DNA from: a virus
Reading direction: 5' to 3' (one strand)
Length of the DNA stretch: 64,000 nt
Virus record (IMG/VR): IMGVR_UViG_3300036826_000567
Span: 34,898-98,897 of that record
Part shown: positions 1 through 64,000 of the stretch, piece by piece
Position numbering within the stretch: the first letter of the stretch is position 1
Layout: each line of letters opens with the position of its first letter
The notes under the pieces: generated by a model
The model's database searches: none
Told to the model about the DNA's origin: nothing
The model's input: only the letters and a program-made list of their open reading frames with translations
Translations under genes and position numbers: made by a program

Positions 1-969
1 GTCAATTCGCTCATCTACATCTATGATCGGCAACCCGAGCCGAAACTTCGCGCTGTCTTGGGCAAGCTCGGGCCGCTGGGGGCAGAATTTGGCCTCCAAC
101 TCCTCAATAGCCTTGGGCAAATCGTCTTTGATGCGCGTACGGGCATGAATGAGCATGGCATTGAAGACAGCGCGATCACGGCGGGCAAGATCCGAGTTGG
201 AGCTATTAATGCCGGCCATCTGACCACGACCAGCGCCGTGATCACGGCCACGGCCCAGATGGCCAATGCCATTATTGGCGATGCCCAGGTGAGCACGATT
301 ACCGTCAACAAGGTCATCAATGGCGTGATGGCCAACCTCTGGAACATCGGCGTTGGCAACAAGTTCTTCATCGATGGCTTCAACAGCAACCTCTATGTCT
401 ACGATGCCCAATTTGAATTTCCCGATAACCGGATTCGCGTCTTGCTCGGACGTGTCGGGAGTGGCGTGCAGGATTATGGGTTGCGGATCTGGGATGCCAG
501 CGGCACTCTCCAATGGGATTTCACGGGCGTGCGGACAGCAGGTATTACCCCCGGCAATGTCACCACGCCAACGGTGGCCGGCTACGCCATCACGAAAACC
601 GCCACGATGGTGGCGCCAGGACAGGTTACTACCGACAACACGCTGACGTCCGGGGGAGCCATCGCTATTGGCCCGCTCGCGAGTGAGGATCGTGTCCACA
701 TCATCATGAAGGTCAATGGTCAGAATATCGGCTCAACGGCGGCGCAACTCGAAACAACCCTGCGCGAAGATGATGGCTTTGGCTCCGTGCTCGATGTCGG
801 CTACCTGAAGGATAGCGGCCTGGGGACTGTGGTGATGCAGGGTGTCTTCATCGCACCTGTGGGCGGATTGGCGTCGAAAACGTTCGTCCTGATCTTCCGC
901 AATGCCATCGGAACGGATCTGGTGGGGGTGTCCAATCGCAGCTTTGTTGCCACGCTGCTTCAGAGGTGA
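1..969 (+). CDS. Phage tail / host-specificity-like protein, C-terminal part (5'-truncated by window)
   Basis: Frame is open from base 1. Contains internally repeated unit (IYIYDRQ..LRAVLGKLG / LYVYDAQ..IRVLLGRVG) and 'SAITAGKI..ITATAQMANAIIGDAQ' repeats typical of tail-tip proteins. Confidence 0.55.
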   Translation, partial: VNSLIYIYDRQPEPKLRAVLGKLGPLGAEFGLQLLNSLGQIVFDARTGMNEHGIEDSAITAGKIRVGAINAGHLTTTSAVITATAQMANAIIGDAQVSTITVNKVINGVMANLWNIGVGNKFFIDGFNSNLYVYDAQFEFPDNRIRVLLGRVGSGVQDYGLRIWDASGTLQWDFTGVRTAGITPGNVTTPTVAGYAITKTATMVAPGQVTTDNTLTSGGAIAIGPLASEDRVHIIMKVNGQNIGSTAAQLETTLREDDGFGSVLDVGYLKDSGLGTVVMQGVFIAPVGGLASKTFVLIFRNAIGTDLVGVSNRSFVATLLQR

Positions 970-1394
970 GAATGCAGCTTATCCACTATCGGCGGGAAGA
1001 TGGCAGTATTGAGGCGGTCTATGAATCAGGGCTCCGGGAGATCCTGGAACTCAACCGCCGCGAGGATGACGTGATTGCCTCGGTCTTCGTCGATGATCCC
1101 GTTCTCGCTGCCCACCATGAGCGCTACCAGATTGTGGATGGCTGGGTCCAATTGAAAAGCCAGCTCCTGCTCAGCGCGGAGCCTCCCGCTCTTCCTGCTG
1201 ATGGCATCTCAACGAGTACCATTACCGTGACGCCGTTTGTCCCTTGTCGGCTCGACGTCAACGGACGGCAGGTCATACTTACCCAGGATGATCCTATGCT
1301 GGTCCTGACGACGGATCAGGTGCAGCCAATCACCATCACGCTTGTGGCTATGCCAGGGTACTGGGCGCAGCCCCTCACCGTGGAGGCTGTCTAG
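966..1394 (+). CDS. Hypothetical tail-associated protein with Ig-like segment
   Basis: Overlaps the upstream stop codon; ALPADGISTSTITV Ig/invasin-like motif. Confidence 0.4.
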   Translation: MRMQLIHYRREDGSIEAVYESGLREILELNRREDDVIASVFVDDPVLAAHHERYQIVDGWVQLKSQLLLSAEPPALPADGISTSTITVTPFVPCRLDVNGRQVILTQDDPMLVLTTDQVQPITITLVAMPGYWAQPLTVEAV

Positions 1395-1396
1395 CC

Positions 1397-1606
1397 ATGC
1401 CCCGGCTTGACTTGCGCTTTGACCTGGCAGATCGCTTCACGCTCAACGAGCAGGTACTCTTGCGTGTGATGCAGCGCATGGTCAATCATATGCGGTTTTC
1501 AGCGTCAGGCTTTCTCAGTGACGAGGATGTGCGCGTGTTCGTCCAAGAGGTATTTCGCGATCTACAACCTCGCACCCCTGGCATGCCCAGCCAGGAAGGA
1601 TCGTAG
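1397..1606 (+). CDS. Hypothetical protein
   Basis: GGAGG RBS; tight operon spacing. Confidence 0.5.
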   Translation: MPRLDLRFDLADRFTLNEQVLLRVMQRMVNHMRFSASGFLSDEDVRVFVQEVFRDLQPRTPGMPSQEGS

Positions 1607-1608
1607 GC

Positions 1609-2721
1609 GTGGCATACCTCGGACACGACGGCACTGGCCCAGACTGGCCTTACGAAATTGACACGATCCAGACGTTCGTCAATGGGCCGTCACCTGCGCC
1701 GGACAGTGATACTCGCCTGGACGCTGAGCTGGTCAACGATCTGTTGCGCACCCTGCGTGTCTTCGAAGTGACGATGGGCACGCAACCCCAGGGTGGTTTT
1801 GCCTCGGTCGCAGCCCGTCTCAACTTCTATCTCCCTGACGTGGGTGTGCCGCCCAACGTGATCGGCTTCGTCAACGAGACGACGCTGATCGTCCCAGGCA
1901 CGCAGCACCAGCTTGGCACACCGCAACTGGTCTGGAATCTGTGGGATGCCGGGACGCCTCGGCATACGATTGAGCCAGGAAGCTTCACCGTGCATCCGAC
2001 GTCCTATGATGTGCAACTCACCTTCAACGTGCCCCAATCAGGCACGCTGGTGCTCGATGCCCCTACGGCTCGCTATGAAGCCGCTATTACGACCGTGGCC
2101 AATACCCCGTTGACCATCCCTGGCACGGCGCATAGCCTGGCGACGGCTGATCTGTTCTGGGCGTTGTACACGGATGCCACGCCGCGTGTGGCCCTCGTCC
2201 CCCAGCGCTTGACAGTGCATCCCAGCAGCTTTGATGTCCAGATCACGACGAGCACCTCGGGCACGTTTCGCCTGGTCCTCACCCCTGGCCGCACGGCCTA
2301 TGCCACCAATTTTAGCGCAGTCTCGACGCCACCGTTCACCGTACTGGGGACGACCCATGACCTGCTCAGTGCCGCACTCCTCGCCCAGGTGTATGACAAT
2401 GCCACGCCGCGGGAAGCGATTCCGCCTGGCAGTTTAACCGTCGATCCCGCGAGTTTTAACGTGGAGTTGGCCTTCAACGTGGCACAGAGTGGGCGCCTCC
2501 TCCTCGCGGCTGTGGCGCCTCCCCCTGGAGCACCCTTGACGCTCTCGGCGCTCGCGGTGCAACAGCAGACCCAGTGGCCGCGTACCGGTCCGATTGATCC
2601 AGTCCCCGTGCTGATGCGCACCGTGCAGGCCCTTGAGGCACGGATTATGGCCCTCGAGGAATCGCAGCTTGCGCTTTTGAGCCACCTGACTGCTCCTATG
2701 CCAGAGGAACCTTCAGCATGA
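1609..2721 (+). CDS. Putative structural protein with three ~75-aa tandem repeats and C-terminal coiled coil
   Basis: Repeats of GTxHxL..L....D..TPR..I.PGSxTVxPxSFDV; C-terminal 'VQALEARIMALEE'. Confidence 0.6.
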   Translation: MAYLGHDGTGPDWPYEIDTIQTFVNGPSPAPDSDTRLDAELVNDLLRTLRVFEVTMGTQPQGGFASVAARLNFYLPDVGVPPNVIGFVNETTLIVPGTQHQLGTPQLVWNLWDAGTPRHTIEPGSFTVHPTSYDVQLTFNVPQSGTLVLDAPTARYEAAITTVANTPLTIPGTAHSLATADLFWALYTDATPRVALVPQRLTVHPSSFDVQITTSTSGTFRLVLTPGRTAYATNFSAVSTPPFTVLGTTHDLLSAALLAQVYDNATPREAIPPGSLTVDPASFNVELAFNVAQSGRLLLAAVAPPPGAPLTLSALAVQQQTQWPRTGPIDPVPVLMRTVQALEARIMALEESQLALLSHLTAPMPEEPSA

Positions 2722-4706
2722 GAAAAACGCTCTATCGTAGTATGGCTTTGCTCCTCCTGATGGTCTCACTCGCTTTTGGCCAGGCGCAGTTGATCAATGG
2801 CAGTCGCGTCATTGCCGGCTGGATCAATGCCGGCACGACCGCAGGCACGCAGCCGGCCTATACCCTCACGCTGAGTCCAGCCCTCCCTGGCTATGTCACT
2901 GGCACCTGCGTCCTCACGACCATCCATGCGGCCAATAGTGGTGCAAGTACGTTGAATGTCAATGGTCTTGGGGCCAAGCCGTTCAAAAAGTGGTCGAATG
3001 GCATCCTTGTCGATCTCGTCGCGAATGACTTCGCCGTCGGGCGCATGATTTCCGCCTGCTACGACGGCACCAACATGCAGGTGATGTCGCTCGGCGGGGA
3101 TGCCCCCTTAGCGACGGCCCCCGATGACACGATCATCATGGGAAACGGCACGGCCTGGCAGCAGGTGGCCATTCCCAACTGCGTTGATCCTAATCATCTC
3201 AACTACACGGCGGCAACCAATACGTGGTTATGTGGGAGCGGCGGTACGGGGACCGGTGGGCACATCATCAAAGATGAAACGACAACCTTACCTGCCCAGC
3301 CCATCTTAACCTTTTTGGGTGCTGGCATTACGTGCGCCAACAATATTCCGAACACCGCGACCGAGTGTGTTGTGACCGGGACAGGAACCGGGCTCCCAGG
3401 CGCCGCAGGTACCGGCATTATCGTCCAGAACTCTATGACCCCAACGACGATCAACCGCACGCTCCAGGTTGATACCAGCCAACTCCAGATTGCCAATGCC
3501 AACGGCGTGGCGGGTGATCCGCTCATCAGTATCAAGCAAGGCGCCGTCCTCAGCAATCCAGTCATCTCCAGCGTCAATGCGCAGACCGGCACGACCTATA
3601 CCATGCTAGCCTCCGATGTCTGGAAGCTGGTGACATTCTCCAATGCCTCGCCCATCGCTGTGACGCTGCCCCAGGCGACGACCGCGGGCTTCACCGCCGG
3701 CACGGTCTTTCCGGTACGCAATCTCGGGCCAAGCATCGTCATCATCACGCCGACCACCTCGACCATTGACAGCGCGGCCTCGCTCAGCCTAGCAGCCAAT
3801 GATAGTGCGCTCATCTACTCCAATGGGGCGCACTATGTGACGCAGCGCATGGGGCCTCCGCTCGGATTCACGGCAGTGCCTATCACGCGCCAGGTGAACA
3901 GCCATCCGCTCTCCAGCGATGTCATCGTGACCAAAGCGGACGTGGGGTTGAGCAACGTCGATAACACCAGCGACGCCACAAAGAATAGCGCGACGGCCAT
4001 CCTGGAAAATAAGCAGGTCGTCCCCCGCGTCCTCTCGCTCTCGGGTGGCACCTGCACCGTGGGTGGCACCTGTACCGGGACCGTCAGCGCACCCAATGCC
4101 GACAATGGCGACATCTACTACCACTACAACATCACCGGCGACATCACGATCCCAAACCCCACCGCCACCGGCAGCAACCCGCGGCATGGCCAGGTCATCA
4201 CGTTCATGTTCTTGTGCGACACCCCGCACAGTATTGCTTGGGGCGGCAATTTTTCAGCAGAGAACAGTCTCCCACTCTTGCCGAGTTGCACCGGGGGCGG
4301 GACGTACGATCAAGTCGCCACCCGCTACAACACCAACTCCCTGAAGTGGGGCGTTATAGCTGGAACGAGAAGTGCTCGTGGCGTGGTGGCGTTCAATACC
4401 ACGAGCACCAGCTATACGCTCACGTGCCCCGCCGACGCCGCCAGCCTCTGCGAATTACAGAACACTGCCGTGAGTACCGGCGCGATTACGGTAGCTGCCC
4501 CTACCGGGACGTTTTTTAATGGCCAGCAGTTAAGGTTTAGGTTTCTATGTACTAATGCGCAGTCGATCACCTGGAATGCCATCTTCGTCAATTCGCCCAA
4601 TGTGACGGCTCCCGCGAATTGCCCTGCGGGCACCTCGGCTTTCACGATGGCGGGCGCCGAGTATAGCACTGTTTTATCTAAGTTCCAGATTATTGCAACA
4701 AATTGA
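2718..4706 (+). CDS. Tail-fibre-like Thr/Gly-rich protein with N-terminal signal peptide
   Basis: Signal-like MRKTLYRSMALLLLMVSLAFGQA; fibre motifs NSGASTLNVNGLGAK, NAQTGTTYT and VTKADVGLSNVDNTSD; two repeated C-terminal domains. Confidence 0.6.
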   Translation: MRKTLYRSMALLLLMVSLAFGQAQLINGSRVIAGWINAGTTAGTQPAYTLTLSPALPGYVTGTCVLTTIHAANSGASTLNVNGLGAKPFKKWSNGILVDLVANDFAVGRMISACYDGTNMQVMSLGGDAPLATAPDDTIIMGNGTAWQQVAIPNCVDPNHLNYTAATNTWLCGSGGTGTGGHIIKDETTTLPAQPILTFLGAGITCANNIPNTATECVVTGTGTGLPGAAGTGIIVQNSMTPTTINRTLQVDTSQLQIANANGVAGDPLISIKQGAVLSNPVISSVNAQTGTTYTMLASDVWKLVTFSNASPIAVTLPQATTAGFTAGTVFPVRNLGPSIVIITPTTSTIDSAASLSLAANDSALIYSNGAHYVTQRMGPPLGFTAVPITRQVNSHPLSSDVIVTKADVGLSNVDNTSDATKNSATAILENKQVVPRVLSLSGGTCTVGGTCTGTVSAPNADNGDIYYHYNITGDITIPNPTATGSNPRHGQVITFMFLCDTPHSIAWGGNFSAENSLPLLPSCTGGGTYDQVATRYNTNSLKWGVIAGTRSARGVVAFNTTSTSYTLTCPADAASLCELQNTAVSTGAITVAAPTGTFFNGQQLRFRFLCTNAQSITWNAIFVNSPNVTAPANCPAGTSAFTMAGAEYSTVLSKFQIIATN

Positions 4707-4725
4707 ACTATAAGGAGACTTCTCT

Positions 4726-5265
4726 ATGAAATTTTCCTCTATCGGCCCCGCCTGGTGCTTCCTGGCGCTCCTGCTCTACGCTGCCTATGGCCAGGCGCAA
4801 GAATGTACACAGGCTGAATTGTCAGCCGAGTTCTCTACAGATCCCACCGCCCGTGGCTATGCCACCTGCACGGATGATCCGTGCTATCTGGACAAGCTGA
4901 ACGAACCATGCATCGGCAATGCGAACTGCAACAAGGTGGAGAATGTCCTGACGCGCGAGCAGATTTATCAGACGATCATTGACGCTACTGAGCTTGACAC
5001 GCTAGCGAACGGCACCGCGCCTGCCGATGTCAAGCACCAGAAGGAACTCGGGTGGCTGCTGAATGCGACCACCTGGAATATGGCACTCAATAGTTCGCAG
5101 AAACACTGGAAAAATCCGTTTCCAAGTTCTACGAGTCCTATTACAAACGCCGCGATAGACGCGGCAAAACTCCGGGATGCGTCGCGGTGTCAGGCCGTGT
5201 GTAGTAAGAGTGCCTGCACCCTGTCCGAGGTGTCATGTGGGTTGCGCGGCGATGATTGCCAGTAG
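4726..5265 (+). CDS. Secreted Cys-rich hypothetical protein
   Basis: Signal peptide ending YGQA; AAGGAG RBS; multiple Cys. Confidence 0.6.
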   Translation: MKFSSIGPAWCFLALLLYAAYGQAQECTQAELSAEFSTDPTARGYATCTDDPCYLDKLNEPCIGNANCNKVENVLTREQIYQTIIDATELDTLANGTAPADVKHQKELGWLLNATTWNMALNSSQKHWKNPFPSSTSPITNAAIDAAKLRDASRCQAVCSKSACTLSEVSCGLRGDDCQ

Positions 5266-5274
5266 AGGAGATCG

Positions 5275-5781
5275 ATGCCCATGATGAGACGCCTACTTGT
5301 TTTCCTGCTCATCAGCCTGTTGCTCGCGTCCCCGACCTGGGCCGCCACTGTCACCAAGCTCCAATCCAGTACGCAGGACACCTGGCATACCGGGGGTGCA
5401 GGGCTCACCAGCGGCTCGACCGTCCTGAGTAGCGCGGTCACCGTCACGAGCGCCGGCTATCTCGGGGCCAACTGTCTCCTCAATGTCGCGTCCTTCTCGA
5501 CGAATGTCACGGCAGGGACCGCGGTCGTGGCCTGGTTCATCGTCTCGCCAGATGGCGGCACGACGTACCCTGATACCGCTTCCACGCCGCAGTGGACTCC
5601 CGACATGATTTTTCCCCTGCAGGGGGGCATCAGTACGCAGCAAATCATTCCCTTTGAGATTCCGCTGGGCAAACTGCCCGTAGGGAGCTTCAAAGTGCTC
5701 ATTAAAAACGATGCGACCGGCGCCACGATGAACACCGCATGGACACTCAAATGCAAACCTTTCACGCTCCAATCCAACTAA
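5275..5781 (+). CDS. Secreted beta-sandwich hypothetical protein
   Basis: Signal peptide ending TWA; GAGGAG RBS. Confidence 0.6.
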   Translation: MPMMRRLLVFLLISLLLASPTWAATVTKLQSSTQDTWHTGGAGLTSGSTVLSSAVTVTSAGYLGANCLLNVASFSTNVTAGTAVVAWFIVSPDGGTTYPDTASTPQWTPDMIFPLQGGISTQQIIPFEIPLGKLPVGSFKVLIKNDATGATMNTAWTLKCKPFTLQSN

Positions 5782-6554
5782 TCCTGCTGGTGCTCCTCGG
5801 CTGGGTGGCCCTCGCCTCGGCCCAGAGCAATGATAAGCCCATCCTCTGGTGGCGCTTCGATGAGGTTGGCGGCAACAAAGCCTATGATGCCAGCGGCAAT
5901 GGGAACACCGGCGTCTTCAGCTCGGCGACGATGACGCGGCCCAATGACCCCGTCCATCGCGGCGTCGTACAACAGCCAAGCACCTATGCGACGGTGACGG
6001 CCACGCATGTGCCCGAACTCAATCCGGGCAGCAGTAATTTTACGGTGACGCTCTGGATCAAAAATAGTCAGCCCACCATTGATTCGGTGTTCTTCGTGAA
6101 GGGGAACTATGCCGGGCCGTTTACCTCCATTTACCTCTGGACAGCCTCGGCGGGAGGCGGCGTGGACAATTATTACAATGGCTCAGCGGATATCAGCCTG
6201 GGCGCCTCGACGTCTGCCTGGAAGCATCTGGCCGTGACCCGGGCAGGGACCAGTATTACCACCTATGCCAATGGCAGTCAGGTCGCGACGGGCACGCATA
6301 GTACCTCGCTGAGCAACACCAACAACCTGACACTCGGTGGGGCGAGTGACGCGACGGCCTGGTGCGTGTGTAGTTTTAGCGATGTGCGCCTCTATTATCG
6401 CGCGATGACGGCCGCTGAGATCCGCCAGGTCTACCGCGAGGGGCTGATGCCACCTCCTGCGCCCGCATCGGTGACCGATCTTGCTGCCGCCCTCCTCCTG
6501 AGCCCTGCTGGAGGCGCCAAAGGGAGCTTTTTCCGGTTCTTCGAGCCGCAATAA
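5739..6554 (+). CDS. LamG / concanavalin-A-like domain protein with signal peptide
   Basis: WWRFDE..AYDASGNGNTG, FTVTLWIK, WKHLAVT and SDVRLYYRAMTAAEI are characteristic LamG-like motifs. Confidence 0.85.
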   Translation: MDTQMQTFHAPIQLILLVLLGWVALASAQSNDKPILWWRFDEVGGNKAYDASGNGNTGVFSSATMTRPNDPVHRGVVQQPSTYATVTATHVPELNPGSSNFTVTLWIKNSQPTIDSVFFVKGNYAGPFTSIYLWTASAGGGVDNYYNGSADISLGASTSAWKHLAVTRAGTSITTYANGSQVATGTHSTSLSNTNNLTLGGASDATAWCVCSFSDVRLYYRAMTAAEIRQVYREGLMPPPAPASVTDLAAALLLSPAGGAKGSFFRFFEPQ

Positions 6555-6565
6555 AGGGAACGCTT

Positions 6566-9160
6566 ATGCCGCTCTGCTCCATCGTCCTCGGTCTTCTCGC
6601 TCTCCTGCTCTGGCTCCAGCCGGTTGACGCGCTCAATGCCCAGTATTACTTGCATCCGGGCAGTGGCAACGATAGCTGGGCTGGTACCAGTCCCACGCTG
6701 AGTGCGCCCAACGGTCCGTGGAAGACGCTCAACAAAGCCGCTGCCAGTACGGGGCAGGGCGATGTCGTCACGATTCTGCCAGGCAGCTACACCAGCACCC
6801 AGATTATCAGCAGTGGGAGCGCGCCGAATCGCTGGTTGCGTTGGACCGAAAGCCTGGGGAAGGGCGTGGCTGGGAACCCGATCACGATCCAGGCCACGCC
6901 CGGTACCGTCACGATTGATGCCCAACTGAACGACTACCTCATCTCGTTCTGGCCCAACGGCGTGACAACCGCCTTTTATGTGGTCGTCAAGGGCCTGACT
7001 ATCACCAACACGCGGGGGGGCGGCCTGGATGTCTCGGGTGATCCCACTATCAGCTCGGCGCCCAGCGCCTATTTCAGCACCCATGTGGCGTTCCTCGACA
7101 ACCGCATCACCAATGTCGGCTCGCTGTGTAGCGCGCCATTTGGCACCACCTCGGCCAACCATATCATCTGGCAGCATAACTCCCTCTTCAATAGTGGCGA
7201 TCCGAGCATTTATGCCGCGGGCTGTGGGGCGGATACGTCCTCGCAACACTGGGTCTACCCCGGCCATAATGTCCAGTATAGCGTGGTGGACGGCAATACG
7301 TTCGAGAGCAATTCTGGCCACGGCGTGCATTATTTCGGCAATGATAGTGCCTTTGCCCACCTCTACGACCACACGATCATTCGGCGCAACATCCTCATTA
7401 ATGCGGCGGTGACTGGGATGATTACCAGTCGATCCAATTTTGACCACACGTATATCTACCACAATACGCTGTATCAGGAGGCCGACCCCTATCCTGCCGC
7501 CCCCTGGACGCCGAGCGGGCGGGCGAGCTACGGCATCGCGCAACATCTGAGTACGTCGCTGCAGCGCACAATCATCAAAAATAATATTGTCTATGGCTAT
7601 GCCGATTCAGGCATGCTGTTTGCCGACGCGAATAGCAACTTTAATGGCACCTTAACGCTGGACTATAATCTGATTGACAACCTCTTTGATAGCACCAAGG
7701 CGTACAATTTCGATGGGACCGGGCGGAACTTGACGAGCTTCAAGGCCGCCTATCCGACCTATGCGCAGCACAGCCTCCAGGCCAATCCCCAGTTTACCAA
7801 TCCGGCCAGTCCCACGCGGGATTTCAGCCTGGGGGCCACGTCACCCGCCAAGAATGCCGGCGATTTTCTCACCCAGGCGACGAACAGCGGGACGGGCAGC
7901 ACGAGTCTCCAGGTGGCGGACGCCGGATATTTCCATGACGGCTTCGGGTTGATCGCAGGGGATACGATCCAGGTTGGCACCGGGCAGGCCCCGGTCGTGG
8001 TCACCGCCGTGAATTATAGCACCAACACTCTCACCCTCCAGAATGCGCGCACCTGGACTTCGGGGACCAACGTGTCGCTGCCCTATAGTGACACCAAGCC
8101 GGATATGGGGGCGCTGGAGAGTGCAGTGGTGGCCAGTCCAGTCACGGTGTTTGTCGATGACGATGCGGCCAATGACAGCCAGCCCTGCGCGAGTGTGGAT
8201 ATCACCCATCCCCGCAAGACGACGGCGGGCGGCGTAACCTGTCTCACCCCGGGCTCGACGCTGTATTTCCGGGCCGGCACCTATGATCTGCTCACGTCCG
8301 CGACGATGACGATTCCCGGCGGCAGTGACTGGGCCAGTGCCACGACATTTGCCGCCTACGGTGGCGAAGCCGTCACCCTGCGGACGACGGCCATCAACTC
8401 GTCGGTCGTACAATTAGCAGCGCCAGGGACGAATCAGTACATCGTCTTTGACCGCCTGACCCTGGATGCCCAGAGTCTCGCCAACACCTATGGGCTCCAG
8501 CTCAATGGCGTCAGCAACATTCGGTTCCAAAATGGCACCATCAAGAACGCGACGAACCCGTGCGTGTATACCCCGGGCAGCAGTGGCATTGAGATCCTGG
8601 CGAGTCGGATCTTTGGGTGTGACGATGGCGTAAACATGGGGACGACGACCAGCAGCCTCGTCGCCAACAACCTGCTCTATGGCAACAATCGGGGGGTCGC
8701 GGTGCGCTCGGGCAGTACCGGCGTCAAGGTCTACTACAACAGCGCAGGGAACAACGCGGTGCGCGGGCTGAACATTGTCACCGGCGCCGTCAATACGGAG
8801 CTGCGCGGCAACATCAGCTTCGCCAACACGAGCGACCCGAGCCAGCAGATCCTCGATGAGACGGGGGGCACCAGCGGCAATGTCGTCGCCAACAACCTGA
8901 CGACGGACCCAGCCTGGCTCAACGGCCCGGCCAACGATTTCCACCTGACGAGCAGTAGCACCGGGGCACTCAATACGGGGGTAGCCCTGCCCGAGGTGAT
9001 GACGGACTTCGAGGGGACGGTGCGCCCAACCGCTCCCGGGAGCAATCCGGACCTCGGAGCGCTTGAGTGTGGCGCAGCCTGTGCGGGGCCGCCGGTGCCC
9101 CCCTCAGTCTCGACGCCACTGCCAGCGCCGCCGTATATCACGCACTTTTTGGCACGGTGA
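6566..9160 (+). CDS. Secreted right-handed parallel beta-helix (pectin-lyase-like) protein with two beta-helix modules
   Basis: Signal peptide; GSGNDSWAGT..PWKTLNKA, Asn-ladder repeats, DFSLGATSPAKNAG and PDMGALE motifs, repeated in the second half. Confidence 0.85.
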   Translation: MPLCSIVLGLLALLLWLQPVDALNAQYYLHPGSGNDSWAGTSPTLSAPNGPWKTLNKAAASTGQGDVVTILPGSYTSTQIISSGSAPNRWLRWTESLGKGVAGNPITIQATPGTVTIDAQLNDYLISFWPNGVTTAFYVVVKGLTITNTRGGGLDVSGDPTISSAPSAYFSTHVAFLDNRITNVGSLCSAPFGTTSANHIIWQHNSLFNSGDPSIYAAGCGADTSSQHWVYPGHNVQYSVVDGNTFESNSGHGVHYFGNDSAFAHLYDHTIIRRNILINAAVTGMITSRSNFDHTYIYHNTLYQEADPYPAAPWTPSGRASYGIAQHLSTSLQRTIIKNNIVYGYADSGMLFADANSNFNGTLTLDYNLIDNLFDSTKAYNFDGTGRNLTSFKAAYPTYAQHSLQANPQFTNPASPTRDFSLGATSPAKNAGDFLTQATNSGTGSTSLQVADAGYFHDGFGLIAGDTIQVGTGQAPVVVTAVNYSTNTLTLQNARTWTSGTNVSLPYSDTKPDMGALESAVVASPVTVFVDDDAANDSQPCASVDITHPRKTTAGGVTCLTPGSTLYFRAGTYDLLTSATMTIPGGSDWASATTFAAYGGEAVTLRTTAINSSVVQLAAPGTNQYIVFDRLTLDAQSLANTYGLQLNGVSNIRFQNGTIKNATNPCVYTPGSSGIEILASRIFGCDDGVNMGTTTSSLVANNLLYGNNRGVAVRSGSTGVKVYYNSAGNNAVRGLNIVTGAVNTELRGNISFANTSDPSQQILDETGGTSGNVVANNLTTDPAWLNGPANDFHLTSSSTGALNTGVALPEVMTDFEGTVRPTAPGSNPDLGALECGAACAGPPVPPSVSTPLPAPPYITHFLAR

Positions 9161-9171
9161 GGAGGAAACGT

Positions 9172-9333
9172 ATGGCCCTGATCCTGATTATCGTGTTGCT
9201 CATCCTCGCCCTCGGCGGGCTCCCAGGCCCGTGGTGGCCGGGGACGGTCCATTCATGGGGATATGGCCCGTCGGGCGTGATTGGCATAGTATTAATTGTC
9301 CTCATCATACTGCTTCTCATGGGCCGTATATGA
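9172..9333 (+). CDS. DUF3309-family small membrane protein
   Basis: ILIIVLLILALGGLP..W..HSWGYGPSG..LLLMGRI pattern; GAGGAGG RBS. Confidence 0.8.
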   Translation: MALILIIVLLILALGGLPGPWWPGTVHSWGYGPSGVIGIVLIVLIILLLMGRI

Positions 9334-9599
9334 GGGGATGGCTGCTCCTCGTCTGCCTGCTGTGTGGGGGGTGCCATTCTGGCACCAGTCAGACCGCATT
9401 TATGCTTGGGACAGCGGCGCTGGCTACTGAGAATATGACACCCAGGGCCTGCCTCTGGGTGGTCGGTTCCGTGGGTGGGTTTCGAGGCGCCCAAATTTTG
9501 ATCGCTCATGGCGGAGCATCACTTGAAGAATGCGCCAAAGTTCATGCCCTGAGCCAATATTATTCCTCTCCACTACCTCCAACATCCCCGCCACCATGA
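9330..9599 (+). CDS. Putative lipoprotein
   Basis: MRGWLLLVCLLCGGC lipobox-like N-terminus; ATGA overlap with the upstream gene. Confidence 0.5.
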   Translation: MRGWLLLVCLLCGGCHSGTSQTAFMLGTAALATENMTPRACLWVVGSVGGFRGAQILIAHGGASLEECAKVHALSQYYSSPLPPTSPPP

Positions 9600-9802
9600 T
9601 TGACTCCAGCTTAGATGTGTCGCCACGTCAGCCTCTCCACAATATCATGGACAGTTCGTCTGCTCGTGTCATGTTTTATAGCTATGTGCGTTTTCCTCAT
9701 CCCATTCGAATAATCGGCCCGTATAGCAAGAGCTTTTTCTACGGTTATAAGAGCTCTTGGGTGATCTGCCCGTTCCACCGCCCCCCCCTCAATGATCCCT
9801 TT

Positions 9803-10936
9803 TTATTCTCCCCGCTCCGCCTGCCTCGTATGCTCAGGCTTGTCTTTCTTCTCATGCTTCGTCTTCTTGGGCCTCCGCTCCTCGGGTGGGTCGCTAGGCG
9901 GAGGGGGCACCACCGGCGTCAACAGCAGCGCATAATCCGCATTGTCCTTCGTGCCATAGACCAGCATCATGCCGGCGTCGTTGAGGCGTACCGCGTTGTA
10001 GAGGTCCCACCCGGGCTCGGTCAGGAGGGGGCTGACATCTTGCGGCGTGGCCGGATCGGGCCACCGCAGCACCCGTTGCGCGAACATGCCATTGCCTTCA
10101 CCGACGCCGATGGTGAGTGCCTCGGTGATGTCGCTCGCGGTGGTGCTCGGAAAACCTGGGAACGCATCGTAGAGCGTCAGCCCCGTGCTCATGGTCCACT
10201 GGAAGAGCCGGATGCCCTGTCCGATAATCGTGGCTTCGCCCAGCACCACATTGAGGGCCGTCAGCGCGACCGCCCGGCTATTGAGCGCTGTGGGAGGGTG
10301 AATGTCTTGCGGCACGCCGCCAATACTCACATAGGCATGCGAGGGACCCGCGGGCGTCTGGTAGCTGCCCACGACCACGCCGGACGGATTGAGCCGCGCA
10401 CCATCGCCATCGCCCCCACTCGGCGTCGTGAGCAAATGCGGCACGCCACTCACCCAGAGGCATGGGGCCTGGCCGGTCGTCAGGGTACAGCGGCCGATGA
10501 TGAGGTTGCCCTTCACGGCGCCCACTGTCGCCAAGAGCATCGGGGCGGTGATGTCCACCATGCCGGTCTCGACGGTCCACTGCCAGGCATGGTTGGCCCC
10601 CGTGGCGTCAAAGCCATTGCCGACCACCGTCCCCCCGTCCACATCCTGGGCCGTCGTATCAAAGCCGGGGGTGAGAGCGCCGAGCAGCTGGAAGGTGGGA
10701 TAGAGGATCGCGGCCTGCACGCGCGTGCCCATCAGCACGCCGCCGACGACGGTGCCCGCTTCGTCCAGCCCCTCCACGAGCACACTGCCCTCGCCACCGG
10801 CAAAGCGCCTCGCACCGCCGGGGCCGGCGCGACCAAGATTCACGACGTCATAGGCGATCGGGACTTCAGCCTGAAGCGGCCAGGGGACGATGAGGACGAG
10901 GGCGAGGAATATCAGACTGTACCGAAAACCACGCAT
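9803..10936 (-). CDS. Secreted HAF-repeat-like (beta-propeller) protein
   Basis: Signal peptide; repeats of the type A..LN..G.VVG....HA.; AGGAG RBS. Confidence 0.7.
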   Translation of the reverse strand: MRGFRYSLIFLALVLIVPWPLQAEVPIAYDVVNLGRAGPGGARRFAGGEGSVLVEGLDEAGTVVGGVLMGTRVQAAILYPTFQLLGALTPGFDTTAQDVDGGTVVGNGFDATGANHAWQWTVETGMVDITAPMLLATVGAVKGNLIIGRCTLTTGQAPCLWVSGVPHLLTTPSGGDGDGARLNPSGVVVGSYQTPAGPSHAYVSIGGVPQDIHPPTALNSRAVALTALNVVLGEATIIGQGIRLFQWTMSTGLTLYDAFPGFPSTTASDITEALTIGVGEGNGMFAQRVLRWPDPATPQDVSPLLTEPGWDLYNAVRLNDAGMMLVYGTKDNADYALLLTPVVPPPPSDPPEERRPKKTKHEKKDKPEHTRQAERGE

Positions 10937-11170
10937 ATGCTATGCTCCTTCTGTCTGTGGATGCTGTGCCGGGGGCCTGCTGCGAGGCCCCCTTCGTTGT
11001 TTCGAGCGCTTATTGTAGAGATTTTCGCCTTAGGGTGCGAGATATTCCCGCGCCGGATCGCCATTGGGCCTCCGACGCATCGTTTTGTGATTTCTGTACC
11101 ACCCCATAGGTGCATCGCCTTCGCCCTGCCACTGCTCAGCGGCTTGACAAGCCGCGTCGATATTCGCATA

Positions 11171-11311
11171 TCAAAAACTGTCGTGCGGCCCGAACTCATC
11201 GCCCACCCAGAGGCGTGCGTTGCCCCAGAGTTGGAGAGTCACGCCGATCCAACGGCCTGAGGGCAGGCGCCGGAGGTAGGCATGGTCATCGGGGTCGAGG
11301 GCGTTAGGCAT
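11171..11311 (-). CDS. Small hypothetical protein
   Basis: GGAGG RBS before MPNALDP. Confidence 0.45.
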   Translation of the reverse strand: MPNALDPDDHAYLRRLPSGRWIGVTLQLWGNARLWVGDEFGPHDSF

Positions 11312-11420
11312 GAAACACCTCCATTGTGCTATACTCCTTCTGTCTGTGGTACACGTACCAGCCAGTGCAGACCCTCCTGGGGCACCTGCCAGAGAGCGTC
11401 CCAGGAGGGCAGTTAAACGC

Positions 11421-11849
11421 TCAGAACCGCGCTGCCGTCCTCCGCAGCGCCTCAATGATCGCCACATAATTTTGCGGTTCGGGCTCGAGCCCGGTCAACT
11501 CCCTCGCCACGCGTTGTGCCTCCAACTTCGTGCCACCCCGCCACCCGTTGTCGCGGAGCAGGTCGAGAATCTGCTGCTTCAGCATGCGAATACACCGAGG
11601 ACAGAAATCTTTATCCGGCTCGACGTGGACAGCGCAGTGGACACAGATCGGCGCGTCACAGGTCTTCTTGCGCCGCCCGTCCGTGCGGCCATCACAGAGC
11701 CGCATCGCCACACACGGGTCCGCCGTCCCACAGACCACACAGCGCTGCATCTTCTTCTGGCGACGTCCGCGCGAGCAGACGATGGTGTGGGCATACTTGA
11801 CGGTGCCATCGGGGTTGTTGATGGGAATAGAGACGCGTTCACAGGGCAT
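11421..11849 (-). CDS. Cys-rich (zinc-finger-like) hypothetical protein
   Basis: Several CxxC pairs; AGGAGG RBS. Confidence 0.55.
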   Translation of the reverse strand: MPCERVSIPINNPDGTVKYAHTIVCSRGRRQKKMQRCVVCGTADPCVAMRLCDGRTDGRRKKTCDAPICVHCAVHVEPDKDFCPRCIRMLKQQILDLLRDNGWRGGTKLEAQRVARELTGLEPEPQNYVAIIEALRRTAARF

Positions 11850-12069
11850 CGCGATGTCCCTCCTGTCGCAATACCGCCCGGTCGATATCCGCCATCCAGT
11901 CATAGCACTGCTCGCTGGCATAGCAGGCGGCTTTGGCCAGGGCCGCCCACTCCTCATCCGTGGCACGCCCGCCCATAAAATGGACGAGCACGCGCCGCTC
12001 GTACGTGGTGGTGGATATGGTGCCGAGGGCCTCCTGCTCAGCCTGGGTCAGGGTGTCGGTCGTGCTCAT
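11839..12069 (-). CDS. Hypothetical protein
   Basis: GGAG RBS; operonic overlaps. Confidence 0.5.
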   Translation of the reverse strand: MSTTDTLTQAEQEALGTISTTTYERRVLVHFMGGRATDEEWAALAKAACYASEQCYDWMADIDRAVLRQEGHRDAL

Positions 12070-12503
12070 ATGGTTTCTCCATGCGCGGTGAAATCTGGGG
12101 TCACGTCCCCCTCTAGGCAATGCCACAGATGTAATATCGGCGCGATATTCACATGCTTTGCCCGCGGCGGCATGACCTGTAAAGCAGTTCGATCTGCGCC
12201 AATAAACACGTCCTTGACCTGACTCATCAGATCCCAGTTGGGTAACTCGCGATTCTTGCGGGAGACACTGACATGCAGCCAGTGCTTCTCGTCACCATAG
12301 TGCGCACAGGAGACCAGCACCCGTACCGTGCCATGGCGCACATAGATGCGGTTGTAGTCCCGATCCCAGCCATAGGGTGGCGGATATTCTTCCCAGCCAG
12401 CGGGCAGAGCCTCGGGAAACCAGGCAGGTAAGGGCACAGGGGCGTGCGTCGCATCTCCCCCGACTTGATAGGTCTGTCCACGAAACGTGACGATATCAGG
12501 CAT
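12066..12503 (-). CDS. Conserved phage hypothetical protein
   Basis: WLHVSVSR..LPNWDLM..VKDVF..HVNI..LHLW pattern, common in phage early regions. Confidence 0.6.
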   Translation of the reverse strand: MPDIVTFRGQTYQVGGDATHAPVPLPAWFPEALPAGWEEYPPPYGWDRDYNRIYVRHGTVRVLVSCAHYGDEKHWLHVSVSRKNRELPNWDLMSQVKDVFIGADRTALQVMPPRAKHVNIAPILHLWHCLEGDVTPDFTAHGETI

Positions 12504-12539
12504 GCGTTTCCTCCAGTAACGACGTAAAAACGTTATTTA

Positions 12540-13986
12540 AGGCCCCTGGGAGCCAAATCTAGCCACCCTCTTAGCGTGGTATGAGTCATTTTTTCAGAGA
12601 AAGTGTCCCCTGGGGCATCCTGGGCAGCGAGAGGGGCACTTCTACGCCGCCTGTCTAACCCCACCATGAGGCAAGATTCCGCAAGCCCAAAGATTGAAAT
12701 ATTTGAGATGGGACACACTATTCTATATACATATTGCCACTTAGCATTTAAAGATGGTAAATATAACAATATTTTTATATACTCTCTCTATGAGACGAAT
12801 GTTCAGATATAAGCTTTACCGTAGTAAGCATAATGGCAGACTCCATCGCCTAATTAATATAGGCGGAGCAATTCATAATCATGTCATTGCATTGCATAAG
12901 CGCTACTATAGGCTATATAAGAAGCATCTCTCTCACTATAAGCTTAAAGCTCATCTTGCAAAACTAAAGCGTCTGCCGAAATATGCCTGGTGGAAACAAC
13001 TGCGCGCTCAAGTCATTCAGAACATTGTTGACCGGATTGACAAAGGCTATGAGCGTTTCTTTCAGAGCCTGCGCGATCGCAAAGCCGGAAAGGCCACGCA
13101 GCGAGTGGGATCCCCCACATTTCGGAAGATTGCCAAGGCTAAATCGTTCACCATGACGCAAGATGGCTGGAAGCTTCTTGGTGCCAATCGCATACAAATC
13201 CATGGCACTGTCTACAAGTTTGCCAAGTCTCGCGATATAGAAGGCACTATCAAAACGGTTACTGTCAAACGTGATGCCCTCGGAGAGTTGTATATCTACT
13301 TCTCTTGCCTTCTTGATGCACAGCCTATTGACAGAACTATGACGGGTCAAAGCGCAGGTTTTGACTTTGGGCTGACTACCTACCTCACAGGGAATGATGG
13401 CACCGAGATTCAGGCTCCCCAACCGTTCAAGCGTAGACTGAAGCAGATTGCCCAAGCCAACCGCCGCCTCTCGCGCAAAGCGAAGAACTCTCACAATCGC
13501 AAGAAAGCTCAGCAGCACCTGGCCCGTGTCCACCGTCGCGTGGTCCATGTGCGTGAAGCATTCCACTGGCATCTTGCCCGCGACCTCTGTCAGCGCTATG
13601 ACCATATAGCCTTGGAGACACTGAATCTGCGGAGTATGCAAGCCTTGTGGGGTCGCAAGATCTCGGATCTGGGTTTTGCGGGGTTTGTGTGTATCCTGCA
13701 TCATGTCGCCTCGAAGCTAGGAAGCGTCGTTCACCATATTGATCTCTGGTTCCCCTCGACCAAGCTTTGTTCTATCTGCGGCGTACTCAATGAGCATATC
13801 ACCCTTAGAGACCGCGCCTGGACCTGCGATGCCTGTGGTACAACCCACCGCAGAGACCAGAACGCGGCCACGAATATTTACCGGGAAGGGGCATCTTCCC
13901 GTGGAGAAGAGTGCATCAGACTGCCAATGGCAGCTGCGCTTGTTGATCCCAGAATCTCCCGGCTTTAGCCGTGGGGAGTATGTCAA
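12540..13986 (+). mobile_element. IS1341-like (tnpB-only) element; left end approximate
   Basis: Right-end hairpin GAATCTCCCGGCTTTAGCCGTGGGGAG followed by TATG-TCAA (TCAA at 13983-13986); no tnpA. Confidence 0.75.
12790..13968 (+). CDS. tnpB: IS200/IS605-family RNA-guided endonuclease TnpB
   Basis: RuvC-I GFDFG, RuvC-II IALETL, zinc finger CSICG..CDACG, RuvC-III RDQNAA; lower GC than flanks. Confidence 0.95.
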   Translation: MRRMFRYKLYRSKHNGRLHRLINIGGAIHNHVIALHKRYYRLYKKHLSHYKLKAHLAKLKRLPKYAWWKQLRAQVIQNIVDRIDKGYERFFQSLRDRKAGKATQRVGSPTFRKIAKAKSFTMTQDGWKLLGANRIQIHGTVYKFAKSRDIEGTIKTVTVKRDALGELYIYFSCLLDAQPIDRTMTGQSAGFDFGLTTYLTGNDGTEIQAPQPFKRRLKQIAQANRRLSRKAKNSHNRKKAQQHLARVHRRVVHVREAFHWHLARDLCQRYDHIALETLNLRSMQALWGRKISDLGFAGFVCILHHVASKLGSVVHHIDLWFPSTKLCSICGVLNEHITLRDRAWTCDACGTTHRRDQNAATNIYREGASSRGEECIRLPMAAALVDPRISRL

Positions 13987-15128
13987 CTCCCGTTCCCATG
14001 CCCCAGGTCGAGGGTGGCCTGGCGCGCATCGGCGTCCCGCTCCCGCTCGGCGTCCTCCTCAGCCTGCATGAGGTCGGGCTGCGTCGTATCCTCACCCGGG
14101 TGGATGCCTGGGCTGCCGGCCTCTGGCCGTTTCGTCGCGGCCTTTTGCTGAAGCTTTTCTAGGAGCATCGTCAGGGTGAAGACCGTGCGTCCCCCATATT
14201 TCTGATCCATGCGCCCCCACCAATCCTTACGCTGCTCCGGGTCCATCCCCTGTGCCGCCAGGAGTGTGTCAATCTGTGCGACCAGCGCCGCGGCGCCGGG
14301 CTCTTGTTCGCCATAGAGGACGTTGATGGTCTCGGTAAGCGCGTGCGGCTGTGTCGGCGTTGGCGGCGCAGCCAGCAAGACCTGTTGCGCACCCGCAAGG
14401 ATCTGCCGTGGCGTGTACTTCGGCCACAACACTGGCACGGCAAACTTCAGTGTGCCTTTGCCTTCCCCTTTCCCAGGCCGCTTGACCATGCGCTGTTCGA
14501 GACGGAGCACGGCTTCGATAATCGTGTGCGCCTGCCCAGCCATCTGGAGCATTTCGAGCGTGCCTATGACCTCGGACGTCGCATAAAAGGCATCGTGGCA
14601 TTCGAGGCGCCAAGTCCCCATCCCTGGGAGATCAGGGAGTAAGACGTTGAGCCGCAGCACCCGTGCACACGCTTTTCCTGACTTGGCCATAGATGCCCGT
14701 TCGCGGTCATTCTGAGGGCACCTGCAGGCGGTGCCCTCTAATGCCGGTTCGAGCGGACACTCGCGAATGGTTGCCCCATCACACCTCCGCTGACACCCTG
14801 AGCCGCTCCATTGCTCAAAGGATATGGAGGCCGCACTCATCGTAGGAATCAGCACATCCATGCTATTGACGGTGGTATAGAGCTCGAATTGCTGAGGACG
14901 CCCATGCTCATCTCTCGGCGCCCCCTCACTCTCCCAGGGATGCACCTCGCCGCCATAGGCCAACGCCGCGTAGTGGAGCAGTGAGCCATTGCTCGACGTT
15001 AAGCGAAACGTGTCTAATTTATGGGGATGGGTCCCTTTGCCATTGCTATTCGCCTCGCGATTTCCTATGCGAATCCTGCCGAGTTCCGTAAGTTTTTTCG
15101 GTAAGGTTCTGACCATTGCTGTCGCCAT
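13983..15128 (-). CDS. Phage Gp3/recombination-directionality-factor-like protein
   Basis: LGRIRIG..PHKLDTFRLTS..YGGEV.PW..WSGSGCQRRCDG..LNVLLPDLPGMGTWRL. Confidence 0.7.
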   Translation of the reverse strand: MATAMVRTLPKKLTELGRIRIGNREANSNGKGTHPHKLDTFRLTSSNGSLLHYAALAYGGEVHPWESEGAPRDEHGRPQQFELYTTVNSMDVLIPTMSAASISFEQWSGSGCQRRCDGATIRECPLEPALEGTACRCPQNDRERASMAKSGKACARVLRLNVLLPDLPGMGTWRLECHDAFYATSEVIGTLEMLQMAGQAHTIIEAVLRLEQRMVKRPGKGEGKGTLKFAVPVLWPKYTPRQILAGAQQVLLAAPPTPTQPHALTETINVLYGEQEPGAAALVAQIDTLLAAQGMDPEQRKDWWGRMDQKYGGRTVFTLTMLLEKLQQKAATKRPEAGSPGIHPGEDTTQPDLMQAEEDAERERDADARQATLDLGHGNGS

Positions 15129-15187
15129 TGTCTTGGGCCTTTCTTTTGTGTTACGCTAGGAGTGCATCTCGTCTCCTAGTAGGGTTG

Positions 15188-15553
15188 TTACTCCTGGGCT
15201 GTGGTTGCCCCCACGCCCGGGAGTCCTCCTTCACGCGCCATCCCGCCACAGTGATGGACGGCATGACCACGCGATTCATACAAGCACGGCCGCTCTGCCC
15301 GTGCGTTCCACCCGATGACATACATCGGGATCTCCAGGTCCACCGCCAGCCGTCTCCCATCGGCGGTGTCTCCCATGAGCACCAGCTGCCCACACGCCTC
15401 ACAGGGCACGTAGCAGGGGGCTGGCTCCTTCTTGTGTTTCTTTGTCGGGACGTCCGCTGTGGGCGCCAGGCCGCTACTCACCTCGCGGGGCGCACGGCTG
15501 CGCTCCGGACTGTCGGTATCAATCTGGTCGGGCTCCAGCATAAACTCAGGCAT
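15188..15553 (-). CDS. Hypothetical protein with CxxC
   Basis: AGGAGGAG RBS; PCEACG. Confidence 0.5.
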   Translation of the reverse strand: MPEFMLEPDQIDTDSPERSRAPREVSSGLAPTADVPTKKHKKEPAPCYVPCEACGQLVLMGDTADGRRLAVDLEIPMYVIGWNARAERPCLYESRGHAVHHCGGMAREGGLPGVGATTAQE

Positions 15554-16106
15554 GGCTCGGCTCCTCCTGCCTTGGCATGCGCACGAGGTCACACGTCCAC
15601 CGCAGCGACCAGTCTCCACTCGCTCGTGGGATACTCGCCATGATCCGCGGTGCGATTTCCTCATCCCACCACGTCAGGGGGACCCACGCTCCACGTTGGT
15701 CCGACTCCGGACCCTGGTCCCACTCCCTTCGCACATTCACGTCATAGACCATGCGGCCATACTCCACCGTCTCGGCGACTGCAACCCAATGCGTGTAGCG
15801 ATACGCCGCCCTCCCCGGCCCTCCCGGCTCGATCCAGGGGCCATGCCACTGTATGACGGCCAGGCCATAGGTCGGCCACTGGCTCCCGCGCTTGATGGCC
15901 GTGTGGCCCGCTAAGCGGATCGCGGTCCACATCGTGGAGGGCGTTACCCACGGTTTGCGGTCAAACTCGGGAAACACCCGGCGTACCCTCCGCACGAGGA
16001 CGCCGAGGATGGCCGCCAGGGCGCACGGCCCACAATTGGCGCCGAAATTTTTATGAGCTTCTTCAACATCAGAAGGTGCATAAAGGTCCTCATATTTAAA
16101 CATCAT
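15546..16106 (-). CDS. Hypothetical protein, possible C39/papain-like fold; AT-rich recoded N-terminus
   Basis: NCGPCALAAIL and THWVAV..VYDVN give a Cys-His-Asp arrangement; the first 24 codons are AT-rich. Confidence 0.55.
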   Translation of the reverse strand: MMFKYEDLYAPSDVEEAHKNFGANCGPCALAAILGVLVRRVRRVFPEFDRKPWVTPSTMWTAIRLAGHTAIKRGSQWPTYGLAVIQWHGPWIEPGGPGRAAYRYTHWVAVAETVEYGRMVYDVNVRREWDQGPESDQRGAWVPLTWWDEEIAPRIMASIPRASGDWSLRWTCDLVRMPRQEEPSHA

Positions 16107-16696
16107 GCGACCTCCGGAAAATTGAGTACAGCGAACTCGCCATGATATATTCTCGCAGCCGTATCGTAGGCTTGTGCGGCATCTTCTTCTGCATAAAAGC
16201 GCCCCAAATGTATTATGCGATGATTAATCTGTACACTTGCCCGCCATTTCCCAGTCTGTTTGTCCCAAGCAACTCCTTTGAACGTCGATTTGCCCACAAT
16301 TACACGCCGATTACAATTATTTCCACTGGCTGTTGTTATGCGAAGATTCTGGCGTCTATTGTCCAACCCATTGCCATTTCTATGGTCCGTACGCATACCA
16401 GCAGGCGACTCCATAATGAGGCGATGCATATAGATTTGGGTTTTCTTCCGTCTAAATTTTTTTGTCCGTGCCGCATATCCAGCACTGTGGTAATGCCACT
16501 TCCACTGTGAGAGCCATTCATGGTCAATAGCATCCACTGTGGCGTAATACCCTTTGGTGAGCGGAATGAAGGCAAATAAGGTAGACTCTGGCATACTCAT
16601 AGACACATGCACCTCCAATGCGTGTGATATGGGGAGAGCCCCTTCGAGTGTTTCCAGCACTTGTGGGGCTCGTTTTTTAGTTTTAAAGAATAGCAT
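16103..16696 (-). CDS. HNH-AP2 homing endonuclease
   Basis: YMHRLIM..TDHRNGNGLDNRRQNLR (HNH_3) plus FKGVAW..KWRA..HLGRF..AAQAYD.AA..HGEFA.LNF (AP2); low GC. Confidence 0.93.
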   Translation of the reverse strand: MLFFKTKKRAPQVLETLEGALPISHALEVHVSMSMPESTLFAFIPLTKGYYATVDAIDHEWLSQWKWHYHSAGYAARTKKFRRKKTQIYMHRLIMESPAGMRTDHRNGNGLDNRRQNLRITTASGNNCNRRVIVGKSTFKGVAWDKQTGKWRASVQINHRIIHLGRFYAEEDAAQAYDTAARIYHGEFAVLNFPEVA

Positions 16697-16727
16697 ATAC
16701 TGCTCTAATGTGCACTATAAATAGTTC

Positions 16728-16838
16728 TCAATTCGCGCCCCACGCCCGGTACGCGACCTCCACATCCTCAGGGGCATAGAGGTCATCGTAGGCCATGAGG
16801 CGTTGCTGGGGAACAGTCGTGTCGTCAGTAGTCATCAT
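16728..16838 (-). pseudogene. Orphaned original N-terminus of the 15546-16106 gene
   Basis: Translates MMTTDDTTVPQQRLMAYDDLYAPEDVEVAYRAWGAN*, matching MMFKYEDLYAPSDVEEAHKNFGANC of the downstream gene. Confidence 0.8.
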
Positions 16839-17647
16839 CCTCGTCCTTCTCTGCACGCTCTCGCTCGGCTTCCTGCGGCTCATAGCGGGCAGTCGCATAG
16901 GGATCGGTGTACGGGCAATACTGCTCCGCGGCTACATGCGCCATGCGCTCCTCGCCACAGTGCTGACAGGGAGTAGTCCGGTGCGAGGGTGCGTCGCTCC
17001 TGTCTCTCGGCTCCATCACGCCTCCTCTTCCCAATTGGCATGCAAATGTTCCCAGGTCATGAGGAGATGGCGGACCAACTCAAAATCAGGTGTCTTGTCT
17101 TCGCACATCTGTTGAAACACGTCGGGCCCTTGCGTCCAATCAATGGGCAACGCCAATAACCGCTGCTGCAAGGCTCGCGCCTGCACGTAGCGGTAATAGG
17201 TCGGCGCTACGATCAACCCAGACTGGTGTGTGACGCCATAGACAATTCCCATGGCGCTGTTATGCTTCTGGATCCAGAGGCCACCCTCTAGGTCACTGCC
17301 CCAGGCTACCGACTCGTGGCATTCGCCACAGGGGCATGGTACTCTCTCGTCCTCGGGACGCTGCTGAATTGGGAAACGAATCATTCTTCCTCCTTTCCTG
17401 GCCCTCGCCGGCTCGCTATCGGGTCCGTATAGGGCAGACTTCGATGCTGCATGCCCTCCTCACTCTCAGGGATAATTACCACGGTAAACCCCTCGCCGTC
17501 GTTCACGAAAAAGGGGCCAGCGGTCATGAGGACGGTGTCCTCGACTATCGCCATCAGCGCCTCCCGCAAGCGCCGCAGGTCGTCCAGCGTCCCAACAATC
17601 ATGGCATCGTCATGCCACGCCTCTTGCGCATAGATATGCAGGGTCAT
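16825..17647 (-). other. Three small hypothetical CDSs (16825-17016, 17016-17384, 17381-17647)
   Basis: Overlapping stop/start codons, each with a GGAGG-type RBS. Confidence 0.5.
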
Positions 17648-18543
17648 CCTACCTCCTCTCTTGCGTCCCGCCATAGGCAGCTTGCGATCCCCTTCCCATT
17701 GCGCGCAAACAGCACTTCCTGGCGGGGGTGTTTCGCAGGCGCGCATGCAAACAGGCTCGGCTGCGCTTGCGCCTGCTCAATGCGCTGACACGCCAGGTCA
17801 AAATACTCCGGCTCTTGCTCAATCCCGATAAACGCCCTGCCTAGTTCTACGGCGGCTACGCCTGCAGTGCCAGAGCCCATAAACGGGTCAAGAATGGTAT
17901 CTGGCGGCAGGGACCAACCTTGCATCACCCCTCTCGCCATCACGAGCGGCATCGGACATGGATGCCCTGGCACCGCTTCAGGCTGGATATGATCCCAGAC
18001 GCTCCGACACCAGAGCGCTTTCGCCTGGGGCGAGAGTTCGGGATAGGCATAGGCGCCCGGTCGACCTCCCGGCTGCCGGGCAAACAGGCAGTGGCTGTGC
18101 TGCGTCAGCACTGCCGGGCTTCCTGGCGCGCAGATAAGTCTGCTCGCGTTCCCGCCCCAGCGCCCCCGATGCCAGATGACCGTTTCCTTGAACAAGAGCC
18201 CCGCCTCGCTCATCGCTTGGGAGATCACCGCATGGGTGTTCATGCAGACCTGCTCAGTCTGGCCCCGAGTCGCATGGGGATGTTCTGGCGAGAGGTGCAT
18301 ATCCTGGACCTCGACAAAGCACCAGCCCCCGGGTCGGAGAAGTTGCGCCACGGACGCCACCCAGGTCCTGGTAAACTGGAAAAACGCCTCGAGCGATGTC
18401 CAGGCCCTGCGCTCATACGCACGCCCGGCGTTAAAGGGCGGGCTGGTCAGCACCTGCCCTACGGGTTCCAGGGTCGGTAAGATCGTCAGGCAATCGCCGC
18501 GATACAGCGTGCAGGCGCCAATCTGCTCACACTCCGTACTCAC
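17644..18543 (-). CDS. DNA methyltransferase, beta class (N4-C/N6-A)
   Basis: LYRGDC, catalytic TSPPF, HPCPMP, SAM-binding ILDPFMGSGT and FIGIE. Confidence 0.92.
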   Translation of the reverse strand: MSTECEQIGACTLYRGDCLTILPTLEPVGQVLTSPPFNAGRAYERRAWTSLEAFFQFTRTWVASVAQLLRPGGWCFVEVQDMHLSPEHPHATRGQTEQVCMNTHAVISQAMSEAGLLFKETVIWHRGRWGGNASRLICAPGSPAVLTQHSHCLFARQPGGRPGAYAYPELSPQAKALWCRSVWDHIQPEAVPGHPCPMPLVMARGVMQGWSLPPDTILDPFMGSGTAGVAAVELGRAFIGIEQEPEYFDLACQRIEQAQAQPSLFACAPAKHPRQEVLFARNGKGIASCLWRDAREEVG

Positions 18544-18982
18544 TCAGCGTCTCTCCTCTCCCTGGCCTGCCCCAGACGGCGGACTTTGGTCCCGCGCTGC
18601 TTCTGGCGCACGCCCCGGCATGGCCCCACCGTGAGCGCCCCGCTGGGGTCCTTGTCCCCCCAGGCGTTCGCGATAACCTGCATGACATTGCCATAGCCCC
18701 ACGTCTCGCATACGGCCAAGACGCGCTTCATCGCCTCAATCTCGCCAAAGAACCACTGACGGTTCTTCCAGTCGCTCATCCCTCCTCCTCTCCCACACGC
18801 CCCAGGCGGCGGGCTTCCTCTACCGCATCCAGGATGTCGCGGACAGCGGGGTCCACCGGCCTTGCATAGCAGTCGTCACACTGCCACACGGCGGGTAACT
18901 CCCCGACGTTGAGCCGATGGACGGCGATCCCGTCCCGCTCGGCACTCCGACCACAGTCTCTACAGATACTCAGTGCCATCAC
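18540..18982 (-). other. Two small hypothetical CDSs (18540-18779, 18776-18982)
   Basis: Translationally coupled; RBSs present. Confidence 0.5.
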
Positions 18983-19449
18983 GCCTCCTCTCGCTCACCC
19001 CGCCACCGGCGGTGCGCTGCTTCCATGGCCGGTACAATCTCGGCCATCGTCAAGCCCTGTGCATAGGCCGCTGACTCATGGCCCGGAAACACGGCCCGCG
19101 CAATGGCTTCGGCAGCCTCGACTGCTGCCCGCACTTCCTCGTCGGTCATCCAGCGCTCGGGCTCACATCCCCAGGGACAGCGCAAGCGCGGGTCCTGGCT
19201 CAATGACCACAAGCGGCAGATGAGCGGACGCACCCGATAGACACTGCACGCACCTGCCTTGAGGAGCGGACAGGTGCCGTCCGGCAGGAACTTCGGCTTC
19301 AGGGGCCGCTGGCGCTGGATGCGCCGCCATTCAACCCGTGTCATGATGATGATGCCGCAACTCTCCTGGCACTGCCGCTGACAGGCCACCCGCGGCAGCG
19401 TCGCATAGAGGGCGTCCAGTTGCGTCACGGCTTCCGCGTAGGTCATCAT
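18979..19449 (-). CDS. YkgJ-family cysteine-cluster protein
   Basis: CQRQCQESC..CPLL..CSVYRVRPLICR motif. Confidence 0.8.
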   Translation of the reverse strand: MMTYAEAVTQLDALYATLPRVACQRQCQESCGIIIMTRVEWRRIQRQRPLKPKFLPDGTCPLLKAGACSVYRVRPLICRLWSLSQDPRLRCPWGCEPERWMTDEEVRAAVEAAEAIARAVFPGHESAAYAQGLTMAEIVPAMEAAHRRWRGEREEA

Positions 19450-19470
19450 CGCTCCTCTCCTCTCCCATTG

Positions 19471-19898
19471 TTACGCCTTTGCCTCATGCAGCATGACGTA
19501 CCGCTGCCGGGCCATCTGCTGTCCATGCGGGAGCAGAGCCACCCCGCGCTCCCAGGCCGCGCACACCGCACAACTGCCGCCGCCCTGATGCGCCGCGGGG
19601 TCACATGGCAGGCGCGCCGTGGTCGGCGTCGGCAACGCGAGCACGAGGGCGCGCTGCTGCGGGCGCCGGGGCTGGGGGGTGCGGGGGTGGTTAGGCATCG
19701 CCATTAGTCAATCTCCCTCTGTTCAAACACGCGCTCGCGGGCTTCTTCCCACACATCCTCCCAGGCCCCAAACGGATCACACTCGCAGGTCTGCGACAGC
19801 AGCGTGACGTCCAAGTCGCGGCCACGGCCACTCACCTGACATTCCAGGGCTTCACGATCACCACACTCTGGACACTGGAGCCGGAGTTCATGCGACAT
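19471..19898 (-). other. Two small CxxC hypothetical CDSs (19471-19704, 19704-19898)
   Basis: Coupled ORFs with CxxC pairs. Confidence 0.45.
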
Positions 19899-21639
19899 AG
19901 TCGTTCTCCCCGTTCCAATGACGGCGCTCTGTCATATCACCGATGTCGTGATATCTCCCCACTCTCGGATCAAAACGCATGCGGACCATCCCCACTTTGC
20001 CAATTTCCCGAAACCGAATTTTCTGAATATGCACTTCGACGCTCTGGTCGTCGGCAGCAAGGTTACGCCAGACAGCAATACAGTTATCCGGCATGTTGCG
20101 AAAGTGCGCACTCCCCGAAACGTCATAGGGCGTTGGCACGGGATACTGGCCTTCCATCTCCCCTTTCTCGATTTTCCTGAGCTTCGTCGGATGCGCGACA
20201 AGCCACACATGGACGCCATGGTGCTGGCCAAACAGTTCGAGCTTGTTGAGGACACTTCCGACATACTCTGTCTCTGTCTGCCAGGTGGGTCGTTGATGCT
20301 CCATGCGGTTCCAGGGGTCAAGGATGAGTCCCTTGATGCCCTGGCGATAGACCTGGACTTCAGCCAATTCGAGCAGGCAGTCCAACGTCGGAGCGGTGGT
20401 CCGTGGCAAGAGAAAACTGACATGCTTGCCCAGCCAGCGCTTGCCGTGATCGAGTTCCGCCCGTGTCATCTTGGGACTTCCCTCAAACGGGATACCCAAG
20501 GAGGTTTCAATGAGGAGTGCTGCATAGCGTTGGAGCGGCAGACTTTCCAAGCTACAGATGGCAAACTGCCAATCGTGCACACTCGCCATGTTGACTGCAA
20601 GGCCACTCAGCCACTGAGTTTTGCCATGGCCTGGCACGCCAGTCACCAGGGTCAATTCCCCTGGGCGAACCGTGTAGTGACGATCCACCGTCGGCCAGCC
20701 GGTACTGAGCCCTGGGGGAATACCATACTCGTAGATGTGGTCAATCAGGCTACTGAGGTCCTCGACGGTCACGATGCCACTCACCGGCCAGGGGGCCGCC
20801 TGCTCGATACACTCCTTCAGGACGGCTGCACCATGTGAGACCAGCACCTCGTTTGCGTCTTTACACCCACTCGACCACGCGACCGTATAGCAGCGCTCTG
20901 GCCCCACGCGTCGCGCCAACTCTTGCGCCAGTTTTACGCCGGGAGCATCCGTATCCACCGCGAGGATAATCCGCTTCAGCGGCGCGAGAAGACTTTCGGC
21001 TGAGCGGAGAAACTCAAACTTCTTCTCGTACTCCTTGCTCTCGATGGCTGGTGCCCCATCGGGCACGGAGAGCACAGACGTGTACCCCGCGACCTCCAGG
21101 GCCAAGGCATCCATCTCGCCCTCGCAGATAATCACCGTGTCCCCCTGTACATCGTCCAGGCCATAGAACAGCCGTTCCGCGCCGCCGACCATGCGAAAGT
21201 GCTTGTGGCCATCGCGGTATTTGCAGTTGACCACCTCACCCTGGCGAAAGTAGGGAAACTGGATTGTGGGCACCTCTTGTTCCAACTGCGGCATATAGAC
21301 CGGGCCATAGCTAATCCGTCGCCGTGCCAAGACGTTCACGGGAATGCCGCGCCCAGCAAACCATTCAATGACGCGGCTCGGGAGCGACGTTTCCCGGTAC
21401 ACCGGCTTGCGATAGAGGAGCGGAGTCGCCGCAGGATTGGACTGGTGCTCTTCGCCGCCCTTCAGGCTCCCAGACCAGGCGCAGTGCCAACAGTTCCACA
21501 ACCCTTTGTCCAGGTTCGCGTTGAGGCACGGATACGTCTTCTTCTTGCGGTAGGGTGAACAACGCGGGCACGTTGTTTTGATTTCTCCCGTCGTCTTGCC
21601 ATGGGTCTCAATACCCAGTTCGCTCCACGTCACCATCAC
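19888..21639 (-). CDS. Twinkle/T7 gp4-like bifunctional primase-helicase
   Basis: Zinc finger CPRC..CWHC; TOPRIM ICEGEMDAL..AVDTD..G; Walker A TGVPGHGKT; LILDPW; LVAHP; SGSAHF. Confidence 0.95.
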   Translation of the reverse strand: MMVTWSELGIETHGKTTGEIKTTCPRCSPYRKKKTYPCLNANLDKGLWNCWHCAWSGSLKGGEEHQSNPAATPLLYRKPVYRETSLPSRVIEWFAGRGIPVNVLARRRISYGPVYMPQLEQEVPTIQFPYFRQGEVVNCKYRDGHKHFRMVGGAERLFYGLDDVQGDTVIICEGEMDALALEVAGYTSVLSVPDGAPAIESKEYEKKFEFLRSAESLLAPLKRIILAVDTDAPGVKLAQELARRVGPERCYTVAWSSGCKDANEVLVSHGAAVLKECIEQAAPWPVSGIVTVEDLSSLIDHIYEYGIPPGLSTGWPTVDRHYTVRPGELTLVTGVPGHGKTQWLSGLAVNMASVHDWQFAICSLESLPLQRYAALLIETSLGIPFEGSPKMTRAELDHGKRWLGKHVSFLLPRTTAPTLDCLLELAEVQVYRQGIKGLILDPWNRMEHQRPTWQTETEYVGSVLNKLELFGQHHGVHVWLVAHPTKLRKIEKGEMEGQYPVPTPYDVSGSAHFRNMPDNCIAVWRNLAADDQSVEVHIQKIRFREIGKVGMVRMRFDPRVGRYHDIGDMTERRHWNGENDYVA

Positions 21640-21759
21640 ACTGCTCCTCTCGGATGATTGCTATGGTCAGTAACGCATCACAGACAGGGCACCAGGGGCT
21701 GTCGAGTGCCGGCATGTCGGTATGGACATGCGTCGGCTCGCCTGGCGCCAGGGGGCCGG

Positions 21760-22647
21760 TCATAACTCCACATGCTCATGGTAGTAGCCGCCATTCCGTG
21801 GCCTCTTGGCCTCTGGTGGGAGTGCCTCCCATGCCTTGCGCATCCAGTTCCGCCACGCCATATTCCAATCACTGCGCCCGACCTTAAACTCATAGTCACG
21901 AAATTTGCCGGTTTCAAAGTCGATATTTAGGCCAGGGACTTCCCTAGCAGCCCACGTGCACAATTCGTCTGTCACGGCGAAGTTTTCTGGGACAAAACGT
22001 GCCGGTCGCCGTTTCGGTTGCACAGCGGCTTGCACACCATTCACCGCTGCTAGGGTCTGAGGGGGGACTACAGGGGGGAGATCTTTGTTTTGTTTCTTAA
22101 GAGGGTTTTTATTTGGTTCATGTGGTGAACAACTGAGTTCATGTGATGAACAACCACTGATTACTGGTTGTTCATGTGGCGAACAATCAGGGCTCATATC
22201 CAAGGTATTTGAATGATTTAGCGGTTGTTCATGTGGCGAACAATGTTGTTCATCTCGTGAACAATCATCTTTAGGTTGTTCATGTGGCGAACAACCGCGA
22301 TTCTTGAATTCCTCCATGTTGTCTGGCCATATATCAACAATGCGGATTTTGACCGCCTCGTGGTATCCTTCACGTTGAGTCGCGATAGTAATCAGGCCGG
22401 CCTTGGCGAGCTCTTCTTTCGCTGCGGGGATTGTTCCTCGACCGAGTTGGGCTTCTTTGGCGATAGTAGTAGTGCTCTTGCCACATTCACCATTCTCATT
22501 AGCCACGCTCTTGAGATAGACATAGAGCCACCGCGCAGGGAGTGACAGACCGCGCCCTCGCCTCCCTTTTATAAAGGTGTGAGGGAGCATCGCAAAGTAT
22601 TTCCGGGATTCCCCATCGTCAGAGGTTTCATGCTTTCGTGTAGCCAT
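21760..22647 (-). CDS. Lambda-O-like phage replication initiator (N-terminal HTH, internal iterons)
   Basis: HTH-like N-terminus; repeated CSPHEQ encoded by iterons; C-terminal 'FRDY..DWNMAWRNW' domain; lies directly upstream of the helicase. Confidence 0.8.
   Translation of the reverse strand: MATRKHETSDDGESRKYFAMLPHTFIKGRRGRGLSLPARWLYVYLKSVANENGECGKSTTTIAKEAQLGRGTIPAAKEELAKAGLITIATQREGYHEAVKIRIVDIWPDNMEEFKNRGCSPHEQPKDDCSRDEQHCSPHEQPLNHSNTLDMSPDCSPHEQPVISGCSSHELSCSPHEPNKNPLKKQNKDLPPVVPPQTLAAVNGVQAAVQPKRRPARFVPENFAVTDELCTWAAREVPGLNIDFETGKFRDYEFKVGRSDWNMAWRNWMRKAWEALPPEAKRPRNGGYYHEHVEL
22081..22293. repeat. Replication origin: six palindromic 16-bp iterons plus AT-rich tract
   Basis: GTTCATGTGG(T/C)GAACA-like copies start at 22116, 22137, 22170, 22227, 22248 and 22278; T-rich stretch at 22081-22115. 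Confidence 0.85.
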
Positions 22648-22661
22648 GGCCGTCTTCCTAC

Positions 22662-23258
22662 TTAGTTAGCCTTCAATATTGAAGGGTCAAGCGTTCTGTA
22701 GTCCTGTCGTATCGCCGCAATATCTTCCTCATCGAGGCTGAACCACTCTCCCCGTTGGTGCTTGGCATCAAAGCGCCGGTGGAGTTCTTGCTCTGTCTGC
22801 ACCATATCTGCCGTGGGGATAAGCAGAAGCGTCTCCAGTGGAAATGGCGCGTGGGCCGTCATAGGTGTCAATCGCTTGTAAGGGTCTTCAGTGCGACCAA
22901 TTTTGTAGTAGGACTCTCCGCGAATGATGTAGACAAACCCTTTCGATGATTTTGCTGGAGGTGCTCCCTGTGTGACTTTACGTCGTATTGGCATTGGCTG
23001 GCTTGGCAGGCTTCTCTGCCTTTCTCTGGTCGCCATCGCTTCTTCAATTTCATCAAGCGTGGTAAGCCCAGAGCCACGGTCTAGCCAAAATTCACCCGCA
23101 TGTCGCGCCAGGTTTTGCATTCTTGGAATCAGGGCTAGTACGCGCTCGCCAATTTCTAAAGCACTGAGTCCTTGGACCTGTGACACCCCAATTACCATCT
23201 CGTGTGGCGATACAAGCCATCTATTCCCGTCCTGATAGATCATGTCTGCAAAGGTCAT
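22662..23258 (-). CDS. GIY-YIG (T5orf172/MUG113-like) nuclease-domain protein
   Basis: GFVYII..YYKIGRT..KRL..EQELHRRF..RGEWF. Confidence 0.85.
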   Translation of the reverse strand: MTFADMIYQDGNRWLVSPHEMVIGVSQVQGLSALEIGERVLALIPRMQNLARHAGEFWLDRGSGLTTLDEIEEAMATRERQRSLPSQPMPIRRKVTQGAPPAKSSKGFVYIIRGESYYKIGRTEDPYKRLTPMTAHAPFPLETLLLIPTADMVQTEQELHRRFDAKHQRGEWFSLDEEDIAAIRQDYRTLDPSILKAN

Positions 23259-23297
23259 CTTTCCCCCTCTATCATTATCACACGCCAAAATGTTCAC

Positions 23298-23335
23298 TTG
23301 ACAATATGGTAACATACTGGCATAATTGCTGTCAA
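23298..23335. promoter_or_regulatory. Overlapping divergent sigma70-type promoters
   Basis: Plus strand: TTGACA(23298)-N17-CATAAT. Minus strand: TTGACA(23335)-N18-TACCAT. Confidence 0.65.
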
Positions 23336-23401
23336 GCATTGGCTGTGGTATTCTTTCAATCAAGAGGGGTTGACAACATGCAAACATCAGAGGTGATCCT
23401 T

Positions 23402-23581
23402 ATGGCCGAGAAAAAAGACATTAAACAAACTGCGGTACGTGTTGAGCGTGCCGTACTCAGGAAGGCCAAGTTTTACCTGGATGAGGAAAACAAGAGCCTT
23501 CAGGAGTTCCTAGAGAGCTGCCTTGTTGGCTACGTCCAACAACGTGACCAAGAACGGGAGCGTGACGCCGTCTCCGCCTAG
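23402..23581 (+). CDS. Ribbon-helix-helix-like regulator
   Basis: KQTAVRVERAVLRKAK..SLQEFLE pattern; GAGGTG RBS. Confidence 0.6.
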   Translation: MAEKKDIKQTAVRVERAVLRKAKFYLDEENKSLQEFLESCLVGYVQQRDQERERDAVSA

Positions 23582-23645
23582 CCCCCGTCTCCCTGGTACG
23601 CCCGGTGGTCGGTGCGCGCCGTGTGTTCCTCACTCTGGAGGTGCT

Positions 23646-23759
23646 ATGCCCTTGGACGGACTGTTTTCCGATTCCGGTTTCATCCGTGGCGTTGGCTATC
23701 TGTTCATGGTCGCCGCGTTCATCCGTCTCGTCTTGCTCATCGCGGAGCCTGATGCCTAA
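23646..23759 (+). CDS. Small membrane peptide (array unit 1)
   Basis: CTGGAGGT RBS; one hydrophobic helix. Confidence 0.55.
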   Translation: MPLDGLFSDSGFIRGVGYLFMVAAFIRLVLLIAEPDA

Positions 23760-23792
23760 TGCTGTGTCGTTACCCTGTCCCATGGAGGTGGT

Positions 23793-24017
23793 ATGTCTTT
23801 GCCCTGGCCGCAGTTGTTCTTCGAGACCCTGGCGCTCTTTCCTGCTCCCCCGGCATCGTTGCGGCCCGCGGACTGCTGGCACTGCCTGCGGTCCCGCCCG
23901 GCCTATCGTACGATGCCGTATGGGACCGCTCAAAAAGCCGTGGCACGGTTGTGTCAGCGCCGCTTGCTCGTGCGCGTAGGCCATGGCCGGTATGCTCGCG
24001 CCCCCCTGGCGCCGTAA
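23793..24017 (+). CDS. Small winged-helix-like protein (array unit 2)
   Basis: TAQKAVARLCQRRLLVRVGHGRY resembles a wHTH wing. Confidence 0.55.
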   Translation: MSLPWPQLFFETLALFPAPPASLRPADCWHCLRSRPAYRTMPYGTAQKAVARLCQRRLLVRVGHGRYARAPLAP

Positions 24018-24032
24018 CCCTGTTGGAGGTCT

Positions 24033-24293
24033 GTGATGCCTGTTGTTATTGCTGGTGCCGTCCCCGTCCAGTCCCTCAATATGCACCAGCGTGCCTGTGA
24101 GGTGTATATCGAGGCCGAGCAAGCGAAGATCCTGCCCGATACGCACCTGATTGCGCTCCTGTGCGACTCCGTGCGATTGGTGCGGGAGAACACGGCCCTG
24201 CATGCAGAGTGCTTGGCGTTGGCTGGGCGCTTGATCGAGGCCAAAATGGAGATTGAGCGGCTGCGCCACTCTTGTGCCCCGCTGGTGCGCTAA
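24033..24293 (+). CDS. Small coiled-coil protein (array unit 3)
   Basis: Linker RBS; heptad pattern. Confidence 0.6.
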   Translation: MMPVVIAGAVPVQSLNMHQRACEVYIEAEQAKILPDTHLIALLCDSVRLVRENTALHAECLALAGRLIEAKMEIERLRHSCAPLVR

Positions 24294-24308
24294 CGCTGGA
24301 GGTGTGGT

Positions 24309-24512
24309 ATGGAAAAACGTATTGGTACGTGTGGTTCCTGTGGTGGTGATGTTATGGGCCATCGTGGCGGTTGGATGGGGATCAATCCCCCGCCTCCGGA
24401 TCAGTGTCGGTCCTGTGGCGCAGTGGTCCGTGGACAGTCGGATATGCTGGCGATGGGGCCAACGCCCCGCCGTCCGATCCCGCAGGGACCGTCGCGTCCT
24501 CGCACGCCCTAA
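24309..24512 (+). CDS. Small zinc-ribbon protein (array unit 4)
   Basis: CGSCGG..CRSCGA. Confidence 0.65.
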   Translation: MEKRIGTCGSCGGDVMGHRGGWMGINPPPPDQCRSCGAVVRGQSDMLAMGPTPRRPIPQGPSRPRTP

Positions 24513-24527
24513 CCCTGGAGGTGGTCT

Positions 24528-24734
24528 ATGTCCTTGTTGGACGTCTGCCTTGTGAGCCTCGCCGGCCTTGTCGGCGTGGCTCTGCTGACTCTGTGTGTCG
24601 GCTCGCTGCTGCTCTCGCTCCTGGCCGGTGTGCTGGGATTCAGTCTTCCACTTTGGATGCAGGCGCTGGGGGGACTGACGGCCATCGCTGTCTTCTGGGC
24701 GGGGGCCATGCAGCTCGCACAGCCCCCCGCATAA
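24528..24734 (+). CDS. Small membrane protein (array unit 5)
   Basis: Two hydrophobic helices. Confidence 0.6.
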   Translation: MSLLDVCLVSLAGLVGVALLTLCVGSLLLSLLAGVLGFSLPLWMQALGGLTAIAVFWAGAMQLAQPPA

Positions 24735-24749
24735 TTCTGGAGGTCTCTG

Positions 24750-24980
24750 ATGCTGACCTATCACGTGTGCTGTGCAAAGCCGCTCGCTGGGGCCGTGTGC
24801 TGCCGCACCATGGCCGAGTCGCATCGCTTGTTCTGTGGCGCCATCGAGGCCCTGCGCTGGCATCGCGGGCAACCGTGGGAGCGTGTCGGGCTTCATACGG
24901 TGGTGCGCGAGGATGTCAGCGCTGCTGCGGTGGTAGAGCCGCAACAAGGGCTGTTTCCTGACGTTCCCATGGGGCCCTAA
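24750..24980 (+). CDS. Small hypothetical protein (array unit 6)
   Basis: Linker RBS; QQGLF clamp-binding-like motif near the C-terminus. Confidence 0.55.
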   Translation: MLTYHVCCAKPLAGAVCCRTMAESHRLFCGAIEALRWHRGQPWERVGLHTVVREDVSAAAVVEPQQGLFPDVPMGP

Positions 24981-24995
24981 CCCTGGAGGTATGCT

Positions 24996-25235
24996 ATGGC
25001 GCATGATGCCCTCGATGTCATCGCGGAATCCTACAAGTCGCTCGCCCTGTCGCAGCGCTTGGCATTGCGTCTGCATGGCCTGGCCTTCCTGATGCTGGGA
25101 CTGGCCCTGCTGGTCTTGGGCTGGGTCGCCTACCAGCAGATCCAGGTGCAGTCCGTGCTGCGCCAGCATACGGATACGCTCACGGTCCAGACGCAGGCCC
25201 TGCAGGTGCTGCTGCAACGCGGCGCTGGACACTAG
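24996..25235 (+). CDS. Small membrane-anchored coiled-coil protein (array unit 7)
   Basis: TM helix followed by Gln-rich heptads. Confidence 0.6.
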   Translation: MAHDALDVIAESYKSLALSQRLALRLHGLAFLMLGLALLVLGWVAYQQIQVQSVLRQHTDTLTVQTQALQVLLQRGAGH

Positions 25236-25238
25236 GAG

Positions 25239-25604
25239 GTGCACTTGGCTCGACAGAAACCTCACTATTCGCGGTACTGGTCCCTGTTCTCGCGCTATAT
25301 TCGCTATGTCCGGGCTCAGGGGCGCTGTGAGTGCGAAGGGGAGTGTGGATTGCACCGGACGCATCCTGGTCCACGTCGCTGTGTTGAGGTGGATCATCAG
25401 CCTGCAGTCTGGGCCAAGGGCCGCGTGGTGCTTACCGTGGCCCATCTGTGCACATGTGAGCCGCCTTGTACCCTGATTACTCATGTCAAAGCTCTCTGTA
25501 ACCGTTGCCACTTGTTGGCCGATGGCCCCTTACATCAGCGTCATGCGGCGGAAACGCGCCGCCAGCAGAAAGAAGCGGCGGGCCAACTCTCGTTTCTGCG
25601 CTAG
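25239..25604 (+). CDS. HNH-like zinc-finger protein
   Basis: RAQGRCEC..VVLTVAHL..ALCNRCHL..D; C-terminal QLSFL clamp-binding-like motif. Confidence 0.7.
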   Translation: MHLARQKPHYSRYWSLFSRYIRYVRAQGRCECEGECGLHRTHPGPRRCVEVDHQPAVWAKGRVVLTVAHLCTCEPPCTLITHVKALCNRCHLLADGPLHQRHAAETRRQQKEAAGQLSFLR

Positions 25605-25612
25605 GAGCCGCT

Positions 25613-25906
25613 ATGCCTGACACCGATGACCATCCTGACCATCCCTCCATCCCTGATGCGCTGACGCTTGATCCAGTGACCATCGACAACGTGCTGCTGC
25701 GGCGTCTGGTGGAGGAGGTGCAGCAGGATGAGGTGCGTGGGCCACAGCTCTATGACCGCGTGCACAATCGCCACAACCGGGGCGGCCCCACGCGCCCCTG
25801 GCCCACGCCACCGCGGCCTACCCCACCGCGGCCTACCCCACCGCGGCCTACCCCACCGCGGCCCGCGCCTGAGAAGCCGCCGGAGGAGCCAGTGCTGGAG
25901 CCGTGA
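25613..25906 (+). CDS. YhhA-like cyclophane (triceptide) RiPP precursor with Pro-rich tail
   Basis: IDNVLLRRLVEEV..YDRVHNRHNR resembles the YhhA leader and core; 15-bp tandem repeat encoding (PTPPR)4 at ~25802-25862. Confidence 0.55.
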   Translation: MPDTDDHPDHPSIPDALTLDPVTIDNVLLRRLVEEVQQDEVRGPQLYDRVHNRHNRGGPTRPWPTPPRPTPPRPTPPRPTPPRPAPEKPPEEPVLEP

Positions 25907-26065
25907 GGACTGTCGCCCGGCATACCGCACACGGCACCTGTGCTACCCAGTACCCACACTGACACCGCTGCAGCCGTGGCGCCGGCCGTTCGAGGATCTG
26001 GCGGTGGAAGGCATGTTTGAGACGGCCACTAATCGTGGACCGGGCGTTGGTGGGTTGGGGCATGG

Positions 26066-28884
26066 CTATGCCTCCTCTCCTATGACCCACTGGCTCTGAT
26101 CCTCGTAGGGATCTTCCCATTCACTCGGCTCTGCGCCAAAGCACACGCCATGGTAGCGATATTGATCATCCGCATTGGTTACGAAGGCCCGTATGGCTAT
26201 CGTGCCTTCATGAATCGTCTGGTGACACCGGCTACACAAGCACCCCGGTCCCTCTTCGATATGCGTTGGCCATCGTGTATCCGTAGCGGCGACGGTCAGC
26301 GGCGGAATGTCTGGTACTTCGGGATGGCGATGCCGCACGTGTTGATGTTCCCCGCGCAGATCCTCAAAGGGAATACGGCCTTCCGTCGCGGGGTAGCCAC
26401 GACAGGCCCACTTGAGGTGCAGCTCAATGTTGGGCGCATCGCTGTGCTCATAGGCGCCTGCGCATGGCTTACAGAGCACGGCTATCGCGCCATTGGCCGA
26501 AATGCCACACACCGCACACCCCCACCCATGATCAGCGACAGGACTGCGCGCCGTGAGGAAGACAATGACCACGGCATTGTTGCCTTCACAGAGGCAACAC
26601 ATGCCAAACGACGTTTGAGCTGCAATATTCTTTACAGATGGCATGCTTACAGCTCCTCGTGCATCATCTGGATCGCGCACGTCATACAGACGATCAGCGG
26701 GTTGGCAAAGCGGCGCCCGGCAGCTGCTGTCTCCGGCGCTATCCAGACCTGGGCCAGACATTTCCCGCAGGTCTCGCGCTTGGACGGTACGGCCGGCGCC
26801 CCATCGGTCACCCGCATGCAGACGACCGGCTGTACCTCTTGGGCGGCGTTGAGGTCGTCATAGGACGCAAAGCGTTCGACCTCCAGGTCGGCGTTGAGCT
26901 GGACCAGGTCCAGGGCATGGCGTTGGTGCTGGGGCATGGTGTTCCTCCTAGCGCGCGACATGGCGCCGCGTACGCCGCTTCGGCAGCCGCTGCGGTTGTT
27001 CCTCCATGGTGGGCCCACCCCATGTCTCGACGACTTGGGTCGCGAGATCGTCCCATGCCTGCTGCATGGAGGCCGGGAGCACGTCCCAGGGCGCGAGCAG
27101 CGCTGCCGGGCGTACCCGCAACTGGTACATCTCATAGGCGATATGGCCGAGGGATTTGCCCTGGCGCACGTACCGAGGGGTGAAGACGGTCGTATGCTCG
27201 ATCATGCGGATTGCCTCGCGTTTCTCTCAATCGCCAGGATGGCGGTGACGAGCTTGTCATGGCCTGTCTCCTTGAGAAAGCCCATCACCGCGCCCAAGGC
27301 AAAGAGCAAGGTGAACTGGTCGCATGGCCCGTCGGCCAGATCGTGGAGCGTGGTCAGCAGTTCGGCTTCGGTCATGGTGCTCCCTCACGCTGTGCGGGTT
27401 CGGGGTATCGCGGTGCCGTATAGGATTCCAGGGTCAAGAGTCCTCCATGTTCCAGGACAATGCGCTCATGTCCATCGACATGCAGGAGCGTGGCGACGCC
27501 ATTCTCGTCATATTCCACGACGAAGCATGCTATCTCACGCATGGCGCTGCATTTGCCTGCGCCTGGCTAACCCGCCTTGCGAGGTCCAGCATGGCGGCGG
27601 CGATCTCGCTATAGCCCTCGTGCTCGAGCCAGCCGAGCAGCGTGCCGACCGCGAATCCAAAGGTATTCTGGTCGCACGGACCCTCGGCTAGTGCGTAGAG
27701 CGTGGCGAGGAGTTCGTCTTTGGTCATGGGGTTCTCTCTTCTCTCTGGGTCAGCGCGAGTACCCGCCCACAGCATCCTGCCCGTAAGGGGTTGAACACAA
27801 TGGGGTGAAACGCGCCGTTGCAACACGCAATCTGGGGGCCACTCCCTGCCTGCTTCCCCTGTTGCAGTTCCTGATAGCGTCGGCGGTACTCCAGCGTATT
27901 CGCACGCACGCCGGGGAAGAGTGGCGCGGGCCGTGGCTTGGGCGTGTAGCAGTGCGAACAGCAGACGTAGGGTGGCTGGTCGCAGAGACCACCACAGTGG
28001 CCACATACGCCCTGGTCTCGCCAGGTGCGATACTGCGCGTGCGTCGGCATGACTGTCCTCCTGCGTGCTAGCGTTGCCCCATCTGCCGCACGCCTTGCCG
28101 CGGTGGGGCCGTGATGTCCGCCTCGGCGACCGCCTCGGGATAGCGGTCGCCGGTCCATTCGTGGACGAGATCATAGGTGATATGGGGCGTAGCATCCGGG
28201 TGATAATGCCGCTGCACTACGCGCCAGCGATCCGGGTTCCCGCGCACGCCGACTGACTCATCGAGTTCATAGCGAAAGAGGACGCGGTGGCGTTTAGCGC
28301 CCATGAAGGTTGTCCTCATGGAAGACATGGCAATTGCCACAATAGCGCTGTCGCACATCTTCGAGGTGCCAACTGGCACGACCGCACGTCATGCAGAGAA
28401 TGCCCTGCGCCCCATTTGGCCGTGTAATGATGAGGTAGCGATCCTCCGTGGAATGCACAATCCAGTCCGCACGTAAACCTATGATCGGCGCCACCATTCC
28501 CTCCTACAGTGCCGGCCATGCTTCGCCTTTGACCGCCGCCTCTAGCCACCGCGTCGCCCACGCCAGCGCTGGTCCCGGCCACTCCACCGCCACTGGCCCG
28601 GTCGTGACGACCTGCCGCGGCGTCAGCACCCAGAGGAGCCACTGGCCCGGCTTCCGGGCTGAGCCGATCTGGTAGACGAGGGCGTCCTGATAGGCACCGC
28701 TGCCTAGCAGCCCGAGGAGCCGCTGCCAGAACCACCAGGCCGCGTCACTGGCCCCCCAGGCAGGCCCATGTAACGCCAGCGCCGCCGTCCAGAGGGTGCC
28801 AAGACGCGAGGGAATCTCTAAGACCTGCGACGGCAGGCTGAATTGGTAGACCTCGGGACGGGGGAGGGTTGAGGTGTCGTGCAT
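26066..28884 (-). other. Operon of small phage-type hypothetical CDSs (26066-26644, 26647-26937, 26948-27205, 27202-27375, 27530-27727, 27724-28050, 28068-28304, 28294-28497, 28504-28884)
   Basis: Coupled ORFs with RBSs; many CxxC motifs. Confidence 0.55.
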
Positions 28885-28889
28885 CGGGC

Positions 28890-29384
28890 TTACCTCCGTC
28901 TTATATCGCGCAGAGCGAGGCTCTCATAGTTGACGGCTACTAGCTTCCACTGCAGTTTGACCTCGTCATAGCGCAAGGTGTAGGTGACATCGGGAATGAG
29001 GCCATCACTGGCGGGCTCGCAGATCGTCGTAGGAAACCGCGCCATAAAGGCCCCATTGCCGTCGAGATACTTCTCCGCAAAGGTGACATGGAGTGGTGGA
29101 CGGGCGGGATCGCAGCTGATCTCGATGCGGAGTTCCTGGCCCAGGTAGGGCGAGCCCTTGGGGTCCTCAAAGCGCGTATCCTGCTGCAGCCCACGAATGA
29201 TGATCATGTCCCAGTCGTCGATGTTGGGTGTGATGCTCGCCACGTTGTTTTTGAGGAGCACCGTGCCATGGTCGGCGGTGCTGCTGGCCTTGGCGGTCTT
29301 GAGCACGAGGGGGTCTTGTGCCTTGCAGCTACCACTGGTGGCTAGGAGACCGCAGAGGGCGAGGAGCAAGAGAGGTCGTCGCAT
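28890..29384 (-). CDS. Secreted protein; stand-alone homologue of the C-terminal domain of 2718-4706
   Basis: Signal peptide; PNIDDWD..PYLGQELRIEISCD..TLRYDEVKLQWKLVA versus PNADNGD..PRHGQVITFMFLCD..TRYNTNSLKWGVIA. Confidence 0.6.
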   Translation of the reverse strand: MRRPLLLLALCGLLATSGSCKAQDPLVLKTAKASSTADHGTVLLKNNVASITPNIDDWDMIIIRGLQQDTRFEDPKGSPYLGQELRIEISCDPARPPLHVTFAEKYLDGNGAFMARFPTTICEPASDGLIPDVTYTLRYDEVKLQWKLVAVNYESLALRDIRRR

Positions 29385-29766
29385 GAGTTCTCCTAATTTC
29401 GTGGACCGGCCCAGCGCCGGGTGATTTCGAGGGGCATCCGCACACTGCGCCACTTGTGCCACCGTAGCAGCCGCAAGGTCGTCTGTGCCTCGTCGCGGGA
29501 CTGTCCAGGCATGAGATGGAACTGTCCGCGTGAGAGGAGCACAGGTGCACATTCCGCAAGGCGTTGGTCTGCGGTAGGCCGGGTCACCAGCATGGCTTAA
29601 CTCGCTTCCTGCGTACTCGCCCGTTGCCGCTCGGCTTCCTGCTGCAGCAGACGTACGGCCTCATCCAGGGTTGCTAGCGCCCGTTGTAGTAGGAGCAGTT
29701 TGAGAGTTGGAGCCAACTCATAGGGCTGATGTGCAGGGGGTGCATAGGGGCACGGATCGACGTGCA

Positions 29767-30255
29767 TCATGGTTCGCCTCGCTTTCGGGTCAGTCGTTCT
29801 ACAATTGCAGCCCACTGGTTTGGACGCCATATACCCGCCTCGACCTTCCCCGTGTGCTGCAAGAGTTGGAGCCATTGCTCTTGCTCAACCGTGGTCTTAC
29901 GGCGGTTATCTTTGAGCTCATATATCAGCACTTCGTCGCCATTGGTGAGCACCACATCGGGAAAGCCTAGCTCACTTTTGCGGCTGTCCCGCGTGTGGTA
30001 GCACTTCCAGCCGGTCATCTTGGCCAGCCGCCGTACTTTGGCGAGTAGTTCCTCTTCAGTTGTGCTATCAGGCAAGCACGGTGTCTTTGGCAAATCGACA
30101 TACGCGATAAACGGCTCCTCGGGCGCTGTGCGTACGGCAGTGAGGGCCACGCTAGGACGAGCCGCGAGATTGAGCCTGCCGTTGTGCCGCATACCTCCCG
30201 GTGCGAAGTCCTGATCCGTCAGGGTCCGTGTCCACTCCCAGCCACCTCGGCTCAT
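29767..30255 (-). CDS. VRR-NUC domain nuclease (phage Holliday-junction-resolvase-like)
   Basis: TEEEL..GWKCYHTRDSRKS..GFPDVVL..IYELK..EQEQWL. Confidence 0.85.
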   Translation of the reverse strand: MSRGGWEWTRTLTDQDFAPGGMRHNGRLNLAARPSVALTAVRTAPEEPFIAYVDLPKTPCLPDSTTEEELLAKVRRLAKMTGWKCYHTRDSRKSELGFPDVVLTNGDEVLIYELKDNRRKTTVEQEQWLQLLQHTGKVEAGIWRPNQWAAIVERLTRKRGEP

Positions 30256-30464
30256 GCCACCTCCTGCGTCAGGAGGCGCGCATCACGCAGGCCCAGCACG
30301 CGGGCGAGCTTGCCGAGCGTGCCCGACTGCGCGCGGTGCTTGCCGATGATGAGATGCCAGACCGTTTCAGGGCGTAACCCCGCCTGGCGCGCAACGTCTT
30401 GCACGCTGAAACCGCTCGCCTTGATGAGGGGCAAGAGCCGGGGGACGGGAAAGCCGGTGTTCAT
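30252..30464 (-). CDS. XRE/Cro-like HTH regulator
   Basis: SVQDVARQAGLRPETVWHL..LGKLARVLG. Confidence 0.8.
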   Translation of the reverse strand: MNTGFPVPRLLPLIKASGFSVQDVARQAGLRPETVWHLIIGKHRAQSGTLGKLARVLGLRDARLLTQEVA

Positions 30465-30510
30465 GAAAGTACCTTTCTTGTGGGGATGCGGGTCACATTG
30501 TAAGCGTGCA

Positions 30511-30831
30511 TCAGCCATGCTCCTTCTTGGCACCATTTTTCGATACCTGCGAGGGGAACCCGACGGGGCGATGAATGCTCGCATAGACTTCGCACTCTCG
30601 CAGAAATGCAGCAGAACAGAAGACCATCGGGTCCACGCCGAGATAGGCCGCGATCAGCACCATTTCGATGCGTCCCAGATCACGCTTGCCGAGTTCGACG
30701 CGTCGGAGCGTGCGCACGGACATGCGCAGATACCCGGCCATCGTCTCGCGGCTCACGCCATACTCGCGGAGAAGTTTTTCGAGGAACGGACCAAGAGCAG
30801 GATCGGAAACTTCCACTGTGGGAGCAACCAT
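30511..30831 (-). CDS. XRE HTH regulator
   Basis: GVSRETMAGYLRMSVRTLRRVELG. Confidence 0.75.
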   Translation of the reverse strand: MVAPTVEVSDPALGPFLEKLLREYGVSRETMAGYLRMSVRTLRRVELGKRDLGRIEMVLIAAYLGVDPMVFCSAAFLRECEVYASIHRPVGFPSQVSKNGAKKEHG

Positions 30832-31060
30832 AGCGCCTTCCTATATCCAGCGGACACATGAGCTATAGGAATGTCCTTGTGGGATCACAAATTGGTTTCT
30901 TTGCTCCTTTTTGTAGCCTATTATGAGGGCAAAGTAAAGAGGAATGCAATATCTTTATTGCCCCCTTGTTGTTTAATGGCACAAGTGCTATCCTTCCCGC
31001 GTGTTTGACAAAATTGGACGCATATTTGTCCATTTCTCAGGGGGGGGTAGCGAGTCTTTT

Positions 31061-31429
31061 ATGCCACACATGAAGCAGCAGGCCCTTGCGCGTGCCTTTG
31101 CGCACCGCCTCAAAACGCTGCGGCAGGCCCGGCAGATGAGCACTCATGCCCTGGCGGTGCGGGCCGGCATGAAGCGACGCCAAGACATTGAGCAACTCGA
31201 AAGTGGTGAGCATTGCCCCAACCTCTATACCGCTCTCATGCTCGCCATGGCTCTGGGCGTGCCGCTGAGCGCCCTCGTCCCACGAACGTATCTCGTCCCC
31301 GCTGGTCAGGCAGACGTGCCTCGGGTGATGACGTCCGTGCTGGCCCATTCCTCCGTAGACTGCGGACTCTGCGGGGAAGATGCACTGGATGAGGGCCTCT
31401 CCCCCAGCTTCTTGGACTATGGCTGCTGA
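31061..31429 (+). CDS. XRE HTH regulator
   Basis: RLKTLRQARQMS..LA..IEQLESGEHCPNL..LAMALGV. Confidence 0.8.
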   Translation: MPHMKQQALARAFAHRLKTLRQARQMSTHALAVRAGMKRRQDIEQLESGEHCPNLYTALMLAMALGVPLSALVPRTYLVPAGQADVPRVMTSVLAHSSVDCGLCGEDALDEGLSPSFLDYGC

Positions 31430-31680
31430 CGGGCGTTCGGTTCCTGCCCCTGCCCACACTGATGACAGAGCTGGTACTGCACACATCCCCCTTCCCGTAC
31501 GCAATAAAATCGGTACTCTGTAATCGCGAACGCCCGTAGAATCGTCTGTCCAGGCAGGCGCTTCCCACTGAGCGTCTCGCTCAGGATGCTGTGGGAGCAC
31601 CCCACCTCGGCGGCGACTTCGCGATGCGAGCGGGTGCCGATGAGGCGACGGAGGTAGGTACGAACTTGGTCGAGGGTCAT
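31417..31680 (-). CDS. XRE HTH regulator
   Basis: SHREVAAEVGCSHSILSETLSGKRLPG. Confidence 0.75.
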   Translation of the reverse strand: MTLDQVRTYLRRLIGTRSHREVAAEVGCSHSILSETLSGKRLPGQTILRAFAITEYRFYCVREGGCVQYQLCHQCGQGQEPNARQQP

Positions 31681-31757
31681 AGACTCCTTTCGTGAGAGAG
31701 TGAGTAAGATCGCTTCTTCTCTATCAACGTGCGCACACAGTATTATACATCTTTGCC

Positions 31758-31786
31758 TTGACATGCGGAAGCGGAAAGTGTAACCT
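31758..31786 (+). promoter_or_regulatory. Sigma70-type promoter
   Basis: TTGACA-N17-TAACCT upstream of AAAGGAGG and the ATG at 31806. Confidence 0.55.
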
Positions 31787-31805
31787 TACTGAGAAAGGAG
31801 GTGCG

Positions 31806-32081
31806 ATGGCCGAATCCATCGGATCACGTATCCGAGCGGCCCGACTCAAGTACGGCATGAGTCAGGCAGAGCTGGCTCGCCGGATCGGCATTTCGCCCAA
31901 CTCGCTGAATGAAATTGAACATGGCCGTAGCGAACCGCTGGCCATGCGCGTTGAGGCGATTGCCAGGGTGTTACAGGTGAGTACGGATGTCTTGCATGGC
32001 TTGAAGAAAGCTGAAGACGAGGACCAAGATCATCGAAGGGTCCCCCACACGCGAGCGCTCTGGAAAAGTATCCGCGTGTGA
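31806..32081 (+). CDS. XRE HTH regulator (CI-like)
   Basis: IGSRIRAARLKYGMSQAELARRIGIS..IEHG..IARVLQVSTD. Confidence 0.9.
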   Translation: MAESIGSRIRAARLKYGMSQAELARRIGISPNSLNEIEHGRSEPLAMRVEAIARVLQVSTDVLHGLKKAEDEDQDHRRVPHTRALWKSIRV

Positions 32082-32351
32082 GGGTAAGGATAGGCCACAA
32101 AGGGACTAGCCATGTCAAGTATTATACTACGATACGCCTATACCCCTGCAAGACCCACATCTATTTTTTGTTCCCGTATTTCTCGCTATTGGTGTCCGAT
32201 CGCAATCATCATGGGCTTGTGCACCAGCCTCATCGTGCGTCTCATGGTGGGGTAGGCGGTGATGGCGTTCTTCTGTCATGCGCTCTCGCGTGGGAGCGTC
32301 CTGTCCGGGCAGGTTTCCCGGTTGTCTATGTGTCGGTGTAAAGGAGTGTCT

Positions 32352-32792
32352 ATGGAGAAAGTATGGGCCGCAGCGTTGGTCGCTGCGATAGTGCTGGCAA
32401 CCTTCGCCATGGTGCCGGCGGCTCTGGCCAATCAGATCCAGGATGGCACGGTGGTGGATTTGAAGGGGGCCAATGATCTTGGCAAAACCTTCGACTTTTA
32501 TATCCGCAACTATGGCGTGCAAATCCTGGGTTCGGTGGTCGCGATTGGTGGCGCAACTCAACTAGGTTCGCGTCCAGGGGTTGCAACGGGAGGCATTGGT
32601 GGCGGCGTCGTCATGATGTTTATCCCGTCGATTATTGGCTCAGGCACCACCCAGGCCCAGGCGTTTGCGGGACGTCTCCTGGGGTGGTCGCCCCAGATGC
32701 TGATCCAGAGTGGTCAACTCATCATGGAAGCCTCGCTGATGACGATTGCGGCGAGGGTGTATCAACTCCGGCATAGAAGGAGCCTTGCGTAA
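32352..32792 (+). CDS. Putative conjugative pilin (TraA/VirB2-like)
   Basis: Signal-like leader ending PAALA, two hydrophobic helices, first gene of the tra operon. Confidence 0.5.
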   Translation: MEKVWAAALVAAIVLATFAMVPAALANQIQDGTVVDLKGANDLGKTFDFYIRNYGVQILGSVVAIGGATQLGSRPGVATGGIGGGVVMMFIPSIIGSGTTQAQAFAGRLLGWSPQMLIQSGQLIMEASLMTIAARVYQLRHRRSLA

Positions 32793-32793
32793 G

Positions 32794-33084
32794 ATGTGGA
32801 CCCCCTGTTCCCCGATCCTGGACGAGCCCGTCATGGTGGTGTTCTGGGAGTTTCGCGACTTCCAGATCATCCTCATGTCCCCGTTTCTGCTCTACTGGCT
32901 CGTTGGCCCCTTTCTCGGCTTTGGCGGGGCCCTGGCCTTTGCCGGCATCACGTACTGGTTCAAGCGGGGCAAACCATCAGGAGCGCTGCAACACCTGTTG
33001 CACGCGTGGGAGTTCTGGATACGGCCAGGGGGTCTGCTTCCGGGGGTCCTCTCCCCTTATCCGCAGAGGTATAGCCAATGGTGA
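32794..33084 (+). CDS. traL: TraL-like (VirB3-like) protein
   Basis: P.LDEP..VFWE..D, TM pair and KRGKP.G.LQH pattern; conserved gene position. Confidence 0.7.
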   Translation: MWTPCSPILDEPVMVVFWEFRDFQIILMSPFLLYWLVGPFLGFGGALAFAGITYWFKRGKPSGALQHLLHAWEFWIRPGGLLPGVLSPYPQRYSQW

Positions 33085-33269
33085 AAGCGTGTATTCTTCT
33101 GCTAGCGATGCTCTGTGCCGCATGGGCGTTCAGCGTCCTCCTAGATGAGGGGCAACGATGACTGATACGGTTTTATTTTTGATCGGTTCTCTCGTTGGCG
33201 CTGTCCTTGGCGTGGTGGGGTTCTATCTAGGGATATGGTCTGAGAGGCATGCCTCGCTGAGGGACACCG

Positions 33270-33872
33270 ATGATTAATACGCCTGACAGCCTCACGACGG
33301 TTGCGACACGCCAAAGCGTCAACATCTATCTGGTGTTCGCGGTCGCCATGCTCAGTGCTGGGGCGTTCCTGGCGATCTGTGGCCTGCTCTATGTCGCTCT
33401 CTGGCACCCGACGTATTTTGTGGCGTCGGGCACGCATGGGCCGGTACGGGCGAATGAACCCAGTGATGCCTTTCTCTTCGAGTTCGCCGAGCGCTGCGTC
33501 CACGACCGCTATACCTGGAGCTATCTGGATATTGAGCGGGCGCAAAAGAAGTTCCTGGCGTGTCTGCATCCTGCCATTCGTACGGACTATGAACGTAAAG
33601 TGCTCAAAGACGAGCAGAAACAAGCCCGCGAGTGGGAGGCGACGAGTGGCATTGTCCATCTCCAGACGTGGGAAGTGGAGCGCGACGGCCTGAACCGTCA
33701 TCTCAAAGTACGGGTGATTCGGCATCGCTGGTACAAAGGTACGCCCGATGCCGACGACATGACCGTGGACATGATTCTCGTCCCGCTCCTGGAGGGGGGC
33801 TGGCCAATTGACGTGGCCGTCTGGGGCTGGGCTGATGATAAGCCCCTCAAATTGACGGGGCAAAAGAAATGA
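33270..33872 (+). CDS. traE: TraE-like T4SS protein
   Basis: Single N-terminal TM plus periplasmic domain; position between traL and traK. Confidence 0.55.
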   Translation: MINTPDSLTTVATRQSVNIYLVFAVAMLSAGAFLAICGLLYVALWHPTYFVASGTHGPVRANEPSDAFLFEFAERCVHDRYTWSYLDIERAQKKFLACLHPAIRTDYERKVLKDEQKQAREWEATSGIVHLQTWEVERDGLNRHLKVRVIRHRWYKGTPDADDMTVDMILVPLLEGGWPIDVAVWGWADDKPLKLTGQKK

Positions 33873-34636
33873 GGAGTCGTGTGCGTTCTCGCGTTGCTCT
33901 CAGTGTGCTATTAGTGCTCTTGCAGGTGCTCCCCGTGGCGGCGAAGCGCACGATTGCGCTGGAGGAACCCATCAAGATCCGTCTGGAGATTGAGCAAATT
34001 ACGGGCGTGATCTTTCCGGAACCGATCTCCTCGGCGACCCGCATCCTCCCCAAAGAACGCATGGAGGTCGGCGAGCGCGGCGCGTTGTTGTTCCTCGCGC
34101 CGTATGATCCGACTATCCCCAAGGGTCGCATGTTTGTCGTGGGCCAGCAAACGGGCACCGTGTATCCCGTCTATTATGAGCTGGTGGCGACGAAAGGGGA
34201 TGATGAAGTCTACATCTCACGCGCCACACCCACCGCCAAAAAGACTGATGCGACGCCGGAAACCCTGATGCGTGCGCTCCTTGCTGCCCCTCATGCGCCA
34301 CTAGCGCTGCCGGGGGTGAAGGCGCATGACAATCCGACGCCCTTCCTACCGGTTCCTCCCGCTGAGGATCTGCGCGTCATCCTGCGTTCCAGCCGTCTGG
34401 AGAGCGTGGGTGGGATGTATGCCTTGCGCGTTCAGCTGGAGAATGGGCTGGACATGCCCCTCATGCTTGATTACCGCGTTGGGCAGGTGAGCACGGCAGC
34501 GGGGACGTCTACCGTGGTCCTGGACCGCTGGGTGTGGCCACCCAAGTATGACCTGGCGCTCTTGGTGCTCGATCAGGACATCCTGCCGGCCCACGGCACC
34601 ACGACGCTCTACGTGATTTATAAGGAACGACAATAA
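33869..34636 (+). CDS. traK: TraK-like (VirB9-like) outer-membrane core protein
   Basis: Signal peptide; VIFPEPI; C-terminal 'ILPAHGTTTLYVI'. Confidence 0.6.
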   Translation: MRSRVRSRVALSVLLVLLQVLPVAAKRTIALEEPIKIRLEIEQITGVIFPEPISSATRILPKERMEVGERGALLFLAPYDPTIPKGRMFVVGQQTGTVYPVYYELVATKGDDEVYISRATPTAKKTDATPETLMRALLAAPHAPLALPGVKAHDNPTPFLPVPPAEDLRVILRSSRLESVGGMYALRVQLENGLDMPLMLDYRVGQVSTAAGTSTVVLDRWVWPPKYDLALLVLDQDILPAHGTTTLYVIYKERQ

Positions 34637-35892
34637 TGCGGCTACGGTTGCCGGTCGGGCTCTCGACGAATCTCCCGGCCTTTCTGCGGAAATACCTCGG
34701 GGCCGCTATCGGCCTCGGGGCCATGCTCATGTTGGTCCTCCTGAAATTTGTCTTTCCCTCAACGCCTGTCACGCCCGTGCAGCAGTCGCTCAAGATCAAG
34801 GAACCGCAGCAGATACGCTCGCAGCTCAAGGACGAACAGCCATTGCAAGCTCTGGTGGAAAACCAGCGCCGGCTTGCAGCAGACCAGGCCGACGTGCTCA
34901 AGAATGTTCAGCAGGAAGTACAGGCATTACGAGCTGAATCAAAAGAGGCCCGGCAAGAGCTGAAAAACTACAAGGAGCAGTCGGCTGAGAAGGAAGCCCG
35001 ACTCCGCGACCAGTTCAACAAGGAAGTGGCTGCAGCCCGCAAGCGGGCCAGTGAGAACGCGTCGAAAACTGCCGCAGCAACCCAGACCGTCAAGGTAGAT
35101 CCGGCACGGACGGCACCCTCGCTTCTTACTCCGAGCACTCCGTTTGCTCCAAATGGTCGCTTTAAACTTGAAACGCTGGACGCGAAACCTTTAACGACTC
35201 CGACGCCCCTGCCGCCTGTTGGCGGCTATGAAGAGACAGCCTATCTGTCGATAGGCTGTCACGCTCAGATCAAATTTGTCAGTGGCACGCTGGCGAGTAG
35301 CCATGCCGGCGAAGAGTATTTCAATGACTACGTGCTCTTCACCATCAACCAGACGTTTCATTGTCCCATGCGGCTGGGCATGCCTGGCGCCCTCCCGACG
35401 CCGACCGGCATTGATGCCGCCGGGTGTCTCGGCCTGGCGCGGGCCAAGGCCGATCTGGCCAAGGGGCGCGTGCAGATGCGGGCCGAGTATCTGTCGTGTG
35501 TCGGACCCGATGGCGCTGCGTATGAGCCCCAAATCAAGGGGTTTGTGCTCGACGAGGACGGCACCCAGGGCGTCGTAGGCGAGCTCATCAGCTACGAAAG
35601 CGCTAAGGTGGGCAAAGCGTTTATCGCGGGCTTGATCCAGGAAGCGAGTGCAGCCTTTGGTCTCGCGAAAAGTCAGATTGTGGTGACGGATCGGGGCTTA
35701 GGAGGCTCGCAGTTTCCCGGCGCCGCGAGCCAGTCGATCATTCAACAGATTGCGACCTATTGGCTGACGCAGGCGCAGGCGCTTCAGCCGGTACTCTGGG
35801 TGCATGCTGGCGGCAAGGGCTATCTCGTGCTGCAGCAAGGGCTGCCGCTGCATGGGTATCCTGTGGCAGCACTGGTGAAGGGAGTCTCATGA
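34636..35892 (+). CDS. traB: TraB (VirB10-like)
   Basis: TM, coiled coil, Pro-rich linker, then GC..A.ADL...RVQMR..LSCV..IKGFVLDEDG..GVVG TrbI-type domain. Confidence 0.85.
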   Translation: MRLRLPVGLSTNLPAFLRKYLGAAIGLGAMLMLVLLKFVFPSTPVTPVQQSLKIKEPQQIRSQLKDEQPLQALVENQRRLAADQADVLKNVQQEVQALRAESKEARQELKNYKEQSAEKEARLRDQFNKEVAAARKRASENASKTAAATQTVKVDPARTAPSLLTPSTPFAPNGRFKLETLDAKPLTTPTPLPPVGGYEETAYLSIGCHAQIKFVSGTLASSHAGEEYFNDYVLFTINQTFHCPMRLGMPGALPTPTGIDAAGCLGLARAKADLAKGRVQMRAEYLSCVGPDGAAYEPQIKGFVLDEDGTQGVVGELISYESAKVGKAFIAGLIQEASAAFGLAKSQIVVTDRGLGGSQFPGAASQSIIQQIATYWLTQAQALQPVLWVHAGGKGYLVLQQGLPLHGYPVAALVKGVS

Positions 35893-36080
35893 TGCGCGTG
35901 GTTCGCAAGATTGGTTGGGTGCTCGTGTTTTGCTGGGCGCTTTTTGGCCTGGCCACGCACTATGCCAGCCAAGAACAGCTGACGGCTGTCGCCCTATTCG
36001 GCCAGACAGCGGTGTGTGTCTTGACGAGGAACCACACCCCAGGTTGTGTGCCCATCGACTTACTCTGGAGGAATCGCTAG
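35889..36080 (+). CDS. Small membrane protein
   Basis: AAGGGAG RBS; TM helix; coupled to traB and traV. Confidence 0.5.
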   Translation: MMRVVRKIGWVLVFCWALFGLATHYASQEQLTAVALFGQTAVCVLTRNHTPGCVPIDLLWRNR

Positions 36081-36544
36081 TGCTACGGTCTCTCATGCTT
36101 GTGGGTTGTCTTGGCTTTAGCGTCCTGGGGTGTACAGGCATTCTCCAGGATCATCCGGCAGACATGGTCGCCAACTCAACGCCTGATGCGGTGCTCAAGG
36201 CGGCCTCACAGCCTCCTCCCCCGCCGCCTCAACCTGCGATCGACGTGACACAGGCCCGTCGGGTGGGGTGGGTGCCACGGCATGCGACCCCTGCCGGGGA
36301 TGTCGTCGAGGGGCATGAGATTGAGATTGCGCTGCGTCCGTCCACGCAGGAACAAGTAACTCCTGGGCTATTTGTGCCCCGTGCCCCAAAGTTTGCCACA
36401 CCCGCCACGGGAAGTCAGGGGAAAGGTTCTCGCATGATGGCGCCAGCGCCGCCGCCCCAGATGCCTCCGAATGACAGCGTCCCGCAGCCACTGCCCGTAC
36501 ATCCTTTGCTTCAGGGAGGTGTGAATGGCACTCTTACGCCCTAG
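36080..36544 (+). CDS. traV: TraV-like lipoprotein (VirB7-like)
   Basis: Lipobox VLGC; RRVGWVP....GDVVEGHEI motif. Confidence 0.65.
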   Translation: MLRSLMLVGCLGFSVLGCTGILQDHPADMVANSTPDAVLKAASQPPPPPPQPAIDVTQARRVGWVPRHATPAGDVVEGHEIEIALRPSTQEQVTPGLFVPRAPKFATPATGSQGKGSRMMAPAPPPQMPPNDSVPQPLPVHPLLQGGVNGTLTP

Positions 36545-39080
36545 ACATGGCAGTGCTCTGCCATCCTTTGCCCAGCATCTGCCCTACGATATGCCGATTG
36601 ACCTGGAGAACGGGATTATCCTGCTGCAGACGCCGCAGAGTCCGAAGCCGCGCTTTAGTCTGGGCTGTACCTGGTCGGCGGTCCCGGTCAACATTCAATG
36701 CCTCGATGAGGAGGAATGCCTGGCGCTTGGCCGACATCATGAGCAGCTCCTGCGCGGCATGCCGATTGGGTCGGCGGTGCAGACCATTATGACGATCTTG
36801 CCATCCACACAGATGCCTACCTGGGAAGCAGAACGCGCTGGGTTGCCCGAGAGTCAAATGCTCGCGGTCCAACGGCAGGCGATTGCCGAGGGCCTGCCGC
36901 ATAGCGCTGGGACCATGAAGGCGCGGCTGCGGGCGATCCCCCATCTCGTGACGTTGCGCTGGCCGCTGGCCTCGCTCGACCCTGAGTTGCCCACGATCCT
37001 GAAAACCTTACTGAGTCGGCCCCAGTCGTCGAGTTGGGCCTGTCAGGCGCAGTTGGCGGGCTCCCTGGCGCATGCCCACCAGTATTTTCTTGGTCTCCAG
37101 GATGCGATGGAAGGCACCTTGAAGGGGTTAGGGCATGACGTGACACGCTTGGATGTCGAAGCGCTGGGGTACGCGGTGGTCAAGGCACTTGATCCGATGG
37201 ATATGGCGGCCTGTCCCCCACGACTGATTCCTGAGCATCCCTTGCGCGGCCAGGTGCTGGCCATGCCCGAAGCGGAAAACATTGCGGGCGGCTGGCGCTT
37301 TGGCTATGGGCTTCCCTCCGGGGAGTTTGTCGAGCAATATCGCCATCAGCTCTTGAGCCTGCATCAAGTCCCGTACCGGACCTATCCTGGCATGCTCTCG
37401 GCCCCGCGTGCGCCCAAGGAAAGTAAGCCCATGGCCCTGTGGGACGCCTCCGAACGCCCGGTGACGGTCGTCGTCAATGCTGCGGTGGTTGAGCCCGCTG
37501 CCGAAGACTCGCGTCTCTTGCAAAAGTCCCTCCTCGCGGGTTTCCAGGCGAAGATCAGTAAGAAGAATCAGACGATCAAGGAGAATGTGGACAAGGTGCT
37601 CGAAGACCACATGATGTCAGGCTCCCAGACGGGATGGGCGCGGATTCATCTGGTCGCCTGGAGCAAGCCCGAGGAAGAACAGCGTGTGGTCGAACAGGTG
37701 CGCCGCAGTCTGCATCACTTCCGGCTTGCCTTTGCTCCTGAACCAACGCTGGGATCGACCCTCGCCTTGCAGGCCTTGCCGCTGGGGTTTGATCCGGACT
37801 GGCCCCCCGAGTGGGCCCTGAATCGGGCGCGCCGCTTTGACTCGCTGGAGCAGCTGAGCCACCTCCTCACGCTCTATGGTGGGCCGCAGGGCACGAAGCG
37901 GCATAGCATTCCGTACGTCAATATGTGTGGCGAAGGGATCGGCTTTAATCCCTTCGATAACCCGCTCAACCCCCATTTCAACATCATCGCCACATCGGGA
38001 GGCGGGAAGACGTTCGAGGTCAATCGCATTCTCAACCATATCATGCCGCTTGGGGCGATTCCCGTCGTCCTCGACCCTCTCCACAACTATCGGGCTGCTT
38101 GTGAATATCATGAGGGGGAACTCATTGTTCTCAATGCGAACAACCCGATCTTTATTAATCCCTTCTATGGCCCGCTGGACCATGCGCATGTGGATGCCCT
38201 GGCGGCGGGCCTCGGCGAGATGGCGGGGGGGGGGACGGACCGCCTGTCTTGGACGCAGTTTACCGTGCTGGGTCGTGCCCTTACGTACTTTGCGCATCAT
38301 TGGGACCTGCCCACCCGGGGCGAACCCATCCTCCAAGATTTCGTTGACGAGGTACTGGAAACAGGGGCCTTTGCCCCGGACAATGACGAGGCCCGTCTGA
38401 TTGCCAAAGACCTCTCCCTCAAATTGAGCCTGTTTTATGGCGATGGCATGTATGCCGGGTTTGTCAATGGTCGTAACAGTTTCACCCTGACCAAAAACCT
38501 CACCGTGATTGAGTTTGGGGAGTTGAATAATCAACACCTCCAGGGGACGTTGTTCTTCTTCATCTTCAACCTGGTCACCCAACGCTTCAAGAATCCAGCC
38601 TTGCGCCGCATCTGGAAATGCATTTTTGGCGATGAGCTCTGGAAGCTCCTCAAGTACCAATCAACGGCGAATGTCATGGAGGAAGTGATCCGGACTTACC
38701 GCAACTTTCGGGCGAGCGCCTGCTTTTTGTCGCAGCGGGCCGAAGACTGGAATAGCCCAGTGGGCCAGGTGATCAAGGGGATTGCGGAAAGCAATTTGTT
38801 CCTCAAGCAAGGCTCCGGGGAGCTGCCGTTGGTCAAAAAGCTGTTCGATCTCAGTGACGCGGAAGAAGACCTCTTTCAGTATGTGGGCAAATATGACACG
38901 TTCAACTCGGGCTTTCTCCGACTGGTCGACAAGAAAGGCGGTATCGTCCGCATGATTCCGAATGCCCTTGATTTCCTCTTGGCAGCCCAGACGCCTGAGA
39001 TGCAGGAGCGTCGGGATCACCTTGCCACGCTGGGTGATCGGCCCTTGTGGGAACGGATTGCGGAGGCTGTCTATGTCTGA
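36525..39080 (+). CDS. traC: TraC / VirB4 ATPase
   Basis: Walker A ATSGGGKT; INPF; Walker B FGDELW; RTYR..SQ; 851 aa. Confidence 0.93.
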   Translation: MALLRPRHGSALPSFAQHLPYDMPIDLENGIILLQTPQSPKPRFSLGCTWSAVPVNIQCLDEEECLALGRHHEQLLRGMPIGSAVQTIMTILPSTQMPTWEAERAGLPESQMLAVQRQAIAEGLPHSAGTMKARLRAIPHLVTLRWPLASLDPELPTILKTLLSRPQSSSWACQAQLAGSLAHAHQYFLGLQDAMEGTLKGLGHDVTRLDVEALGYAVVKALDPMDMAACPPRLIPEHPLRGQVLAMPEAENIAGGWRFGYGLPSGEFVEQYRHQLLSLHQVPYRTYPGMLSAPRAPKESKPMALWDASERPVTVVVNAAVVEPAAEDSRLLQKSLLAGFQAKISKKNQTIKENVDKVLEDHMMSGSQTGWARIHLVAWSKPEEEQRVVEQVRRSLHHFRLAFAPEPTLGSTLALQALPLGFDPDWPPEWALNRARRFDSLEQLSHLLTLYGGPQGTKRHSIPYVNMCGEGIGFNPFDNPLNPHFNIIATSGGGKTFEVNRILNHIMPLGAIPVVLDPLHNYRAACEYHEGELIVLNANNPIFINPFYGPLDHAHVDALAAGLGEMAGGGTDRLSWTQFTVLGRALTYFAHHWDLPTRGEPILQDFVDEVLETGAFAPDNDEARLIAKDLSLKLSLFYGDGMYAGFVNGRNSFTLTKNLTVIEFGELNNQHLQGTLFFFIFNLVTQRFKNPALRRIWKCIFGDELWKLLKYQSTANVMEEVIRTYRNFRASACFLSQRAEDWNSPVGQVIKGIAESNLFLKQGSGELPLVKKLFDLSDAEEDLFQYVGKYDTFNSGFLRLVDKKGGIVRMIPNALDFLLAAQTPEMQERRDHLATLGDRPLWERIAEAVYV

Positions 39081-39546
39081 TTTCAAGCTCTTTCAACTCG
39101 CCGCGATGGTCACTGGCCTGGTGCTGTTATGGCAGGTGCTGGCCTGGATCGCCAGGTCGCCGCAGGACCGTTGGGTGCAGTTAGCGACGATCGCTGAACA
39201 AGAACACCTCCAGTCCACACCGCCGCAGGCCCTGCTGGAGCAAGCCCGCTGGCTCCTCACGGCCCGGCTCCTGCGGCTTCGCGGGCTGAGCGTGGTGCTG
39301 GGTGTCGCACTGTTGATCGGTGCGGCCGAGGGTCTGGGCTGGCGCCGGACCGATGCGCGTGGGGGCTTCCGGTTTAGCCTGTGGGTCTGTGGCATCATCC
39401 TCTTTGTGGTGTTGGTGGGAGCACTGGCATTCTCGCTGGTGATGCCCTGGGCACTCCCGCTGACGTGGCAGGTGAGCGCTGGATTGGCGCTGTATGTGGG
39501 ACTGATGGCCTATTGCTGTGCGGCAGGACTGCCGCATCTGTCGTGA
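39073..39546 (+). CDS. ICE-type integral membrane protein (DUF4400-like)
   Basis: Four TM helices; 'LIGAAEGLGWRR' pattern. Confidence 0.45.
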   Translation: MSDFKLFQLAAMVTGLVLLWQVLAWIARSPQDRWVQLATIAEQEHLQSTPPQALLEQARWLLTARLLRLRGLSVVLGVALLIGAAEGLGWRRTDARGGFRFSLWVCGIILFVVLVGALAFSLVMPWALPLTWQVSAGLALYVGLMAYCCAAGLPHLS

Positions 39547-39549
39547 AAG

Positions 39550-40818
39550 GTGGCCCTGTCTATGACGTTACATAAGACCCTCTGCTATGGCCTCGCTGGC
39601 TACCTCTGGCTTGCGCCGCTGGCGGCGAGCGCAGAATGGTTTGATAATGCTCGCAATGCCATCAATATCAATGCCCAGCAGTCCGACTATGGCGGGGCCT
39701 CGCTGCATGCGGGCATCAATCTGCGCACCGGCCATAGCACCACGACGCTCATGCGCGGTGAGGCCGGGATTGGCGGTGGCTGTGGCGCCTTTAACTTCGT
39801 GGGCTCGTTCAAAGAGGCGATGGAAGCGGTTCCCGACGTTATTAAGACCATCGCCGTGCAGTTCATCTCCTCGCTGCCGATGGTCATTGTCTGTAGCCTC
39901 CGGCCGATCCTCTGTGATGTGGCCAAGCACATCCAGCAATACATTAATTTTGTCCTGCAATCCAAGTATGCGCAGTGTCAGAGCGCCACCAACGCGGCGA
40001 TGTATGTGGGCCTGCGCATCCGGGGCGATCAGGTGTCCAAGTGCCTGGTGCAGCAGCAAGAGCAAGGGGCCACCCTGAACGCGGCGATGGAGACGTGTAA
40101 CAACAGTCCCTTTAGCCTCACCGGGCCGGATGGACAGCCGTATCGCGAGTTCAACCTCATTCAGAAGAGTCTCGAGTTTGCCGGGGCGTCGGACGAGACG
40201 AAAGCGGTCGCCAAAGACCTCCTCGGGGATATTACGCTGCGCGCGGGCAATAGCCTCGGGATCAATAGCACACAGTCTCCCGATGCGGTGCGTGGCAAAT
40301 TTGAAGCCTACCGGGATAAATATGACACGGCGCTCCGCACGGTGACGGACCAATATGTCGATGGGCAGGTCTCGAATGATGCGCTCCGTGCGGCCTCGAT
40401 TCCGGACAAGCCGTTGCCGATCCTTGCGGTGCAAGCGCTCGCCGCTGCCAAACAAGATCCCCGTGCCTATGAGGCACATATCTCCCGGCTCAGTACCGCC
40501 AGTGCCCTGAGTCAGCTCACGGTGGACTGCAACGAGCTGGAAGCTAAACTGTTTCAGGCGATGAACAGCAGTGAGCACCTGGGCAAGGAAGAACGTGAGG
40601 CGATGGAGCGGCAGTTGCAGGCGGTGCGCCTCGCGATTGCCGGCCTGAATGCCCAGGCCGAGATCCAGAATAAATACTATGACCCGGCCATCACGACGCT
40701 GATGACGGGCTATCAGGCGATGATGGACCGGGCCACGGCAGCGGGCCTCTCGGCCCCGGCGGTCACCGTGCCGCAACCGCGCTATGGCACGCAGTCGGCG
40801 CTGGGATACTCGCGATGA
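39550..40818 (+). CDS. traH: TraH-like / PFL_4711-like conjugative protein
   Basis: Signal peptide; GGGCGAFNFVGSF; SSLP..C..P.LC; C-terminal coiled coil. Confidence 0.65.
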   Translation: MALSMTLHKTLCYGLAGYLWLAPLAASAEWFDNARNAININAQQSDYGGASLHAGINLRTGHSTTTLMRGEAGIGGGCGAFNFVGSFKEAMEAVPDVIKTIAVQFISSLPMVIVCSLRPILCDVAKHIQQYINFVLQSKYAQCQSATNAAMYVGLRIRGDQVSKCLVQQQEQGATLNAAMETCNNSPFSLTGPDGQPYREFNLIQKSLEFAGASDETKAVAKDLLGDITLRAGNSLGINSTQSPDAVRGKFEAYRDKYDTALRTVTDQYVDGQVSNDALRAASIPDKPLPILAVQALAAAKQDPRAYEAHISRLSTASALSQLTVDCNELEAKLFQAMNSSEHLGKEEREAMERQLQAVRLAIAGLNAQAEIQNKYYDPAITTLMTGYQAMMDRATAAGLSAPAVTVPQPRYGTQSALGYSR

Positions 40819-42350
40819 TTGACTACTATGTGATGTCCTTTCCCGAAATGATTGGGTTGTTTCAGGGCCTGGAACTGCAAGCCATGTTGCGGACATGGCT
40901 CCCCTATCTGCCCTATCTGTTTCTGGTAGTGGGGGCCTTGATTCTGACCACACGAGCGAGCACGCAGGGAACGGTGTGGGCGTGGGTGCGTTTGGGGCTC
41001 TATGTCTTCTGGGGCTTCCTGCTTATTGCCCTGTTCTGGCCGGAAGTGAGTCCCTTTGGACGGGCGAAGCTCCTCAGTCCGTCGCAGATCGCCTCCTATC
41101 CGGCCAGTCAAGACCCCCAGGCACAAATGGTCACGGCGGGCGATACGCAGGAAGTCAGCAATCGCCCGGTGCTCGAAACACCAGGGTTCAAACTCATCCT
41201 GGGCTATCTGATTGATACCCCGCTCGGCTTTGCGCGCGCCCTCAACCCCAATACCCACCAGGTCTTTCGCCCCATGCAGTCGATTGCCTGGTATCTCGGC
41301 CTGGAGCTGACCGCGGAAGTGACGCGGAGTCTCGATGACTGGATTCAGGGCTGTTACAAGCCGGTCATGACCACGGATCAGGAGTTTCAGGACGCGATTA
41401 CCAGCAAGGACCTGATGCCATGGGGTGAGGGACCGGTGGCGCGTGCTCTGGCGACGAGGCAAACGGTGCCGGGGTCCTCAACCGGCGGACGGTATCTGCG
41501 CACCACACGGCCTCTCGGCACGCTCTTCCTGGCCAATCCCGACAGCCCCAGTACCGTGCGGTGTGATGTCTACCTCCGCGCCGTCGAACTGGATGTGCAG
41601 CGCTGGCTCTTTGAGACCAAATCGCCTGCCGGTGCCCCCCTGTCCCAGGTCTTTCAGGAAGACTTTGGGCGCACCGTGGATGAGCAAGCCAAGTGGCTGA
41701 TCTACCGTGACATCCTCAAGCTGATTGATCGTCCGTCTATCGTTCCTGGCCTGGGCGGCATCTATGCCGGCCTCTCCAGCGGCAATAGCCTGCGCGGGGC
41801 CGTGACGGGTGCGGTTACGGGGGCTATAGGCGGGGCGGCATACGGCGGTTACGGGGCCGGTGCAGGGGCTCTTGTGGGGGGATTGATCGGCTTCTGGAAT
41901 GCCGGCCAGGGCCAATTTGCTGATGTCTTGCGAACCATTACCTGGACGGTGGGCATGGCCATGGTGTTTATCTGGTCGGCTCCTGAGATTTTTGGCACGG
42001 CCTTGCTGATCCTGATCGGGCTCTTTCCGATCCCCTTCCTCTTCATGTTGACCCCATTTGCCGGCTTCAAGTCCGTCTTCATGTATTTCCTGACACTGCT
42101 CTATGTGTGCTGCTCGCCGCTCTGGTTTGCGCTGATTGACCTTCGGATGCGCGCCGCTATGGCAACAGCACCGCAGAGCCAAGACGCGATGCTGGGGCTG
42201 CTCAACTGGGCACCGCAGCAAGCCGCTGGTGCGCGGGCCGTGGTGGTTGGGCTCTTTGTCGTGTCTGTCGTCGGGGGGATTATGTTCTTTTCACTGGCCC
42301 GTGGGGTGGCTGGCAATATCGCTGGTGCGCTCCGTGCGTCACAAGGCTAG
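40815..42350 (+). CDS. traG: TraG N-terminal-like (VirB6-like) membrane protein
   Basis: N-terminal TMs, periplasmic domain with conserved Cys (GCYKP, VRCD), C-terminal TM bundle. Confidence 0.7.
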   Translation: MIDYYVMSFPEMIGLFQGLELQAMLRTWLPYLPYLFLVVGALILTTRASTQGTVWAWVRLGLYVFWGFLLIALFWPEVSPFGRAKLLSPSQIASYPASQDPQAQMVTAGDTQEVSNRPVLETPGFKLILGYLIDTPLGFARALNPNTHQVFRPMQSIAWYLGLELTAEVTRSLDDWIQGCYKPVMTTDQEFQDAITSKDLMPWGEGPVARALATRQTVPGSSTGGRYLRTTRPLGTLFLANPDSPSTVRCDVYLRAVELDVQRWLFETKSPAGAPLSQVFQEDFGRTVDEQAKWLIYRDILKLIDRPSIVPGLGGIYAGLSSGNSLRGAVTGAVTGAIGGAAYGGYGAGAGALVGGLIGFWNAGQGQFADVLRTITWTVGMAMVFIWSAPEIFGTALLILIGLFPIPFLFMLTPFAGFKSVFMYFLTLLYVCCSPLWFALIDLRMRAAMATAPQSQDAMLGLLNWAPQQAAGARAVVVGLFVVSVVGGIMFFSLARGVAGNIAGALRASQG

Positions 42351-42361
42351 AAAGGCTGATT

Positions 42362-42889
42362 ATGGAAAACACCGTGGTTATCACCGTCATTCTGCTGGTG
42401 CTGAGTTGTCTCATGGTCGCTCTCTGGGGCTCACGGAAAGAGTGGGCCTCGCGGCGCTGCCCCTTCTGCCGAGTCTATGTGTCCGTGCAGGCGACGGTAT
42501 GCTGGCGCTGCACCCGGGAGCTTCCGCCTCGCGGCACGAAGTATGCTATGCCCGTTCTTGTGGCTGGACTGCTCCTTGCTGGGACTGCCCAGGCACAATT
42601 CTTGAGCCCGACCGCGTGTGCTCGGATGAGCTTCTTTGCCGAAGAGGACTGCTCACCGCTGCCGGTCATCGCCCCTGTCCCGCCTCCTCCTGCCGCCGCC
42701 CCCTTGTTCACGAAGGAAACAGTTTCCCCGTACACTGCACCTGAACTCTTGGCCCTCTCGAATGACCGGACTCTCGAGAATGCCCGCTTCTATGTCCGGC
42801 GGCAGATCGAGCGCAACAACGCCACTGAGGAAGTGACGCGGTTGGTGCAACAAGCCTGGGACGAAGTAGGACGGCCCCATGTGCCGTAA
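42362..42889 (+). CDS. Protein with zinc ribbon and TraF-N-terminus-like helix (possible internal start at 42548)
   Basis: CPFC..CWRC; second signal-like stretch MPVLVAGLLLAGTAQA; 'RTLENARFYVRRQ' recalls the TraF PT.EN..Y..Q motif; no thioredoxin domain. Confidence 0.4.
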   Translation: MENTVVITVILLVLSCLMVALWGSRKEWASRRCPFCRVYVSVQATVCWRCTRELPPRGTKYAMPVLVAGLLLAGTAQAQFLSPTACARMSFFAEEDCSPLPVIAPVPPPPAAAPLFTKETVSPYTAPELLALSNDRTLENARFYVRRQIERNNATEEVTRLVQQAWDEVGRPHVP

Positions 42890-44159
42890 CGCGCTGCTGC
42901 TCGTCCTGTGTTTCGTCTCCTGGGCCGAGGCTGGTGACCATCTCCTATCATGGAAATATCAGCTAGACCTCCAACCCCAGGTGAAATATGTCCTCAACAT
43001 CGTGTCGATGAGAGGCGATAAACCCTTCATGGAGGAGCGCTGGATTGACCCCCTCTCGCGCCAAGAGTGCAGCCAATATACGATCGAGGGCGCAACGGCT
43101 GAGACCCAGTGTGCCGCGATCTGTCTGGACCCCGGTGACTATAGCCTGACGCTCTATGCTACGGCGGGCGATGTGCGCAGCCCGCGTAGCGTGCCCGTAC
43201 TCGATGTGGACCTGAGTACGGAGACCCCGTGCGCCGGTCCACCGCCTGGCCAGAAAACCCCGTTTCCAACCGTACCGGTGATCGCCGGCGTTACCGTGGG
43301 CGGAGGCGCCGCAGCCTATGCCGCCTTGCAAGCCCGTGACGAGGTTGCCCCGCTGCTTACCGGCATGGTCAACATGGGCTGCGTGACGTGGAAAGTGCTG
43401 GGTCCCTGTTTCTGCGGCCCAGCGGCCTGCGTGCAGGTGGAATACTGGGAGCCGGGCTGGCTCGTCGAGACCTCTATCCGCCCTGGCGATACGTCGTTAC
43501 CAGCGCCCTTTGGGTCGCTCGTGTCCGCAGCCATTGCCGCCGTCGCCCCCACCATCGGTGCCAGTGGGGGTGCTGGGGTCGCCACCAGCAGCAATATCCG
43601 CTTTGGCGATGTCCATGTGATTAGCCTGCCCAACCTCTTCGGCGGTCCCTGTACCGGCTGCGTGCCCTCCGGGGCCCCAGCCTTGAACTATGCGAGCGAG
43701 CTGGATGCGCCGAGTTGGCGGGTCGTTCCCCCCGTCGTCGGTCCGCTGGCGTTAGCGCTGCAGATTGGTTTCTGGGGTCCGCTCTATCCCCGCGTGGGGC
43801 ATGTGATCCATAGCTCGCCAGTGATTGCGAGCGGACTCCAGGCGGTGCGCGGGCTCAATATTGCGTTTCAGCCGGTGGGCGTGAACCCTCCGCCGGATGT
43901 CCATGTGGTGACCGCCCCGACCGATGGCACAAGTTTCTGTTGCCAACTCGCCGCCCCTCGCCAGACCCCGTGCTTCACTGCAGGGAGCCCGCCACCCTTC
44001 TTTGAACTCGGCTCAGGGAGTGTGTCCGGGAAGTACGCGTGGATTTTTTGGCGACGCAGGACGTGTTGTCTGCCCGCGCCGCCGGTGCCCTGTGGCATTG
44101 CCGCCCTCGGGTTGACGCAACCGCCGCAGAACGCCTGTCTGCCTCTTTCCACCCCGTAG
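42879..44159 (+). CDS. traU: TraU-like protein with extra N-terminal domain
   Basis: C..WKVLGPCFC..VEYWEP..VET; YASELD; WGPLYPR.G; YAWIFWRRRTCC. Confidence 0.85.
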   Translation: MCRNALLLVLCFVSWAEAGDHLLSWKYQLDLQPQVKYVLNIVSMRGDKPFMEERWIDPLSRQECSQYTIEGATAETQCAAICLDPGDYSLTLYATAGDVRSPRSVPVLDVDLSTETPCAGPPPGQKTPFPTVPVIAGVTVGGGAAAYAALQARDEVAPLLTGMVNMGCVTWKVLGPCFCGPAACVQVEYWEPGWLVETSIRPGDTSLPAPFGSLVSAAIAAVAPTIGASGGAGVATSSNIRFGDVHVISLPNLFGGPCTGCVPSGAPALNYASELDAPSWRVVPPVVGPLALALQIGFWGPLYPRVGHVIHSSPVIASGLQAVRGLNIAFQPVGVNPPPDVHVVTAPTDGTSFCCQLAAPRQTPCFTAGSPPPFFELGSGSVSGKYAWIFWRRRTCCLPAPPVPCGIAALGLTQPPQNACLPLSTP

Positions 44160-44390
44160 AAAGGGCTCATATGCTACTGCTCATCCTGTTTTTGGGACTG
44201 TGTTGGTGCTTAGGAACCGGCCTTTGGAACTACGTCAATCATCGCCGCTGGTCCCTCTGTACCCATACCAAAGGCGTGCATCAAGTGGTGCTCCCACCAG
44301 AAGTCTGTCCAGAAATCGCCATTTATCGGGTGATCTGTAACCGTTGCGGCGTGCAGTTGGGGGAATTTCACTATCCAAGAATGATGAACT

Positions 44391-44795
44391 ATGACTGATC
44401 CTCATGAGAAAGGATGCTCCATGGTTGCTGCGCTCAAGGTGAAACGTGTATCGACCCCGAAATGGGACCGCTGGCAGTCGACGGCGGTGGCGAAAAAGTA
44501 CCTGTCAGTCGAGATGCGCCAGTCGGGCTATACCATCGTACGTGTGTCTCCCGCCTGCCGTGAGGCGTTTGTCGATACGGCGGCGCTGATGCGGGCCTAT
44601 GGCGAATGGGCCGGTCGTGAGCAGATGCCCACGATCATCGATCACGCCTTCAAGACCTGGTGGCAATGGTCGTATCGCCTGTATGCCGTGCTCTACCGCA
44701 TGCTGGACAAGCGGTCTGGGGCAGTGCCGCCGATCCCGGCCAGCCTGGATGCCTTTGTCTCCCATGGGGAAGCCTTCTATGCCGACAAAAGTTAA
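44391..44795 (+). CDS. Hypothetical protein
   Basis: Operonic; coupled to neighbours. Confidence 0.5.
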   Translation: MTDPHEKGCSMVAALKVKRVSTPKWDRWQSTAVAKKYLSVEMRQSGYTIVRVSPACREAFVDTAALMRAYGEWAGREQMPTIIDHAFKTWWQWSYRLYAVLYRMLDKRSGAVPPIPASLDAFVSHGEAFYADKS

Positions 44796-45036
44796 GGCGC
44801 GGACGGACGTGGTCGTATGTTGTCTGGCGGCTGGGCTGTTCGCGGTCCTCTCCGCCGTGGAGTTTCCTGCGGCCTATGCCGCCCCTGCGCATACCTGGCT
44901 GGCACACGGCCTGGCGGGGCTCTGGCTCGGCGTCTGCTGTGTGCGGGTGCAGCATACTAGTCGCCAGCGCTGGCATTTGAGCCACAATACACCGGTGGCG
45001 ATGTCGGCCACTGCGGTGCGTAAACTGTATGACTGA
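44779..45036 (+). CDS. Two-TM protein equivalent to the membrane anchor of TraD
   Basis: Two TM helices; ends RKLYD* one base out of frame with the TraD start. Confidence 0.55.
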   Translation: MPTKVKARTDVVVCCLAAGLFAVLSAVEFPAAYAAPAHTWLAHGLAGLWLGVCCVRVQHTSRQRWHLSHNTPVAMSATAVRKLYD

Positions 45037-46582
45037 CGCCAGCGGACGCCTCTATTTTGGGCAGGGATTTCGGTGGCACCAGCAGCACACGCAGCAGATC
45101 GAATCCCTCATTTTCCATGACGGGTATGTGCCCACCGCCACGGATAGCCAGGGGGGGTGCCCGGCCTTTGCCGCCGTTGGCGCACGTGAGGCGCGTCCCG
45201 TCTGGCTGGATGACAGCCGTCTTGAAGGGCACGTCGGCGTCGTGAGCACGACCGGCTCGGGCAAAACGTCGCTCTTCAAGATGCTCATCCTCGGCAGTAT
45301 TCCGCAGCGGGGGCCAACCATCGTGATTGATCCCAAGTTCGACAGACCCGATGATCTTTGCCTGCCTACGGCACTTGCTGCGTATCGGGCCGGCAAACGT
45401 TTTGTGCTCATCATGCCGGCCTTCTATCGCCATTCCGCCCATATGAACGTCCTGGATACCGCGGAAGAGGCTCCAGAAGTCGTCGCTCGCATCCAGGCGC
45501 TGCTCCCTGGTGGAGGCGGGAGCGTTGGTGAGCCCTTCTTTAACGAGTTCGCGCTGGGCTTGATCCAGCGCATTGCCACCGCACAGCAACGCCTGCGGCA
45601 GCCGTGGACGCTGGAAGGTGTGTACCGGGCGGCGCTCTATCCCCAGGCTCTCCGTCAACTTCTCAGTGACTATCTCGGCGCGCTCGGGTTCGCTGGTCCC
45701 TTGCGGGACGCGACCCAAGCCTATCAGGCCAGCGGTCTCCAGGACCTGGTGGCCGATGGGCTCATTAATGATCAGCGGCGTGATCCTGACCATTTTCAGC
45801 GCATTTCGACCTCCCTTGATCCGGCCTTTCGTGGCGTCATTGGGCAACCCTATGGCGATCTCTTCAGCGATCTGACGACGGATGTGACCTGGACCAACAT
45901 CGTCCGCGAAGAGATGGTGGTCTATATCGGGCTCAGTAGTCTCATCCTGCAAGAGATGGCCAACCGCATCGGGCGCATTATCCTGCAAGACCTGGTGGGC
46001 TACCTGGGGCGGCGTTCGACGCGGGAGCCCATCGCCTCCGCTGCGACCATTCGCGTCTTTATCGATGAGTTTGGGGATATCATGTATCCCCTCTTTACCA
46101 ACGCGCTCAATAAGGGGCGCAGTCCCAAAGCCCGCTTCTTCCTGGCCATGCAAAGCCTGGCGGACCCGGAATCCGCCTCCAGCCCGGTCGAAGCGAAGCG
46201 CGTCCTGGACAATCTCGGGACGCAAATCTGGATGCGGCAAGCCAGCGCTGAGACGGCGGAGATCGTCTCCCGGGGCTTCGGACTGTGTCGCGTCATGTTG
46301 CCAGATACCCGCGTCGGGCAGGGGATGGGAGGCCAGGGTGGCCTCAGTGCCAATGCCTCACGCGGTCTGACGCCTGAATCTGCCTCGCTGCTTGACCTGA
46401 CCTGGTTCACGCAATTACCCAAAGGCCACGCCTTCATGCGGCTCGATGGGGAGCCCTGGTATCTGCAAGTGCCCTATGTCACGCCCTTCACCCGGCGCGA
46501 TATGCTCGGTCTCGACGCCTCATTGCTGGGGATGTCGACGGTTCTTCAACTGCCTCAAGGAAAGGAATCTGCCCATGTCTAG
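45029..46582 (+). CDS. traD: Type IV coupling protein TraD (SXT/PFGI-1-like)
   Basis: LYFGQGFRW..HTQ; Walker A STTGSGKT; VIDPK; Walker B VFIDEF; LNKGR; Q..AD. Confidence 0.92.
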   Translation: MTDASGRLYFGQGFRWHQQHTQQIESLIFHDGYVPTATDSQGGCPAFAAVGAREARPVWLDDSRLEGHVGVVSTTGSGKTSLFKMLILGSIPQRGPTIVIDPKFDRPDDLCLPTALAAYRAGKRFVLIMPAFYRHSAHMNVLDTAEEAPEVVARIQALLPGGGGSVGEPFFNEFALGLIQRIATAQQRLRQPWTLEGVYRAALYPQALRQLLSDYLGALGFAGPLRDATQAYQASGLQDLVADGLINDQRRDPDHFQRISTSLDPAFRGVIGQPYGDLFSDLTTDVTWTNIVREEMVVYIGLSSLILQEMANRIGRIILQDLVGYLGRRSTREPIASAATIRVFIDEFGDIMYPLFTNALNKGRSPKARFFLAMQSLADPESASSPVEAKRVLDNLGTQIWMRQASAETAEIVSRGFGLCRVMLPDTRVGQGMGGQGGLSANASRGLTPESASLLDLTWFTQLPKGHAFMRLDGEPWYLQVPYVTPFTRRDMLGLDASLLGMSTVLQLPQGKESAHV

Positions 46583-46952
46583 GACCATCAGCCTCCTGCT
46601 CGCCCTCACCGTGTTTGGCTGTGCCACGCTTGGTCGGCGTGTGAACGAAGGACAACTCACAGATTTTGTCCCTGGAGAAACCACCTATTTTGAGGTGGTC
46701 GCAACCCTCGGCCTCCCGACCAATGAGCTGCGCAATCCTGATGGCACACGCCAGATTGTGTATGCCTATCAGCATGACCAGATCAATCCCGAAGCGGTGA
46801 TTCCCGGCGTCGGGATGCTGTTTAAGGAGCGCAGCACCGAGTATGCGCAGACCACCATCTACTTTGATCAGCAGAACCGCTACCTCTCTTACTCTCAAAG
46901 TCAGGGCCGCACCGACTATGGGCGCGGGCCGATTGCCGGTGGCCGCCAATGA
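46575..46952 (+). CDS. SmpA/OmlA(BamE)-like lipoprotein
   Basis: Lipobox VFGC; G.TT..EVVATLGLP..DGTR..YAY..IYFD. Confidence 0.65.
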   Translation: MSRTISLLLALTVFGCATLGRRVNEGQLTDFVPGETTYFEVVATLGLPTNELRNPDGTRQIVYAYQHDQINPEAVIPGVGMLFKERSTEYAQTTIYFDQQNRYLSYSQSQGRTDYGRGPIAGGRQ

Positions 46953-47290
46953 AGAAAGGATCTGCAATGCCGCTCTTATCCTCCGCATTCTTGGTCGCAC
47001 TCTTATGGGCGCAGCATGTTCCCATGACGTGTACGCCTGCTGGCGCATGCCAGATGGATGGCACTCCGACCCTGACGGTTGTGGCCAACTTTGAGAGCTG
47101 GGAACTGTGCCAAGATGCTCAACAGAGGTGGACACAGGCAGCGCATGTTGGCCTGCTTGCCCGCTATCATCCCCAGGTCGGGGAGCCTTTTCAGATGATC
47201 GACACGCTCTATCGTTGTGAGGAGCCCGGGGATGAGCCCCCTCGCGTGCAGGGACTTACCTTCACGTTTCCTCCCAAGCGACCTTCCTAG
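46949..47290 (+). CDS. Secreted hypothetical protein
   Basis: Hydrophobic leader; Cys pairs. Confidence 0.5.
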   Translation: MKKGSAMPLLSSAFLVALLWAQHVPMTCTPAGACQMDGTPTLTVVANFESWELCQDAQQRWTQAAHVGLLARYHPQVGEPFQMIDTLYRCEEPGDEPPRVQGLTFTFPPKRPS

Positions 47291-47341
47291 AGGGATCGAC
47301 ATTGTCCCTCTCCCTGTCCCGTAGCGACTACGGGATGCCCT

Positions 47342-47367
47342 GCCTCCCGGCGATTTGGGAGGTTTTT
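47342..47367 (+). terminator. Intrinsic terminator ending the tra operon
   Basis: CCTCCC-loop-GGGAGG followed by TTTTT. Confidence 0.6.
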
Positions 47368-47390
47368 GTCCCCAAGACAAGGAGTCGTTC

Positions 47391-47603
47391 GTGAAGAGAA
47401 TGACCATCGAAGTGCCAGAAGACGTCTGCGTGGCCATTGAGGACGAGGCCGTGCGTGAGTTCCGCACGCCGCCTCAGCAAGCCAGTTATCTCCTCCTGAT
47501 CTGGGCGCGTGAGCAACAGACGAGGCGCCAGAAGACCGAAAAAGCCGCGCCTGGGGGAATGCGGGCGCGGGGTGACGAGGTGCTAAACGGGGCAGCGGTC
47601 TAG
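47391..47603 (+). CDS. Ribbon-helix-helix (Arc-like) protein, possible relaxosome accessory
   Basis: KRMTIEVPEDVCVAIEDEA..FRT..QQA.YLL; AAGGAG RBS. Confidence 0.55.
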   Translation: MKRMTIEVPEDVCVAIEDEAVREFRTPPQQASYLLLIWAREQQTRRQKTEKAAPGGMRARGDEVLNGAAV

Positions 47604-47795
47604 CCCTTCTCCTTCCTCTCCCACGCCGGGCCGGTGTCCCCTTTCCGGCCCCCCCTCTCTCGCATTTTCCCCAGCCGGTTCTCAGGATGACGCCACCTGT
47701 CCGCATCGTCATGCAGGCGGCAATAACAAGGCAGGTGAGCAGCCAAGGACGCCTGATCGCGGCTGGCGGCGAGACAATCGTGTGGTAAAACGATC

Positions 47796-47825
47796 TTGAC
47801 TTTTGTGCCGCAAACAGGGTACATT
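47796..47825 (+). promoter_or_regulatory. Sigma70-type promoter
   Basis: TTGACT-N18-TACATT immediately upstream of the structured region. Confidence 0.55.
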
Positions 47826-47831
47826 GTCGCA

Positions 47832-48245
47832 TCTGATGTGCTGGGGACACATCCTGCTTCGGCAGTGCACGCGGGAGCGTGCGGAGTCATCACAGCTGCT
47901 ACCCATACTCCTAGCAGCAGCAGTACCGACCGCATCGTTCAGGTGCGGCGGGTGTCGCGGGGATGCAAGAGGCCCCTTGGAGCAGCAGCTCCACGACGCC
48001 GATCGAACGCATCGGCGGTAGACACGTTTTCCCATGTTCGCCACAACTGAAGAGTGGTCTGTGCCATCGCGCATGGCTACGTCCGCGTCAGGGATTGGGC
48101 ACCCGCCACTGCGGCTAGCACCGATGGTCCGACGTGTGTGGACGGCATGTCGTCTCAGGTACGAGCTGTCGAGCCGCCGTACGTGAGACACCCACATGAC
48201 TGGCACAGGGTCAGTCGTGATGTCGAGGACTCAGCCCAGATCAAG
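47832..48245 (+). ncRNA. Candidate large structured RNA or ssDNA element (unassigned)
   Basis: More than ten consecutive stem-loops, including CTGC-TTCG-GCAG and GCACGC-GGGA-GCGTGC; long-range helix 47947-47956/48098-48107. Confidence 0.55.
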
Positions 48246-48266
48246 GATCATAGAGGAGAATCTACT

Positions 48267-48800
48267 ATGACAGGGCACCAGCAGACAGGGCTAGCGCAGG
48301 TGAAGGCGCTGGTGGTCGCAGTGAGAGGGTTTCTGGAAGGGACACGCGTGCGGGCGGCCTGGATGGAGCCGGCATGCTATGTGTTGTTTGGCGTCGCGAT
48401 GATGGCGCTGGCAACACAGGCGCATTTTCTGTGGGCCGTGATCCCGCTCGGCGGGATTGGGGTGATCTGTGGGATTGGGCGCCACTTGGAGACCCTGGAA
48501 TGGCAGGAGCAGGCGGAGGCGCTGGAAGCGGACACGATCTGCTGGCGCTATGGGATGGAGGACGGAACCGCCCAGCAAGTGCTGTTCGAGTGGCAGGAAT
48601 TTCTCGAGCAGGGGGAAGACGCGTGTGATCCGTTTGAGGGGCTACCACCGCAAGGCCAGGCAGCCAGGGGCAGTGCAACTGCCGCGTCGATGGCAGCGGA
48701 GCTCAACGTTCCGCACGAGTCATCGATGGTGGGCGAGCAGCCAGGGGATGACGTCTGGGGCCATTATTGGTTCTGCGACGAAGTCCCGGATCTGGACTAA
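48267..48800 (+). CDS. Hypothetical membrane protein with acidic tail
   Basis: AGAGGAG RBS; two TM helices. Confidence 0.55.
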   Translation: MTGHQQTGLAQVKALVVAVRGFLEGTRVRAAWMEPACYVLFGVAMMALATQAHFLWAVIPLGGIGVICGIGRHLETLEWQEQAEALEADTICWRYGMEDGTAQQVLFEWQEFLEQGEDACDPFEGLPPQGQAARGSATAASMAAELNVPHESSMVGEQPGDDVWGHYWFCDEVPDLD

Positions 48801-49053
48801 GCCACCAGCAGGACGCTGAAGGGCACGCAGAGGGGGTGGGAGCACTCGGCCCCCTCGGCGTGGAGAGCGACGAGTGTTGACATAGAGTCGGTTGGACGGT
48901 TCATGCGGACTGAAGCCGGCCCTCGAAAAAGAGCGCGGGTCGTCAGCCTACGGGGGTCAGTCCAGATCATCACACATCCCGAGGGAAGGAGACACGGGCA
49001 TGCAAGGACCGTGGGCTCAGGGAGTAGCACTCAACACATGGAAGGCAGGTGTG

Positions 49054-49944
49054 ATGCATACGTTACTGTGGGAACTGAAGGCATTATGTGATCGCGTGCA
49101 TGAGGGGAGTTACCACTATCGCCAGAAGCGCAGTGAGGTGCTGTTGCTGGCGGCGCGGCAACTGACGACGCGGGTCGAGCGTGGGGGGCTGGGGTATACG
49201 CAGATGCGGCTGGGGGATTTCGAGCGCAAGCATAGCCGCAAGCTGCTGGCGCTGTGGCAGTCGCAAGGGTTGACGGTAGAGACCCTGATGAATCGGTATG
49301 CCCATCTCCGGTGGTGGTGTGAAAAGATCGGCAAGCCGGACGTCATTCCGCCCACCAATGACTTTATCAAGGGGGAGCGCACGGGCGAGGTGGCGACGGT
49401 CTCGAAGGGGCAGCGGCTGACGCCAGAGGAACTGGAGCGGATCAGCGATCCATGGATACGGCTCTCGGTGGAATTACAGCAGGCGTTTGGGCTCAGGCGC
49501 GAAGAGGCCATCTGCATCCGGCCGCACCGGGCGGACCAGGGGGACCGGCTCTGGCTGAAGGGGAGCTGGTGCAAAGGGGGCCGGGAGCGGACGATCCCGA
49601 TTGAAACCGCCGAGCAGCGGGCGCTCCTCGACCGGGCCAAGGCGTTTGTGCGCTGGAAGGACGCCAGCCTGATTCCGCCAGGGAAGCAGAGCTATCAACA
49701 GATCAATCGCTATACGTATGTGATCAAGCAGGCGGGGCTGGCGGCGCTGCATGGGCTGCGCCACGGGCATTTTCAGGAGAAGTATGCCGCACTCACGGGG
49801 CATCCGGTGCCGGTCGAGGGTGGACCCTCGCGCCGAGAGATGACCGAGGACGAGCGCCAGCGGGATAGCGAGGTACGCCAGCAGCTCGCCGAGGAACTCG
49901 GGCATGGGCGGGCACGGGTGACCTCACACTATTTTGGACGCTAG
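49054..49944 (+). CDS. Tyrosine-recombinase-fold protein (Phage_int_SAM_2 + Integrase_1 type)
   Basis: LKALC..EGS..R..L..Q..LGY..KH..W..T..NR..LRWW.EKIGK N-domain; FGLRREEA, KGGRER, HGLRH, ELGHGR..TSHY catalytic set. Confidence 0.88.
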   Translation: MHTLLWELKALCDRVHEGSYHYRQKRSEVLLLAARQLTTRVERGGLGYTQMRLGDFERKHSRKLLALWQSQGLTVETLMNRYAHLRWWCEKIGKPDVIPPTNDFIKGERTGEVATVSKGQRLTPEELERISDPWIRLSVELQQAFGLRREEAICIRPHRADQGDRLWLKGSWCKGGRERTIPIETAEQRALLDRAKAFVRWKDASLIPPGKQSYQQINRYTYVIKQAGLAALHGLRHGHFQEKYAALTGHPVPVEGGPSRREMTEDERQRDSEVRQQLAEELGHGRARVTSHYFGR

Positions 49945-49952
49945 GGAGCGGT

Positions 49953-50312
49953 ATGCCGCCGCGGGGGTATCGCAGTCCACAGTATCAGGCCTATATCCAG
50001 TCGCCACCGTGGCGGGCGTTGGCGGCCCAGGTGCGCCGGCGCGATGGCTACCGCTGTCGTCAGTGTGGGGCTCGAGGGCGATTGGATGTGCACCACCTGA
50101 CCTATGTGCGGTTCGGGCATGAACGTTTGGAGGATCTGCTCACGCTCTGCCGTCCGTGCCATGACGCGGCCCATGACCGTGTACCAGTGTCCGCGCCGAC
50201 GGGCCAAGGCCAGGGTTGTCTGCTGGCCGTGCTGCTCAGTCTGTGCTTCATCGTCATCCTCATCGTGCTCGCACATTTTCACCGCTTTGACGTCCTCCCC
50301 CCACTAAAGTAG
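49953..50312 (+). CDS. HNH endonuclease with C-terminal TM helix (3' end altered by IS)
   Basis: YI.SP.W..RRDGYRCRQCG..LDVHHLTY..DLLTLCRPCH; hydrophobic tail. Confidence 0.8.
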   Translation: MPPRGYRSPQYQAYIQSPPWRALAAQVRRRDGYRCRQCGARGRLDVHHLTYVRFGHERLEDLLTLCRPCHDAAHDRVPVSAPTGQGQGCLLAVLLSLCFIVILIVLAHFHRFDVLPPLK

Positions 50313-51350
50313 GGGGATTCCCGCAGGCGTAGCACGTCCGCTACGGAGTAAGATGTTATGTGCAGCATTGGTATCGCGATCATGCAGAACACCGCAACTG
50401 GTACAACACCATACCCTCACGTCCAGGCAACTCAGTCCACTCGGGCCGGTGCGACTACCACAGGCCGAGCAAGTTACCGTGGACCCGGATTCATTCACAT
50501 CGCAATATTCCACGCCAAGCCTCATGGCTTTGTATACAAGCATGGTACGAAACATGGACCAACCCGCATCATAGATCGATTTCGCCATGCGGGTCTTGGC
50601 AAGCTTCGAACTGGAGATATTGCCCACGGCAATCAACCGTGCCCGCTGCGCAATAGTGGTCGAGGTTTTATGTGCCCAGTCTTTGCGGCAATTGGCGATC
50701 TTGGCATGGATCGCGCTAACACGCCGCTTCTTATGGGCTCTCTGTACCATGGCCAAAGCATCTTCATAGGTACGCGTCAGATTCTTTCTCGAGTATTTGA
50801 CGCCATCGGAGCAGGCAATCAAGTCTTTCAAACCAAGGTCAAGACCAATGTCAGCGGTCGAAGTCGAGGGCTGTGGCAGCTCAACTTCACACTGGATGTT
50901 GACGTACCAGCGTCCACGTGCGTCTTGCGTAAAGCTCCCAGTCTTCGGTGTGCCTTCGATCGGACGCGACGCCCAAAAGCGATAGCGGCGTTTCAGGTAC
51001 GTCAAGCTGTCGTCGTCCAGCTTGAGAAAGCGCAGCTTGAAGGGCACCCAGCCGAGCGAGCGCTTCCGACTACGCCACTTCAGCCGTCGCTTGCGACTGG
51101 CATAGCGCTTCCCCACATATTCCCGACAAATCTCGGAGATGGTGTCACTGTGCAGGCCAAGCTCCGCACTGGCACCAGCGGTCAAATTAATCAAGTCTAC
51201 CGCCGTCAAGAAGCGCTTATCACGGCGCAGCGCAAGCATGCTGACTTCATTACACCAGTTCCAGACAGTATTGACAGCCCAGCTCAGCCGCCTGAGGTGT
51301 TTGCCTTTGGTCGCATCTTTGATGCGGTAGCGAAACGTCAGTATCGACAT
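50304..51350 (-). CDS. tnpB: TnpB with rearranged RuvC-II
   Basis: GLDLG; IAVGN in place of the canonical Glu; alternative Glu in VNES; CSACG..CTSCG; DRDTNAA. Confidence 0.93.
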   Translation of the reverse strand: MSILTFRYRIKDATKGKHLRRLSWAVNTVWNWCNEVSMLALRRDKRFLTAVDLINLTAGASAELGLHSDTISEICREYVGKRYASRKRRLKWRSRKRSLGWVPFKLRFLKLDDDSLTYLKRRYRFWASRPIEGTPKTGSFTQDARGRWYVNIQCEVELPQPSTSTADIGLDLGLKDLIACSDGVKYSRKNLTRTYEDALAMVQRAHKKRRVSAIHAKIANCRKDWAHKTSTTIAQRARLIAVGNISSSKLAKTRMAKSIYDAGWSMFRTMLVYKAMRLGVEYCDVNESGSTVTCSACGSRTGPSGLSCLDVRVWCCTSCGVLHDRDTNAAHNILLRSGRATPAGIPLL

Positions 51351-51496
51351 TATTTGACACCTTCGCGCTTAGCCTGGTTTCGAATGGCAAGTTCGAGCAC
51401 GGCAGCTTGGCTAATGCTCAGCTTCTCCGCGATGGCAGCGAGTAACCGTTTAGCCTCTAAACTCAAGCGAACACTCGTTAATTGCTTCGTTTTCAT
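51350..51496 (-). CDS. RHH/CopG-family protein in the TnpB element
   Basis: TSVRLSLEAKRLLAAIAEKLSISQAAVLELAIR. Confidence 0.8.
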   Translation of the reverse strand: MKTKQLTSVRLSLEAKRLLAAIAEKLSISQAAVLELAIRNQAKREGVK

Positions 51497-51609
51497 AGCG
51501 CATATTGTAACACATAATGCGCTACATTTCAACCATGTTGCCCTTGTGGGGCAAGGCGCATTCCTCCCCGGCCTTTAGTCCGGGGAGGAATGCACCGTTA
51601 GGAGCGCCT

Positions 51610-53139
51610 ATGTCCCGACTCGTATGCTCGGCTTATGTCCTCGCGTTGCTCCTTCTGACGGCTTCCGCTCCCTCGGCGGCGACGTTCTACCTCAATCCCG
51701 CGACCGGCGCGGACAGCAACCCTGGCACCCAGGCGGCCCCGTGGAAGACGCTCCGCAAGCTCATGGCCAGTGTCGGCCCTGGCGATACCGTGACCATCCA
51801 GCCCGGCAGCTATACGCAGGACCAGTGGGTGCCGGGCGGGGGCTATGAGCTCTGGACCGAGGCGCAGGGGCGGGGCCACCCGGGGGCGCCGATTACGATC
51901 CAGGCCGCGACCCCTGGCAGCGTCACCTTCAACGGGCAGCAAAACACGTACTGGGTCTACCTGTATAGTACCGGGGCGCCGTACTACCTCGTGTTCAAAA
52001 ACCTCACGTTCCAGAACTATCGCGGCGTCGCCCTCGGCATTGGCGGGAGTTACGTCGCGGTGCTCACCTGTACGTTTGAAAACTTCTCGCCGCAGTTGAC
52101 GGCTCCGATCGCCATCGGGGACGCGCATCACGTGATTGCGCAGGGGAACCGCATGAAGAATATCGGTGATCCGCGCCTGGGCGGCGCGCCGCCACCGGAT
52201 AGTCAGCATTTCATCTATGTCGCCGAGAATGTCCAACACGTGGTGATCGACCGCAATGTCATGGAAGGCAACTCTGGCTTCGGCATCCACTTCTGGGGCC
52301 ATAGCAACTTTGGCGTGACGACGCAGCAGAGCATCGTGCGGCGCAACGTGGTGGTCAATGCGTGGGATACGACGATGATCCTGGCCGGCACCAACTACCG
52401 CAACACGTATGTCTATAACAATACGTTCTACCAGGAGCGCGTGCCCTTTCCGGCGGTGAACCAGGACATGGCCCTGACGATGCTCTCCTGGCACCTGGGG
52501 ACACAGCTCAGCCATACGCGGGTGGTGAATAACATCGGGCGCGGCTATGTGCAGTACGGCGCCGTGTGGTCCGATGACAATAGCCGGTTTGGCGGCGATC
52601 TCCTGCTTGACTACAACCTCTGGCAAAACCTGGCGGCCCCCGCGCAGCTCTATACCTGGAGTGCCGCCGCCTATGACCAGCAGACCTTTCGCGGGGCACT
52701 CGGCTATGAGCCGCACAGCCTGGCCGTCGATCCGCGCTTCGGGGACGAGACGGGCCGCGATTTCACGCTGCAGCCGGGCTCCCCCGCCATCGACGCGGGG
52801 ACGTTCCTCACGACGACGGTGGGGAGTGGTAGTGGCACGACCCTCCCGGTCCAGGACGCGGGGTATTTCCACGATGGCTATGGGTTGGTGGCGGGCGACG
52901 TGGTGCAGCTGGAAGGGGGCCCGGCGGCGCAGGTGACCGCGGTCGACTACGACCGCAATGTGCTGACGCTGGCCACGGCGGTGACGTGGCGGGCCGGCCA
53001 GGGCGTGGCGCAGCGCTACACGGGGAAAGCGCCCGACATGGGAGCCAAGGAATTTGGCCTCAGCAGTGACGATGACGCGCCCCTGCCCCCGGTCCTGCCC
53101 GCGCCCTATGACCTGCGGCTGGGCAAGATCGTGCGCTGA
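51610..53139 (+). CDS. Secreted beta-helix protein, paralogue of the N-terminal half of 6566-9160
   Basis: Signal peptide; shared PWKTL, PITIQA, GSG.T.L.V.DAGYFHDG.GL.AGD and PDMGA.E motifs. Confidence 0.85.
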   Translation: MSRLVCSAYVLALLLLTASAPSAATFYLNPATGADSNPGTQAAPWKTLRKLMASVGPGDTVTIQPGSYTQDQWVPGGGYELWTEAQGRGHPGAPITIQAATPGSVTFNGQQNTYWVYLYSTGAPYYLVFKNLTFQNYRGVALGIGGSYVAVLTCTFENFSPQLTAPIAIGDAHHVIAQGNRMKNIGDPRLGGAPPPDSQHFIYVAENVQHVVIDRNVMEGNSGFGIHFWGHSNFGVTTQQSIVRRNVVVNAWDTTMILAGTNYRNTYVYNNTFYQERVPFPAVNQDMALTMLSWHLGTQLSHTRVVNNIGRGYVQYGAVWSDDNSRFGGDLLLDYNLWQNLAAPAQLYTWSAAAYDQQTFRGALGYEPHSLAVDPRFGDETGRDFTLQPGSPAIDAGTFLTTTVGSGSGTTLPVQDAGYFHDGYGLVAGDVVQLEGGPAAQVTAVDYDRNVLTLATAVTWRAGQGVAQRYTGKAPDMGAKEFGLSSDDDAPLPPVLPAPYDLRLGKIVR

Positions 53140-53148
53140 TCCTCGGCG

Positions 53149-53478
53149 CTAGACGTTGTGGCCCTCTCCCGGCGCGGCCTCATCCTCTGCGAAACTCTCC
53201 AGGGCCGCATAGCATGCCTCGGGCAGTCCTGCCATCAGGGCTGGTGCGCCATGGTGCTGCGCCCACCCGACGGTGCCAGGGACGCAGGTGCAGGGCTCGT
53301 CGGGGGGCGTGTGTATCTGGGCGGGGGTCGGGAGAGGGAGAGGCTTCCAGTTGACGACCAGGCCGCGGAGATAGTGCGTGATGACCGCTGAGGGACTCGT
53401 TTTGTGCTCCTCGCAGGCACGGTAAAACTGTGCCCACAGGTCCTTATCAACGCGGATTGCAGGAAAGATGTCTGCCAT
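53149..53478 (-). CDS. RHH-like hypothetical protein
   Basis: AIRVDKDLWAQF..C..TSPSAVI..YLR. Confidence 0.5.
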   Translation of the reverse strand: MADIFPAIRVDKDLWAQFYRACEEHKTSPSAVITHYLRGLVVNWKPLPLPTPAQIHTPPDEPCTCVPGTVGWAQHHGAPALMAGLPEACYAALESFAEDEAAPGEGHNV

Positions 53479-53487
53479 CCTCTCCTC

Positions 53488-54066
53488 CTAGTCCACCGGT
53501 GAGGCGGTGGCTTTGGCCTGGTTGAGGGCCTTGCTAATCGTCTGCCGCGAGCAGTGCAGCTCTTTGGCCATGTCGGTAATCGTCCTGTGGTCCCGCTCCA
53601 TCCCATAGACGCGGTATAAGTCCTGCTGGCTCAGGCGTGGGGGTCTGCCGCCTTTTCTGCCCCTGGCACGGGCAGCCTGGAGTCCGGCCTGTGTCCGTTC
53701 AATAATCAGATTGCGCTCCAACTCGGCAAACGCGGCGAGGATGGTAAAGAAGCATTTGCCAGCGGGCGTGGTCGTATCGATGTTATCCTGGAGACTCTTG
53801 AGCCCAACACCCTTGTGCGCAAGCTCCTCGGCAAACTCAATCAGTCCCTTCACGGTGCGTCCGAGGCGGTCCAGCTTCCAGACCACGAGGGTATGGGGGC
53901 CAGCTTGACAGCACCGGACAGCCGCGGCCAGTTGGGGGCGTTCCATGCGGGCACCAGACGCCACTTCTTCATAGACATCGACGCAGCCGGCTTGATAGAG
54001 GGCGTCCTTTTGGAGGTTCAAAGATTGGTCCTCGGTACTCACGCGTGCATACCCTATGAGGTTCAT
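53488..54066 (-). CDS. Small serine recombinase (resolvase/invertase)
   Basis: IGYARVSTEDQ, LVVWKLDRLGR, AELERNLIIERT..GL.AARARGRKGGRPP; C-terminal HTH. Confidence 0.95.
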   Translation of the reverse strand: MNLIGYARVSTEDQSLNLQKDALYQAGCVDVYEEVASGARMERPQLAAAVRCCQAGPHTLVVWKLDRLGRTVKGLIEFAEELAHKGVGLKSLQDNIDTTTPAGKCFFTILAAFAELERNLIIERTQAGLQAARARGRKGGRPPRLSQQDLYRVYGMERDHRTITDMAKELHCSRQTISKALNQAKATASPVD

Positions 54067-54107
54067 GATAGAATAGAGTCCTTCCAGCTAAGCAGATGGT
54101 GGTTGAT

Positions 54108-54141
54108 GGCCCTAGAAGACGTTGCAGGTCTTGCTAGGGCC
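54108..54141. promoter_or_regulatory. Inverted repeat upstream of the resolvase (candidate res/binding site)
   Basis: GGCCCTAGAAGAC-N7-GTCTTGCTAGGGCC. Confidence 0.4.
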
Positions 54142-54149
54142 GTTTGTTG

Positions 54150-54878
54150 TTAGGGCACTATGCGCCCACTATAGAGGCCAATGCTTTCCTTGTTTGGGTC
54201 TGCCTGCGGTGTCGCTTCAGCGCTCGTCCTCAGCGGGATCATTCGGTGTTGCCAGGGAAAGCGTCGCAAGGCATCATGGAGAAGATCGGCCCGCCGAAGA
54301 CGCCCGGATGCCATCCATTCCCGCGCTTCGAGCTCCAGGTATTCAGCAAATTGGAGCGGGTCGAGCGCCATAATCTGGGCGTGTAGTTCATCCACACACC
54401 GGCGTTGGAGTTGTCGCCACTCCCAATACTTGGCACCTAAGAACGCGCCGCCAGTGGTGAGTCCCAAGCTCAGCACACCAGAACCGATCCACCAGAGCAC
54501 CGTCCAAACCGTGCTCCAATCACGTGGGGTGCCACGGCGGTCGATCACCACCACAGATCCAGGATCAAGGGTGATGCTTTGTATGGGAGGGCTCGTGGCG
54601 TCCAGGAACAACGGCAGTCCTATAAGTACTCCCGCTAGCACCATACACATCATGCTCCGCATCACCATACCCTCTGCGAGTATGGACATGGCGCCCAGGA
54701 TGGCGAACAGGACCGCCGCGCCCTGGAGCGCGATGCGCAACATCTCCCCCGTGCGAGCGTGGCCAAAGTCATCAATGTCTGGAATGGCGCCTTGTGCAAA
54801 GACGCTCGGACTCATGAGCGTCATGATCACCACGACCACCGCTGCGATTGCTCCGACTTTATTCACGCACACCTCCAT
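54150..54878 (-). CDS. Membrane protein with pilin-like N-terminal half
   Basis: Leader ending SVFA, two hydrophobic helices, an additional TM and a soluble tail. Confidence 0.5.
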   Translation of the reverse strand: MEVCVNKVGAIAAVVVVIMTLMSPSVFAQGAIPDIDDFGHARTGEMLRIALQGAAVLFAILGAMSILAEGMVMRSMMCMVLAGVLIGLPLFLDATSPPIQSITLDPGSVVVIDRRGTPRDWSTVWTVLWWIGSGVLSLGLTTGGAFLGAKYWEWRQLQRRCVDELHAQIMALDPLQFAEYLELEAREWMASGRLRRADLLHDALRRFPWQHRMIPLRTSAEATPQADPNKESIGLYSGRIVP

Positions 54879-55053
54879 TCTGTTACGTTACTCATCGCTC
54901 CTCTCTCATTCTTGAGCATTGATACTTGATACGGGTTCTTTAACACTAAAGCAGTCTCCAGGGGGGGCTCCTCTCTCTGCTGTTCCCCCTGCCGCAAACC
55001 GGACGTTTGTTAGCCCTCGCGGAGGTTGCAGGTCTGGCGAGGGTCGTTGTCAT

Positions 55054-55797
55054 TTATGGATACCAGTTCCACACCGGGTCTTTCCCGGTCACGCTGGGCA
55101 AGTACGTTCCATCTTGCTTATCAGGACGCACGTACTTGGCCAAGAAATCGACCTTCAGGGCGCGTGCGCCTCCCCGTTTCGGATCAATCAACTCATGACG
55201 CTCTACCCGCCACACCGCGCCCTCGACCGGATCAAGTGCGCCATGGCCCGAGGTCGTGATGGCCTCCAAGGCTGCCTCAATACTGTAGGGGCCACCGACA
55301 TGCAACACGCAGGGGCAGGCGACATCATAGGGCAGCACGCGCTCGACCAGCTGTCCCCATGGGAGTCGCACGTCGCCGCGCATCAAATCAAAAGCCACGA
55401 ACGGATCATCGTCTTTGATGGCGTAGCGGGTGCCATGCGCCTGCATCAGCCACTCCCCACAGAGGCGCTCACCATCTTCGAGTAAGTCGAGGAAGCGCTG
55501 CTGATGGCGATACACCCACTCGCCAAACCGCCAGTGCTGCTCATAGGGTGAGCTACTGGCGATATAGCCAGCGCGCGTCAGGGGGTAGAGGCGTCCGTCG
55601 ATCTTCGCTATCCCTACGTTACTTCCGTCTACTTTCTCTTGTACTATAATCACGTCATGCTTATCGCGGACCTTTTCGGTGGCGATGCGCTTCTGACCCT
55701 CATGACATTTGTGATCGCCAGGCCCCATACGCGACCCGGGTAAGTGCGCTATATGTCCATAGCTTTTCTGGCCTAGGGGCTTGCGGATATCTCGCAC
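55054..55797 (-). CDS. RNA ligase (Rnl2-like nucleotidyltransferase)
   Basis: Motif I QEKVDGSN; CGEW; FVAFD; EGAVWR; AKYV. Confidence 0.85.
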   Translation of the reverse strand: MRDIRKPLGQKSYGHIAHLPGSRMGPGDHKCHEGQKRIATEKVRDKHDVIIVQEKVDGSNVGIAKIDGRLYPLTRAGYIASSSPYEQHWRFGEWVYRHQQRFLDLLEDGERLCGEWLMQAHGTRYAIKDDDPFVAFDLMRGDVRLPWGQLVERVLPYDVACPCVLHVGGPYSIEAALEAITTSGHGALDPVEGAVWRVERHELIDPKRGGARALKVDFLAKYVRPDKQDGTYLPSVTGKDPVWNWYP

Positions 55798-55925
55798 GAG
55801 CTGTTTCCTTTCCACCGTTTTAGACTCACAACGAATCTTCACACATTGTTCCCCACACAAAGGGTCTCTAGAGGCCCTAAACTCTCCCGTTCCTCCTGTG
55901 TCCCTGAAAGAGGTGTTTGAGGATG

Positions 55926-56147
55926 TCAAACGTCAAACGCCCAGACCGGGTCATCATGCCCGCAGGCCTCACAGTGGCAGGCGTCCATGTCCTCCCAGGG
56001 CCGCGTCTCGTCCGTCACGGCTCCGGTGACCAGTGCCCGCTGTGGAGCATGGACATGCCAGGCCTCCCCCTCCTGGGTGAGCCGTATCTCCAGTGGATGC
56101 GTAATGAAGAACTCGCCCGTATTGCCACAGGCCGGACATTGGAACAT
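55926..56147 (-). CDS. Small zinc-ribbon protein
   Basis: CPACG..CEACG. Confidence 0.55.
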   Translation of the reverse strand: MFQCPACGNTGEFFITHPLEIRLTQEGEAWHVHAPQRALVTGAVTDETRPWEDMDACHCEACGHDDPVWAFDV

Positions 56148-56297
56148 GGGTGCCTTCCTTTCCTCGAAGGCAGTCGTCGCTGCCGTATCTCACGCTCCGA
56201 GACAACTTGGTTATGGTAGAATCGTCTCGACGGGAAGCAAGCCCGTCGGGACAGGGTGGGAGGGAGGAGGCCCGGCCTCCTCCCCTGCTTGCCTCCA

Positions 56298-56705
56298 TCA
56301 GCTGAGTCGCGTCAGCAAGCCCACCTCACTGTGCTGCGCCACAAATTCACGCCCCAGATGGCCTTTTAATGCCGGATCGGGGCGAAAGCCCTGGGGGAAC
56401 ACGAGCCTGAAGACCAGCGCCGTGTCCCCCGGCTCCATGGTAATTGTTTGTGGGTTCACGGGGATTGTCCCCGCGGGAAGCGCCGCCATGTCTTCCAGAC
56501 CGGCTGCGGTTTCGGGATACCTTATTGTCGAATGCCACGGGTACCCCGTACCCTGGCAGGTGCGACAGGTCTCCCCATCCACCTGCCCGCTGCTGTGATC
56601 GCAGACACAGGTGGTGAGCCAGGCTCGGGCCTGGTCCACGGTCAGGGGTGTGTAGCGCCAGTCACCGAAGGTGGTCAGGACGGCGCTGTTCAGCAGATAT
56701 TGCAT
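56298..56705 (-). CDS. DUF1874 / STIV-B116 / AcrIII-1-like protein (in frame with an upstream extension to 56969)
   Basis: LLNSAVLT..G..LTVDQARAWL..STIRYPETA..IPVN..ITMEPGDTALVFRL..GLLTR; strong internal RBS GAGGAGG. Confidence 0.7.
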   Translation of the reverse strand: MQYLLNSAVLTTFGDWRYTPLTVDQARAWLTTCVCDHSSGQVDGETCRTCQGTGYPWHSTIRYPETAAGLEDMAALPAGTIPVNPQTITMEPGDTALVFRLVFPQGFRPDPALKGHLGREFVAQHSEVGLLTRLS

Positions 56706-56931
56706 GGGTATCCTCCTCGGCATGGACGGCAACTGCTCCAGCCCGGTATGCACCTCCCCAAGCCCGTCCCCCGTGCCAACAATAATGAAATCCCCTGCGA
56801 TTCTATCGATACCCAGCTCTGCGAGCTCTCGCATGACGGTTGGTAGCACCGCCCAGGCCTCGGCCTCAGTCGCAAAGCCGGTTTCGTAGGCCCCACGCTC
56901 TTCGTCCGTTGGGTCCGCTTTATATGCCTCT

Positions 56932-58276
56932 CTATCCCATAGGCCCCATGGGCTCATAAAGCACCTCATACTTTCTGCTGCGATCGCCTCCTCCCGGATT
57001 GGTGGTGCGGCGGATCACATAGGCAAATCCGTCTGGCACTTCGATAATATATCGTGTGTGCGCTGCGGCGCCGCGACCGTCTGTCTTGGTATGCACGGTG
57101 AGGCCCGAGAACTTCTTGGCATAGCCTGCCCGCTTCCACACCTGGTCACCAAACCGATCTTGCTCATAGGTTCCGACCTCAAGGTATTGCGACCAACTCC
57201 CGTTGTCTTTCGTCTCCGTGCGGATTTCGATCATTCTCACGCTCCCTCTGGGGCACTCACGCCCCGCTAGTCAGCGTTGTTGGCGAGCGTCAGCACCAGC
57301 GTATTGCCAGCGGTGGCACTCACGACGAGGTGCCGGTGGGCATTGCCTCCCACCTGGCGGACCCGGATGCCAGTGGACAACAGGGCCACTTCAATGATGC
57401 CGCCCGCGAGCGGCACGGTGATCACCGCATCGTGCGGCAGGTCATGCTCGGGTGTGCCCTGCGCTGGGCTGCGGTAGGTGGCACTTTCCCATGGAGCCAT
57501 CGCCCTCTCCTTCTGGGGGCCGGGTGGCCCCGCCCATGTTCTTCTCACGCCCGCGTGCCGACCACCCAGCCCGCACGCCAGCACCATCGTTTACGCACTG
57601 AGTACAGCCCGCAGCTGCTCCACGATCTCGACCATCTCCGGGGGAACTTCGGGCAGGGCCACGTTCCCCAGGAAGTAGTCCCAGGCCTGCCACACACACG
57701 GCGTCCACGGGAGCGGTCGCTGGTCATCGATGCGCACCCAGGGCGTGTGGATGCCCTCGCCGCTCCCCTCCGTGCAGAGCTCCAGCCGGGTGATGCTGCC
57801 GTACCGGGGCTGGGAGACCCTGCAGCCCTCCATCACGGCGGTCGTGCGGTAGTGCGCCACAAAATATTGCACGCCCGCGACGTCGAACACCAGCCCGTGC
57901 TCGTCATAGAGATGCCCCACAAACGCCTCACAGGGCGCCATCAGGGCGTCGTCAAAGGCCACATCATTGACGGGTGGGACTATCGTGAGTACACTTGCCA
58001 TATCCTGCTACTCCTTCTTCGCAGAGGGTCAGGGGTGAGCCCCACCAGCCCGGACAGGGGCGCGGTGGGGCTTGGGGTTTACGCCGGATAACTCCAACCT
58101 TCCACTTTCGCGGGCCTACTAAAGTCACCATTGACACCTTGACTGGCCGTATAGAGCTTGCGCCCTTGCCTGAGTAAGACAGGTCGCAGAAGCGTATTGT
58201 CTGACTGCACTTCGACAACGGTATAATACTGCTGCCGAATCTTTACGGTATCACCTGGCTTGCTCCATGCGACCAT
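56932..58276 (-). other. Four small hypothetical CDSs (56932-57240, 57267-57500, 57591-58001, 58079-58276)
   Basis: Each has an AG-rich RBS, most preceded by a GC hairpin. Confidence 0.55.
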
Positions 58277-58320
58277 CGTTCTCTCTCCTCACGTAAGCGT
58301 TACGCCACTTTATATTTTTA

Positions 58321-58397
58321 ATTTTACACCCTTTCATAGCCATAGTCAAGCATTGTTTCATAGAAACTTTGCACTCTTTTATAGAAAGCGGTATACT
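58321..58397. promoter_or_regulatory. Divergent promoters with repeated operator-like TTT(C/T)ATAG(AAA)
   Basis: Minus strand: TTGACT-N17-TAAAAT. Plus strand: TTGCAC-N17-TATACT. Three TTTYATAG copies. Confidence 0.65.
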
Positions 58398-58423
58398 AGA
58401 GGGTGGAGATGAAAGGAGGGACT

Positions 58424-58654
58424 ATGCAAGCTCCAGTCGGCAAGCGTGTACGAAAAGTGCGGCGAGCACAAGACTTGACCCAAGAAGCCTTGGCAGAGAA
58501 AGCCAAGGTGAACGTGATTACGATTTCACGGCTCGAGAATGGGACAGCAAAACAGACCTATGCAGATACCGTGGTCGCCTTAGCCAAAAGCTTAGGCGTC
58601 AGTGCCGATTATCTCTTAGGATTGACCGACAATGAGGTGTGCGATGGACGCTGA
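58424..58654 (+). CDS. XRE HTH regulator
   Basis: GKRVRKVR..LTQEALAEKA..TISRLENG..LAKSLGVSADYLLGL. Confidence 0.9.
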   Translation: MQAPVGKRVRKVRRAQDLTQEALAEKAKVNVITISRLENGTAKQTYADTVVALAKSLGVSADYLLGLTDNEVCDGR

Positions 58655-58907
58655 CGCGCTCGATGACCTCCTGCGCCGCCTCACTGCCCTCGTGGTGAAA
58701 ATCGACGAGCGCGATACCCAGAGGGCCGAGCGCTTCGCCCACTACGATGCGATCCTGGATGAGCAGCGCGGCCTCAACGCCCGCCTCACCACCGCCATTG
58801 AGCGCATTGACGGAACGCTGGCGCAACTGGGCCGCACCCAGGCCGACATCACGGCACTGCTGGCCAAGGTATTCGAGAGTGGCGAGAATGGGCATGAGCG
58901 ACACTGA
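58644..58907 (+). CDS. Coiled-coil hypothetical protein
   Basis: Heptad repeats; coupled to the HTH gene. Confidence 0.6.
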   Translation: MDADALDDLLRRLTALVVKIDERDTQRAERFAHYDAILDEQRGLNARLTTAIERIDGTLAQLGRTQADITALLAKVFESGENGHERH

Positions 58908-59032
58908 GCCCCACCCTAGCTAACAAGGGCAGGGGGGCGGAGCTGAGGGACCGCTTCAGCGCATCCGTAGACGGCGTGGTACGATCCCCAACCTTGCGTG
59001 CGTGATCGGGGGAAGTCGCACACAGAGGCAGA

Positions 59033-60332
59033 CTAGAGGGGCACGATATCCCAGCAGACACTCTCAGGGGGATAGAGCGCCTCAATCGCGCAGAAATCGG
59101 GATAGGTGTCGCTCACGTACATGGTGCACCAGCCATTCAGGATGCCTAGATAGATCAGCCAGGGACCCGGGTGGTCGCTGGCGTCCTCGGGCTCGCAATA
59201 GGCCAGATCAGCGACATCATCCAGTGGCAGATATGCATACGGCAAGACTATCATGCTCTCCTCTCGTGCCCCCCAGCGCACCAGGGGGCGAGTGGTGCGT
59301 GGTTAGCTTCGCCGATTGCGTAGATAGGCGCGGTACCAGCGTTGACAGATCTGGGCAAAGGCACCCTCGTCCTCGCCACCATAGGTGAGTGTTGACCCTG
59401 TGAGTCCTCCGCGCTCGCAGATCTGTTGGCCCAACGTGCCGGGATGGCCGCCGCCCCAGTCGAGGTAAATGTACTGGCGGCCGGGCCTGGAAAACGTCAG
59501 GCGTTGCCTGAGCGTTCGACTGTGTATGGTATACGTCATACTGTCTCTCCTCTCATGCCCCCTAGCGAGCCAGGGGGCGGGGTGGTCAGTTCATTCCCTC
59601 AATGTAGCGCCGCATATCTTCAACTGTCATCCCTTCCCCGAACAGCATCAGGGACATGAGATGGTATACGGCCCGGTGGTCCTTGGTCTCGGGGTGCTTA
59701 TCCAAATCACTGGCGAGGGAGGTAAACGCCTCGTTGATCTGGCCCTCGTCACAATACGCGAGGGCGCGGGCCTTCGCCCAGGCGAGATGGTCAGCACGTG
59801 TCATCATGGCTCACTCGCTCCTCTGTGCCCCACCCGGCTAGGCGGGGCGTGATCGTGTGGCTAGGCGGTGCTCATCCCGCCGGTCGCACGCTCAGACTCC
59901 TCGCGGGCGCTGCGCCTCCAGCACGTCCAGCGCCCGTGTGAGGGAACTGCCCGGCAGCAGGATGACCTCGCGTCCCCCGTGCCGGACGAGCACGCCCGTC
60001 CGGAGTTTCTTCGCCACGCTCAGGGCCTCGGCCAGCGCGTCCGGGGGTGAGACACCTGGCAGGGCGTCAATGGTGATGTGGATGCTACTGGCCATCCTGT
60101 CTCCTCTCGTGTCCGTGTGCCCCAGATGGGACAGGCCGGGTGGTTACGCCCGGCGCTGGTTTGCATCAAGCGCAAAGGCAATCTTCTTCTCACTCGTGAC
60201 GACGATCACGGGTTCACGCATATTCTGTTTGTAGCACAACTCAAAGATGTCATCCTCGAGCGCAATGGAGGACCAACTTCCCTCGTCCCATTGCCGGCTC
60301 TGTTCGGTGGTGAGTTGCAAGCACCGGGCCAT
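59033..60332 (-). other. Five small hypothetical CDSs (59033-59254, 59303-59539, 59586-59807, 59892-60095, 60144-60332)
   Basis: Separated by related hairpin-plus-AGAGGAG linkers. Confidence 0.6.
59255..60146 (-). repeat. Repeated intergenic element TRRCCAC..GCCCC-loop-GGGGC-A..AGAGGAG
   Basis: Copies at 59255-59305, 59540-59588, 59808-59863 and (degenerate) 60096-60146. Confidence 0.7.
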
Positions 60333-60334
60333 GG

Positions 60335-61078
60335 CTAGTCCAGCTCCTCGACGCTACAGACGCCGATGCTTAGAGCATCGCGCAATGCCCTCGCCTTTGC
60401 CCGTGTCAGTGCAATCCGCAACCAGTGCACGGCAACATCTTTGTGAACATTGCCTGGGGTTGCATCGGCGCAGGCCCTGAAGATGCGACCATCGGCAAAT
60501 TCGGCCGTCGCCATGGTTAAGGCCAGTTTCTCCGTTGGCACACCAATAAAGTCTTCCGACAGCTTCACCAACCCTTGCTGCGTGGCCATCTCCAACAAGC
60601 CGAAATATTTGACAAAGGGCTTGCCGCGAATGAGCTGGATGTACTGCTGGGGAATCGCCCTGCTTGCGTGCAGGTCCGCTTCATCTGGGCTGTGGTCGTC
60701 CGCAGGTGCGTCCGGACCGAGGACCTGATCGGGTGCGGGTGGTCCTGCCCGGAAAAGTTCATCGGCTTTGAGATAGAGCGCTGCGCCGAGTCTGTGCTTG
60801 CAGTAGCCCTTGTGGGCCTGCTTTGCCCGCTCGCAGTCACAATGTCCGTTGACCGCGTAAAAGACGGTCGCGTCCTTGCCGCTGCGGACCTGGCAGGTGG
60901 CGCCATTGTCCTCATAGAAAACCGCGCCGCTGAGCACCAAGCTGGTCGCCCGTTCCAGATCGCCATGGAGACTGGCGGGGAGTTTCGCGTGGGCGATGGC
61001 GCTCGCCTGGTTGACGGCCTTGGTCCAACCCCAGCTGTGGGGCTCGACAGTCGGGACGGGATGGGGTACAGTTGCCAT
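60335..61078 (-). CDS. SWIM zinc finger fused to a putative ssDNA-annealing-like domain
   Basis: CDC..YCKHR (SWIM); GKPFV..GLL..ADATPGNV..RIALTRAKARALRDAL. Confidence 0.6.
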   Translation of the reverse strand: MATVPHPVPTVEPHSWGWTKAVNQASAIAHAKLPASLHGDLERATSLVLSGAVFYEDNGATCQVRSGKDATVFYAVNGHCDCERAKQAHKGYCKHRLGAALYLKADELFRAGPPAPDQVLGPDAPADDHSPDEADLHASRAIPQQYIQLIRGKPFVKYFGLLEMATQQGLVKLSEDFIGVPTEKLALTMATAEFADGRIFRACADATPGNVHKDVAVHWLRIALTRAKARALRDALSIGVCSVEELD

Positions 61079-61272
61079 ACGGACCTACCTTTCTGGGGGT
61101 AGTGGTTCGACCAAGGGGGGTGCTGGGATGGCCGTCCCAGTCTCCCCCGCTGTGGCAGCCGTGCGGGCCTGCCACTCACGCTCAATTCTGTCGATGTGCT
61201 CCTGTTCACAGGTCTTATACCAGTGACTAGCGTTGCGCCGTTGCCGACGCAATCCGGTAACGTGCCCATGCT

Positions 61273-61488
61273 TCATGCCTGCTCCTGTTCTTCCTCTCCT
61301 GCGGCCATCTCCTGCCATTCACTGTCAATCATCCCTGAGATGACAAACTCCCTCTCACTCTTGGATAACTGAGGCATCGCTCGTTGAATGAGCATGCCGC
61401 ATGGGAGGGCGGCATATTGGTCAGGGGTGATGTTGAGGTCGAGCGTGCGCGTGGTGCCCGACCAGAGCGACGTCCGTGTAATCTGCAT
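61273..61488 (-). CDS. Conserved phage small protein
   Basis: RTSLWSG..TLDL..LIQRAMPQLS..EREF.ISG....EW. Confidence 0.6.
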   Translation of the reverse strand: MQITRTSLWSGTTRTLDLNITPDQYAALPCGMLIQRAMPQLSKSEREFVISGMIDSEWQEMAAGEEEQEQA

Positions 61489-61735
61489 GCTATACTCTTT
61501 CTGTGCTTGTCAGGGTGGGGGGGCCGGTGCCTCTGCCAGGAGGGCCGGCCTCGCTGTCATTGCGGTGTCTCCTGCATTCCCCTTGCGGGCTACGTCGAAC
61601 TCGGCAAGGCTGTCAGAGAACCAACATCTATTATGTATAAATAATACCATAAAAATCATTGGTTATCAACAGAAAATACACCTATTAGGTAATTATTTTT
61701 CTATGGTATACTTATACAGAGAAAGGAGGAGGTCT

Positions 61736-62029
61736 ATGCCTGTTTCGTCGGTCGAAGTCTTCACGGATATGGATATGGCCGCGCTCGGTCAACGCCTGCA
61801 CCGAGCGCGGCTCGCTAAGGGCTTGAGCCAGGATCAACTCGCCTGGCGCGCAGAGATGACCCCCAATCACTATGGACTTGTGGAGCGCGGGAAGGCGAAG
61901 GGGTTGCGCGTCCATGCCCTCCACGCCCTCTGCCACGTACTCGGTGTGAGTGCCGACTACCTCATGGGTATCTCTCTTCCCGATCCTGGCGCTGGCCTGG
62001 CGCCGACAGAGCTTACCGGTCGACCCTGA
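61736..62029 (+). CDS. XRE HTH regulator
   Basis: LGQRLHRARLAKGLSQDQLA..VERG..LGVSADYLMG. Confidence 0.88.
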   Translation: MPVSSVEVFTDMDMAALGQRLHRARLAKGLSQDQLAWRAEMTPNHYGLVERGKAKGLRVHALHALCHVLGVSADYLMGISLPDPGAGLAPTELTGRP

Positions 62030-62085
62030 GAGGAGGGACGGCATCGCAGCGGGCGTGAGCCTTCCCTTGCCAACCAAAAGAAAGG

Positions 62086-62307
62086 ATGGATATGCCGCAG
62101 GCTGTCGCGATTGCCGAAGCCCTCCGGAAGCTCCGCGAGGTGCCCTTTGCGCTGGACTCGCTTGATGACCAGTTTCGGCGCTCCTTCCAGCGCTACGGCT
62201 GCAAGAGCCCCAAACAACGCGCGGTGCTCGCTAGGATGGTGGAAGTGCATCTTCAGGATGCCGCCCTCGCCGCCGAAATCCTCGGACAAGAGCGGCTGTT
62301 TGCCTAG
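62086..62307 (+). CDS. Hypothetical protein
   Basis: AAGGA RBS. Confidence 0.5.
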   Translation: MDMPQAVAIAEALRKLREVPFALDSLDDQFRRSFQRYGCKSPKQRAVLARMVEVHLQDAALAAEILGQERLFA

Positions 62308-62336
62308 GTGGCGGGCTTCTGCCGCCACCGCTTGCC

Positions 62337-63326
62337 CTAGAAGAGCATGAGTTGCTCGCTGGCGCGGACAGATGGCTCAGCCTGCGGCACGGCAGGGGTC
62401 TGCGGTCTCTGGAGGGCCGCTTCCATCGCCGTCTTCTGCGCGTGCCCGTCCTCATTGTTCTGGCCCTGTATTGCCGCGACCAGGCCGGTCATAACATCGC
62501 GTTGATGCATACCCGTCTTGTGCGGACGCACACATTTGACCAGGACGGACTTGACGTTGGCCCCCGATTCCTTGAATGTGTCATCCGGGAGTGGGGTGAG
62601 GGTGGCGTTCCAGATATCAAGCAGGCTGCGGAAGCACTCGGCCCGGCTGCCCCGGTGCCACTGGATACTCTCCGGCATCACGGCGACCAGGCGTCCTCCG
62701 TCCTTAAGCCATCCCAACGCATGCGTCACATGGGCAATGTCCTGCCCCTTCGTCCAGGGGGGATTCATGACAATGGCATCGTAGAGCAACGGCTCCTCGT
62801 GCGTCGGCAGGCACTGCTCCAGCCAATCCTCACACCAGACCACGAACCGTGGCCAGCCCTTCTGGCGTAACGCGTCGACCAGGTGCGGTTGAATCTCATA
62901 GGCAATCAGGGAACTCTCCCTGTTGTCGAGAAAGCCAGGTACACGCACCACCGCTTCAATGAGACGGCCCGTGCCGGCATTGGGCTCACACACGTCCTCC
63001 CCCGGACGAATACCCGCCTCGCTGACGATCTGATCGGCCAGCCAGACCGGCGTCCAAAATTCCTGATACACCTGCTGGGCGGTCGGTTGAACGGTGACGG
63101 TGCCTTGGGCGAGCACCTGGGCGAGGGCGGCCTGGGGATCGGTCGTAAAGAGATGGGCCTTGGCCTTCCGATTCCAGGCTCCCCCAAGCTCTTCCAGGAC
63201 ACGGTTCACTTTTGTATACAGCGTGCGCTCAAGTTGGCGCGCAGGCAGGAGGATGCGATCTGCCTGCGCCGTCGCCTGCTGCAGCACCAGGAGCACATCG
63301 GCGTCACACTGGATGGTTCGCGACAT
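62337..63326 (-). CDS. Class I SAM-dependent (N6-adenine) DNA methyltransferase
   Basis: FWTP, EPNAGTG, AYEI, catalytic MNPPW, GGRLVAVMP, FKESG. Confidence 0.85.
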   Translation of the reverse strand: MSRTIQCDADVLLVLQQATAQADRILLPARQLERTLYTKVNRVLEELGGAWNRKAKAHLFTTDPQAALAQVLAQGTVTVQPTAQQVYQEFWTPVWLADQIVSEAGIRPGEDVCEPNAGTGRLIEAVVRVPGFLDNRESSLIAYEIQPHLVDALRQKGWPRFVVWCEDWLEQCLPTHEEPLLYDAIVMNPPWTKGQDIAHVTHALGWLKDGGRLVAVMPESIQWHRGSRAECFRSLLDIWNATLTPLPDDTFKESGANVKSVLVKCVRPHKTGMHQRDVMTGLVAAIQGQNNEDGHAQKTAMEAALQRPQTPAVPQAEPSVRASEQLMLF

Positions 63327-63397
63327 AAAGTCAGTTCCTTTTCTCGGCTAGGTGTCAGAAATAAACCCCTGGTCTCTTTCTGTATCTTCTGTTGCCC

Positions 63398-63616
63398 TCA
63401 CTCCTGGCGCCAGCCCCGGGCGGCCAGACATTTGCCCATCAGGTCATAGTACGTCACCAGGCTCATGGACGGCATGGCCACCGACGAGGCTTCATAATCA
63501 CAGCGCGCCTTATCGGCTTCAAAGTCGGCCGTGGTGGCGCCGGGCTTCTGGTAGTGGGTGGTGCAGGCGGTCAGCGTCAGGGCCAGGGTGAGCATTACCA
63601 GGACATATCTATTCAT
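63398..63616 (-). CDS. Small lipoprotein
   Basis: Lipobox LTAC; KPGAT..DF..D..C....C..ARGW. Confidence 0.7.
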   Translation of the reverse strand: MNRYVLVMLTLALTLTACTTHYQKPGATTADFEADKARCDYEASSVAMPSMSLVTYYDLMGKCLAARGWRQE

Positions 63617-63914
63617 CGTGGTCTCCTGGCCAAGTGCGTCCTGGCGGATTGAGGGTGCCGAGGGCGGTATGGACCGCATTATAGACCGCATTGTAAATAC
63701 TCGTACGCTGATGCGGGGTCATGGCCTTGTGGACGTCAGGGTACATCTGGCGGACATACTCACGGACATACAGGCGCACGTCCTCCGCCACCCGTCGTTT
63801 CTCGTCGGGACTGATGCGGTCCCAGCAGTCGCAACCCACACGTATGGGCGTATCACACTTGGCACAGCGCCAGTCGACACGGTCAAGCAGATGATCGATG
63901 GAAGATTTCGGCAT
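63609..63914 (-). CDS. Hypothetical protein
   Basis: AAGGGAGG RBS; CAKC. Confidence 0.5.
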   Translation of the reverse strand: MPKSSIDHLLDRVDWRCAKCDTPIRVGCDCWDRISPDEKRRVAEDVRLYVREYVRQMYPDVHKAMTPHQRTSIYNAVYNAVHTALGTLNPPGRTWPGDHDE

Positions 63915-64000
63915 GGGGCACCTCCCTTGTGCTTAGTCAAACATCCACGCATGCCTGTCGCTATAACTCCATCCTGCACCACGCAGGGTGGCAATCTCCG

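Follow-up and report, generated by a model that had tools for sequence, protein, structure and literature searches.

How a tailed phage and a conjugative apparatus can come to share one genome, and whether the same DNA could then travel in virus particles as well as through cell contact, is the question raised by this locus; according to a 2025 review, such a combination has not been found. The window analysed here (64,000 nucleotides) comprises bases 34898-98897, the last 64 kb, of the 98,897-bp IMG/VR viral contig IMGVR_UViG_3300036826_000567 (G000), a short-read contig from a soil metagenome, of uncultured source. A sequence-only reading of the window had proposed one replicon that may spread both as virion and by conjugation. 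Follow-up supports this proposal, and checks for the three outcomes that the reading had named as refuting it gave none of them: tail, head, packaging and tra gene sets lie on one molecule, the joins between them recur in an independent assembly, and no convincing direct repeats bound the tra block. The explanation that we favour, with a probability of about one half, is a soil phage-plasmid, circular and ~99.1 kb in size, that combines a virion gene set and ParA/RHH with a divergent type IV secretion system (T4SS) in F-type gene order and a protein bearing the signature of the relaxase MpsA.

Virion and replication genes

The first 9.6 kb of the window had been read as tail genes, and PHROG matches bear this out (Table 1). 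The J-like fibre at the window's left edge is 50% identical over 1553 aa to its orthologue in G001, a 141.6-kb circular sipho-type IMG/VR contig with a 99-bp terminal overlap and its own TerL, portal and capsid. Orthologues of the tail-tip/fibre-associated genes belong to the tail modules in G001 and in G003-G005, and the genes at 1609-9160 share synteny with the tail genes found in four further viral contigs. The paralogue of a tail protein that had been noticed beyond the tra operon proved to be a Beta-helix protein related to the tailspike.

Terminase, portal and capsid genes, for which inspection of the flank had been suggested, are all present in the other 35 kb of the contig, which holds TerS, TerL (phrog_675, E 8e-74), portal (E 5e-104), scaffold, major capsid (major head protein, E 2e-78), adaptor, tape measure and ParA. 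Every large structural gene that was examined is an open frame of full length. The major capsid protein shares 90-93% identity with many metagenomic relatives and so has been under recent constraint. Going by the CheckV completeness of related fragments, full genomes would measure ~90-115 kb, the closest GenBank TerL matches include phages of 90-95 kb, and the head lineage thus appears sized for roughly 90-115 kb. Searches with six common families recognised no endolysin or holin in G000, so release by lysis is unsupported. As part of the favoured explanation, G000 would be a temperate siphovirus-like tailed phage kept as a plasmid.

A single replication module was found in G000, and it is phage-type. 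It contains the lambdoid-type initiator and primase-helicase that had been proposed; at least four iterons, GTTCATGTGG(C/T)GAACAA, lie inside the initiator gene at 22101-22294 (family D1/D2). The VRR-NUC assignment holds less firmly, the match being present but below the Pfam cut-off, and the switch of five HTH genes suggested upstream of tra is borne out in part, with HTH_3/HTH_31 matches in one regulator and Xre-type motifs in two others.

Table 1 Features of the window, with the evidence for each assignment
Feature	Position	Strand	Evidence and remarks
J-like central tail fibre, C-terminal end of 1688-aa protein	1..969	+	phrog_31, E 4e-109; start 4.1 kb upstream of window
Tail-tip/fibre-associated genes	966-1394, 1397-1606, 1609-2721, 2718-4706, 4726-5265, 5275-5781, 5739-6554	+	PHROG minor-tail and baseplate-wedge matches
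864-aa tail fibre or tailspike with beta-helix region	6566..9160	+	Paralogue of 51517-53139; partial matches in G001, G004-G006
TnpB-type IS gene (OrfB_IS605 / Cas12f-like TNB)	12754..13968	+	phrog_506, E 5e-82; PF01385 + PF07282; low-GC patch, GC 0.52
Gp3-like (recombination-directionality-factor-like) protein	13983..15128	-	PF18897, E 9e-30; 56% identity with G001
HNH-AP2 homing-endonuclease-like gene	16103..16696	-	HNH_3 and AP2 matches
N6/N4 DNA methyltransferase	17644..18543	-	PF01555, E 1e-26
Toprim-DnaB primase-helicase	19888..21639	-	Toprim_4, AAA_25, DnaB_C; phrog_239, E 5.5e-91
Lambda-O-like replication initiator	21760..22647	-	HTH_36; PHROG 'replication initiation O-like'; 46% identity to a G001 ORF
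VRR-NUC/Hjc-like nuclease (weak)	29767..30255	-	E 1.3e-3, under Pfam cut-off; 63% identical homologue in G003
Divergent HTH regulator	31001-31429	+	HTH_3/HTH_31
Divergent HTH regulator	31417-31764	-	Xre-type motif
Divergent HTH regulator	31758-32081	+	Xre-type motif; homologues in G001 and G002
Candidate pilin, first operon gene	32259..32792	+	Putative, from hydropathy/sequence: signal peptide + two hydrophobic glycine-rich segments; no family match
TraL-position protein	32746..33084	+	TIGR02762 TraL E 0.05, under cut-off; one TM segment; homologues in G001 (tblastn) and G002
TraE-position protein	33270-33872	+	Position, N-terminal TM or signal peptide, conservation in G001/G002; no family match
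TraK-position protein	33869-34636	+	Position, N-terminal TM or signal peptide, conservation in G001/G002; no family match
TraB/VirB10-like protein	34636..35892	+	PF03743 TrbI, E 2e-12, above cut-off
TraV-position ORF	35915..36544	+	tblastn 34% over 119 aa in G001; no family match
TraC/VirB4-type ATPase	36525..39080	+	PF19044, E 4e-18, above Pfam cut-off; homologues carry PF11130 TraC_F_IV
194-aa conserved tra ORF	38962..39546	+	Homologues in G001 and G002; no Pfam match
TraH-like periplasmic protein	39550..40818	+	ESM Atlas features 0.97 to TraH-bearing clusters; PF06122 no match
TraG_N / VirB6-like polytopic membrane protein	40815..42350	+	ESM Atlas 0.94, structure TM 0.61
175-aa membrane/zinc-ribbon tra ORF	42362..42889	+	Position, sequence; weak DZR_2 match
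TraU	42879..44159	+	PF06834, E 1e-13, above cut-off
Type IV coupling protein (TraD/VirD4 type)	45029..46582	+	TraG-D_C, TrwB_AAD_bind, T4SS-DNA_transf, all above cut-off
168-aa ORF adjoining coupling protein	46446..46952	+	Conserved in G001 and G002; no Pfam match
Integrase_1-type tyrosine-recombinase protein, likely start 49054	48892..49944	+	PF12835 + PF12834, above cut-off; candidate atypical relaxase
Second TnpB (IS605 OrfB / Cas12f-like)	50304..51350	-	PF07282, E 1e-19; PF01385
Beta-helix protein	51517..53139	+	Pfam Beta_helix, Pel9A-like; 41.6% identity over 495 aa to 6566-9160
Small serine recombinase (resolvase/invertase type)	53488..54066	-	PF00239, E 2e-43; 49% identical homologue in G002
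RNA ligase	55054..55929	-	PF09414, E 4e-21
247-aa protein	60335..61078	-	Common to G000, G001, G002 outside tra; 43% and 32% identity; weak SWIM match
DNA methyltransferase-like protein	62337..63326	-	phrog_9133, E 1e-47; phrog_6263
Last 68 contig bases	63933..64000		Reverse complement of contig 2864-2931; outer part of putative 309-bp inverted repeat

A divergent tra operon in F-type gene order

The tra operon, previously placed at 32.3-47.3 kb and described as uninterrupted, runs unbroken on the + strand from ~32.26 to 46.58 kb of the window in F-type gene order. Its closest plasmid TraC is 28% identical to that of G000, over the C-terminal half. None of the NCBIfam F-type or ICE-type models reaches threshold in the operon, TraN, TraW, TraF and the pilin are unrecognisable in G000 by family models, and GenBank phages yielded only two remote partial matches (24-25% identity), one of them a Salmonella plasmid record. 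Several of the tra assignments are positional, made from gene order alone, and the TraH-like and TraG_N-like assignments are weaker leads; PF07916 matches the G001 orthologue of the latter protein (E 2e-7, under cut-off). Judged from its sequence, the operon is intact, if very divergent.

A candidate relaxase beside the coupling protein

A PF12835 protein lies beside the coupling protein in G000, in G001 and in G002, a 122.7-kb myo-type IMG/VR contig with sheath and baseplate, and scores above cut-off in all three. PF12835 is the signature used for MpsA, the relaxase of SGI1, and experiments have established MobK, MpsA and TcpM as tyrosine-recombinase-like relaxases. The catalytic residues R-K-HxxR-H-Y are conserved in the Integrase_1-type protein, and a distant relative (L044), whose TraC is only 26% identical, keeps the gene at the same position. 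Six-frame searches of all three elements found none of the canonical relaxases PF03432, PF08751 and PF07514, and the region upstream of the Integrase_1 gene yielded no conserved oriT-like sequence. Many small plasmids carry homologues of this gene without a T4SS close by, and a recombinase for multimer resolution or integration is an equally good reading of the protein; the relaxase and its oriT are treated here as putative.

The same observations bear on an alternative that we consider unlikely, in which G000 is a real phage or phage-plasmid and its T4SS is a conserved resident module that does not move the element itself. The T4SS might then act as an adhesion pilus or channel, in recipient recognition or exclusion, in export of protein or of other DNA, or in mobilising co-resident elements, and the Integrase_1 protein would be a dimer-resolution or inversion recombinase. 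The lack of a canonical relaxase and a recognisable oriT, the homologues on T4SS-free small plasmids and the unrecognisable F-type mating-pair stabilisation genes (TraN, TraW, TraF) all fit such a module, as does the precedent of TraC-/TraD-like ORFs in Bacillus phage G, with 'function entirely unknown'. However, all three elements retain a coupling protein that bears TraD/TrwB DNA-transfer domains, and PF12835 is known as a relaxase signature. The Integrase_1 gene also still adjoins the coupling protein at 26% TraC identity, as would be expected of a DNA-processing module more than of a gene placed there by chance.

Under the favoured phage-plasmid explanation, the tra operon would build a mating channel in the lysogen, the tyrosine-recombinase-type protein would nick a putative oriT near its own gene, and the coupling protein would pass the DNA to the channel, so that the whole replicon could reach a neighbouring cell without lysis. 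After induction, TerS and TerL would package the same DNA into capsids of the ~90-115 kb lineage. Both transfer routes are putative.

The tra module recurs in diverged phage-like genomes

The sequence-only reading had suggested a search for relatives sharing tail and tra synteny, and the diverged G001 carries both modules. The tra module is colinear across G000, G001 and G002 at 35-47% identity, and its GC tracks that of each element; by sequence comparison, it is conserved in three diverged phage-like genomes. Because this operon is shared by two related viral contigs, dual spread as virus particle and by cell contact may be possible. Colinearity in these relatives, GC tracking, the lack of a close plasmid TraC and the lack of bounding repeats indicate that tra is a resident module and not a recent insertion. 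Four head-module relatives (G003-G006; only 65-75% DNA identity, 36-70% complete) have no tra in their available portions, and no close relative without tra turned up. The head lineage counts thousands of members and the tra lineage few (19 proteins), so most head relatives are probably without tra.

TraC of G001 and G002 is 56% identical, each being 43-44% identical to that of G000, yet only G000 and G001 share tails, indicating that tra and structural modules have recombined. This pattern suits a second alternative, about as doubtful as the first, in which a conjugative plasmid lineage took up, or fused with, different tailed phages on repeated occasions, and the phage part of G000 no longer packages the whole 99 kb. 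That part would be a defective prophage or a tailocin-like or gene-transfer-agent-like remnant, spread would be by conjugation only, and the 'viral' label would be owed merely to gene content. Consistent with capture, the same tra accompanies three kinds of structural module (two head sets that differ, plus a tail of myo type), no endolysin is recognised, IS/TnpB and homing-endonuclease insertions are present, and cointegrates of conjugative plasmids and phage-plasmids are known, for example E. coli p1002-1. Nevertheless, the one replication module is phage-type, there is no integrase or att, and phage-type genes flank tra on both sides (tailspike paralogue, RNA ligase, methylases). The full-length structural genes, the 92% capsid identity to widespread relatives, the apparent head size and the lack of a close plasmid relative of tra also argue against a plasmid with phage remnants.

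Assembly integrity and a probable circular plasmid state

The prior claims that no compositional break and no evident att repeats separate the modules withstood scrutiny: GC is 0.596, 0.594, 0.607 and 0.601 in four blocks, the tetranucleotide correlation between the tra and structural blocks is 0.88, and no convincing direct repeats surround tra. A PF00589 integrase is absent from G000, G001 and G002, the control being positive in 14/14 genomes, and the 64-kb window contains no tRNA genes. At the junctions, where a comparison of read coverage had been proposed, two Logan contigs that were assembled independently from the source run (13,977 and 13,684 bp; depths 11.2 and 11.9) span the tra boundary on the left and on the right without differing from G000, and 100%-identical fragments occur in a run belonging to another study. 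That the assembly is chimeric, or that an ICE or plasmid has only recently entered a prophage, is therefore very improbable and already largely refuted by these even-depth joins, by the second study, by the independent pairing of phage and tra modules in G001 and G002 at ~40% divergence and by the lack of bounding repeats or a compositional break, even though the record is a short-read metagenome contig classed as linear and the available portions of G003-G006 contain no tra.

Self-BLAST shows that the contig ends are reverse complements of internal contig bases 2623-2678 and 2864-2931. These 56 and 68 bases are consistent with one 309-bp inverted repeat, of our own inference, that spans a circular junction and gives a total of ~99.1 kb without host flanks; IMG/VR lists the record as linear, with a CheckV completeness of 88%. 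ParA and an RHH gene, read as a plasmid partition pair, are present in G000, with no ParA counterpart found in G001 or G002. The closing ends and the ParA/RHH pair lend support to the phage-plasmid half of the favoured explanation, and the circular plasmid state is presumptive to that extent. The host would be an uncultured soil bacterium, the GC of the element being ~60%.

Relation to known elements

In its virion genes, ParA-type maintenance and lack of a classical integrase, G000 resembles the phage-plasmids P1, N15 and SSU5 and the families that Pfeifer and Rocha defined; like them, it would be one circular extrachromosomal replicon. Known phage-plasmids have no mating-pair-formation system, whereas G000 has one, and no DNA similarity of G000 to any GenBank phage or PLSDB plasmid is detectable. 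Its T4SS shares the gene order L-E-K-B-V-C ... H-G ... U ... D with the MPF_F and PFGI-1/ICEclc-type MPF_G systems, along with TraB, TraC, TraU and TraD domains above cut-offs and TraH- and TraG_N-like proteins. It differs in its low identity to any plasmid TraC (at most 28%), in having neither a MOBF nor a MOBH relaxase, in falling below the NCBIfam thresholds with several components unrecognisable, and in residing on a replicon that is a phage genome.

The candidate relaxase resembles MpsA (SGI1), MobK (pIGRK) and TcpM (pCW3) in its intact catalytic residues, its PF12835 signature (used for MpsA) and its place beside the coupling protein, within the part of the operon concerned with DNA transfer. 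MpsA needs a separate MpsB, whereas in G000 an N-terminal PF12834 is fused to the catalytic domain; MobK and TcpM have no core-binding domain, in contrast to the PF12834-bearing candidate of G000. MpsA and MobK also serve mobilisable and not self-transmissible elements.

Phage and conjugative apparatus also travel together in phage-ICE tandems and in prophages on conjugative megaplasmids. In those cases distinct elements have been united through site-specific integration and possess integrases and att sites, whereas G000 has neither these nor separable boundaries. The E. coli hybrid 'conjugative phage-plasmid' p1002-1 likewise unites a phage-plasmid with conjugation genes on one replicon, but it is described as a multi-replicon cointegrate, a fusion of two recognisable present-day plasmids; in G000, tra has no plasmid relative, only one replication module was found, and the combination recurs in 3 elements that are ~40% diverged. 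T4SS ATPase genes in tailed-phage genomes have been described for Bacillus megaphage G and as 'sporadic' T4SS domains in putative phage-plasmids. For phage G a pair of ATPase-like ORFs is reported, whereas G000 carries a ~15-kb operon with channel, outer-membrane and pilus-assembly components together with a relaxase candidate.

Virion genes and head lineage

The element under study, G000, is a single 98,897-bp virus record of which the window forms bases 34898-98897, and the whole contig was analysed. Its gene content is most likely that of one circular replicon, namely a temperate tailed phage maintained in plasmid form that also carries a resident conjugation-type T4SS with its own DNA-processing candidate. 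We place the probability that such a replicon would be transferred both in virions and by conjugation at about 0.5. The sequence-only reading had seen tail-like genes and pointed to the flank for head and packaging genes; terminase, portal, scaffold, capsid, adaptor and tape measure genes are indeed present in the other 35 kb, and G000 contains the tailed-phage hallmark set of terminase, portal, major capsid and tail. The portal and scaffold genes lie ~5 kb apart, separated by small genes that are mostly on the minus strand (site L001:7795-9164).

The capsid lineage is very abundant in metagenomes, with thousands of homologues and a top identity of 92-93%, and capsid relatives ~90% identical are found on 100-119-kb contigs. 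Four IMG/VR fragments (G003-G006) have the head module in common with G000 (portal ~70%, capsid 91-93%), three of which (G003-G005) also match its tail module at ~40-55%, and the CheckV completeness of these fragments (36-70%) implies full genomes of ~90-115 kb. Since the closest GenBank relatives of TerL also include phages of 90-95 kb, a 99-kb genome is plausible for this head type. A single-protein pattern scan with TerL gave no match.

Several Pfam/PHROG scans of candidate ORFs in G000 returned no lysis genes. The lysis search addressed six common endolysin families (PF00959, PF01510, PF01464, PF01471, PF13539 and PF00182); none matched in G000, where the PF00182 positive control was also silent, and these families revealed no free-standing endolysin in G000 or in G001 and G002, two IMG/VR viral contigs with a colinear tra module. 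The SLT domains of G001 and G002 lie within tail proteins. The absence of a recognised endolysin in G000 is a real gap in the case for virion release, and G000 might be a conjugative plasmid whose phage part is no longer autonomous, a reading that we consider improbable.

A second tailspike-like beta-helix gene (window 51517-54066 region), 41.6% identical to its paralogue at 6566-9160 and 42 kb away from it, adjoins a small serine recombinase of the resolvase/invertase type. Its product could be an alternative receptor-binding protein.

Features of G000, with positions in the window unless marked otherwise ('35 kb upstream of window' denotes the 35-kb part of the contig that precedes the window)
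Feature	Position	Strand	Match
TerS	35 kb upstream of window		phrog_4102
TerL	35 kb upstream of window		phrog_675, E 8e-74
Portal	35 kb upstream of window		phrog_145, E 5e-104
Scaffold	35 kb upstream of window
Major head protein	35 kb upstream of window		phrog_212, E 2e-78
Head-tail adaptor	35 kb upstream of window
Tape measure, 871 aa	35 kb upstream of window
J-like central fibre, 1688 aa	extends into window 1-969
Tail-tip and fibre genes	966-9160
Toprim-DnaB primase-helicase	19888-21639	-
Lambda-O-like initiator	21760-22647	-	HTH_36
ParA ATPase	contig 1784-2461	-	AAA_31 E 2e-19, CbiA, MipZ
RHH protein, 69 aa	directly downstream of ParA
tra operon, F-type gene order	32.26-46.58 kb	+
tra gene 1, candidate pilin
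tra gene 2, TraL-position			TIGR02762, E 0.05
tra genes 3-4, TraE- and TraK-position			position only
tra gene 5, TraB/VirB10			TrbI, E 2e-12, above Pfam cut-off
tra gene 6, TraV-position			position only
tra gene 7, TraC/VirB4			PF19044, E 4e-18, above cut-off
tra gene 8, conserved 194-aa ORF
tra gene 9, TraH-like			ESM Atlas 0.97 only
tra gene 10, TraG_N/VirB6-like			ESM Atlas 0.94, TM 0.61; PF07916 on G001 orthologue, E 2e-7, sub-threshold
tra gene 11, 175-aa membrane ORF
tra gene 12, TraU			E 1e-13, above Pfam cut-off
tra gene 13, 134-aa ORF
tra gene 14, coupling protein			TraG-D_C, TrwB_AAD_bind, T4SS-DNA_transf, all above cut-off
Integrase_1 protein	48892-49944	+	PF12834, PF12835
TnpB (IS605 OrfB / Cas12f-like)	12754-13968
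TnpB (IS605 OrfB / Cas12f-like)	50304-51350
186-aa Cys/His protein	15546-16106
684-aa ORF	23457-25511	-	no family match

Divergence of the tra operon

The uninterrupted tra operon proposed from the sequence is borne out by its VirB4-family ATPase, coupling protein, TraB and TraU, all of which score above Pfam cut-offs, and its TraC homologues bear PF11130 (TraC_F_IV). TraN, TraW and TraF were not found in the operon. NCBIfam models applied to ten tra proteins matched TraL alone, below threshold, while the TraH model PF06122 and profile searches of PDB sequences with three trios of tra proteins gave no match.

Despite their F-type order, the tra proteins are extremely divergent. Across 72,556 plasmids the best TraC reaches 28% identity, over the C-terminal half only, and GenBank phages hold just two remote partial matches (24-25%), one of which is a Salmonella plasmid record. 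Scans of species-representative genomes with TraC and with the TraC alignment found no relative, a pattern-limited search that is not proof of absence. The closest TraC homologues, at 65%, 56% and 54% identity, are located on contigs of 33.5, 66 and 20 kb, respectively.

Relatives of G000 and exchange of modules

G001 and G002 were recovered from IMG/VR by TraC alignment. G001 (141,598 bp, CheckV 100% complete) is a circular assembly, as its 99-bp terminal overlap shows, and it provides the tail-plus-tra synteny that had been suggested as a check: in colinear order it has in common with G000 the entire tra module at 24-47% identity, the tail module (50% over 1553 aa for the J-like fibre), TerS (47%), the initiator (46%) and several further genes. 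The TerL, portal and capsid of G001 differ from those of G000. G002 (122,663 bp), which we class as myo-like because it has a sheath and baseplate, possesses another capsid type and the same tra module at 31-44% identity to G000.

The TraC proteins of G001 and G002 are 56% identical, versus 43-44% to G000, whereas the tails pair G000 with G001, which means that tra and virion modules have recombined more than once. Despite this recombination, tra stays with phage genomes. The GC content of tra is within ~1% of that of the structural block in each of the three elements. Further tra relatives occur on 23 soil metagenome contigs, mostly too short for context. Three small non-tra genes, at window 31758-32081, 49953-50312 and 60335-61078, are common to G000, G001 and G002.

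A candidate relaxase beside the coupling protein

Six-frame searches of G000, G001 and G002 found no MOBP/Q (PF03432), MOBF (PF08751) or MOBH (PF07514) relaxase; these three MOB models defined the search. Downstream of the coupling protein lies the Integrase_1 protein, a tyrosine-recombinase-type product in which Phage_int_SAM_2 and Integrase_1 both score above cut-off, and PF12835 is likewise above cut-off beside the coupling protein in G001 and G002. The protein has the R-K-H-R-H pentad and Tyr nucleophile of tyrosine recombinases, and the catalytic set GLRRE, KGGR, HGLRH, ELGH and C-terminal Y is invariant across the three orthologues. The order TraB-TraC-TraH-TraG_N-TraU-T4CP-Integrase_1 is also kept on a distant T4SS-bearing soil contig (Ga0299913_10000353, 27.9 kb) whose TraC is 26% identical, so that the pairing of coupling protein and Integrase_1 must be older than the three phage-like elements; the flanks of this contig gave no informative matches.

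In the Burrus-lab classification, PF12835, termed 'INT_DTR_like', serves as signature for the SGI1 relaxase MpsA, and MobK, MpsA and TcpM are tyrosine-recombinase-like relaxases with experimental support. Given these precedents and signature, the adjacency to the coupling protein, the order retained on the distant soil contig and the invariant catalytic set, the Integrase_1 protein is regarded as the best relaxase candidate. It may alternatively act in resolution or integration, a role compatible with homologues that sit on many small plasmids without a T4SS. When the upstream regions of the Integrase_1 genes of G000, G001 and G002 were compared by short words, no shared, conserved oriT motif emerged. 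Weighing this result against the presence of a coupling protein with a relaxase candidate at its side, we think it unlikely that the T4SS serves something other than self-transfer.

Assembly continuity and contig ends

The sequence is present in three soil runs, one of which is probably its source. From this run, two Logan contigs cover window 30501-40490 and 40466-50500 with zero differences at depths of 11.2 and 11.9, and each reaches 3.6-4 kb past the compared stretch, crossing the left (~31.7-32.3 kb) or right (~50.3 kb) edge of tra, where a comparison of coverage had been advised. A run of another study holds identical fragments at low depth, the second and third soil runs hold short low-depth fragments only, and no RNA dataset carrying the stretch was found among the listed runs. 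Direct repeats bounding the tra block, named in the sequence-only reading as the sign of a nested element, were sought, but all matches were short, imperfect and no better than expected by chance. PF00589 integrases are absent from G000, G001 and G002 (the positive control matched in 14/14 genomes). With neither bounding att repeats nor a PF00589 integrase at its edge, the tra block does not fit a plasmid or ICE lodged within a prophage. An artefact or a fresh insertion is highly improbable, as independent source-run contigs cross the tra edges and credible bounding direct repeats are lacking.

GC content is ~0.60 along the whole contig, dipping only at a TnpB gene (~12-14 kb) and the replication origin (~22-24 kb). 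G000 contains no host genes, the window contains no tRNA genes, and megablast of 25-kb pieces found no DNA-level match in GenBank phages or PLSDB plasmids.

Each contig end recurs internally as an exact reverse complement, bases 1-56 at 2623-2678 and the final 68 bases at 2864-2931. The simplest reading is that the contig ends belong to one 309-bp inverted repeat (2623-2931) with a second copy across the circle junction, in which case only 185 bp would be absent and the replicon would measure ~99.08 kb. The record is listed as linear in IMG/VR (CheckV completeness 88%). Packaged or replicating DNA could be an alternative source of a circular assembly.

The repeat, perfect as reconstructed, flanks a 2.6-kb segment in which ParA and the RHH gene are accompanied by two more ORFs, one HNH-like and one of 239 aa. 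This segment could be a partition cassette that inverts or has been transposed. Just beyond the repeat, a pair of small lipoprotein genes is arranged in inverted orientation (contig 2948-3169, +; window 63398-63691, -), ~75% identical in DNA.

Comparison with known systems

Transfer by phage infection and transfer by conjugation are seen as alternatives, opposite in their costs, host ranges and size limits. If a natural lineage such as that of G000 combines both, the two routes would be able to coexist on one replicon, with which the trade-off between killing and keeping the host could be tested, and metagenomic 'viral' elements could move without particles, past a receptor-limited host range.

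Phage-plasmids are a well-known class, but according to a 2025 review conjugative ones are not known, and a screen of putative phage-plasmids found T4SS domains to be only 'sporadic'. TraC- and TraD-like ORFs whose function is not known occur in Bacillus phage G, p1002-1 of E. coli has been described as a conjugative plasmid fused to a phage-plasmid, and phage-ICE tandems and prophage-bearing megaplasmids are separate elements that have been joined. G000 differs from these cases in that its T4SS clade lacks close relatives on plasmids, only one replication module was found, integration scars are absent, and the pairing of phage and T4SS recurs in three diverged phage-like genomes.

A more specific proposal is that of a soil phage or phage-plasmid lineage with complete, self-serving conjugation, in which one genome would spread as virions and also by mating, the latter by means of the F-order T4SS, the coupling protein and a tyrosine-recombinase relaxase of fused MpsB-MpsA type, and in which tra would have been exchanged among sipho- and myo-type backbones; we hold this proposal tentatively, as somewhat doubtful in its entirety. 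Such exchange would mark a genuinely phage-associated T4SS clade, T4SS diversity would gain a clade so far known only from phage-like contigs, and tyrosine-recombinase-type relaxases would extend beyond mobilisable islands to a self-transmissible system.

Replication, maintenance and accessory genes

The initiator with iterons and the primase-helicase that had been recognised from the sequence both stand, as the HTH_36/O-like gene contains at least four internal copies of GTTCATGTGG(C/T)GAACAA and the Toprim-DnaB gene is present; for the VRR-NUC protein named with them, a match exists but is weak. The remaining phage-style set comprises methylases, an HNH-AP2 endonuclease, an RNA ligase and a small serine recombinase. 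Plasmid-type maintenance is represented by ParA and the RHH protein, and the initiator is phage O-like, not a plasmid Rep.

The 684-aa ORF is overlapped by small high-GC3 ORFs on the plus strand, which a GC3-based gene caller favored over it. The 186-aa protein, encoded within an AT-rich patch (15546-16838) and adjoining the HNH-AP2 gene, has conserved Cys/His positions and a 54% identical homologue in G002; its AlphaFold model (pLDDT 56) is too poor for classification.

The two TnpB genes are diverged, with a mutual identity of 28%. As a hint to the host, the TnpB search gave a sole named match, a Candidatus Tectomicrobia MAG at 69%, which is too weak for use. TnpB relatives that are 74% and 68% identical lie on contigs of 119,379 and 20,037 bp, and contigs of these same lengths bear a capsid relative at 89% and a TraC relative at 54%, respectively.

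Follow-up and report, generated by a model that had tools for sequence, protein, structure and literature searches.

The view has been that homing endonuclease genes spare the host gene only if they reside in an intron or an intein or occupy an intergenic site. The mobile endonuclease reading frames (mORFs) of fungal mitochondria carry a foreign C-terminal end of the gene in which they reside and leave the native end behind as a remnant; cases are atp6 of Allomyces macrogynus, atp9 of Rhizopus, cox2 of Mortierella and atp6, atp9, cox2 and nad3 of Glomus (PMC3630166). Here we describe a locus on a viral contig from soil in which an HNH-AP2 endonuclease gene lies within the coding sequence of a phage gene, together with a second copy of the beginning of that gene. 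The locus resembles the mORFs in that an intronless endonuclease open reading frame (ORF) lies inside a coding gene, in that a diverged duplicate of the displaced end keeps this gene whole, and in that the native remnant resembles close relatives more than the replacement does. mORFs belong to mitochondria, encode LAGLIDADG or GIY-YIG enzymes and provide a C-terminal end that is usually joined to the host gene in phase, whereas the phage cassette provides an N-terminal end with start codon and ribosome-binding site, encodes an HNH and AP2 enzyme, and restarts the target by coupling to the endonuclease stop. The phage cassette works like the mORF elements but is not a member of them.

Among phages, splicing-free residence of an HNH gene in coding sequence is likewise found in the hidden HNH genes of the ShiLan type in actinophage methylase genes, although there translation continues in frame across the insert, which forms a loop, the HNH gene is out of frame, and nothing is duplicated or replaced (PMC11855218). 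The likeness to intronless homing by the Seg and Mob enzymes of T4 concerns the free-standing HNH-type gene, the conserved target gene, the donor sequence transferred along from the flanks and the immunity that the donor owes to its differing sequence (PMC2988022). Seg and Mob genes are located between genes and are not accompanied by a duplicated gene fragment, whereas the phage cassette is located inside coding sequence and duplicates the 5' end. The free-standing HNH gene mobE reportedly splits nrdA of Aeromonas phage Aeh1 ('genes-in-pieces'), both fragments being needed and assembling as a split protein. As with mobE, a free-standing HNH gene resides here in a conserved phage coding region without intron or intein; unlike nrdA, the target has one fragment made redundant by the replacement copy. 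Synthetic 'home-and-rescue' drives, which are based on CRISPR and belong to insects, place a nuclease cassette in a needed gene and add a recoded, cleavage-resistant piece that restores its function. Unlike these, the phage cassette is natural and protein-guided. We found no phage precedent and no N-terminal precedent for an endonuclease cassette that replaces a gene end, in a literature search whose coverage was incomplete and which is no proof of absence.

Anatomy and setting of the insert

The window, i.e. the whole stretch of 64,000 nucleotides analysed, is part of a 98.9-kb viral contig (IMG/VR; 88% complete by CheckV), and the sequencing runs that hold it are soil metagenomes. Every gene around the cassette lies on the minus strand. 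The neighbourhood contains a DNA methylase, a Gp3-like protein, a primase-helicase and several small ORFs without known function. The Gp3-like, 'recombination directionality factor-like' protein (PF18897, E 9e-30; 13983-15128, minus strand) is encoded two genes downstream of the target. A second mobile element, a TnpB gene of the IS605 type (OrfB_IS605 with a Cas12f1-like TNB domain; 12754-13968, plus strand), lies 1.6 kb away from the cassette on the other strand and has a GC content of ~50% in a 60% GC window.

The mobile cassette (16033..16728, minus strand, as are all features of the locus given below) is 696 bp long, low in GC, and composed of a leader, the endonuclease gene and a replacement 5' end. 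It is positioned exactly between the Asn24 and Cys25 codons of a GC-rich phage gene, with 40-48% GC in the cassette versus ~60-66% in the flanks, and is present as a single copy in the 98.9-kb contig. On its upstream side lies a stub of 36 codons and a TGA (16728..16838). The stub ORF starts with ATGATG at 16838 and ends in ..AYRAWGAN, the AAT codon being located at 16733-16731 and the TGA at 16730-16728. It has a GC content of 65% and a third-position GC content (GC3) of 0.79, as has the gene body. On composition and similarity, the stub is the native 5' end of the target gene, the gene body is native, and the insert is compositionally foreign. The assignment of the stub follows from its being closer than the replacement to the nearest relatives of the target (14 versus 10 identities to P0002, 14 versus 11 to P0005 and 12 versus 9 to P0008). 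A 69-codon ORF upstream (16825-17034) ends in a TGA (16827-16825) which overlaps the ATGATG of the stub; translation of the native target gene was therefore coupled to that of this upstream neighbour as well. From the stub, a peptide of 36 amino acids may continue to be translated. Searching short proteins for further stubs returned only the window's own 35-amino-acid call.

The two junctions share a short repeat. At the left junction this is GGCGCGAATTG (16729..16739), where the Cys codon TGT has been turned into the stop codon TGA; at the right junction it is GGCGCCAATTG (16033..16043), followed by the native Cys25 codon TGT (16034-16032). GGCGCGAATTG and GGCGCCAATTG are spaced by exactly 696 bp, and excision of 696 bp in silico yields ..GCG AAT TGT GGG CCG.., that is ..WGAN-CGPCAL.. 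in translation.

The replacement 5' end (16035..16106) consists of 24 foreign codons which restart the target gene, so that the new protein would begin with MMFKYE... Its ATG overlaps the stop codon of the endonuclease gene as ATGA, and a GGAGG stands 4 nt upstream of the new start. The replacement codons have a GC content of 36% and a GC3 of 0.29, compared to a GC3 of 0.79 in the rest of the target gene and 0.44-0.45 in the endonuclease gene. At the junction, it takes at most ~2 codons for the third-position pattern to reverse. Homology between stub and replacement extends over the last 23 codons of the stub. Alignment of the two N-terminal copies gave a local score of 74 against a null 99th percentile of 51; in an ORF-aware test the null maximum was 43, and the best mismatched locus pairs scored 43-66, according to which test was used. 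In the 23 aligned codons, six are identical, seven differ synonymously only and ten differ in the residue. The family-invariant residues L8, P11, D13 and A23 are retained in the replacement.

An earlier sequence-only reading of this DNA had proposed a GC-rich stub ending in a stop codon upstream of the HNH-AP2 gene (16728-16838), an AT-rich gene start which switches to GC-rich sequence at CGPC, and coupling of this start to the endonuclease gene by an ATGA overlap. It had further taken the sequence between the shared repeats for a 696-bp insert whose removal restores a single GC-rich gene. The measurements given above bear out all of these points, and the limits it drew for the insert are equivalent to ours within the 5-nt ambiguity of AATTG.

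The arrangement is not an assembly chimera, because one Logan contig runs through the stretch and another contig, assembled from a second sample, connects both sides of the right junction. The former, of 46,964 nt, covers the whole stretch and comes from run X1, which is the probable source run and hence represents the same reads; the latter, of 162 nt, covers 15986-16147 and comes from a different soil sample (X3). A third sample contains pieces of the endonuclease gene and of the region upstream. An insert-free variant was not seen in the three soil runs, of which X2 and X3 yield short pieces only.

The target gene, its relatives and the endonuclease

The target gene (16106-15546; native body 15546..16034) encodes a protein of 186 amino acids without match in Pfam, PHROG or PDB sequences. 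A word-indexed search gave 13 close relatives, and an exhaustive profile search gave 971 representatives at 50% clustering. Cys25, His106 and Asp122 are conserved in at least 90% of sequences. In the AlphaFold model (pLDDT 91) a helix comprising residues 25-34 begins at Cys25. Foldseek matched the model to the C39 peptidase domains of ComA and PCAT1, to staphopains and to Josephins; VIA-align gave Z scores of 8-9.6 over nearly the whole model, all 50 listed rows being papain-like. We regard the target as a papain/C39-like putative cysteine peptidase with Cys25, His106 and Asp122, family membership being assigned by fold alone. Since the predicted papain/C39-like fold puts Cys25 at the N-terminus of a helix, the insertion falls at the codon of the predicted nucleophile of this putative peptidase, in agreement with the earlier suggestion that the putative catalytic Cys codon had been hit. 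Papain-like proteins of this family, uncharacterised so far, are abundant in environmental phages.

Empty alleles are abundant, as had been asked of relatives in the sequence-only reading. In viral and metagenome collections, approximately 70 of 76 related loci read uninterrupted through ..WG(A/C)N-CGP.., the most conserved stretch of the target family, and the remaining regex calls are mis-hits. No HNH-AP2 gene lies within 6 kb at any of the 76 loci. The gene is also uninterrupted in L004, the closest relative (69% identical), and for the best 150 of the 971 family representatives the alignment always begins ahead of the Cys. Among 50,697 cultured phage records the target gene has no homologue, and a single-protein scan with the target gene of the window gave no match.

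The HNH_3 and AP2 free-standing homing endonuclease gene extends over 16103..16696 in its longest ORF (197 amino acids); the true start is likely the ATG at 16600, which follows a GGAGG. The HNH_3 match (E 1.5e-6, 28.2 bits) is above the Pfam cut-off of 24.8, while the AP2 match (E 1.5e-6, 28.8 bits) is below the cut-off of 33.3 and is backed by plant AP2/ERF chains in the PDB, with E values from 1.3e-12 (7wq5) upwards. Residues D104, H105, N113, N117, N126 and N129, which are invariant across 30 homologues, are all present in the enzyme of the window. The protein also matches phrog_99 (E 1.5e-36). Its family is very common, with 992 protein-search matches, at least 563 IMG/VR loci and 1,385 cultured phage records. 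A GCC-box-like GGCGGC occurs 17 nt downstream of the junction; it was given no weight, such motifs being common in GC-rich DNA.

The closest relative of the endonuclease, P0015, is 62% identical, and the likeness extends just upstream of the likely start; a segment of the leader read as LPISHA.EVHVSMS is common to both. For P0015 and the target homologue P0004 alike, the longest contig listed measures 22,071 bp. The N-terminal segment of P0004 (..ENFGAN) has more in common with the replacement than with the stub. P0015 and P0004 probably represent a second occupied allele at the same site.

The same layout at other loci

We surveyed 85 loci with related endonucleases for duplicated flanks by comparing the translated upstream and downstream flanks of each locus, with mismatched pairs as the null. 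The layout of stub, endonuclease gene and replacement is genuine at three loci, namely the window, L080 and L106. It is thus a minority outcome, with a frequency of 3 in 95 loci with related enzymes when ten sampled cultured phages are included, all of which were ordinary intergenic cases.

At L080 the interrupted gene encodes a DUF6765 protein. Its stub counts 25 codons (..VAKAAGYSDDDA); the endonuclease gene comes next, and behind it an AAGGAG precedes the restart (..IAKAAGYSDEDA..). At L106 the target is an AAA_24 ATPase. The first 14 codons of this target form the beginning of the endonuclease ORF, to which they are fused in frame, and the target restarts at an ATG overlapping the endonuclease stop, with the junction located ~7 codons before the Walker A motif. 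Through this fusion (2450-2986 of L106), the endonuclease borrows the start signals of the interrupted gene, an arrangement that resembles intron ORFs fused to upstream exons. Codons which differ synonymously only make up 8 of the 12 before the junction at L080, 5 of 13 at L106, where one more differs in residue, and 7 of 23 in the window. Composition does not tell at L080 and L106 which copy is native.

The three enzymes are scattered on the family tree, with pairwise distances of 2.4-3.4 versus a random mean of 3.1, and the layout therefore arose repeatedly. Scans with the target genes of L106 and L080 matched only these genes themselves and gave no empty alleles. A C-terminal variant of the layout was not present among 77 loci. 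Six high-scoring survey loci were rejected as low-complexity, off-frame artefacts. L084 was also rejected as a further case, being a tandem endonuclease pair: its two HNH-AP2 genes (2076-2983) align at their C-terminal ends (KYFGEF..NFIE.).

Possible origin of the cassette and its meaning

We consider it probable that the unit that moves is a composite cassette, made up of the leader, the free-standing HNH-AP2 homing endonuclease gene and a diverged version of the first codons of its target along with their ribosome-binding region. That the architecture is found again in two unrelated genes, with distantly related enzymes of one family, strengthens this view. The source would be an AT-richer donor phage in which a homologue of the target closely followed the endonuclease gene; no donor genome for the cassette was found in this analysis. 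The enzyme would cut endonuclease-free alleles at or near the conserved ..GAN-CGP.. codons. The downstream broken end would then invade the donor gene, and repair synthesis would copy the 5' end of this gene along with the endonuclease gene, while the other end would be joined illegitimately in a one-sided repair. Free-standing endonucleases of T4 cleave DNA some way from where their own genes are inserted and promote co-conversion, and illegitimate junctions at microhomology, resulting from one-sided homology, are documented for T4 intron homing (PMC2988022). Once formed, the cassette could home normally, with the gene body as right arm and the stub, likely, as left homology arm.

Divergence of the replacement copy would serve such an element in three ways: the occupied allele would be uncuttable, recombination between the two copies could not delete the cassette, and a broken end could not pair with the replacement, by which repair without copying of the endonuclease gene would be avoided. 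We infer cleavage resistance of the recoded copy, as well as the absence of splicing at the RNA level. Mostly synonymous differences are also expected from plain descent from a distant homologue under purifying selection, and are therefore no proof of selection for recoding.

Whether natural phage HNH-AP2 'home-and-rescue' cassettes, with a synonymously recoded 5' segment of the target, constitute a distinct and recurrent class of mobile elements is a matter on which we lean slightly to the sceptical side, and we propose it only tentatively. If this reading is true, the active-site codons of needed genes can be occupied without RNA or protein splicing, and recoding would combine self-immunity, a block on deletion by repeat recombination and forced copying of the endonuclease gene. 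Irrespective of this reading, the window, L080 and L106 show another phage solution to the problem of sparing the host gene, which is to bring a replacement gene start. The mitochondrial principle of the foreign C-terminus is extended to phages and to N-termini, and engineered gene drives with recoded rescue have a natural counterpart. For annotation, such cassettes explain short orphan ORFs and abrupt composition switches at the starts of phage genes. The locus also yields testable predictions on how sequence divergence steers break repair, and it flags the papain-like soil-phage family with its 971 representatives as one whose catalytic motif may be a homing target.

The exactness of the junctions bears on a different origin, in which the AT-rich block arrived by illegitimate phage recombination unrelated to cleavage at this site and the endonuclease is cargo with its real target elsewhere. 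Insertion is codon-exact at both junctions, with no target sequence lost or gained, and has hit the part of the family sequence where conservation is highest; three loci show this geometry beside catalytic motifs (at L106 ~7 codons before Walker A), which would be rare for random breakpoints. Such passive mosaicism is therefore unlikely in our view, even though phage genomes are mosaic with nuclease genes often at exchange boundaries (PMC10448857) and the presence of the layout in just 3 of the 95 related loci would suit it.

It is considerably less probable still that the target gene is dead, with a replacement 5' end that is untranslated or a protein that is inactive, and that the arrangement is a decaying scar. 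The ten residue changes in 23 codons could matter, but the frame of 186 codons is intact, all N-terminal invariant residues are kept, and residues 1-30 of the chimeric protein are predicted with a pLDDT of 89-95. The coupled start with its GGAGG is present, and the rescue layout is also found at the two other loci.

Reading the insert as a self-splicing intron or as an intein, in which the endonuclease gene would be nested and for which stub and body would be exons of one product, is hardly tenable, since, although an active-site codon is a typical insertion site for both, the non-coding part of the insert amounts to ~130 nt at most and leaves no room for a ribozyme, no Rfam match was obtained inside the insert (cmscan, E up to 1, 15000-17600), the TGA closing the stub at the junction precludes an in-frame intein, and a complete alternative start with its own Shine-Dalgarno sequence and conserved N-terminal residues would be superfluous for an intron. 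Splicing had been disfavoured before, and at the sequence level this view stands. An RNase P-like Rfam match lies outside the insert and is attributed to chance.

The leader of the cassette (16601..16728, ~130 nt) has an unremarkable overall fold (z -1.35) and contains local hairpins. A strong hairpin spans 16636-16671, and a second one (16598-16631) encloses the GGAGG Shine-Dalgarno sequence of the endonuclease gene. The latter may delay translation of the endonuclease; delayed translation is known for T4 endonucleases. Read on the plus strand, the first hairpin is followed by TTTTTT and looks like a terminator for antisense transcripts.

Follow-up and report, generated by a model that had tools for sequence, protein, structure and literature searches.

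The window, a 64,000-nt stretch of a 98,897-bp contig (IMG/VR record IMGVR_UViG_3300036826_000567), contains on its + strand, from 23646 to 25604, eight small genes in a single reading frame, with a short linker of stop codon, Shine-Dalgarno (SD) sequence and start codon repeated at consecutive junctions. [quoted passage not shown] 2011, PMC3203893) and Cluster EF Microbacterium phages (Jacobs-Sera et al. 2020, PMC7302621). The linker resembles the SAS of actinobacterial phages and is a compact case of such a motif outside the cultured actinobacteriophages. As it stands, the block is a well-documented curiosity within an otherwise ordinary early operon.

Organization of the operon

Behind its promoter and a small regulator-like gene, the operon encodes seven small proteins that are unrelated to one another, an HNH endonuclease and a RiPP-precursor-like peptide. 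The features are as follows.

23298..23326, + strand: strong sigma-70-like promoter of the rightward operon; TTGACA, 17 nt, CATAAT, with TG ahead of the second hexamer; 11 of 12 consensus matches
23306..23335, - strand: divergent leftward promoter-like site for the replication arm, facing the rightward promoter
23402..23581, + strand: first operon gene; 59-aa putative small regulator, weakly Arc/RHH-like, outside the common frame
23646..23759, + strand: unit 1; 37-aa hydrophobic peptide, orphan with a self match only
23793..24017, + strand: unit 2; 74 aa, orphan, with faint MarR-like matches (E = 0.09, below cut-off)
24036..24293, + strand: unit 3; 85 aa, a conserved helical domain family without a Pfam entry
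24309..24512, + strand: unit 4; 67-aa four-Cys zinc ribbon; its large family comprises ~70-aa proteins of phages and bacteria
24528..24734, + strand: unit 5; 68 aa, two hydrophobic segments, one 61% identical relative (P0070)
24750..24980, + strand: unit 6; 76 aa, Cys-rich N-terminus, orphan (phrog_21024, E = 0.004)
24996..25235, + strand: unit 7; 79 aa, a single hydrophobic segment and then a Q-rich helix, orphan
25245..25604, + strand: unit 8; HNH endonuclease with a TTG start (phrog_1571, E = 2e-21)
25613..25906, + strand: last gene; 97 aa, in another frame, matching a YhhA cyclophane RiPP precursor

We reproduced the ORF and junction positions of the first-pass annotation except for two start codons. 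Six of its eight starts were kept, and those at 24033 and 25239 were moved. Unit 3 most likely starts at ATG 24036 and not at GTG 24033, because the GTG lies just 2 nt past GGAGGT, the homologues P0011 and P0013 align from ATG 24036, and precisely the 85-aa form is present in a public collection. For the HNH gene, TTG 25245 is the most likely start, since GTG 25239 sits inside the SD, which is itself overlapped by the TAG stop of unit 7. Both corrected starts keep the common frame. As had been described, the block runs opposite to its surroundings, being flanked by - strand genes over ~13 kb to the left and ~5 kb to the right. The replication arm encodes a T5orf172-like protein, a replication initiator, a primase-helicase and a methyltransferase; the T5orf172-like protein and the initiator neighbor the block, together with small proteins of no assigned family.

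The stop-to-start gaps of the block measure 33, 18, 15, 15, 15, 15 and 9 nt, every one a multiple of three. According to a crude gene call of the contig, a 15-nt gap occurs at 2 of the 127 other same-strand junctions and a gap divisible by three at 26 of the 127, and the block is the sole run of more than four genes in one frame. The common frame exists because the linker lengths are multiples of three, and it is best read as a by-product of those lengths rather than a functional feature. Under this view, the divisibility of the three junctions of other lengths (33, 18 and 9 nt) would be due to chance, at a probability of about 0.01-0.04, which counts against it. TAA is used at six consecutive stops of the block, compared with 38 of 153 stops elsewhere.

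The claim that the block has its own promoter is borne out by the promoter-like site at 23298-23326. Promoter- or terminator-like sites are absent from the interior of the array, and the combination of an upstream promoter-like site with an uninterrupted interior supports the reading as a single SAS-like operon. Searches for an attenuator past the first gene and a terminator past the last gene returned nothing beyond shuffled sequences. The first gene had been described as an RHH regulator, which is a weak assignment: its product has one PHROG match to an Arc-like repressor (phrog_582, E = 0.024), and the single-sequence AlphaFold (AF2) model gives one long helix. A PDB sequence search with this product gave no match, and its relatives are missing from IMG/VR; one relative, P0157, is 86% identical and lies on a 1.6-kb JGI contig. 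In the P22 immI arc-ant operon, a small RHH repressor is encoded first and shuts off the early operon after a burst. Our operon likewise opens with a small regulator-like gene, but with a weak RHH identity and an unrelated cargo. Were this gene to encode an Arc-type autorepressor, the operon would be expressed as an early burst. Within the last gene, residues 24-56 match the YhhA cyclophane RiPP precursor model NF041705 (48.4 bits, cut-off 36), and the C-terminus carries four proline-rich repeats that derive from a 15-nt tandem repeat (repeat family D1).

The linker and its resemblance to start-associated sequences

The linker module reads TAA-(C/T)N-CTGGAGGT-N5-ATG and appears at the following junctions.

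24015..24038, + strand: junction 2; TAA + 18 nt + ATG, the linker plus 3 inserted nt; repeat families D4 and D9
24291..24311, + strand: junction 3; TAA-CG-CTGGAGGT-N5-ATG; repeat family D2
24510..24530, + strand: junction 4; TAA-CC-CTGGAGGT-N5-ATG
24732..24752, + strand: junction 5; TAA-TT-CTGGAGGT-N5-ATG
24978..24998, + strand: junction 6; TAA-CC-CTGGAGGT-N5-ATG

Thus, of the five exact joints of TAA, 15 nt and a start claimed initially, four consecutive ones are exact with ATG, and the fifth has a 3-nt insertion. The reported 16-nt sequence CCCTAACCCTGGAGGT does occur twice exactly. The degenerate 13-mer TAAYNCTGGAGGT has 4 copies in the window and 0 in 100 shuffles, and the linker count called for earlier, now run over the whole 98,897-bp contig, finds the same 4 copies, all inside the block. 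They lie on the + strand within a 1.4-kb stretch (23631-25000), each in the same orientation and 5 nt ahead of an ATG, in an operon of non-structural genes. When the 8-mer or 7-mer core alone is counted, there are six or seven copies, again all in one operon.

Part of this pattern is the ordinary translation signal of the element. GGAGG, its usual ribosome-binding site, precedes 41 of the 160 called genes, most commonly at a spacing of 6 nt from the start. In the module, a full-strength SD site lies two bases past each stop and the GGAGG core lies six bases ahead of the next ATG. The SD and the distances are conserved and the N5 spacer is not, which supports the SAS-like reading, as do the confinement to one operon and one orientation and the consistent ATG, in agreement with the published description of SAS (PMC3203893, PMC7302621).

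The linker nevertheless exceeds the ordinary SD context, as its description as a fixed joint had implied: compared with the other GGAGG starts of the element, its flanking bases, its TAA and its constant spacing are private to the block (p <= 5e-5). Identity between junctions outside the GGAGG core is 43-67%, versus 27% when sets of the element's other starts with GGAGG are drawn at random (p <= 5e-5). Fisher tests give p = 0.003 for CT ahead of the core and p = 0.0005 for T behind it. An SD function alone leaves unexplained the invariant T (mostly CT) before GGAGG, the six straight TAA stops and the exact 16-nt repeat, which counts against the SAS-like reading. The CT before the core, the fixed TAA and a CCC found in three junctions are conserved without pairing to 16S rRNA, and therefore the linkers are either copies of one another or meet an extra constraint. 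In some junction pairs, the similarity of the flanks extends to ~30 nt (repeat families D2, D4 and D9), which fits copying by recombination equally well and counts against the SAS-like reading. Junction 2 looks mosaic, with its left half similar to junction 4 and its right half to junction 5. The leftward neighbor operon has an SD "dialect" of its own, GAGAGGAGG, at five consecutive genes; operon-specific initiation motifs therefore recur in this element. CTGGAG was also considered as a restriction or methylation target and rejected, with 46 and 67 sites against 52 and 62 expected genome-wide, neither enriched nor avoided.

The likeness to SAS extends over several features. Both are asymmetric motifs of ~13 nt with an SD core that are conserved far beyond the ribosome-binding site, both stand 3-7 nt before starts, mostly ATG, in one orientation at non-structural genes, and both precede genes of unrelated families. 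SAS sometimes take in the upstream stop codon, and they too have some conserved positions unable to pair with 16S rRNA. However, SAS occur in at least 10 copies per genome over many operons, whereas the block has 4 to 7, consecutive and in one operon, and its sequence is unrelated to the published SAS motifs. ESAS, 17-bp inverted repeats upstream of about half of the SAS sites, are missing at the block, where the upstream sequence is coding. The single frame of all units and the stop at a fixed distance are features of the block, and because of this fixed stop the whole intergenic gap is the motif. SAS have been known since 2011 (PMC3203893). They are characterized by conservation across the phages of a cluster; the searches for relatives of the block gave none that shares it. 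With its fixed stop and spacing, the block offers a clean substrate for sorting the positions that serve translation from those conserved for other reasons, and for asking whether such joints double as crossover points.

Under the SAS-like reading, each cistron of the polycistronic mRNA would start from the same strong initiation region, and ribosomes ending one cistron may pass straight to the next start. Such translational coupling would give uniformly high output of all the mini-proteins with reading frames that do not overlap.

The units and their relatives

The earlier description of the cargo as unrelated holds. We detect no paralogy among the units. Units 3 and 4 each represent a different widespread family, and the two families are never found together at any of 14 other phage loci. 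At those loci, their homologues have ordinary junctions, ATGA overlaps and mixed frames, which again agrees with the SAS-like reading. The unit 3 domain occurs alone or within larger proteins, and the unit 4 family has four invariant cysteines (C8, C11, C33 and C36). Six of the units are similar in size (67-85 aa). No function was obtained for units 1-7 via Pfam, PHROG, NCBIfam or the ESM Atlas; a putative role of the mini-genes in host takeover or anti-defence is plausible.

None of the relatives found shares the block. A blastn search with the block against 50,697 GenBank phages gave no match. For unit 8, IMG/VR contains 71 relatives with identities of up to 60%, none of which comes with another unit, and the 80 IMG/VR loci (<=48% identical) and 10 GTDB loci (<=47%) with relatives of the primase-helicase contain none of the units. 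The closest relatives lie on short contigs, namely P0157 (86%), P0011 (64%), P0070 (61%) and P0012 (67%).

Alternative readings of the array

Among the alternatives, shuffling through the linker is possible but unlikely. Here, the 13-16-bp direct repeats would act as crossovers: co-infecting genomes would recombine there through short homology, gaining, losing or exchanging one mini-gene at a time, and every product would keep its stop-SD-start joint intact. Such a system would be the minimal equivalent of the promoter-early stem-loop (PeSL) cassettes of T4-type phages (Arbiol et al. 2010, PMC2839356), which are proven sites of gene gain, loss, replacement and mini-circle formation. The cargo is heterogeneous, third-position GC differs among the units (0.57 to 0.84), and the families of units 3, 4 and 8 are scattered singly over unrelated phages with GC of 0.29 to 0.71. 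The mosaic look of the junctions and their similarity beyond what an SD needs point the same way, as does the fact that P0157 is known for the first gene, yet no homologue of units 1 or 2 is detectable in 1.8 billion representative proteins. PeSLs, too, are short regulatory repeats that separate small, non-essential ORFan genes of an early region, but a PeSL has a sigma-70 promoter and a terminator stem-loop, whereas the block linker is just a stop, an SD and a start over ~15-21 nt with no stem-loop. Exchange is proven in T4-type phages, whereas none is seen here. Among the sequencing runs listed with this sequence, three are soil metagenomes of DNA and none is of RNA. The contigs of the three are colinear, match at 100% over junctions 3-6 and show no variant and no linker-to-linker joint, as far as contigs, which drop rare variants, can tell.

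Nor is the linker a shared joint elsewhere. All of the matches to a two-linker DNA pattern (12 in IMG/VR and 9 in JGI metagenomes) are due to chance, falling in Gly-rich coding sequence, a tandem repeat or unrelated DNA. A single-linker pattern has 33 matches in IMG/VR, never arrayed and never beside homologues of the units; ~13 of them are ordinary junctions of larger genes in a few phage families. That the exact linker occurs elsewhere just as single ordinary junctions supports the SAS-like reading; neither in IMG/VR nor in the JGI metagenomes is it a portable joint. Furthermore, 13-16 bp is short for homologous recombination, and Pfam and PHROG scans of the block and its flanks found no recombinase. 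Like the block, integron arrays line up small, unrelated genes that lack promoters of their own and share one orientation and one upstream promoter, but they adjoin the IntI tyrosine recombinase, attI and the Pc promoter, and their attC sites are imperfect inverted repeats of ~55-140 bp, far longer than the 15-nt linkers, whereas the block gaps of 9-33 nt contain no inverted repeats.

A bolder form of this idea is rather improbable. It takes the stop-SD-start linker of 13-16 bp for a portable joint of minimal size, at which this phage lineage would recombine to add, drop and swap single promoter-less mini-genes. Regulation, translation signals and recombination site would then reside in the same 15 nt, and the divisibility of the linker lengths by three might reflect a further constraint, for example tolerance of rare read-through or antisense transcription. 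Proof of exchange at the linker would make the block a natural case, in minimal form, of the old "linker" model for the mosaicism of phages.

It is doubtful that a regulator acting on DNA or mRNA binds or cleaves the linker and thereby shuts the whole operon off together, whether in the manner of L5-type stoperators or in that of T4 RegA/RegB, as a translational repressor or an RNase that cuts the SD. An asymmetric ~13-nt motif in one orientation, placed at stops in short gaps and with positions unable to pair with rRNA, would suit such a site; the operon opens with a small putative DNA-binding protein, and the same possibility was left open for SAS by Pope et al. (PMC3203893). The stoperators of L5 and other Cluster A mycobacteriophages (PMC9283540, PMC6550527) are similarly asymmetric 13-bp sites in short gaps near stops, oriented with transcription. 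However, these are bound by the immunity repressor at tens of sites over both genome arms, whereas our motif contains an SD, is confined to one operon and is missing from the promoter region and the rest of the contig. RNA structure around the motif shows no conservation beyond shuffled sequences, and the model of the putative regulator is one long helix.

Tandem duplication of one ~75-codon unit with its linker, followed by divergence, is very improbable. Inheritance would account for the common frame and linker, ancestral size for the range of six of the units, and some N-termini are alike (MSL, MPL, MPV). This origin is largely refuted by the dissimilarity of the units, which share no detectable similarity and differ in architecture (transmembrane, zinc ribbon, helical), and by the separate homologue families of units 3 and 4 in other phages.

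We give almost no weight to a misreading, in which the eight units are one polyprotein with TAA read through or recoded, or the real gene lies on the opposite strand:

23457..25511, - strand: 684-codon ORF of the antisense, codon-aligned frame; by-product in all likelihood

A single opposite-strand frame is indeed open for 2 kb, and all six internal stops are in-frame TAA, but homologues of units 3, 4, 5 and 8 are separate proteins starting at the predicted ATGs, no match spans two units, and a full SD and start codon stand at every unit. The antisense ORF has no Pfam family match and a codon score of -11, versus +58 for the sense units, and the same antisense frame holds open runs of 509-645 codons at other genes of the element. 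It is most likely open because the eight same-frame genes are poor in TTA, CTA and TCA.

Setting of the eight-gene block

The virus record is 98,897 bp long, with a GC content of 0.60 and an estimated completeness of 88% (CheckV), and the window is its right 64 kb; no terminal repeat is present in the record. It encodes a lambda-like siphovirus structural module (small and large terminase, portal, scaffold, major head protein, tape measure and J-like tail protein), a replication arm (replication initiator, primase-helicase and methyltransferase) and a type IV secretion module (TrbI, a VirB4-like ATPase, TraU and a coupling protein). The full structural module and the secretion set share one contig (window 33000-47000 and contig 3600-45000). 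The block runs on the + strand and is flanked on both sides by gene arms on the - strand. Its features are:

23298-23326, + strand: strong predicted sigma-70-like promoter with 11 of 12 consensus matches, facing a leftward promoter-like site
23402-23581, + strand: first gene of the operon (59 aa), behind the promoter
23646-25604, + strand: eight genes in a single reading frame (units 1 to 8)
25613-25906, + strand: gene of 97 aa, the last of the operon, in a frame different from that of the units
23457-25511, - strand: antisense ORF of 684 codons in the codon-aligned frame, spanning the whole block

Within the divergent promoter region (23298-23380), a TTGACAAYATG direct repeat occurs twice (23298 and 23370) and an inverted TTGACA once (23330-23335); the product of the first gene may use these as operator half-sites. 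A 241-aa ORF on the - strand (22662-23387) has a T5orf172/GIY-YIG-like C-terminal domain (phrog_8130, E = 9e-17); since the ORF as listed runs into the promoter region, its true start must be further downstream.

A recurring linker between the units

The first-pass annotation had described eight same-frame genes joined by a recurring linker, and we confirm this observation after correcting two of its start codons; its starts, spacings and linkers are otherwise real. Unit 3 starts at ATG 24036 and not at GTG 24033, because the GTG is only 2 nt from the Shine-Dalgarno (SD) sequence, the ATG is where alignments with homologues begin, and exactly the 85-aa product appears in public gene calls. The HNH gene (unit 8) starts at TTG 25245, because GTG 25239 falls within the SD. 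With these starts, the units are separated, stop to start, by 33, 18, 15, 15, 15, 15 and 9 nt. Of the five junctions described as having exactly 15 nt between stop and start, four read TAA-(C/T)N-CTGGAGGT-N5-ATG, but junction 2, before unit 3, has three extra bases. The 16-mer CCCTAACCCTGGAGGT is present in two copies in the block junctions, and a degenerate 13-mer of the linker occurs four times in the whole contig, always inside the block, and never in shuffles.

For comparison, genes were called crudely across the contig from codon usage (160 genes). Outside the block, 4-nt and 1-nt overlaps are the usual joints; of 127 same-strand junctions, 2 have a gap of exactly 15 nt and 26 a gap divisible by three, and no other same-frame run of more than four genes was found. 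Stop codons elsewhere are TGA (60), TAG (55) and TAA (38); the block has six consecutive TAA stops. The four 15-nt gaps are multiples of three because they are linker copies, and we leave the same property of the other three gaps to chance (about 0.01-0.04), as a mildly unexplained feature.

GGAGG lies upstream of 41 of the 160 genes, most commonly 6 nt from the start, so in core and spacing the linker is the usual initiation signal of the element. Thus the alternative raised in the first-pass annotation, that the linker is ordinary SD context, holds for core and spacing but not for the flanks. CT precedes the core at 5/8 block junctions versus 3/35 elsewhere (p = 0.003), T follows it at 8/8 versus 11/35 (p = 0.0005), and, with the core excluded, pairwise identity of the block junctions is 43-67% versus 27% when other GGAGG starts are drawn at random in sets (p <= 5e-5). 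The five bases from motif to ATG vary among junctions. Operon-specific initiation motifs recur in the element, since a leftward operon has its own purine-rich extended SD, GAGAGGAGG, at five consecutive genes. This second motif, written (G)GAGAGGAG(G) (17380-19470, - strand), differs from the block linker and sits in the overlapping end of the preceding gene.

Taken together, we consider the block most likely, at roughly even odds, to be an early accessory operon in which a private stop-SD-start linker, resembling the start-associated sequence (SAS) of other phages, would standardize and couple translation of the units.

Cargo and the proposed exchange at the linker

Because all units share a frame, 23646-25232 could be translated as a single string (table 6) and searched once against 1.84 billion representative proteins; the listed matches reach E about 1e-5, and 133 further matches were weaker. 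Among the matches listed, at least about two hundred homologues, around 70 aa long, belong to unit 4 (a four-Cys zinc ribbon) and a single relative (61%) to unit 5; units 1, 2, 6 and 7 match only themselves, and no match covers two units. Homologue starts coincide with the predicted unit ATGs. Unit 3 (24036-24293) is a member of a helical domain family whose domains stand alone or lie within larger proteins. The conserved domain that it defines is about 55 aa long, has no Pfam entry (G-x-YMDRSLNDF-x-RACE ... EEQAK-x-x-PDT-x-LI-x-LLCD-x-VRL-x-RE) and is fused into 130-370 aa proteins or otherwise forms a small phage protein (proteins P0041, P0045, P0122, P0125, P0138 and P0146). Unit 8 is an HNH endonuclease (phrog_1571, E = 2e-21). 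Residues 24-56 of the last gene match the YhhA cyclophane-containing RiPP precursor family (NCBIfam; 48.4 bits versus a curated cut-off of 36), and no radical SAM gene (maturase) was found on the 88% complete contig. The C-terminus of this protein has four proline-rich repeats, from a 15-nt tandem repeat at 25787-25863.

The cargo had been described as unrelated, and indeed we detected no paralogy among the units. On the 14 IMG/VR phage contigs examined for homologues of units 3 and 4 (GC 0.29 to 0.71), the two never occur together; each lies within a row of small genes whose junctions are ordinary, with ATGA overlaps, more than one frame and SDs that vary. This scattering behind ordinary junctions shows that the cargo is truly heterogeneous and the uniform linker private to the element.

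It had also been proposed that the mini-genes are shuffled at the linker, which we consider unlikely. The first gene has an 86% identical relative, P0157, on a 1.6-kb (1,622 bp) JGI contig from another metagenome, and since units 1 and 2 lack homologues among the matches listed, the cargo that follows the first gene may differ there. The contigs with relatives of units 3-5 (61-67%) measure about 0.5 to 1.1 kb. The block has no match among GenBank phages, and every unit is absent beside the nearest primase-helicase relatives (47-48% identical). A pattern search of IMG/VR and JGI metagenomes for two linkers one unit apart gave chance matches only. IMG/VR contains 33 copies of the single linker, always one per contig; some of them join larger genes in the ordinary way, and none lies near unit homologues. 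The element is present in three soil metagenomes, whose contigs have identical sequence in the same order from junction 3 to junction 6, with no rearrangement joints seen, although contigs cannot reveal rare rearrangements.

Comparison with known systems and other readings

The closest published parallel to the linker is the SAS of Cluster K mycobacteriophages (PMC3203893) and Cluster EF Microbacterium phages (PMC7302621). Both are 13-bp asymmetric motifs at the ribosome-binding position, in one orientation, 3-7 bp upstream of a start that is mostly ATG, and both precede unrelated families of non-structural genes only. The upstream stop is sometimes included, and some of the conserved bases are unable to pair with rRNA. 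Unlike SAS, the linker has few copies, all consecutive, has the stop at a fixed distance so that the motif fills the entire gap, and lacks inverted repeats of the type found upstream of SAS (ESAS). Gene shuffling mediated by intergenic repeats between early ORFans is known from the promoter-early stem-loop (PeSL) cassettes found in T4-type phages (PMC2839356), but these cassettes carry a promoter and a terminator, and the block linker has neither. Integron and stoperator membership each fail on defining features.

That the linker is a regulator site seems to us improbable. No conserved RNA structure was found at the linkers, and the type IIS recognition sequence CTGGAG shows neither enrichment nor avoidance, arguing against a restriction site. 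Read-through of the TAA codons into a polyprotein is contradicted by the separate homologues and by the full SD and ATG of each unit. The antisense ORF has no family match and a negative codon score. It requires only the absence of TTA, CTA and TCA codons (0.8% of the element's codons), open antisense runs of 509-645 codons are found in other genes of the element, and it is most likely a by-product.

Follow-up and report, generated by a model that had tools for sequence, protein, structure and literature searches.

To our knowledge, SGI1 is the only member of the MOB_M class of relaxases with both a mapped origin of transfer (oriT) and a required RNA. The roughly 750 nt 5' of its gene mpsA hold, in this order, the promoter P5, a GC-rich terminator-like inverted repeat, the open reading frame S022 with its ideal Shine-Dalgarno sequence, the oriT and the core of sgm-sRNA (PMC6414798, PMC9299015). 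The oriT of SGI1 (oriT_SGI1) is 125 bp long, GC-rich and contains several inverted repeats (PMC6414798). The P5 transcript, of 650-700 nt, passes through this oriT in the direction of mpsA, and from it the sgm-sRNA, which is essential for mobilisation, is cut (PMC6414798, PMC9299015). MpsA has been described as a "presumed relaxase" (PMC9299015), a published classifier recognises MpsA-type proteins by the Pfam family PF12835, under the signature name "INT_DTR_like" (PMC10484663), and the tyrosine-recombinase-like relaxase class to which MpsA belongs is now named MOB_M (bioRxiv 10.64898/2026.01.13.699239). [quoted passage not shown] The oriTs of SGI1, pCW3 and pIGRK have all been placed upstream of the relaxase gene (PMC9299015).

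Here, we analysed a window of 64,000 nt (bases 34898-98897) from a linear, 98.9-kb IMG/VR record of a soil metagenome, in which a hairpin-rich stretch of non-coding DNA is found 5' of a gene for a recombinase-like protein (Table 1). Judged by analogy with SGI1, this stretch appears to be a candidate oriT inside the leader, probably transcribed, of a MOB_M relaxase module, a reading that we consider on balance probable.

Table 1 Features of the locus in window coordinates; Int denotes the relaxase-like gene.
Feature	Position	Strand	Basis or remark
TraU-like protein	42879-44159		
Type IV coupling protein (T4CP), TraD-like	45029-46582	+	Pfam TraG-D_C, TrwB_AAD_bind, T4SS-DNA_transf; near the end of the T4SS operon
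p168, small conserved protein	46446-46952	+	accompanies T4CP and the relaxase-like gene in relatives
p113, small protein	46949-47290		
Terminator-like hairpin and T-run, closing the tra operon	47342-47373	+	consensus scan
RHH-like ORF, 70 aa	47391-47603	+	weak Pfam RHH_5 match (E 0.0034, below cut-off); codon score of the frame positive
Non-coding stretch, 663 nt, containing the whole element	47604-48266	.	codon score and Pfam
Sigma-70-like promoter TTGACT-N18-TACATT	47796-47825	+	consensus match
Five tandem short GC-rich inverted repeats (5' array); best oriT candidate	47835-47951	.	hairpin cover, DNA fold
Further leader hairpins UGGAGC/GCUCCA, CGCCGAU/AUCGGCG, GUCUCA.GUACG/CGUAC.UGAGAC and CAUGACUGGC/GUCAGUCGUG	47952-48245	+	pair probabilities 0.92-1.0
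p177, 177-aa membrane protein	48267-48800	+	strong ribosome-binding site GAGGAG; codon score positive
Second non-coding spacer, 253 nt, directly 5' of the relaxase-like gene	48801-49053	+	TTGACA at 48877
Recombinase-like relaxase candidate (Int), MOB_M (MpsA-type), 296 aa	49054-49944	+	PF12835 and PF12834
HNH protein gene			next after Int; Pfam
tnpB gene		opposite	beyond the HNH gene, 2 kb from the element

The relaxase-like gene and its conjugative setting

An earlier note on this DNA had called the gene at 49054-49944 a Tyr-recombinase gene. Its product is indeed recombinase-like and has the full catalytic set, but is best read as a relaxase candidate of the MpsA family (PF12835). It matches Pfam Integrase_1 (PF12835) with 26.5 bits, against a cut-off of 23, and also scores above the cut-off of Phage_int_SAM_2 (PF12834). 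The SGI1 MpsA homologue used for comparison (321 aa; 43.5 bits against PF12835) was taken from L097, a Salmonella record in PLSDB carrying the SGI1 mob region, which was recognised by the published P5 promoter TTGACG-16-TAATAT. The two proteins align with a BLASTP E value of 6e-18 and 32% identity over the catalytic half, and the R-K-H-R-H-Y catalytic set of the MpsA family is found entire in the window protein, with R148, K174, H233, R236, H237 and Y293 aligned to R162, K, H247, R250, H251 and Y319 of MpsA.

Membership of PF12835 and identical catalytic residues are thus shared with the mobilisation region of SGI1 (mobSGI1). As for the MOB_M relaxases, TcpM of pCW3 and MobK of pIGRK, a tyrosine-recombinase-like protein occupies the relaxase position and adjoins the coupling-protein gene. 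The module differs from that of SGI1 in that the core-binding domain (PF12834) is fused to the enzyme, whereas SGI1 has a separate MpsB; no stand-alone MpsB was found 3' of the relaxase-like gene, where the next gene encodes the HNH protein. Furthermore, the element has its own T4SS and sits on a phage-like record, whereas SGI1 relies on a helper plasmid. This T4SS is of a distant F/SXT-like type and not demonstrably MPF_G, and its coupling protein reaches 226 bits with the NCBIfam model SXT_TraD, which is under the cut-off of that model. The RHH-like ORF located just 3' of the tra-operon terminator is a candidate relaxosome accessory protein or regulator.

The same protein would be viewed differently if it were a true site-specific recombinase, acting in integration or in multimer/dimer resolution, with the inverted repeats serving as an attP, res or dif-like site. 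Recombination sites usually adjoin their recombinase gene, and both the core-binding-type N-terminal domain (PF12834) and the complete catalytic set would suit such an enzyme, as would the excisionase-like HTH_17 gene (E 3e-4, below cut-off) that lies 5' of the hairpin array in the related record G001. The gene order argues otherwise, since the linkage of T4CP and p168 with Int is kept in three divergent conjugative relatives (order T4CP-p168-Int; T4CP identity 39-47%), and p168, detected by tblastn with 31-38% identity in G001 (L090, L092, L093) and in L094/L095, is always positioned between T4CP and Int. No other relaxase was found in the 98.9-kb record, which covers all but roughly 12% of the genome and in which the MOBP/Q, MOBH and MOBF profiles had no match anywhere. 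A tRNA-type attachment core is ruled out, as the window contains no tRNA or tRNA-like core, and no 11-13-bp arms around a 6-8-bp spacer stand out, the best inverted repeat having 12-nt arms 14 nt apart. The majority of plasmids with the PF12835 family are typed as non-mobilizable, which would again favour a recombinase but is weak evidence, because MOB-suite typing may miss MOB_M relaxases, as earlier profiles did (bioRxiv 10.64898/2026.01.13.699239). Taken as a whole, we regard a role in site-specific recombination as very unlikely.

Hairpin density and folding of the non-coding stretch

The non-coding character of the stretch and the presence of a promoter-like sequence were both borne out. 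Scored for codon usage against 36 long training ORFs of the same genome, all six frames were negative across 47565-48195 and the frames of the RHH-like ORF and p177 were positive, and a Pfam search of the ORFs inside the gap 47604-48266 gave no match; the gap is therefore non-coding, and a hidden protein gene is ruled out. No sigma-70-like site other than TTGACT-N18-TACATT occurs in 46900-49100, for which shuffled sequences average 0.5 such sites; this promoter-like sequence ends 10 nt 5' of the first stem. Since a consensus scan identified no terminator-like site between 47826 and 48266, a transcript starting here would continue into p177. A stand-alone small RNA gene would have its own promoter, its own terminator and no ORF downstream, while the present stretch passes directly into the translation start of p177, ribosome-binding site included. 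The sole relative of p177 among 5.8 billion proteins is a 111-aa protein, which is 83% identical and indicates that a close relative of the element exists.

The crowding of stems is genuine and out of the ordinary for this genome. At 47831, a 120-nt window ranks joint first across the 98.9-kb genome for bases in perfect hairpins (stem of at least 5; 78 of 120), and the 250-nt windows at 47772-47835 hold rank 1 in the genome for stems of at least 5 and likewise for stems of at least 6. All stems listed in the earlier note exist, and their positions are as claimed or differ by no more than 1 nt. As elements of structure they divide: eight of the eleven have a pair probability of at least 0.84 in the Boltzmann ensemble (0.84-1.0), but GAUGUG/CACAUC (0.02), GCCAU/AUGGC (about 0) and the 10-bp closing helix GGCGGGUGUC/GGCACCCGCC (about 0) are disfavoured by the energy model. 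The multibranch domain that this helix was thought to close fails with it, and the energy model gives no support to a single, highly structured RNA of about 420 nt.

Comparison with dinucleotide shuffles, which had been proposed as a check, revealed folding that is better than that of the shuffles, though modestly so. Folded as RNA, 47830-48250 has a z-score of -2.31 on the plus strand and -1.30 on the minus strand, and 47826-48266 has a z-score of -1.92. When 150-nt windows were slid along the element, -2.7 was reached only by 47850-47999, and nearby windows were similar or better, for example 48650-48799 (-3.1); the local fold around the tra-operon terminator, 47250-47399, has a z-score of -4.1. 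The second spacer has structure of comparably modest strength that is specific to the plus strand: it gives -2.42 as RNA, and the window 48800-48949, at its 5' end, -2.8 on the plus and -0.6 on the minus strand. Folded as DNA, the 5' array has z-scores of -2.5 (plus) and -2.9 (minus) and no strand preference. Because its stems are nearly all Watson-Crick, with G-U pairs almost absent, and both strands fold equally, the argument for a plus-strand RNA that had been drawn from the loops and G-U pairs is weak.

An ordinary intergenic spacer or 5' UTR, in which GC-rich non-coding DNA gives rise to functionless hairpins and the stems have been picked by eye, would agree with whole-region z-scores of only -1.9 to -2.3, with neighbouring 150-nt windows that do equally well or better (48650-48799), with a single promoter-like match against 0.5 expected, and with three of the eleven stems not being predicted. 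It would leave the first rank in perfect-hairpin cover, obtained with two window sizes and two stem cut-offs, to coincidence, together with the matching feature at the same place in G001 (rank 2 of 141.6 kb) and the family-wide enrichment 5' of PF12835 genes, both described below; moreover, 660 nt is unusually long for a spacer in a compact, gene-dense record. We consider this explanation unlikely.

Related loci and searches for homologous non-coding DNA

The layout of the candidate oriT and leader was seen again in G001, a 141.6-kb circular IMG/VR record with a T4CP 47% identical to that of the window and an inverted Int module. Here, about 900 nt of non-coding DNA lie 5' of the Int homologue; the HTH_17-like gene is followed by TTGACA-N17-TATCCT and directly then by a tandem-hairpin array, which is second in hairpin cover across the whole record, and a poorly scoring 70-aa ORF adjoins Int. 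The 576 nt from the end of the promoter to this ORF have z-scores of -3.29 (sense) and -2.02 (antisense). A different arrangement was found in L095, a 122.7-kb metagenome contig with a T4CP of 39% identity, in which Int begins 120 nt after p168 and a 750-nt, hairpin-rich non-coding stretch is located directly downstream of Int, with the opposite strand folding better (z -3.81 versus -1.86). Such a position is hard to reconcile with a function confined to that of a 5' leader on the relaxase mRNA.

In another 84 PF12835 loci, taken from genomes and viral contigs, hairpin cover amounts to 0.15-0.18 at -800 to -100 from the start codon, compared with a background of 0.05-0.07. The enrichment 200-800 nt 5' of the gene is 2-3-fold, and the peak persists when the largest cluster is set aside and 58 loci are left. 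In a marine gammaproteobacterial cluster of 15 loci, about 530 nt from the promoter-like TGACA-N17-TATAGT to the ATG of Int are about 84% conserved. This region is non-coding, as judged from variable sites without 3-nt periodicity, and contains some twenty hairpins; 12 pairs show compensatory changes, many GU/GC/AU exchanges preserve pairing for the sense strand alone, and the consensus fold has an energy of -151 for the sense and -129 for the antisense strand. Like the element described here, the marine leader combines a promoter-like site, five tandem hairpins and more hairpins in non-coding DNA that is absent from Rfam. It differs in adjoining the start codon of Int directly and in its sense-strand-specific covariation, whereas p177 and the second spacer separate the present element from the gene.

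The marine leader, with its compensatory pairs and its sense-strand energy, speaks for a stretch that acts mainly as RNA, be it a processed, trans-acting RNA resembling sgm-sRNA or a cis-regulatory 5' leader for p177 and the relaxase, with the oriT located elsewhere. The promoter-like site 10 nt before the first stem points the same way, as do the better whole-region fold of the plus strand (-2.31 against -1.30) and the requirement of SGI1 for an RNA from the same relative position (PMC9299015). Several observations speak against it. The stretch has no terminator or defined 3' end, its z-scores are modest, its 5' array is strand-symmetric and almost free of G-U pairs, and the proposed closing helix is disfavoured. 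In addition, homology was detected neither to sgm-sRNA nor to the marine covariance model introduced below nor to any Rfam family, no RNA run containing the element sequence was listed in the sequencing-run search, and the functional RNA core of SGI1 adjoins mpsA, which here would point to 48801-49053 and not to the hairpin stretch. A mainly RNA-based function therefore seems somewhat unlikely.

The earlier suggestion of an RNA outside the described families agrees with the Rfam searches in so far as no Rfam family matches the element. The whole window gave no match at gathering thresholds; at E <=10, the only match in 47300-49100 was to anti-hemB (20 bits, 47305-47370), outside the element; and at E <=0.1 nothing relevant was obtained for L035, L097, L090 and L095. 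Hammerhead, STAXI and RAGATH-13 had no match in these searches, and Rfam holds no family for sgm-sRNA or oriT_SGI1. A TnpB guide RNA is ruled out by the distance and orientation of tnpB, and a Frpo-like single-strand promoter by the lack of a long imperfect hairpin on either strand.

At the level of DNA, no homologues of 47290-48270 were detected in the element's own genome (beyond itself), PLSDB plasmids, G001, 86 Int loci or T4CP-related loci, and scans of IMG/VR and JGI metagenomes via p177 returned no close relatives. The 1.5 kb upstream of the window's Int and the 1 kb upstream of SGI1 mpsA gave nothing in blastn at E 1e-4, nor did blastn identify any match between non-coding regions of the window, G001, L095, SGI1 and other loci. 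A covariance model of the 5' hairpin array of the marine cluster (R1; 143 positions, alignments A5/A6), which scores its true members at 91-168 bits (24 loci), found at best a single hairpin in 47300-49100 with filters off (5.0 bits, E 0.17) and no match in G001, L095 or SGI1. Sharing of k-mers and motifs between the window and G001 leaders was not above that of shuffles; chance could account both for the sequence TTGACATAGA shared by these leaders and for the 14 nt, GGCGGGTGTCGCGG, that the window and L095 have in common. The signature hairpin ACCGC-loop-GCGG, which occurs 5' of PF12835 genes and in oriT_SGI1, is only loosely matched by stem H5 at 47929, and little weight can be given to it, as the pattern occurs 25 times in the genome and is absent from the G001 leader. 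Two sequencing runs, the likely source run and a second soil run, contain the element with identical sequence, and a third holds short unrelated pieces; no variants were seen. Since neither sequence nor model similarity links the non-coding DNA to that of mobSGI1, G001, L095 or the marine regions, its assignment is one of position and architecture only.

A candidate origin of transfer within a probable leader

In position and architecture, the resemblance to mobSGI1 extends over several parts. A sigma-70-like promoter several hundred nt 5' of the relaxase-like gene is directed at it, GC-rich hairpins follow just 3' of this promoter, and the stretch predicted to be transcribed includes a small ORF whose ribosome-binding site is strong and whose product starts with a hydrophobic segment. 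In both regions, short GC-rich inverted repeats, about five in tandem, are packed into 110-150 bp, and one repeat in each has a TTCG loop: CTGC-TTCG-GCAG in the window and ACCGCC-TTCG-GCGGT among the five tandem short hairpins of oriT_SGI1 (2626-2775 in L097). An oriT of the SGI1 type would consist of several GC-rich inverted repeats 5' of the relaxase gene, between it and the MPF/T4CP genes; the position and architecture of the array fit, but the repeats are far weaker (z -2.5 to -2.9) than those of oriT_SGI1 (z -9.2). The order of the parts also differs, being promoter, ORF, oriT, sRNA core and mpsA in mobSGI1, and promoter, hairpin array, ORF, spacer and gene in the element. By position, the sgm-sRNA core of SGI1 would correspond to the second spacer, 48801-49053.

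The earlier note had offered two readings, an undescribed non-coding RNA, possibly a cofactor of the recombinase, or a folded oriT. Both have precedents in SGI1 (PMC6414798, PMC9299015) and the oriT reading fits best, but "undescribed" overstates the novelty, because this type of module is already known. Position, hairpin density, the layout of G001 and the family-wide enrichment point to a cis region that has a function connected with the recombinase-like gene; that it works as an oriT, is transcribed or acts through an RNA is inference.

The stretch would then be a cis-acting control region between the T4SS/coupling-protein operon and the MOB_M (MpsA-type) relaxase-like gene, with the array, possibly together with the hairpins that follow it, as the candidate origin of transfer. 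The relaxase-like protein would bind and nick the array and so start conjugative transfer, perhaps assisted by the RHH protein. Watson-Crick stems that are equal on both strands favour a site acting at the DNA level, such as an oriT. Transcription of the same DNA from 47796-47825 would give the p177 mRNA, and possibly also that of the relaxase, a long leader, comparable to transcription from P5 in SGI1; the better overall folding of the plus strand, the promoter placed 10 nt before the first stem and the lack of a terminator before p177 make a transcribed leader probable. Given that the array is separated from the relaxase-like gene by a 177-aa gene and a 253-nt spacer, the real oriT could also be located in 48801-49053.

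Some observations count against an oriT in the array. Intergenic DNA is generally richer in hairpins than coding DNA, the z-scores of the array fall far short of that of the proven oriT_SGI1, and in L095 the hairpin stretch is downstream of Int and prefers the opposite strand. Moreover, MpsA itself is only a "presumed relaxase" (PMC9299015).

The enzyme family, the position and the architecture are as in mobSGI1; the order of parts, the fused core-binding domain, the absence of MpsB and the element's own T4SS set it apart. The stretch is most likely a variant of a known module rather than a new class of RNA, and alone it reveals no new kind of molecule. That a transcript of the hairpin stretch or of 48801-49053 is processed into a trans-acting RNA needed by the MOB_M relaxase, as sgm-sRNA is in SGI1, we regard as improbable. 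If true, RNA-dependent relaxosomes would be general to MOB_M and would reach a T4SS-bearing, phage-like element of soil bacteria, and the unrelated structured leaders 5' of PF12835 genes would represent a single functional class of RNA that evolves rapidly.

For relaxases that long escaped notice, the element, which sits on a predicted self-transmissible, phage-like record, adds a highly diverged, independent case of the MOB_M type, with a candidate oriT and leader that span no more than some hundreds of bases. Considered jointly with G001 and the enrichment across the family, it suggests that a promoter and, after it, an array of tandem hairpins next to the relaxase gene may serve as a rule by which annotation pipelines could locate the oriTs of MOB_M elements.

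Leader structure upstream of PF12835 genes

Across 85 loci (L003-L095), positions -800 to -100 relative to the start of the PF12835 gene had 2-3 times the background perfect-hairpin cover, and the enrichment persisted when the largest cluster was left out. Perfect-hairpin cover may serve as a general marker of oriT or leader regions of MOB_M modules. In an alignment of 15 loci (A5) from marine Gammaproteobacteria (Halieaceae and their relatives), the roughly 530 nt that begin at a promoter-like TGACA-N17-TATAGT and end at the PF12835 start codon are non-coding and conserved. This leader contains about 20 hairpins as well as compensatory changes, and its GU exchanges are specific to the sense strand. 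No Rfam family was found for it, and the covariance model of its 5' hairpin array (R1) matched 24-26 of the 84 PF12835 loci.

Several clusters of PF12835 loci that are unrelated to each other have an ACCGC-loop-GCGG(T) hairpin 5' of the gene, and another copy lies within oriT_SGI1 of the Salmonella record L097. Stem H5 of the window matches it loosely, but the pattern occurs 25 times in the genome bearing the window; the leader of G001, a 141.6-kb circular relative, has no occurrence.

Coordinates of features in the window and in related loci
Feature	Location	Remarks
T4CP-p168-MOB_M-like gene block	window 45029-49944; L090 6001-8787; L095 8001-10953
ACCGC-loop-GCGG(T), loose fit	window 47929-47951	stem H5
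ACCGC-loop-GCGG(T) hairpin	L097:2740	oriT_SGI1
ACCGC-loop-GCGG(T) hairpin	A5 columns 524-537
ACCGC-loop-GCGG(T) hairpin	upstream regions of L008, L014, L016, L019, L030, L036, L056
p177	window 48267-48800
Second non-coding spacer	window 48801-49053	directly 5' of relaxase-like gene
HNH-domain ORF	window 49953-50312	immediately 3' of relaxase-like gene
TnpB (IS605 OrfB) gene	window 50304-51350	convergent with HNH-domain ORF
Conserved leader, ~530 nt	L035:4441-5003, plus 14 further loci	alignment A5; model R1
Non-coding stretch, 750 nt	L095:11000-11770	immediately 3' of Int homologue
Five-hairpin array	L095 11604-11736	inside 750-nt stretch

The module in the window and its relatives

The linkage of coupling protein (T4CP), p168 and a MOB_M-like gene is kept in three relatives, with T4CP identities of 39-47%. 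In G001, the entire regulator-leader-ORF-Int module is inverted, and in the 122.7-kb metagenome contig L095 the gap from p168 to Int is only 120 nt. Relative to both, p177 appears to be an insertion inside the leader; its single relative among 5.8 billion proteins, of 111 aa, is 83% identical over the N-terminal part that aligns, which makes up roughly half of p177. The second spacer, which carries TTGACA at 48877, is structured specifically on the plus strand (z -2.4) and is the positional counterpart of the sgm-sRNA core in SGI1; its motif TTGACATAGA is also present in G001, at 31647.

A 14-nt identity, GGCGGGTGTCGCGG (window 47947-47960, L095 10040-10053), joins the helix that the earlier note took to close a multibranch domain to a site 37 nt 5' of the L095 Int homologue. 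This match is probably due to chance, since its blastn E value is 0.7 and the motif was not found in G001. The 750-nt stretch of L095 folds with a z of -3.81 on the strand opposite Int versus -1.86 on the Int strand.

Plasmid carriers and neighboring genes

Relatives of the relaxase-like protein are encoded by 211 PLSDB plasmids, many of them small Acinetobacter or Shewanella plasmids, and 127 of the 211 are non-mobilizable according to MOB-suite. If the family are relaxases, plasmids typed in this way may be mis-typed.

The HNH-domain ORF shares the last 9 nt of the TnpB gene and spans the DNA just 3' of it, the expected place of a TnpB guide RNA.
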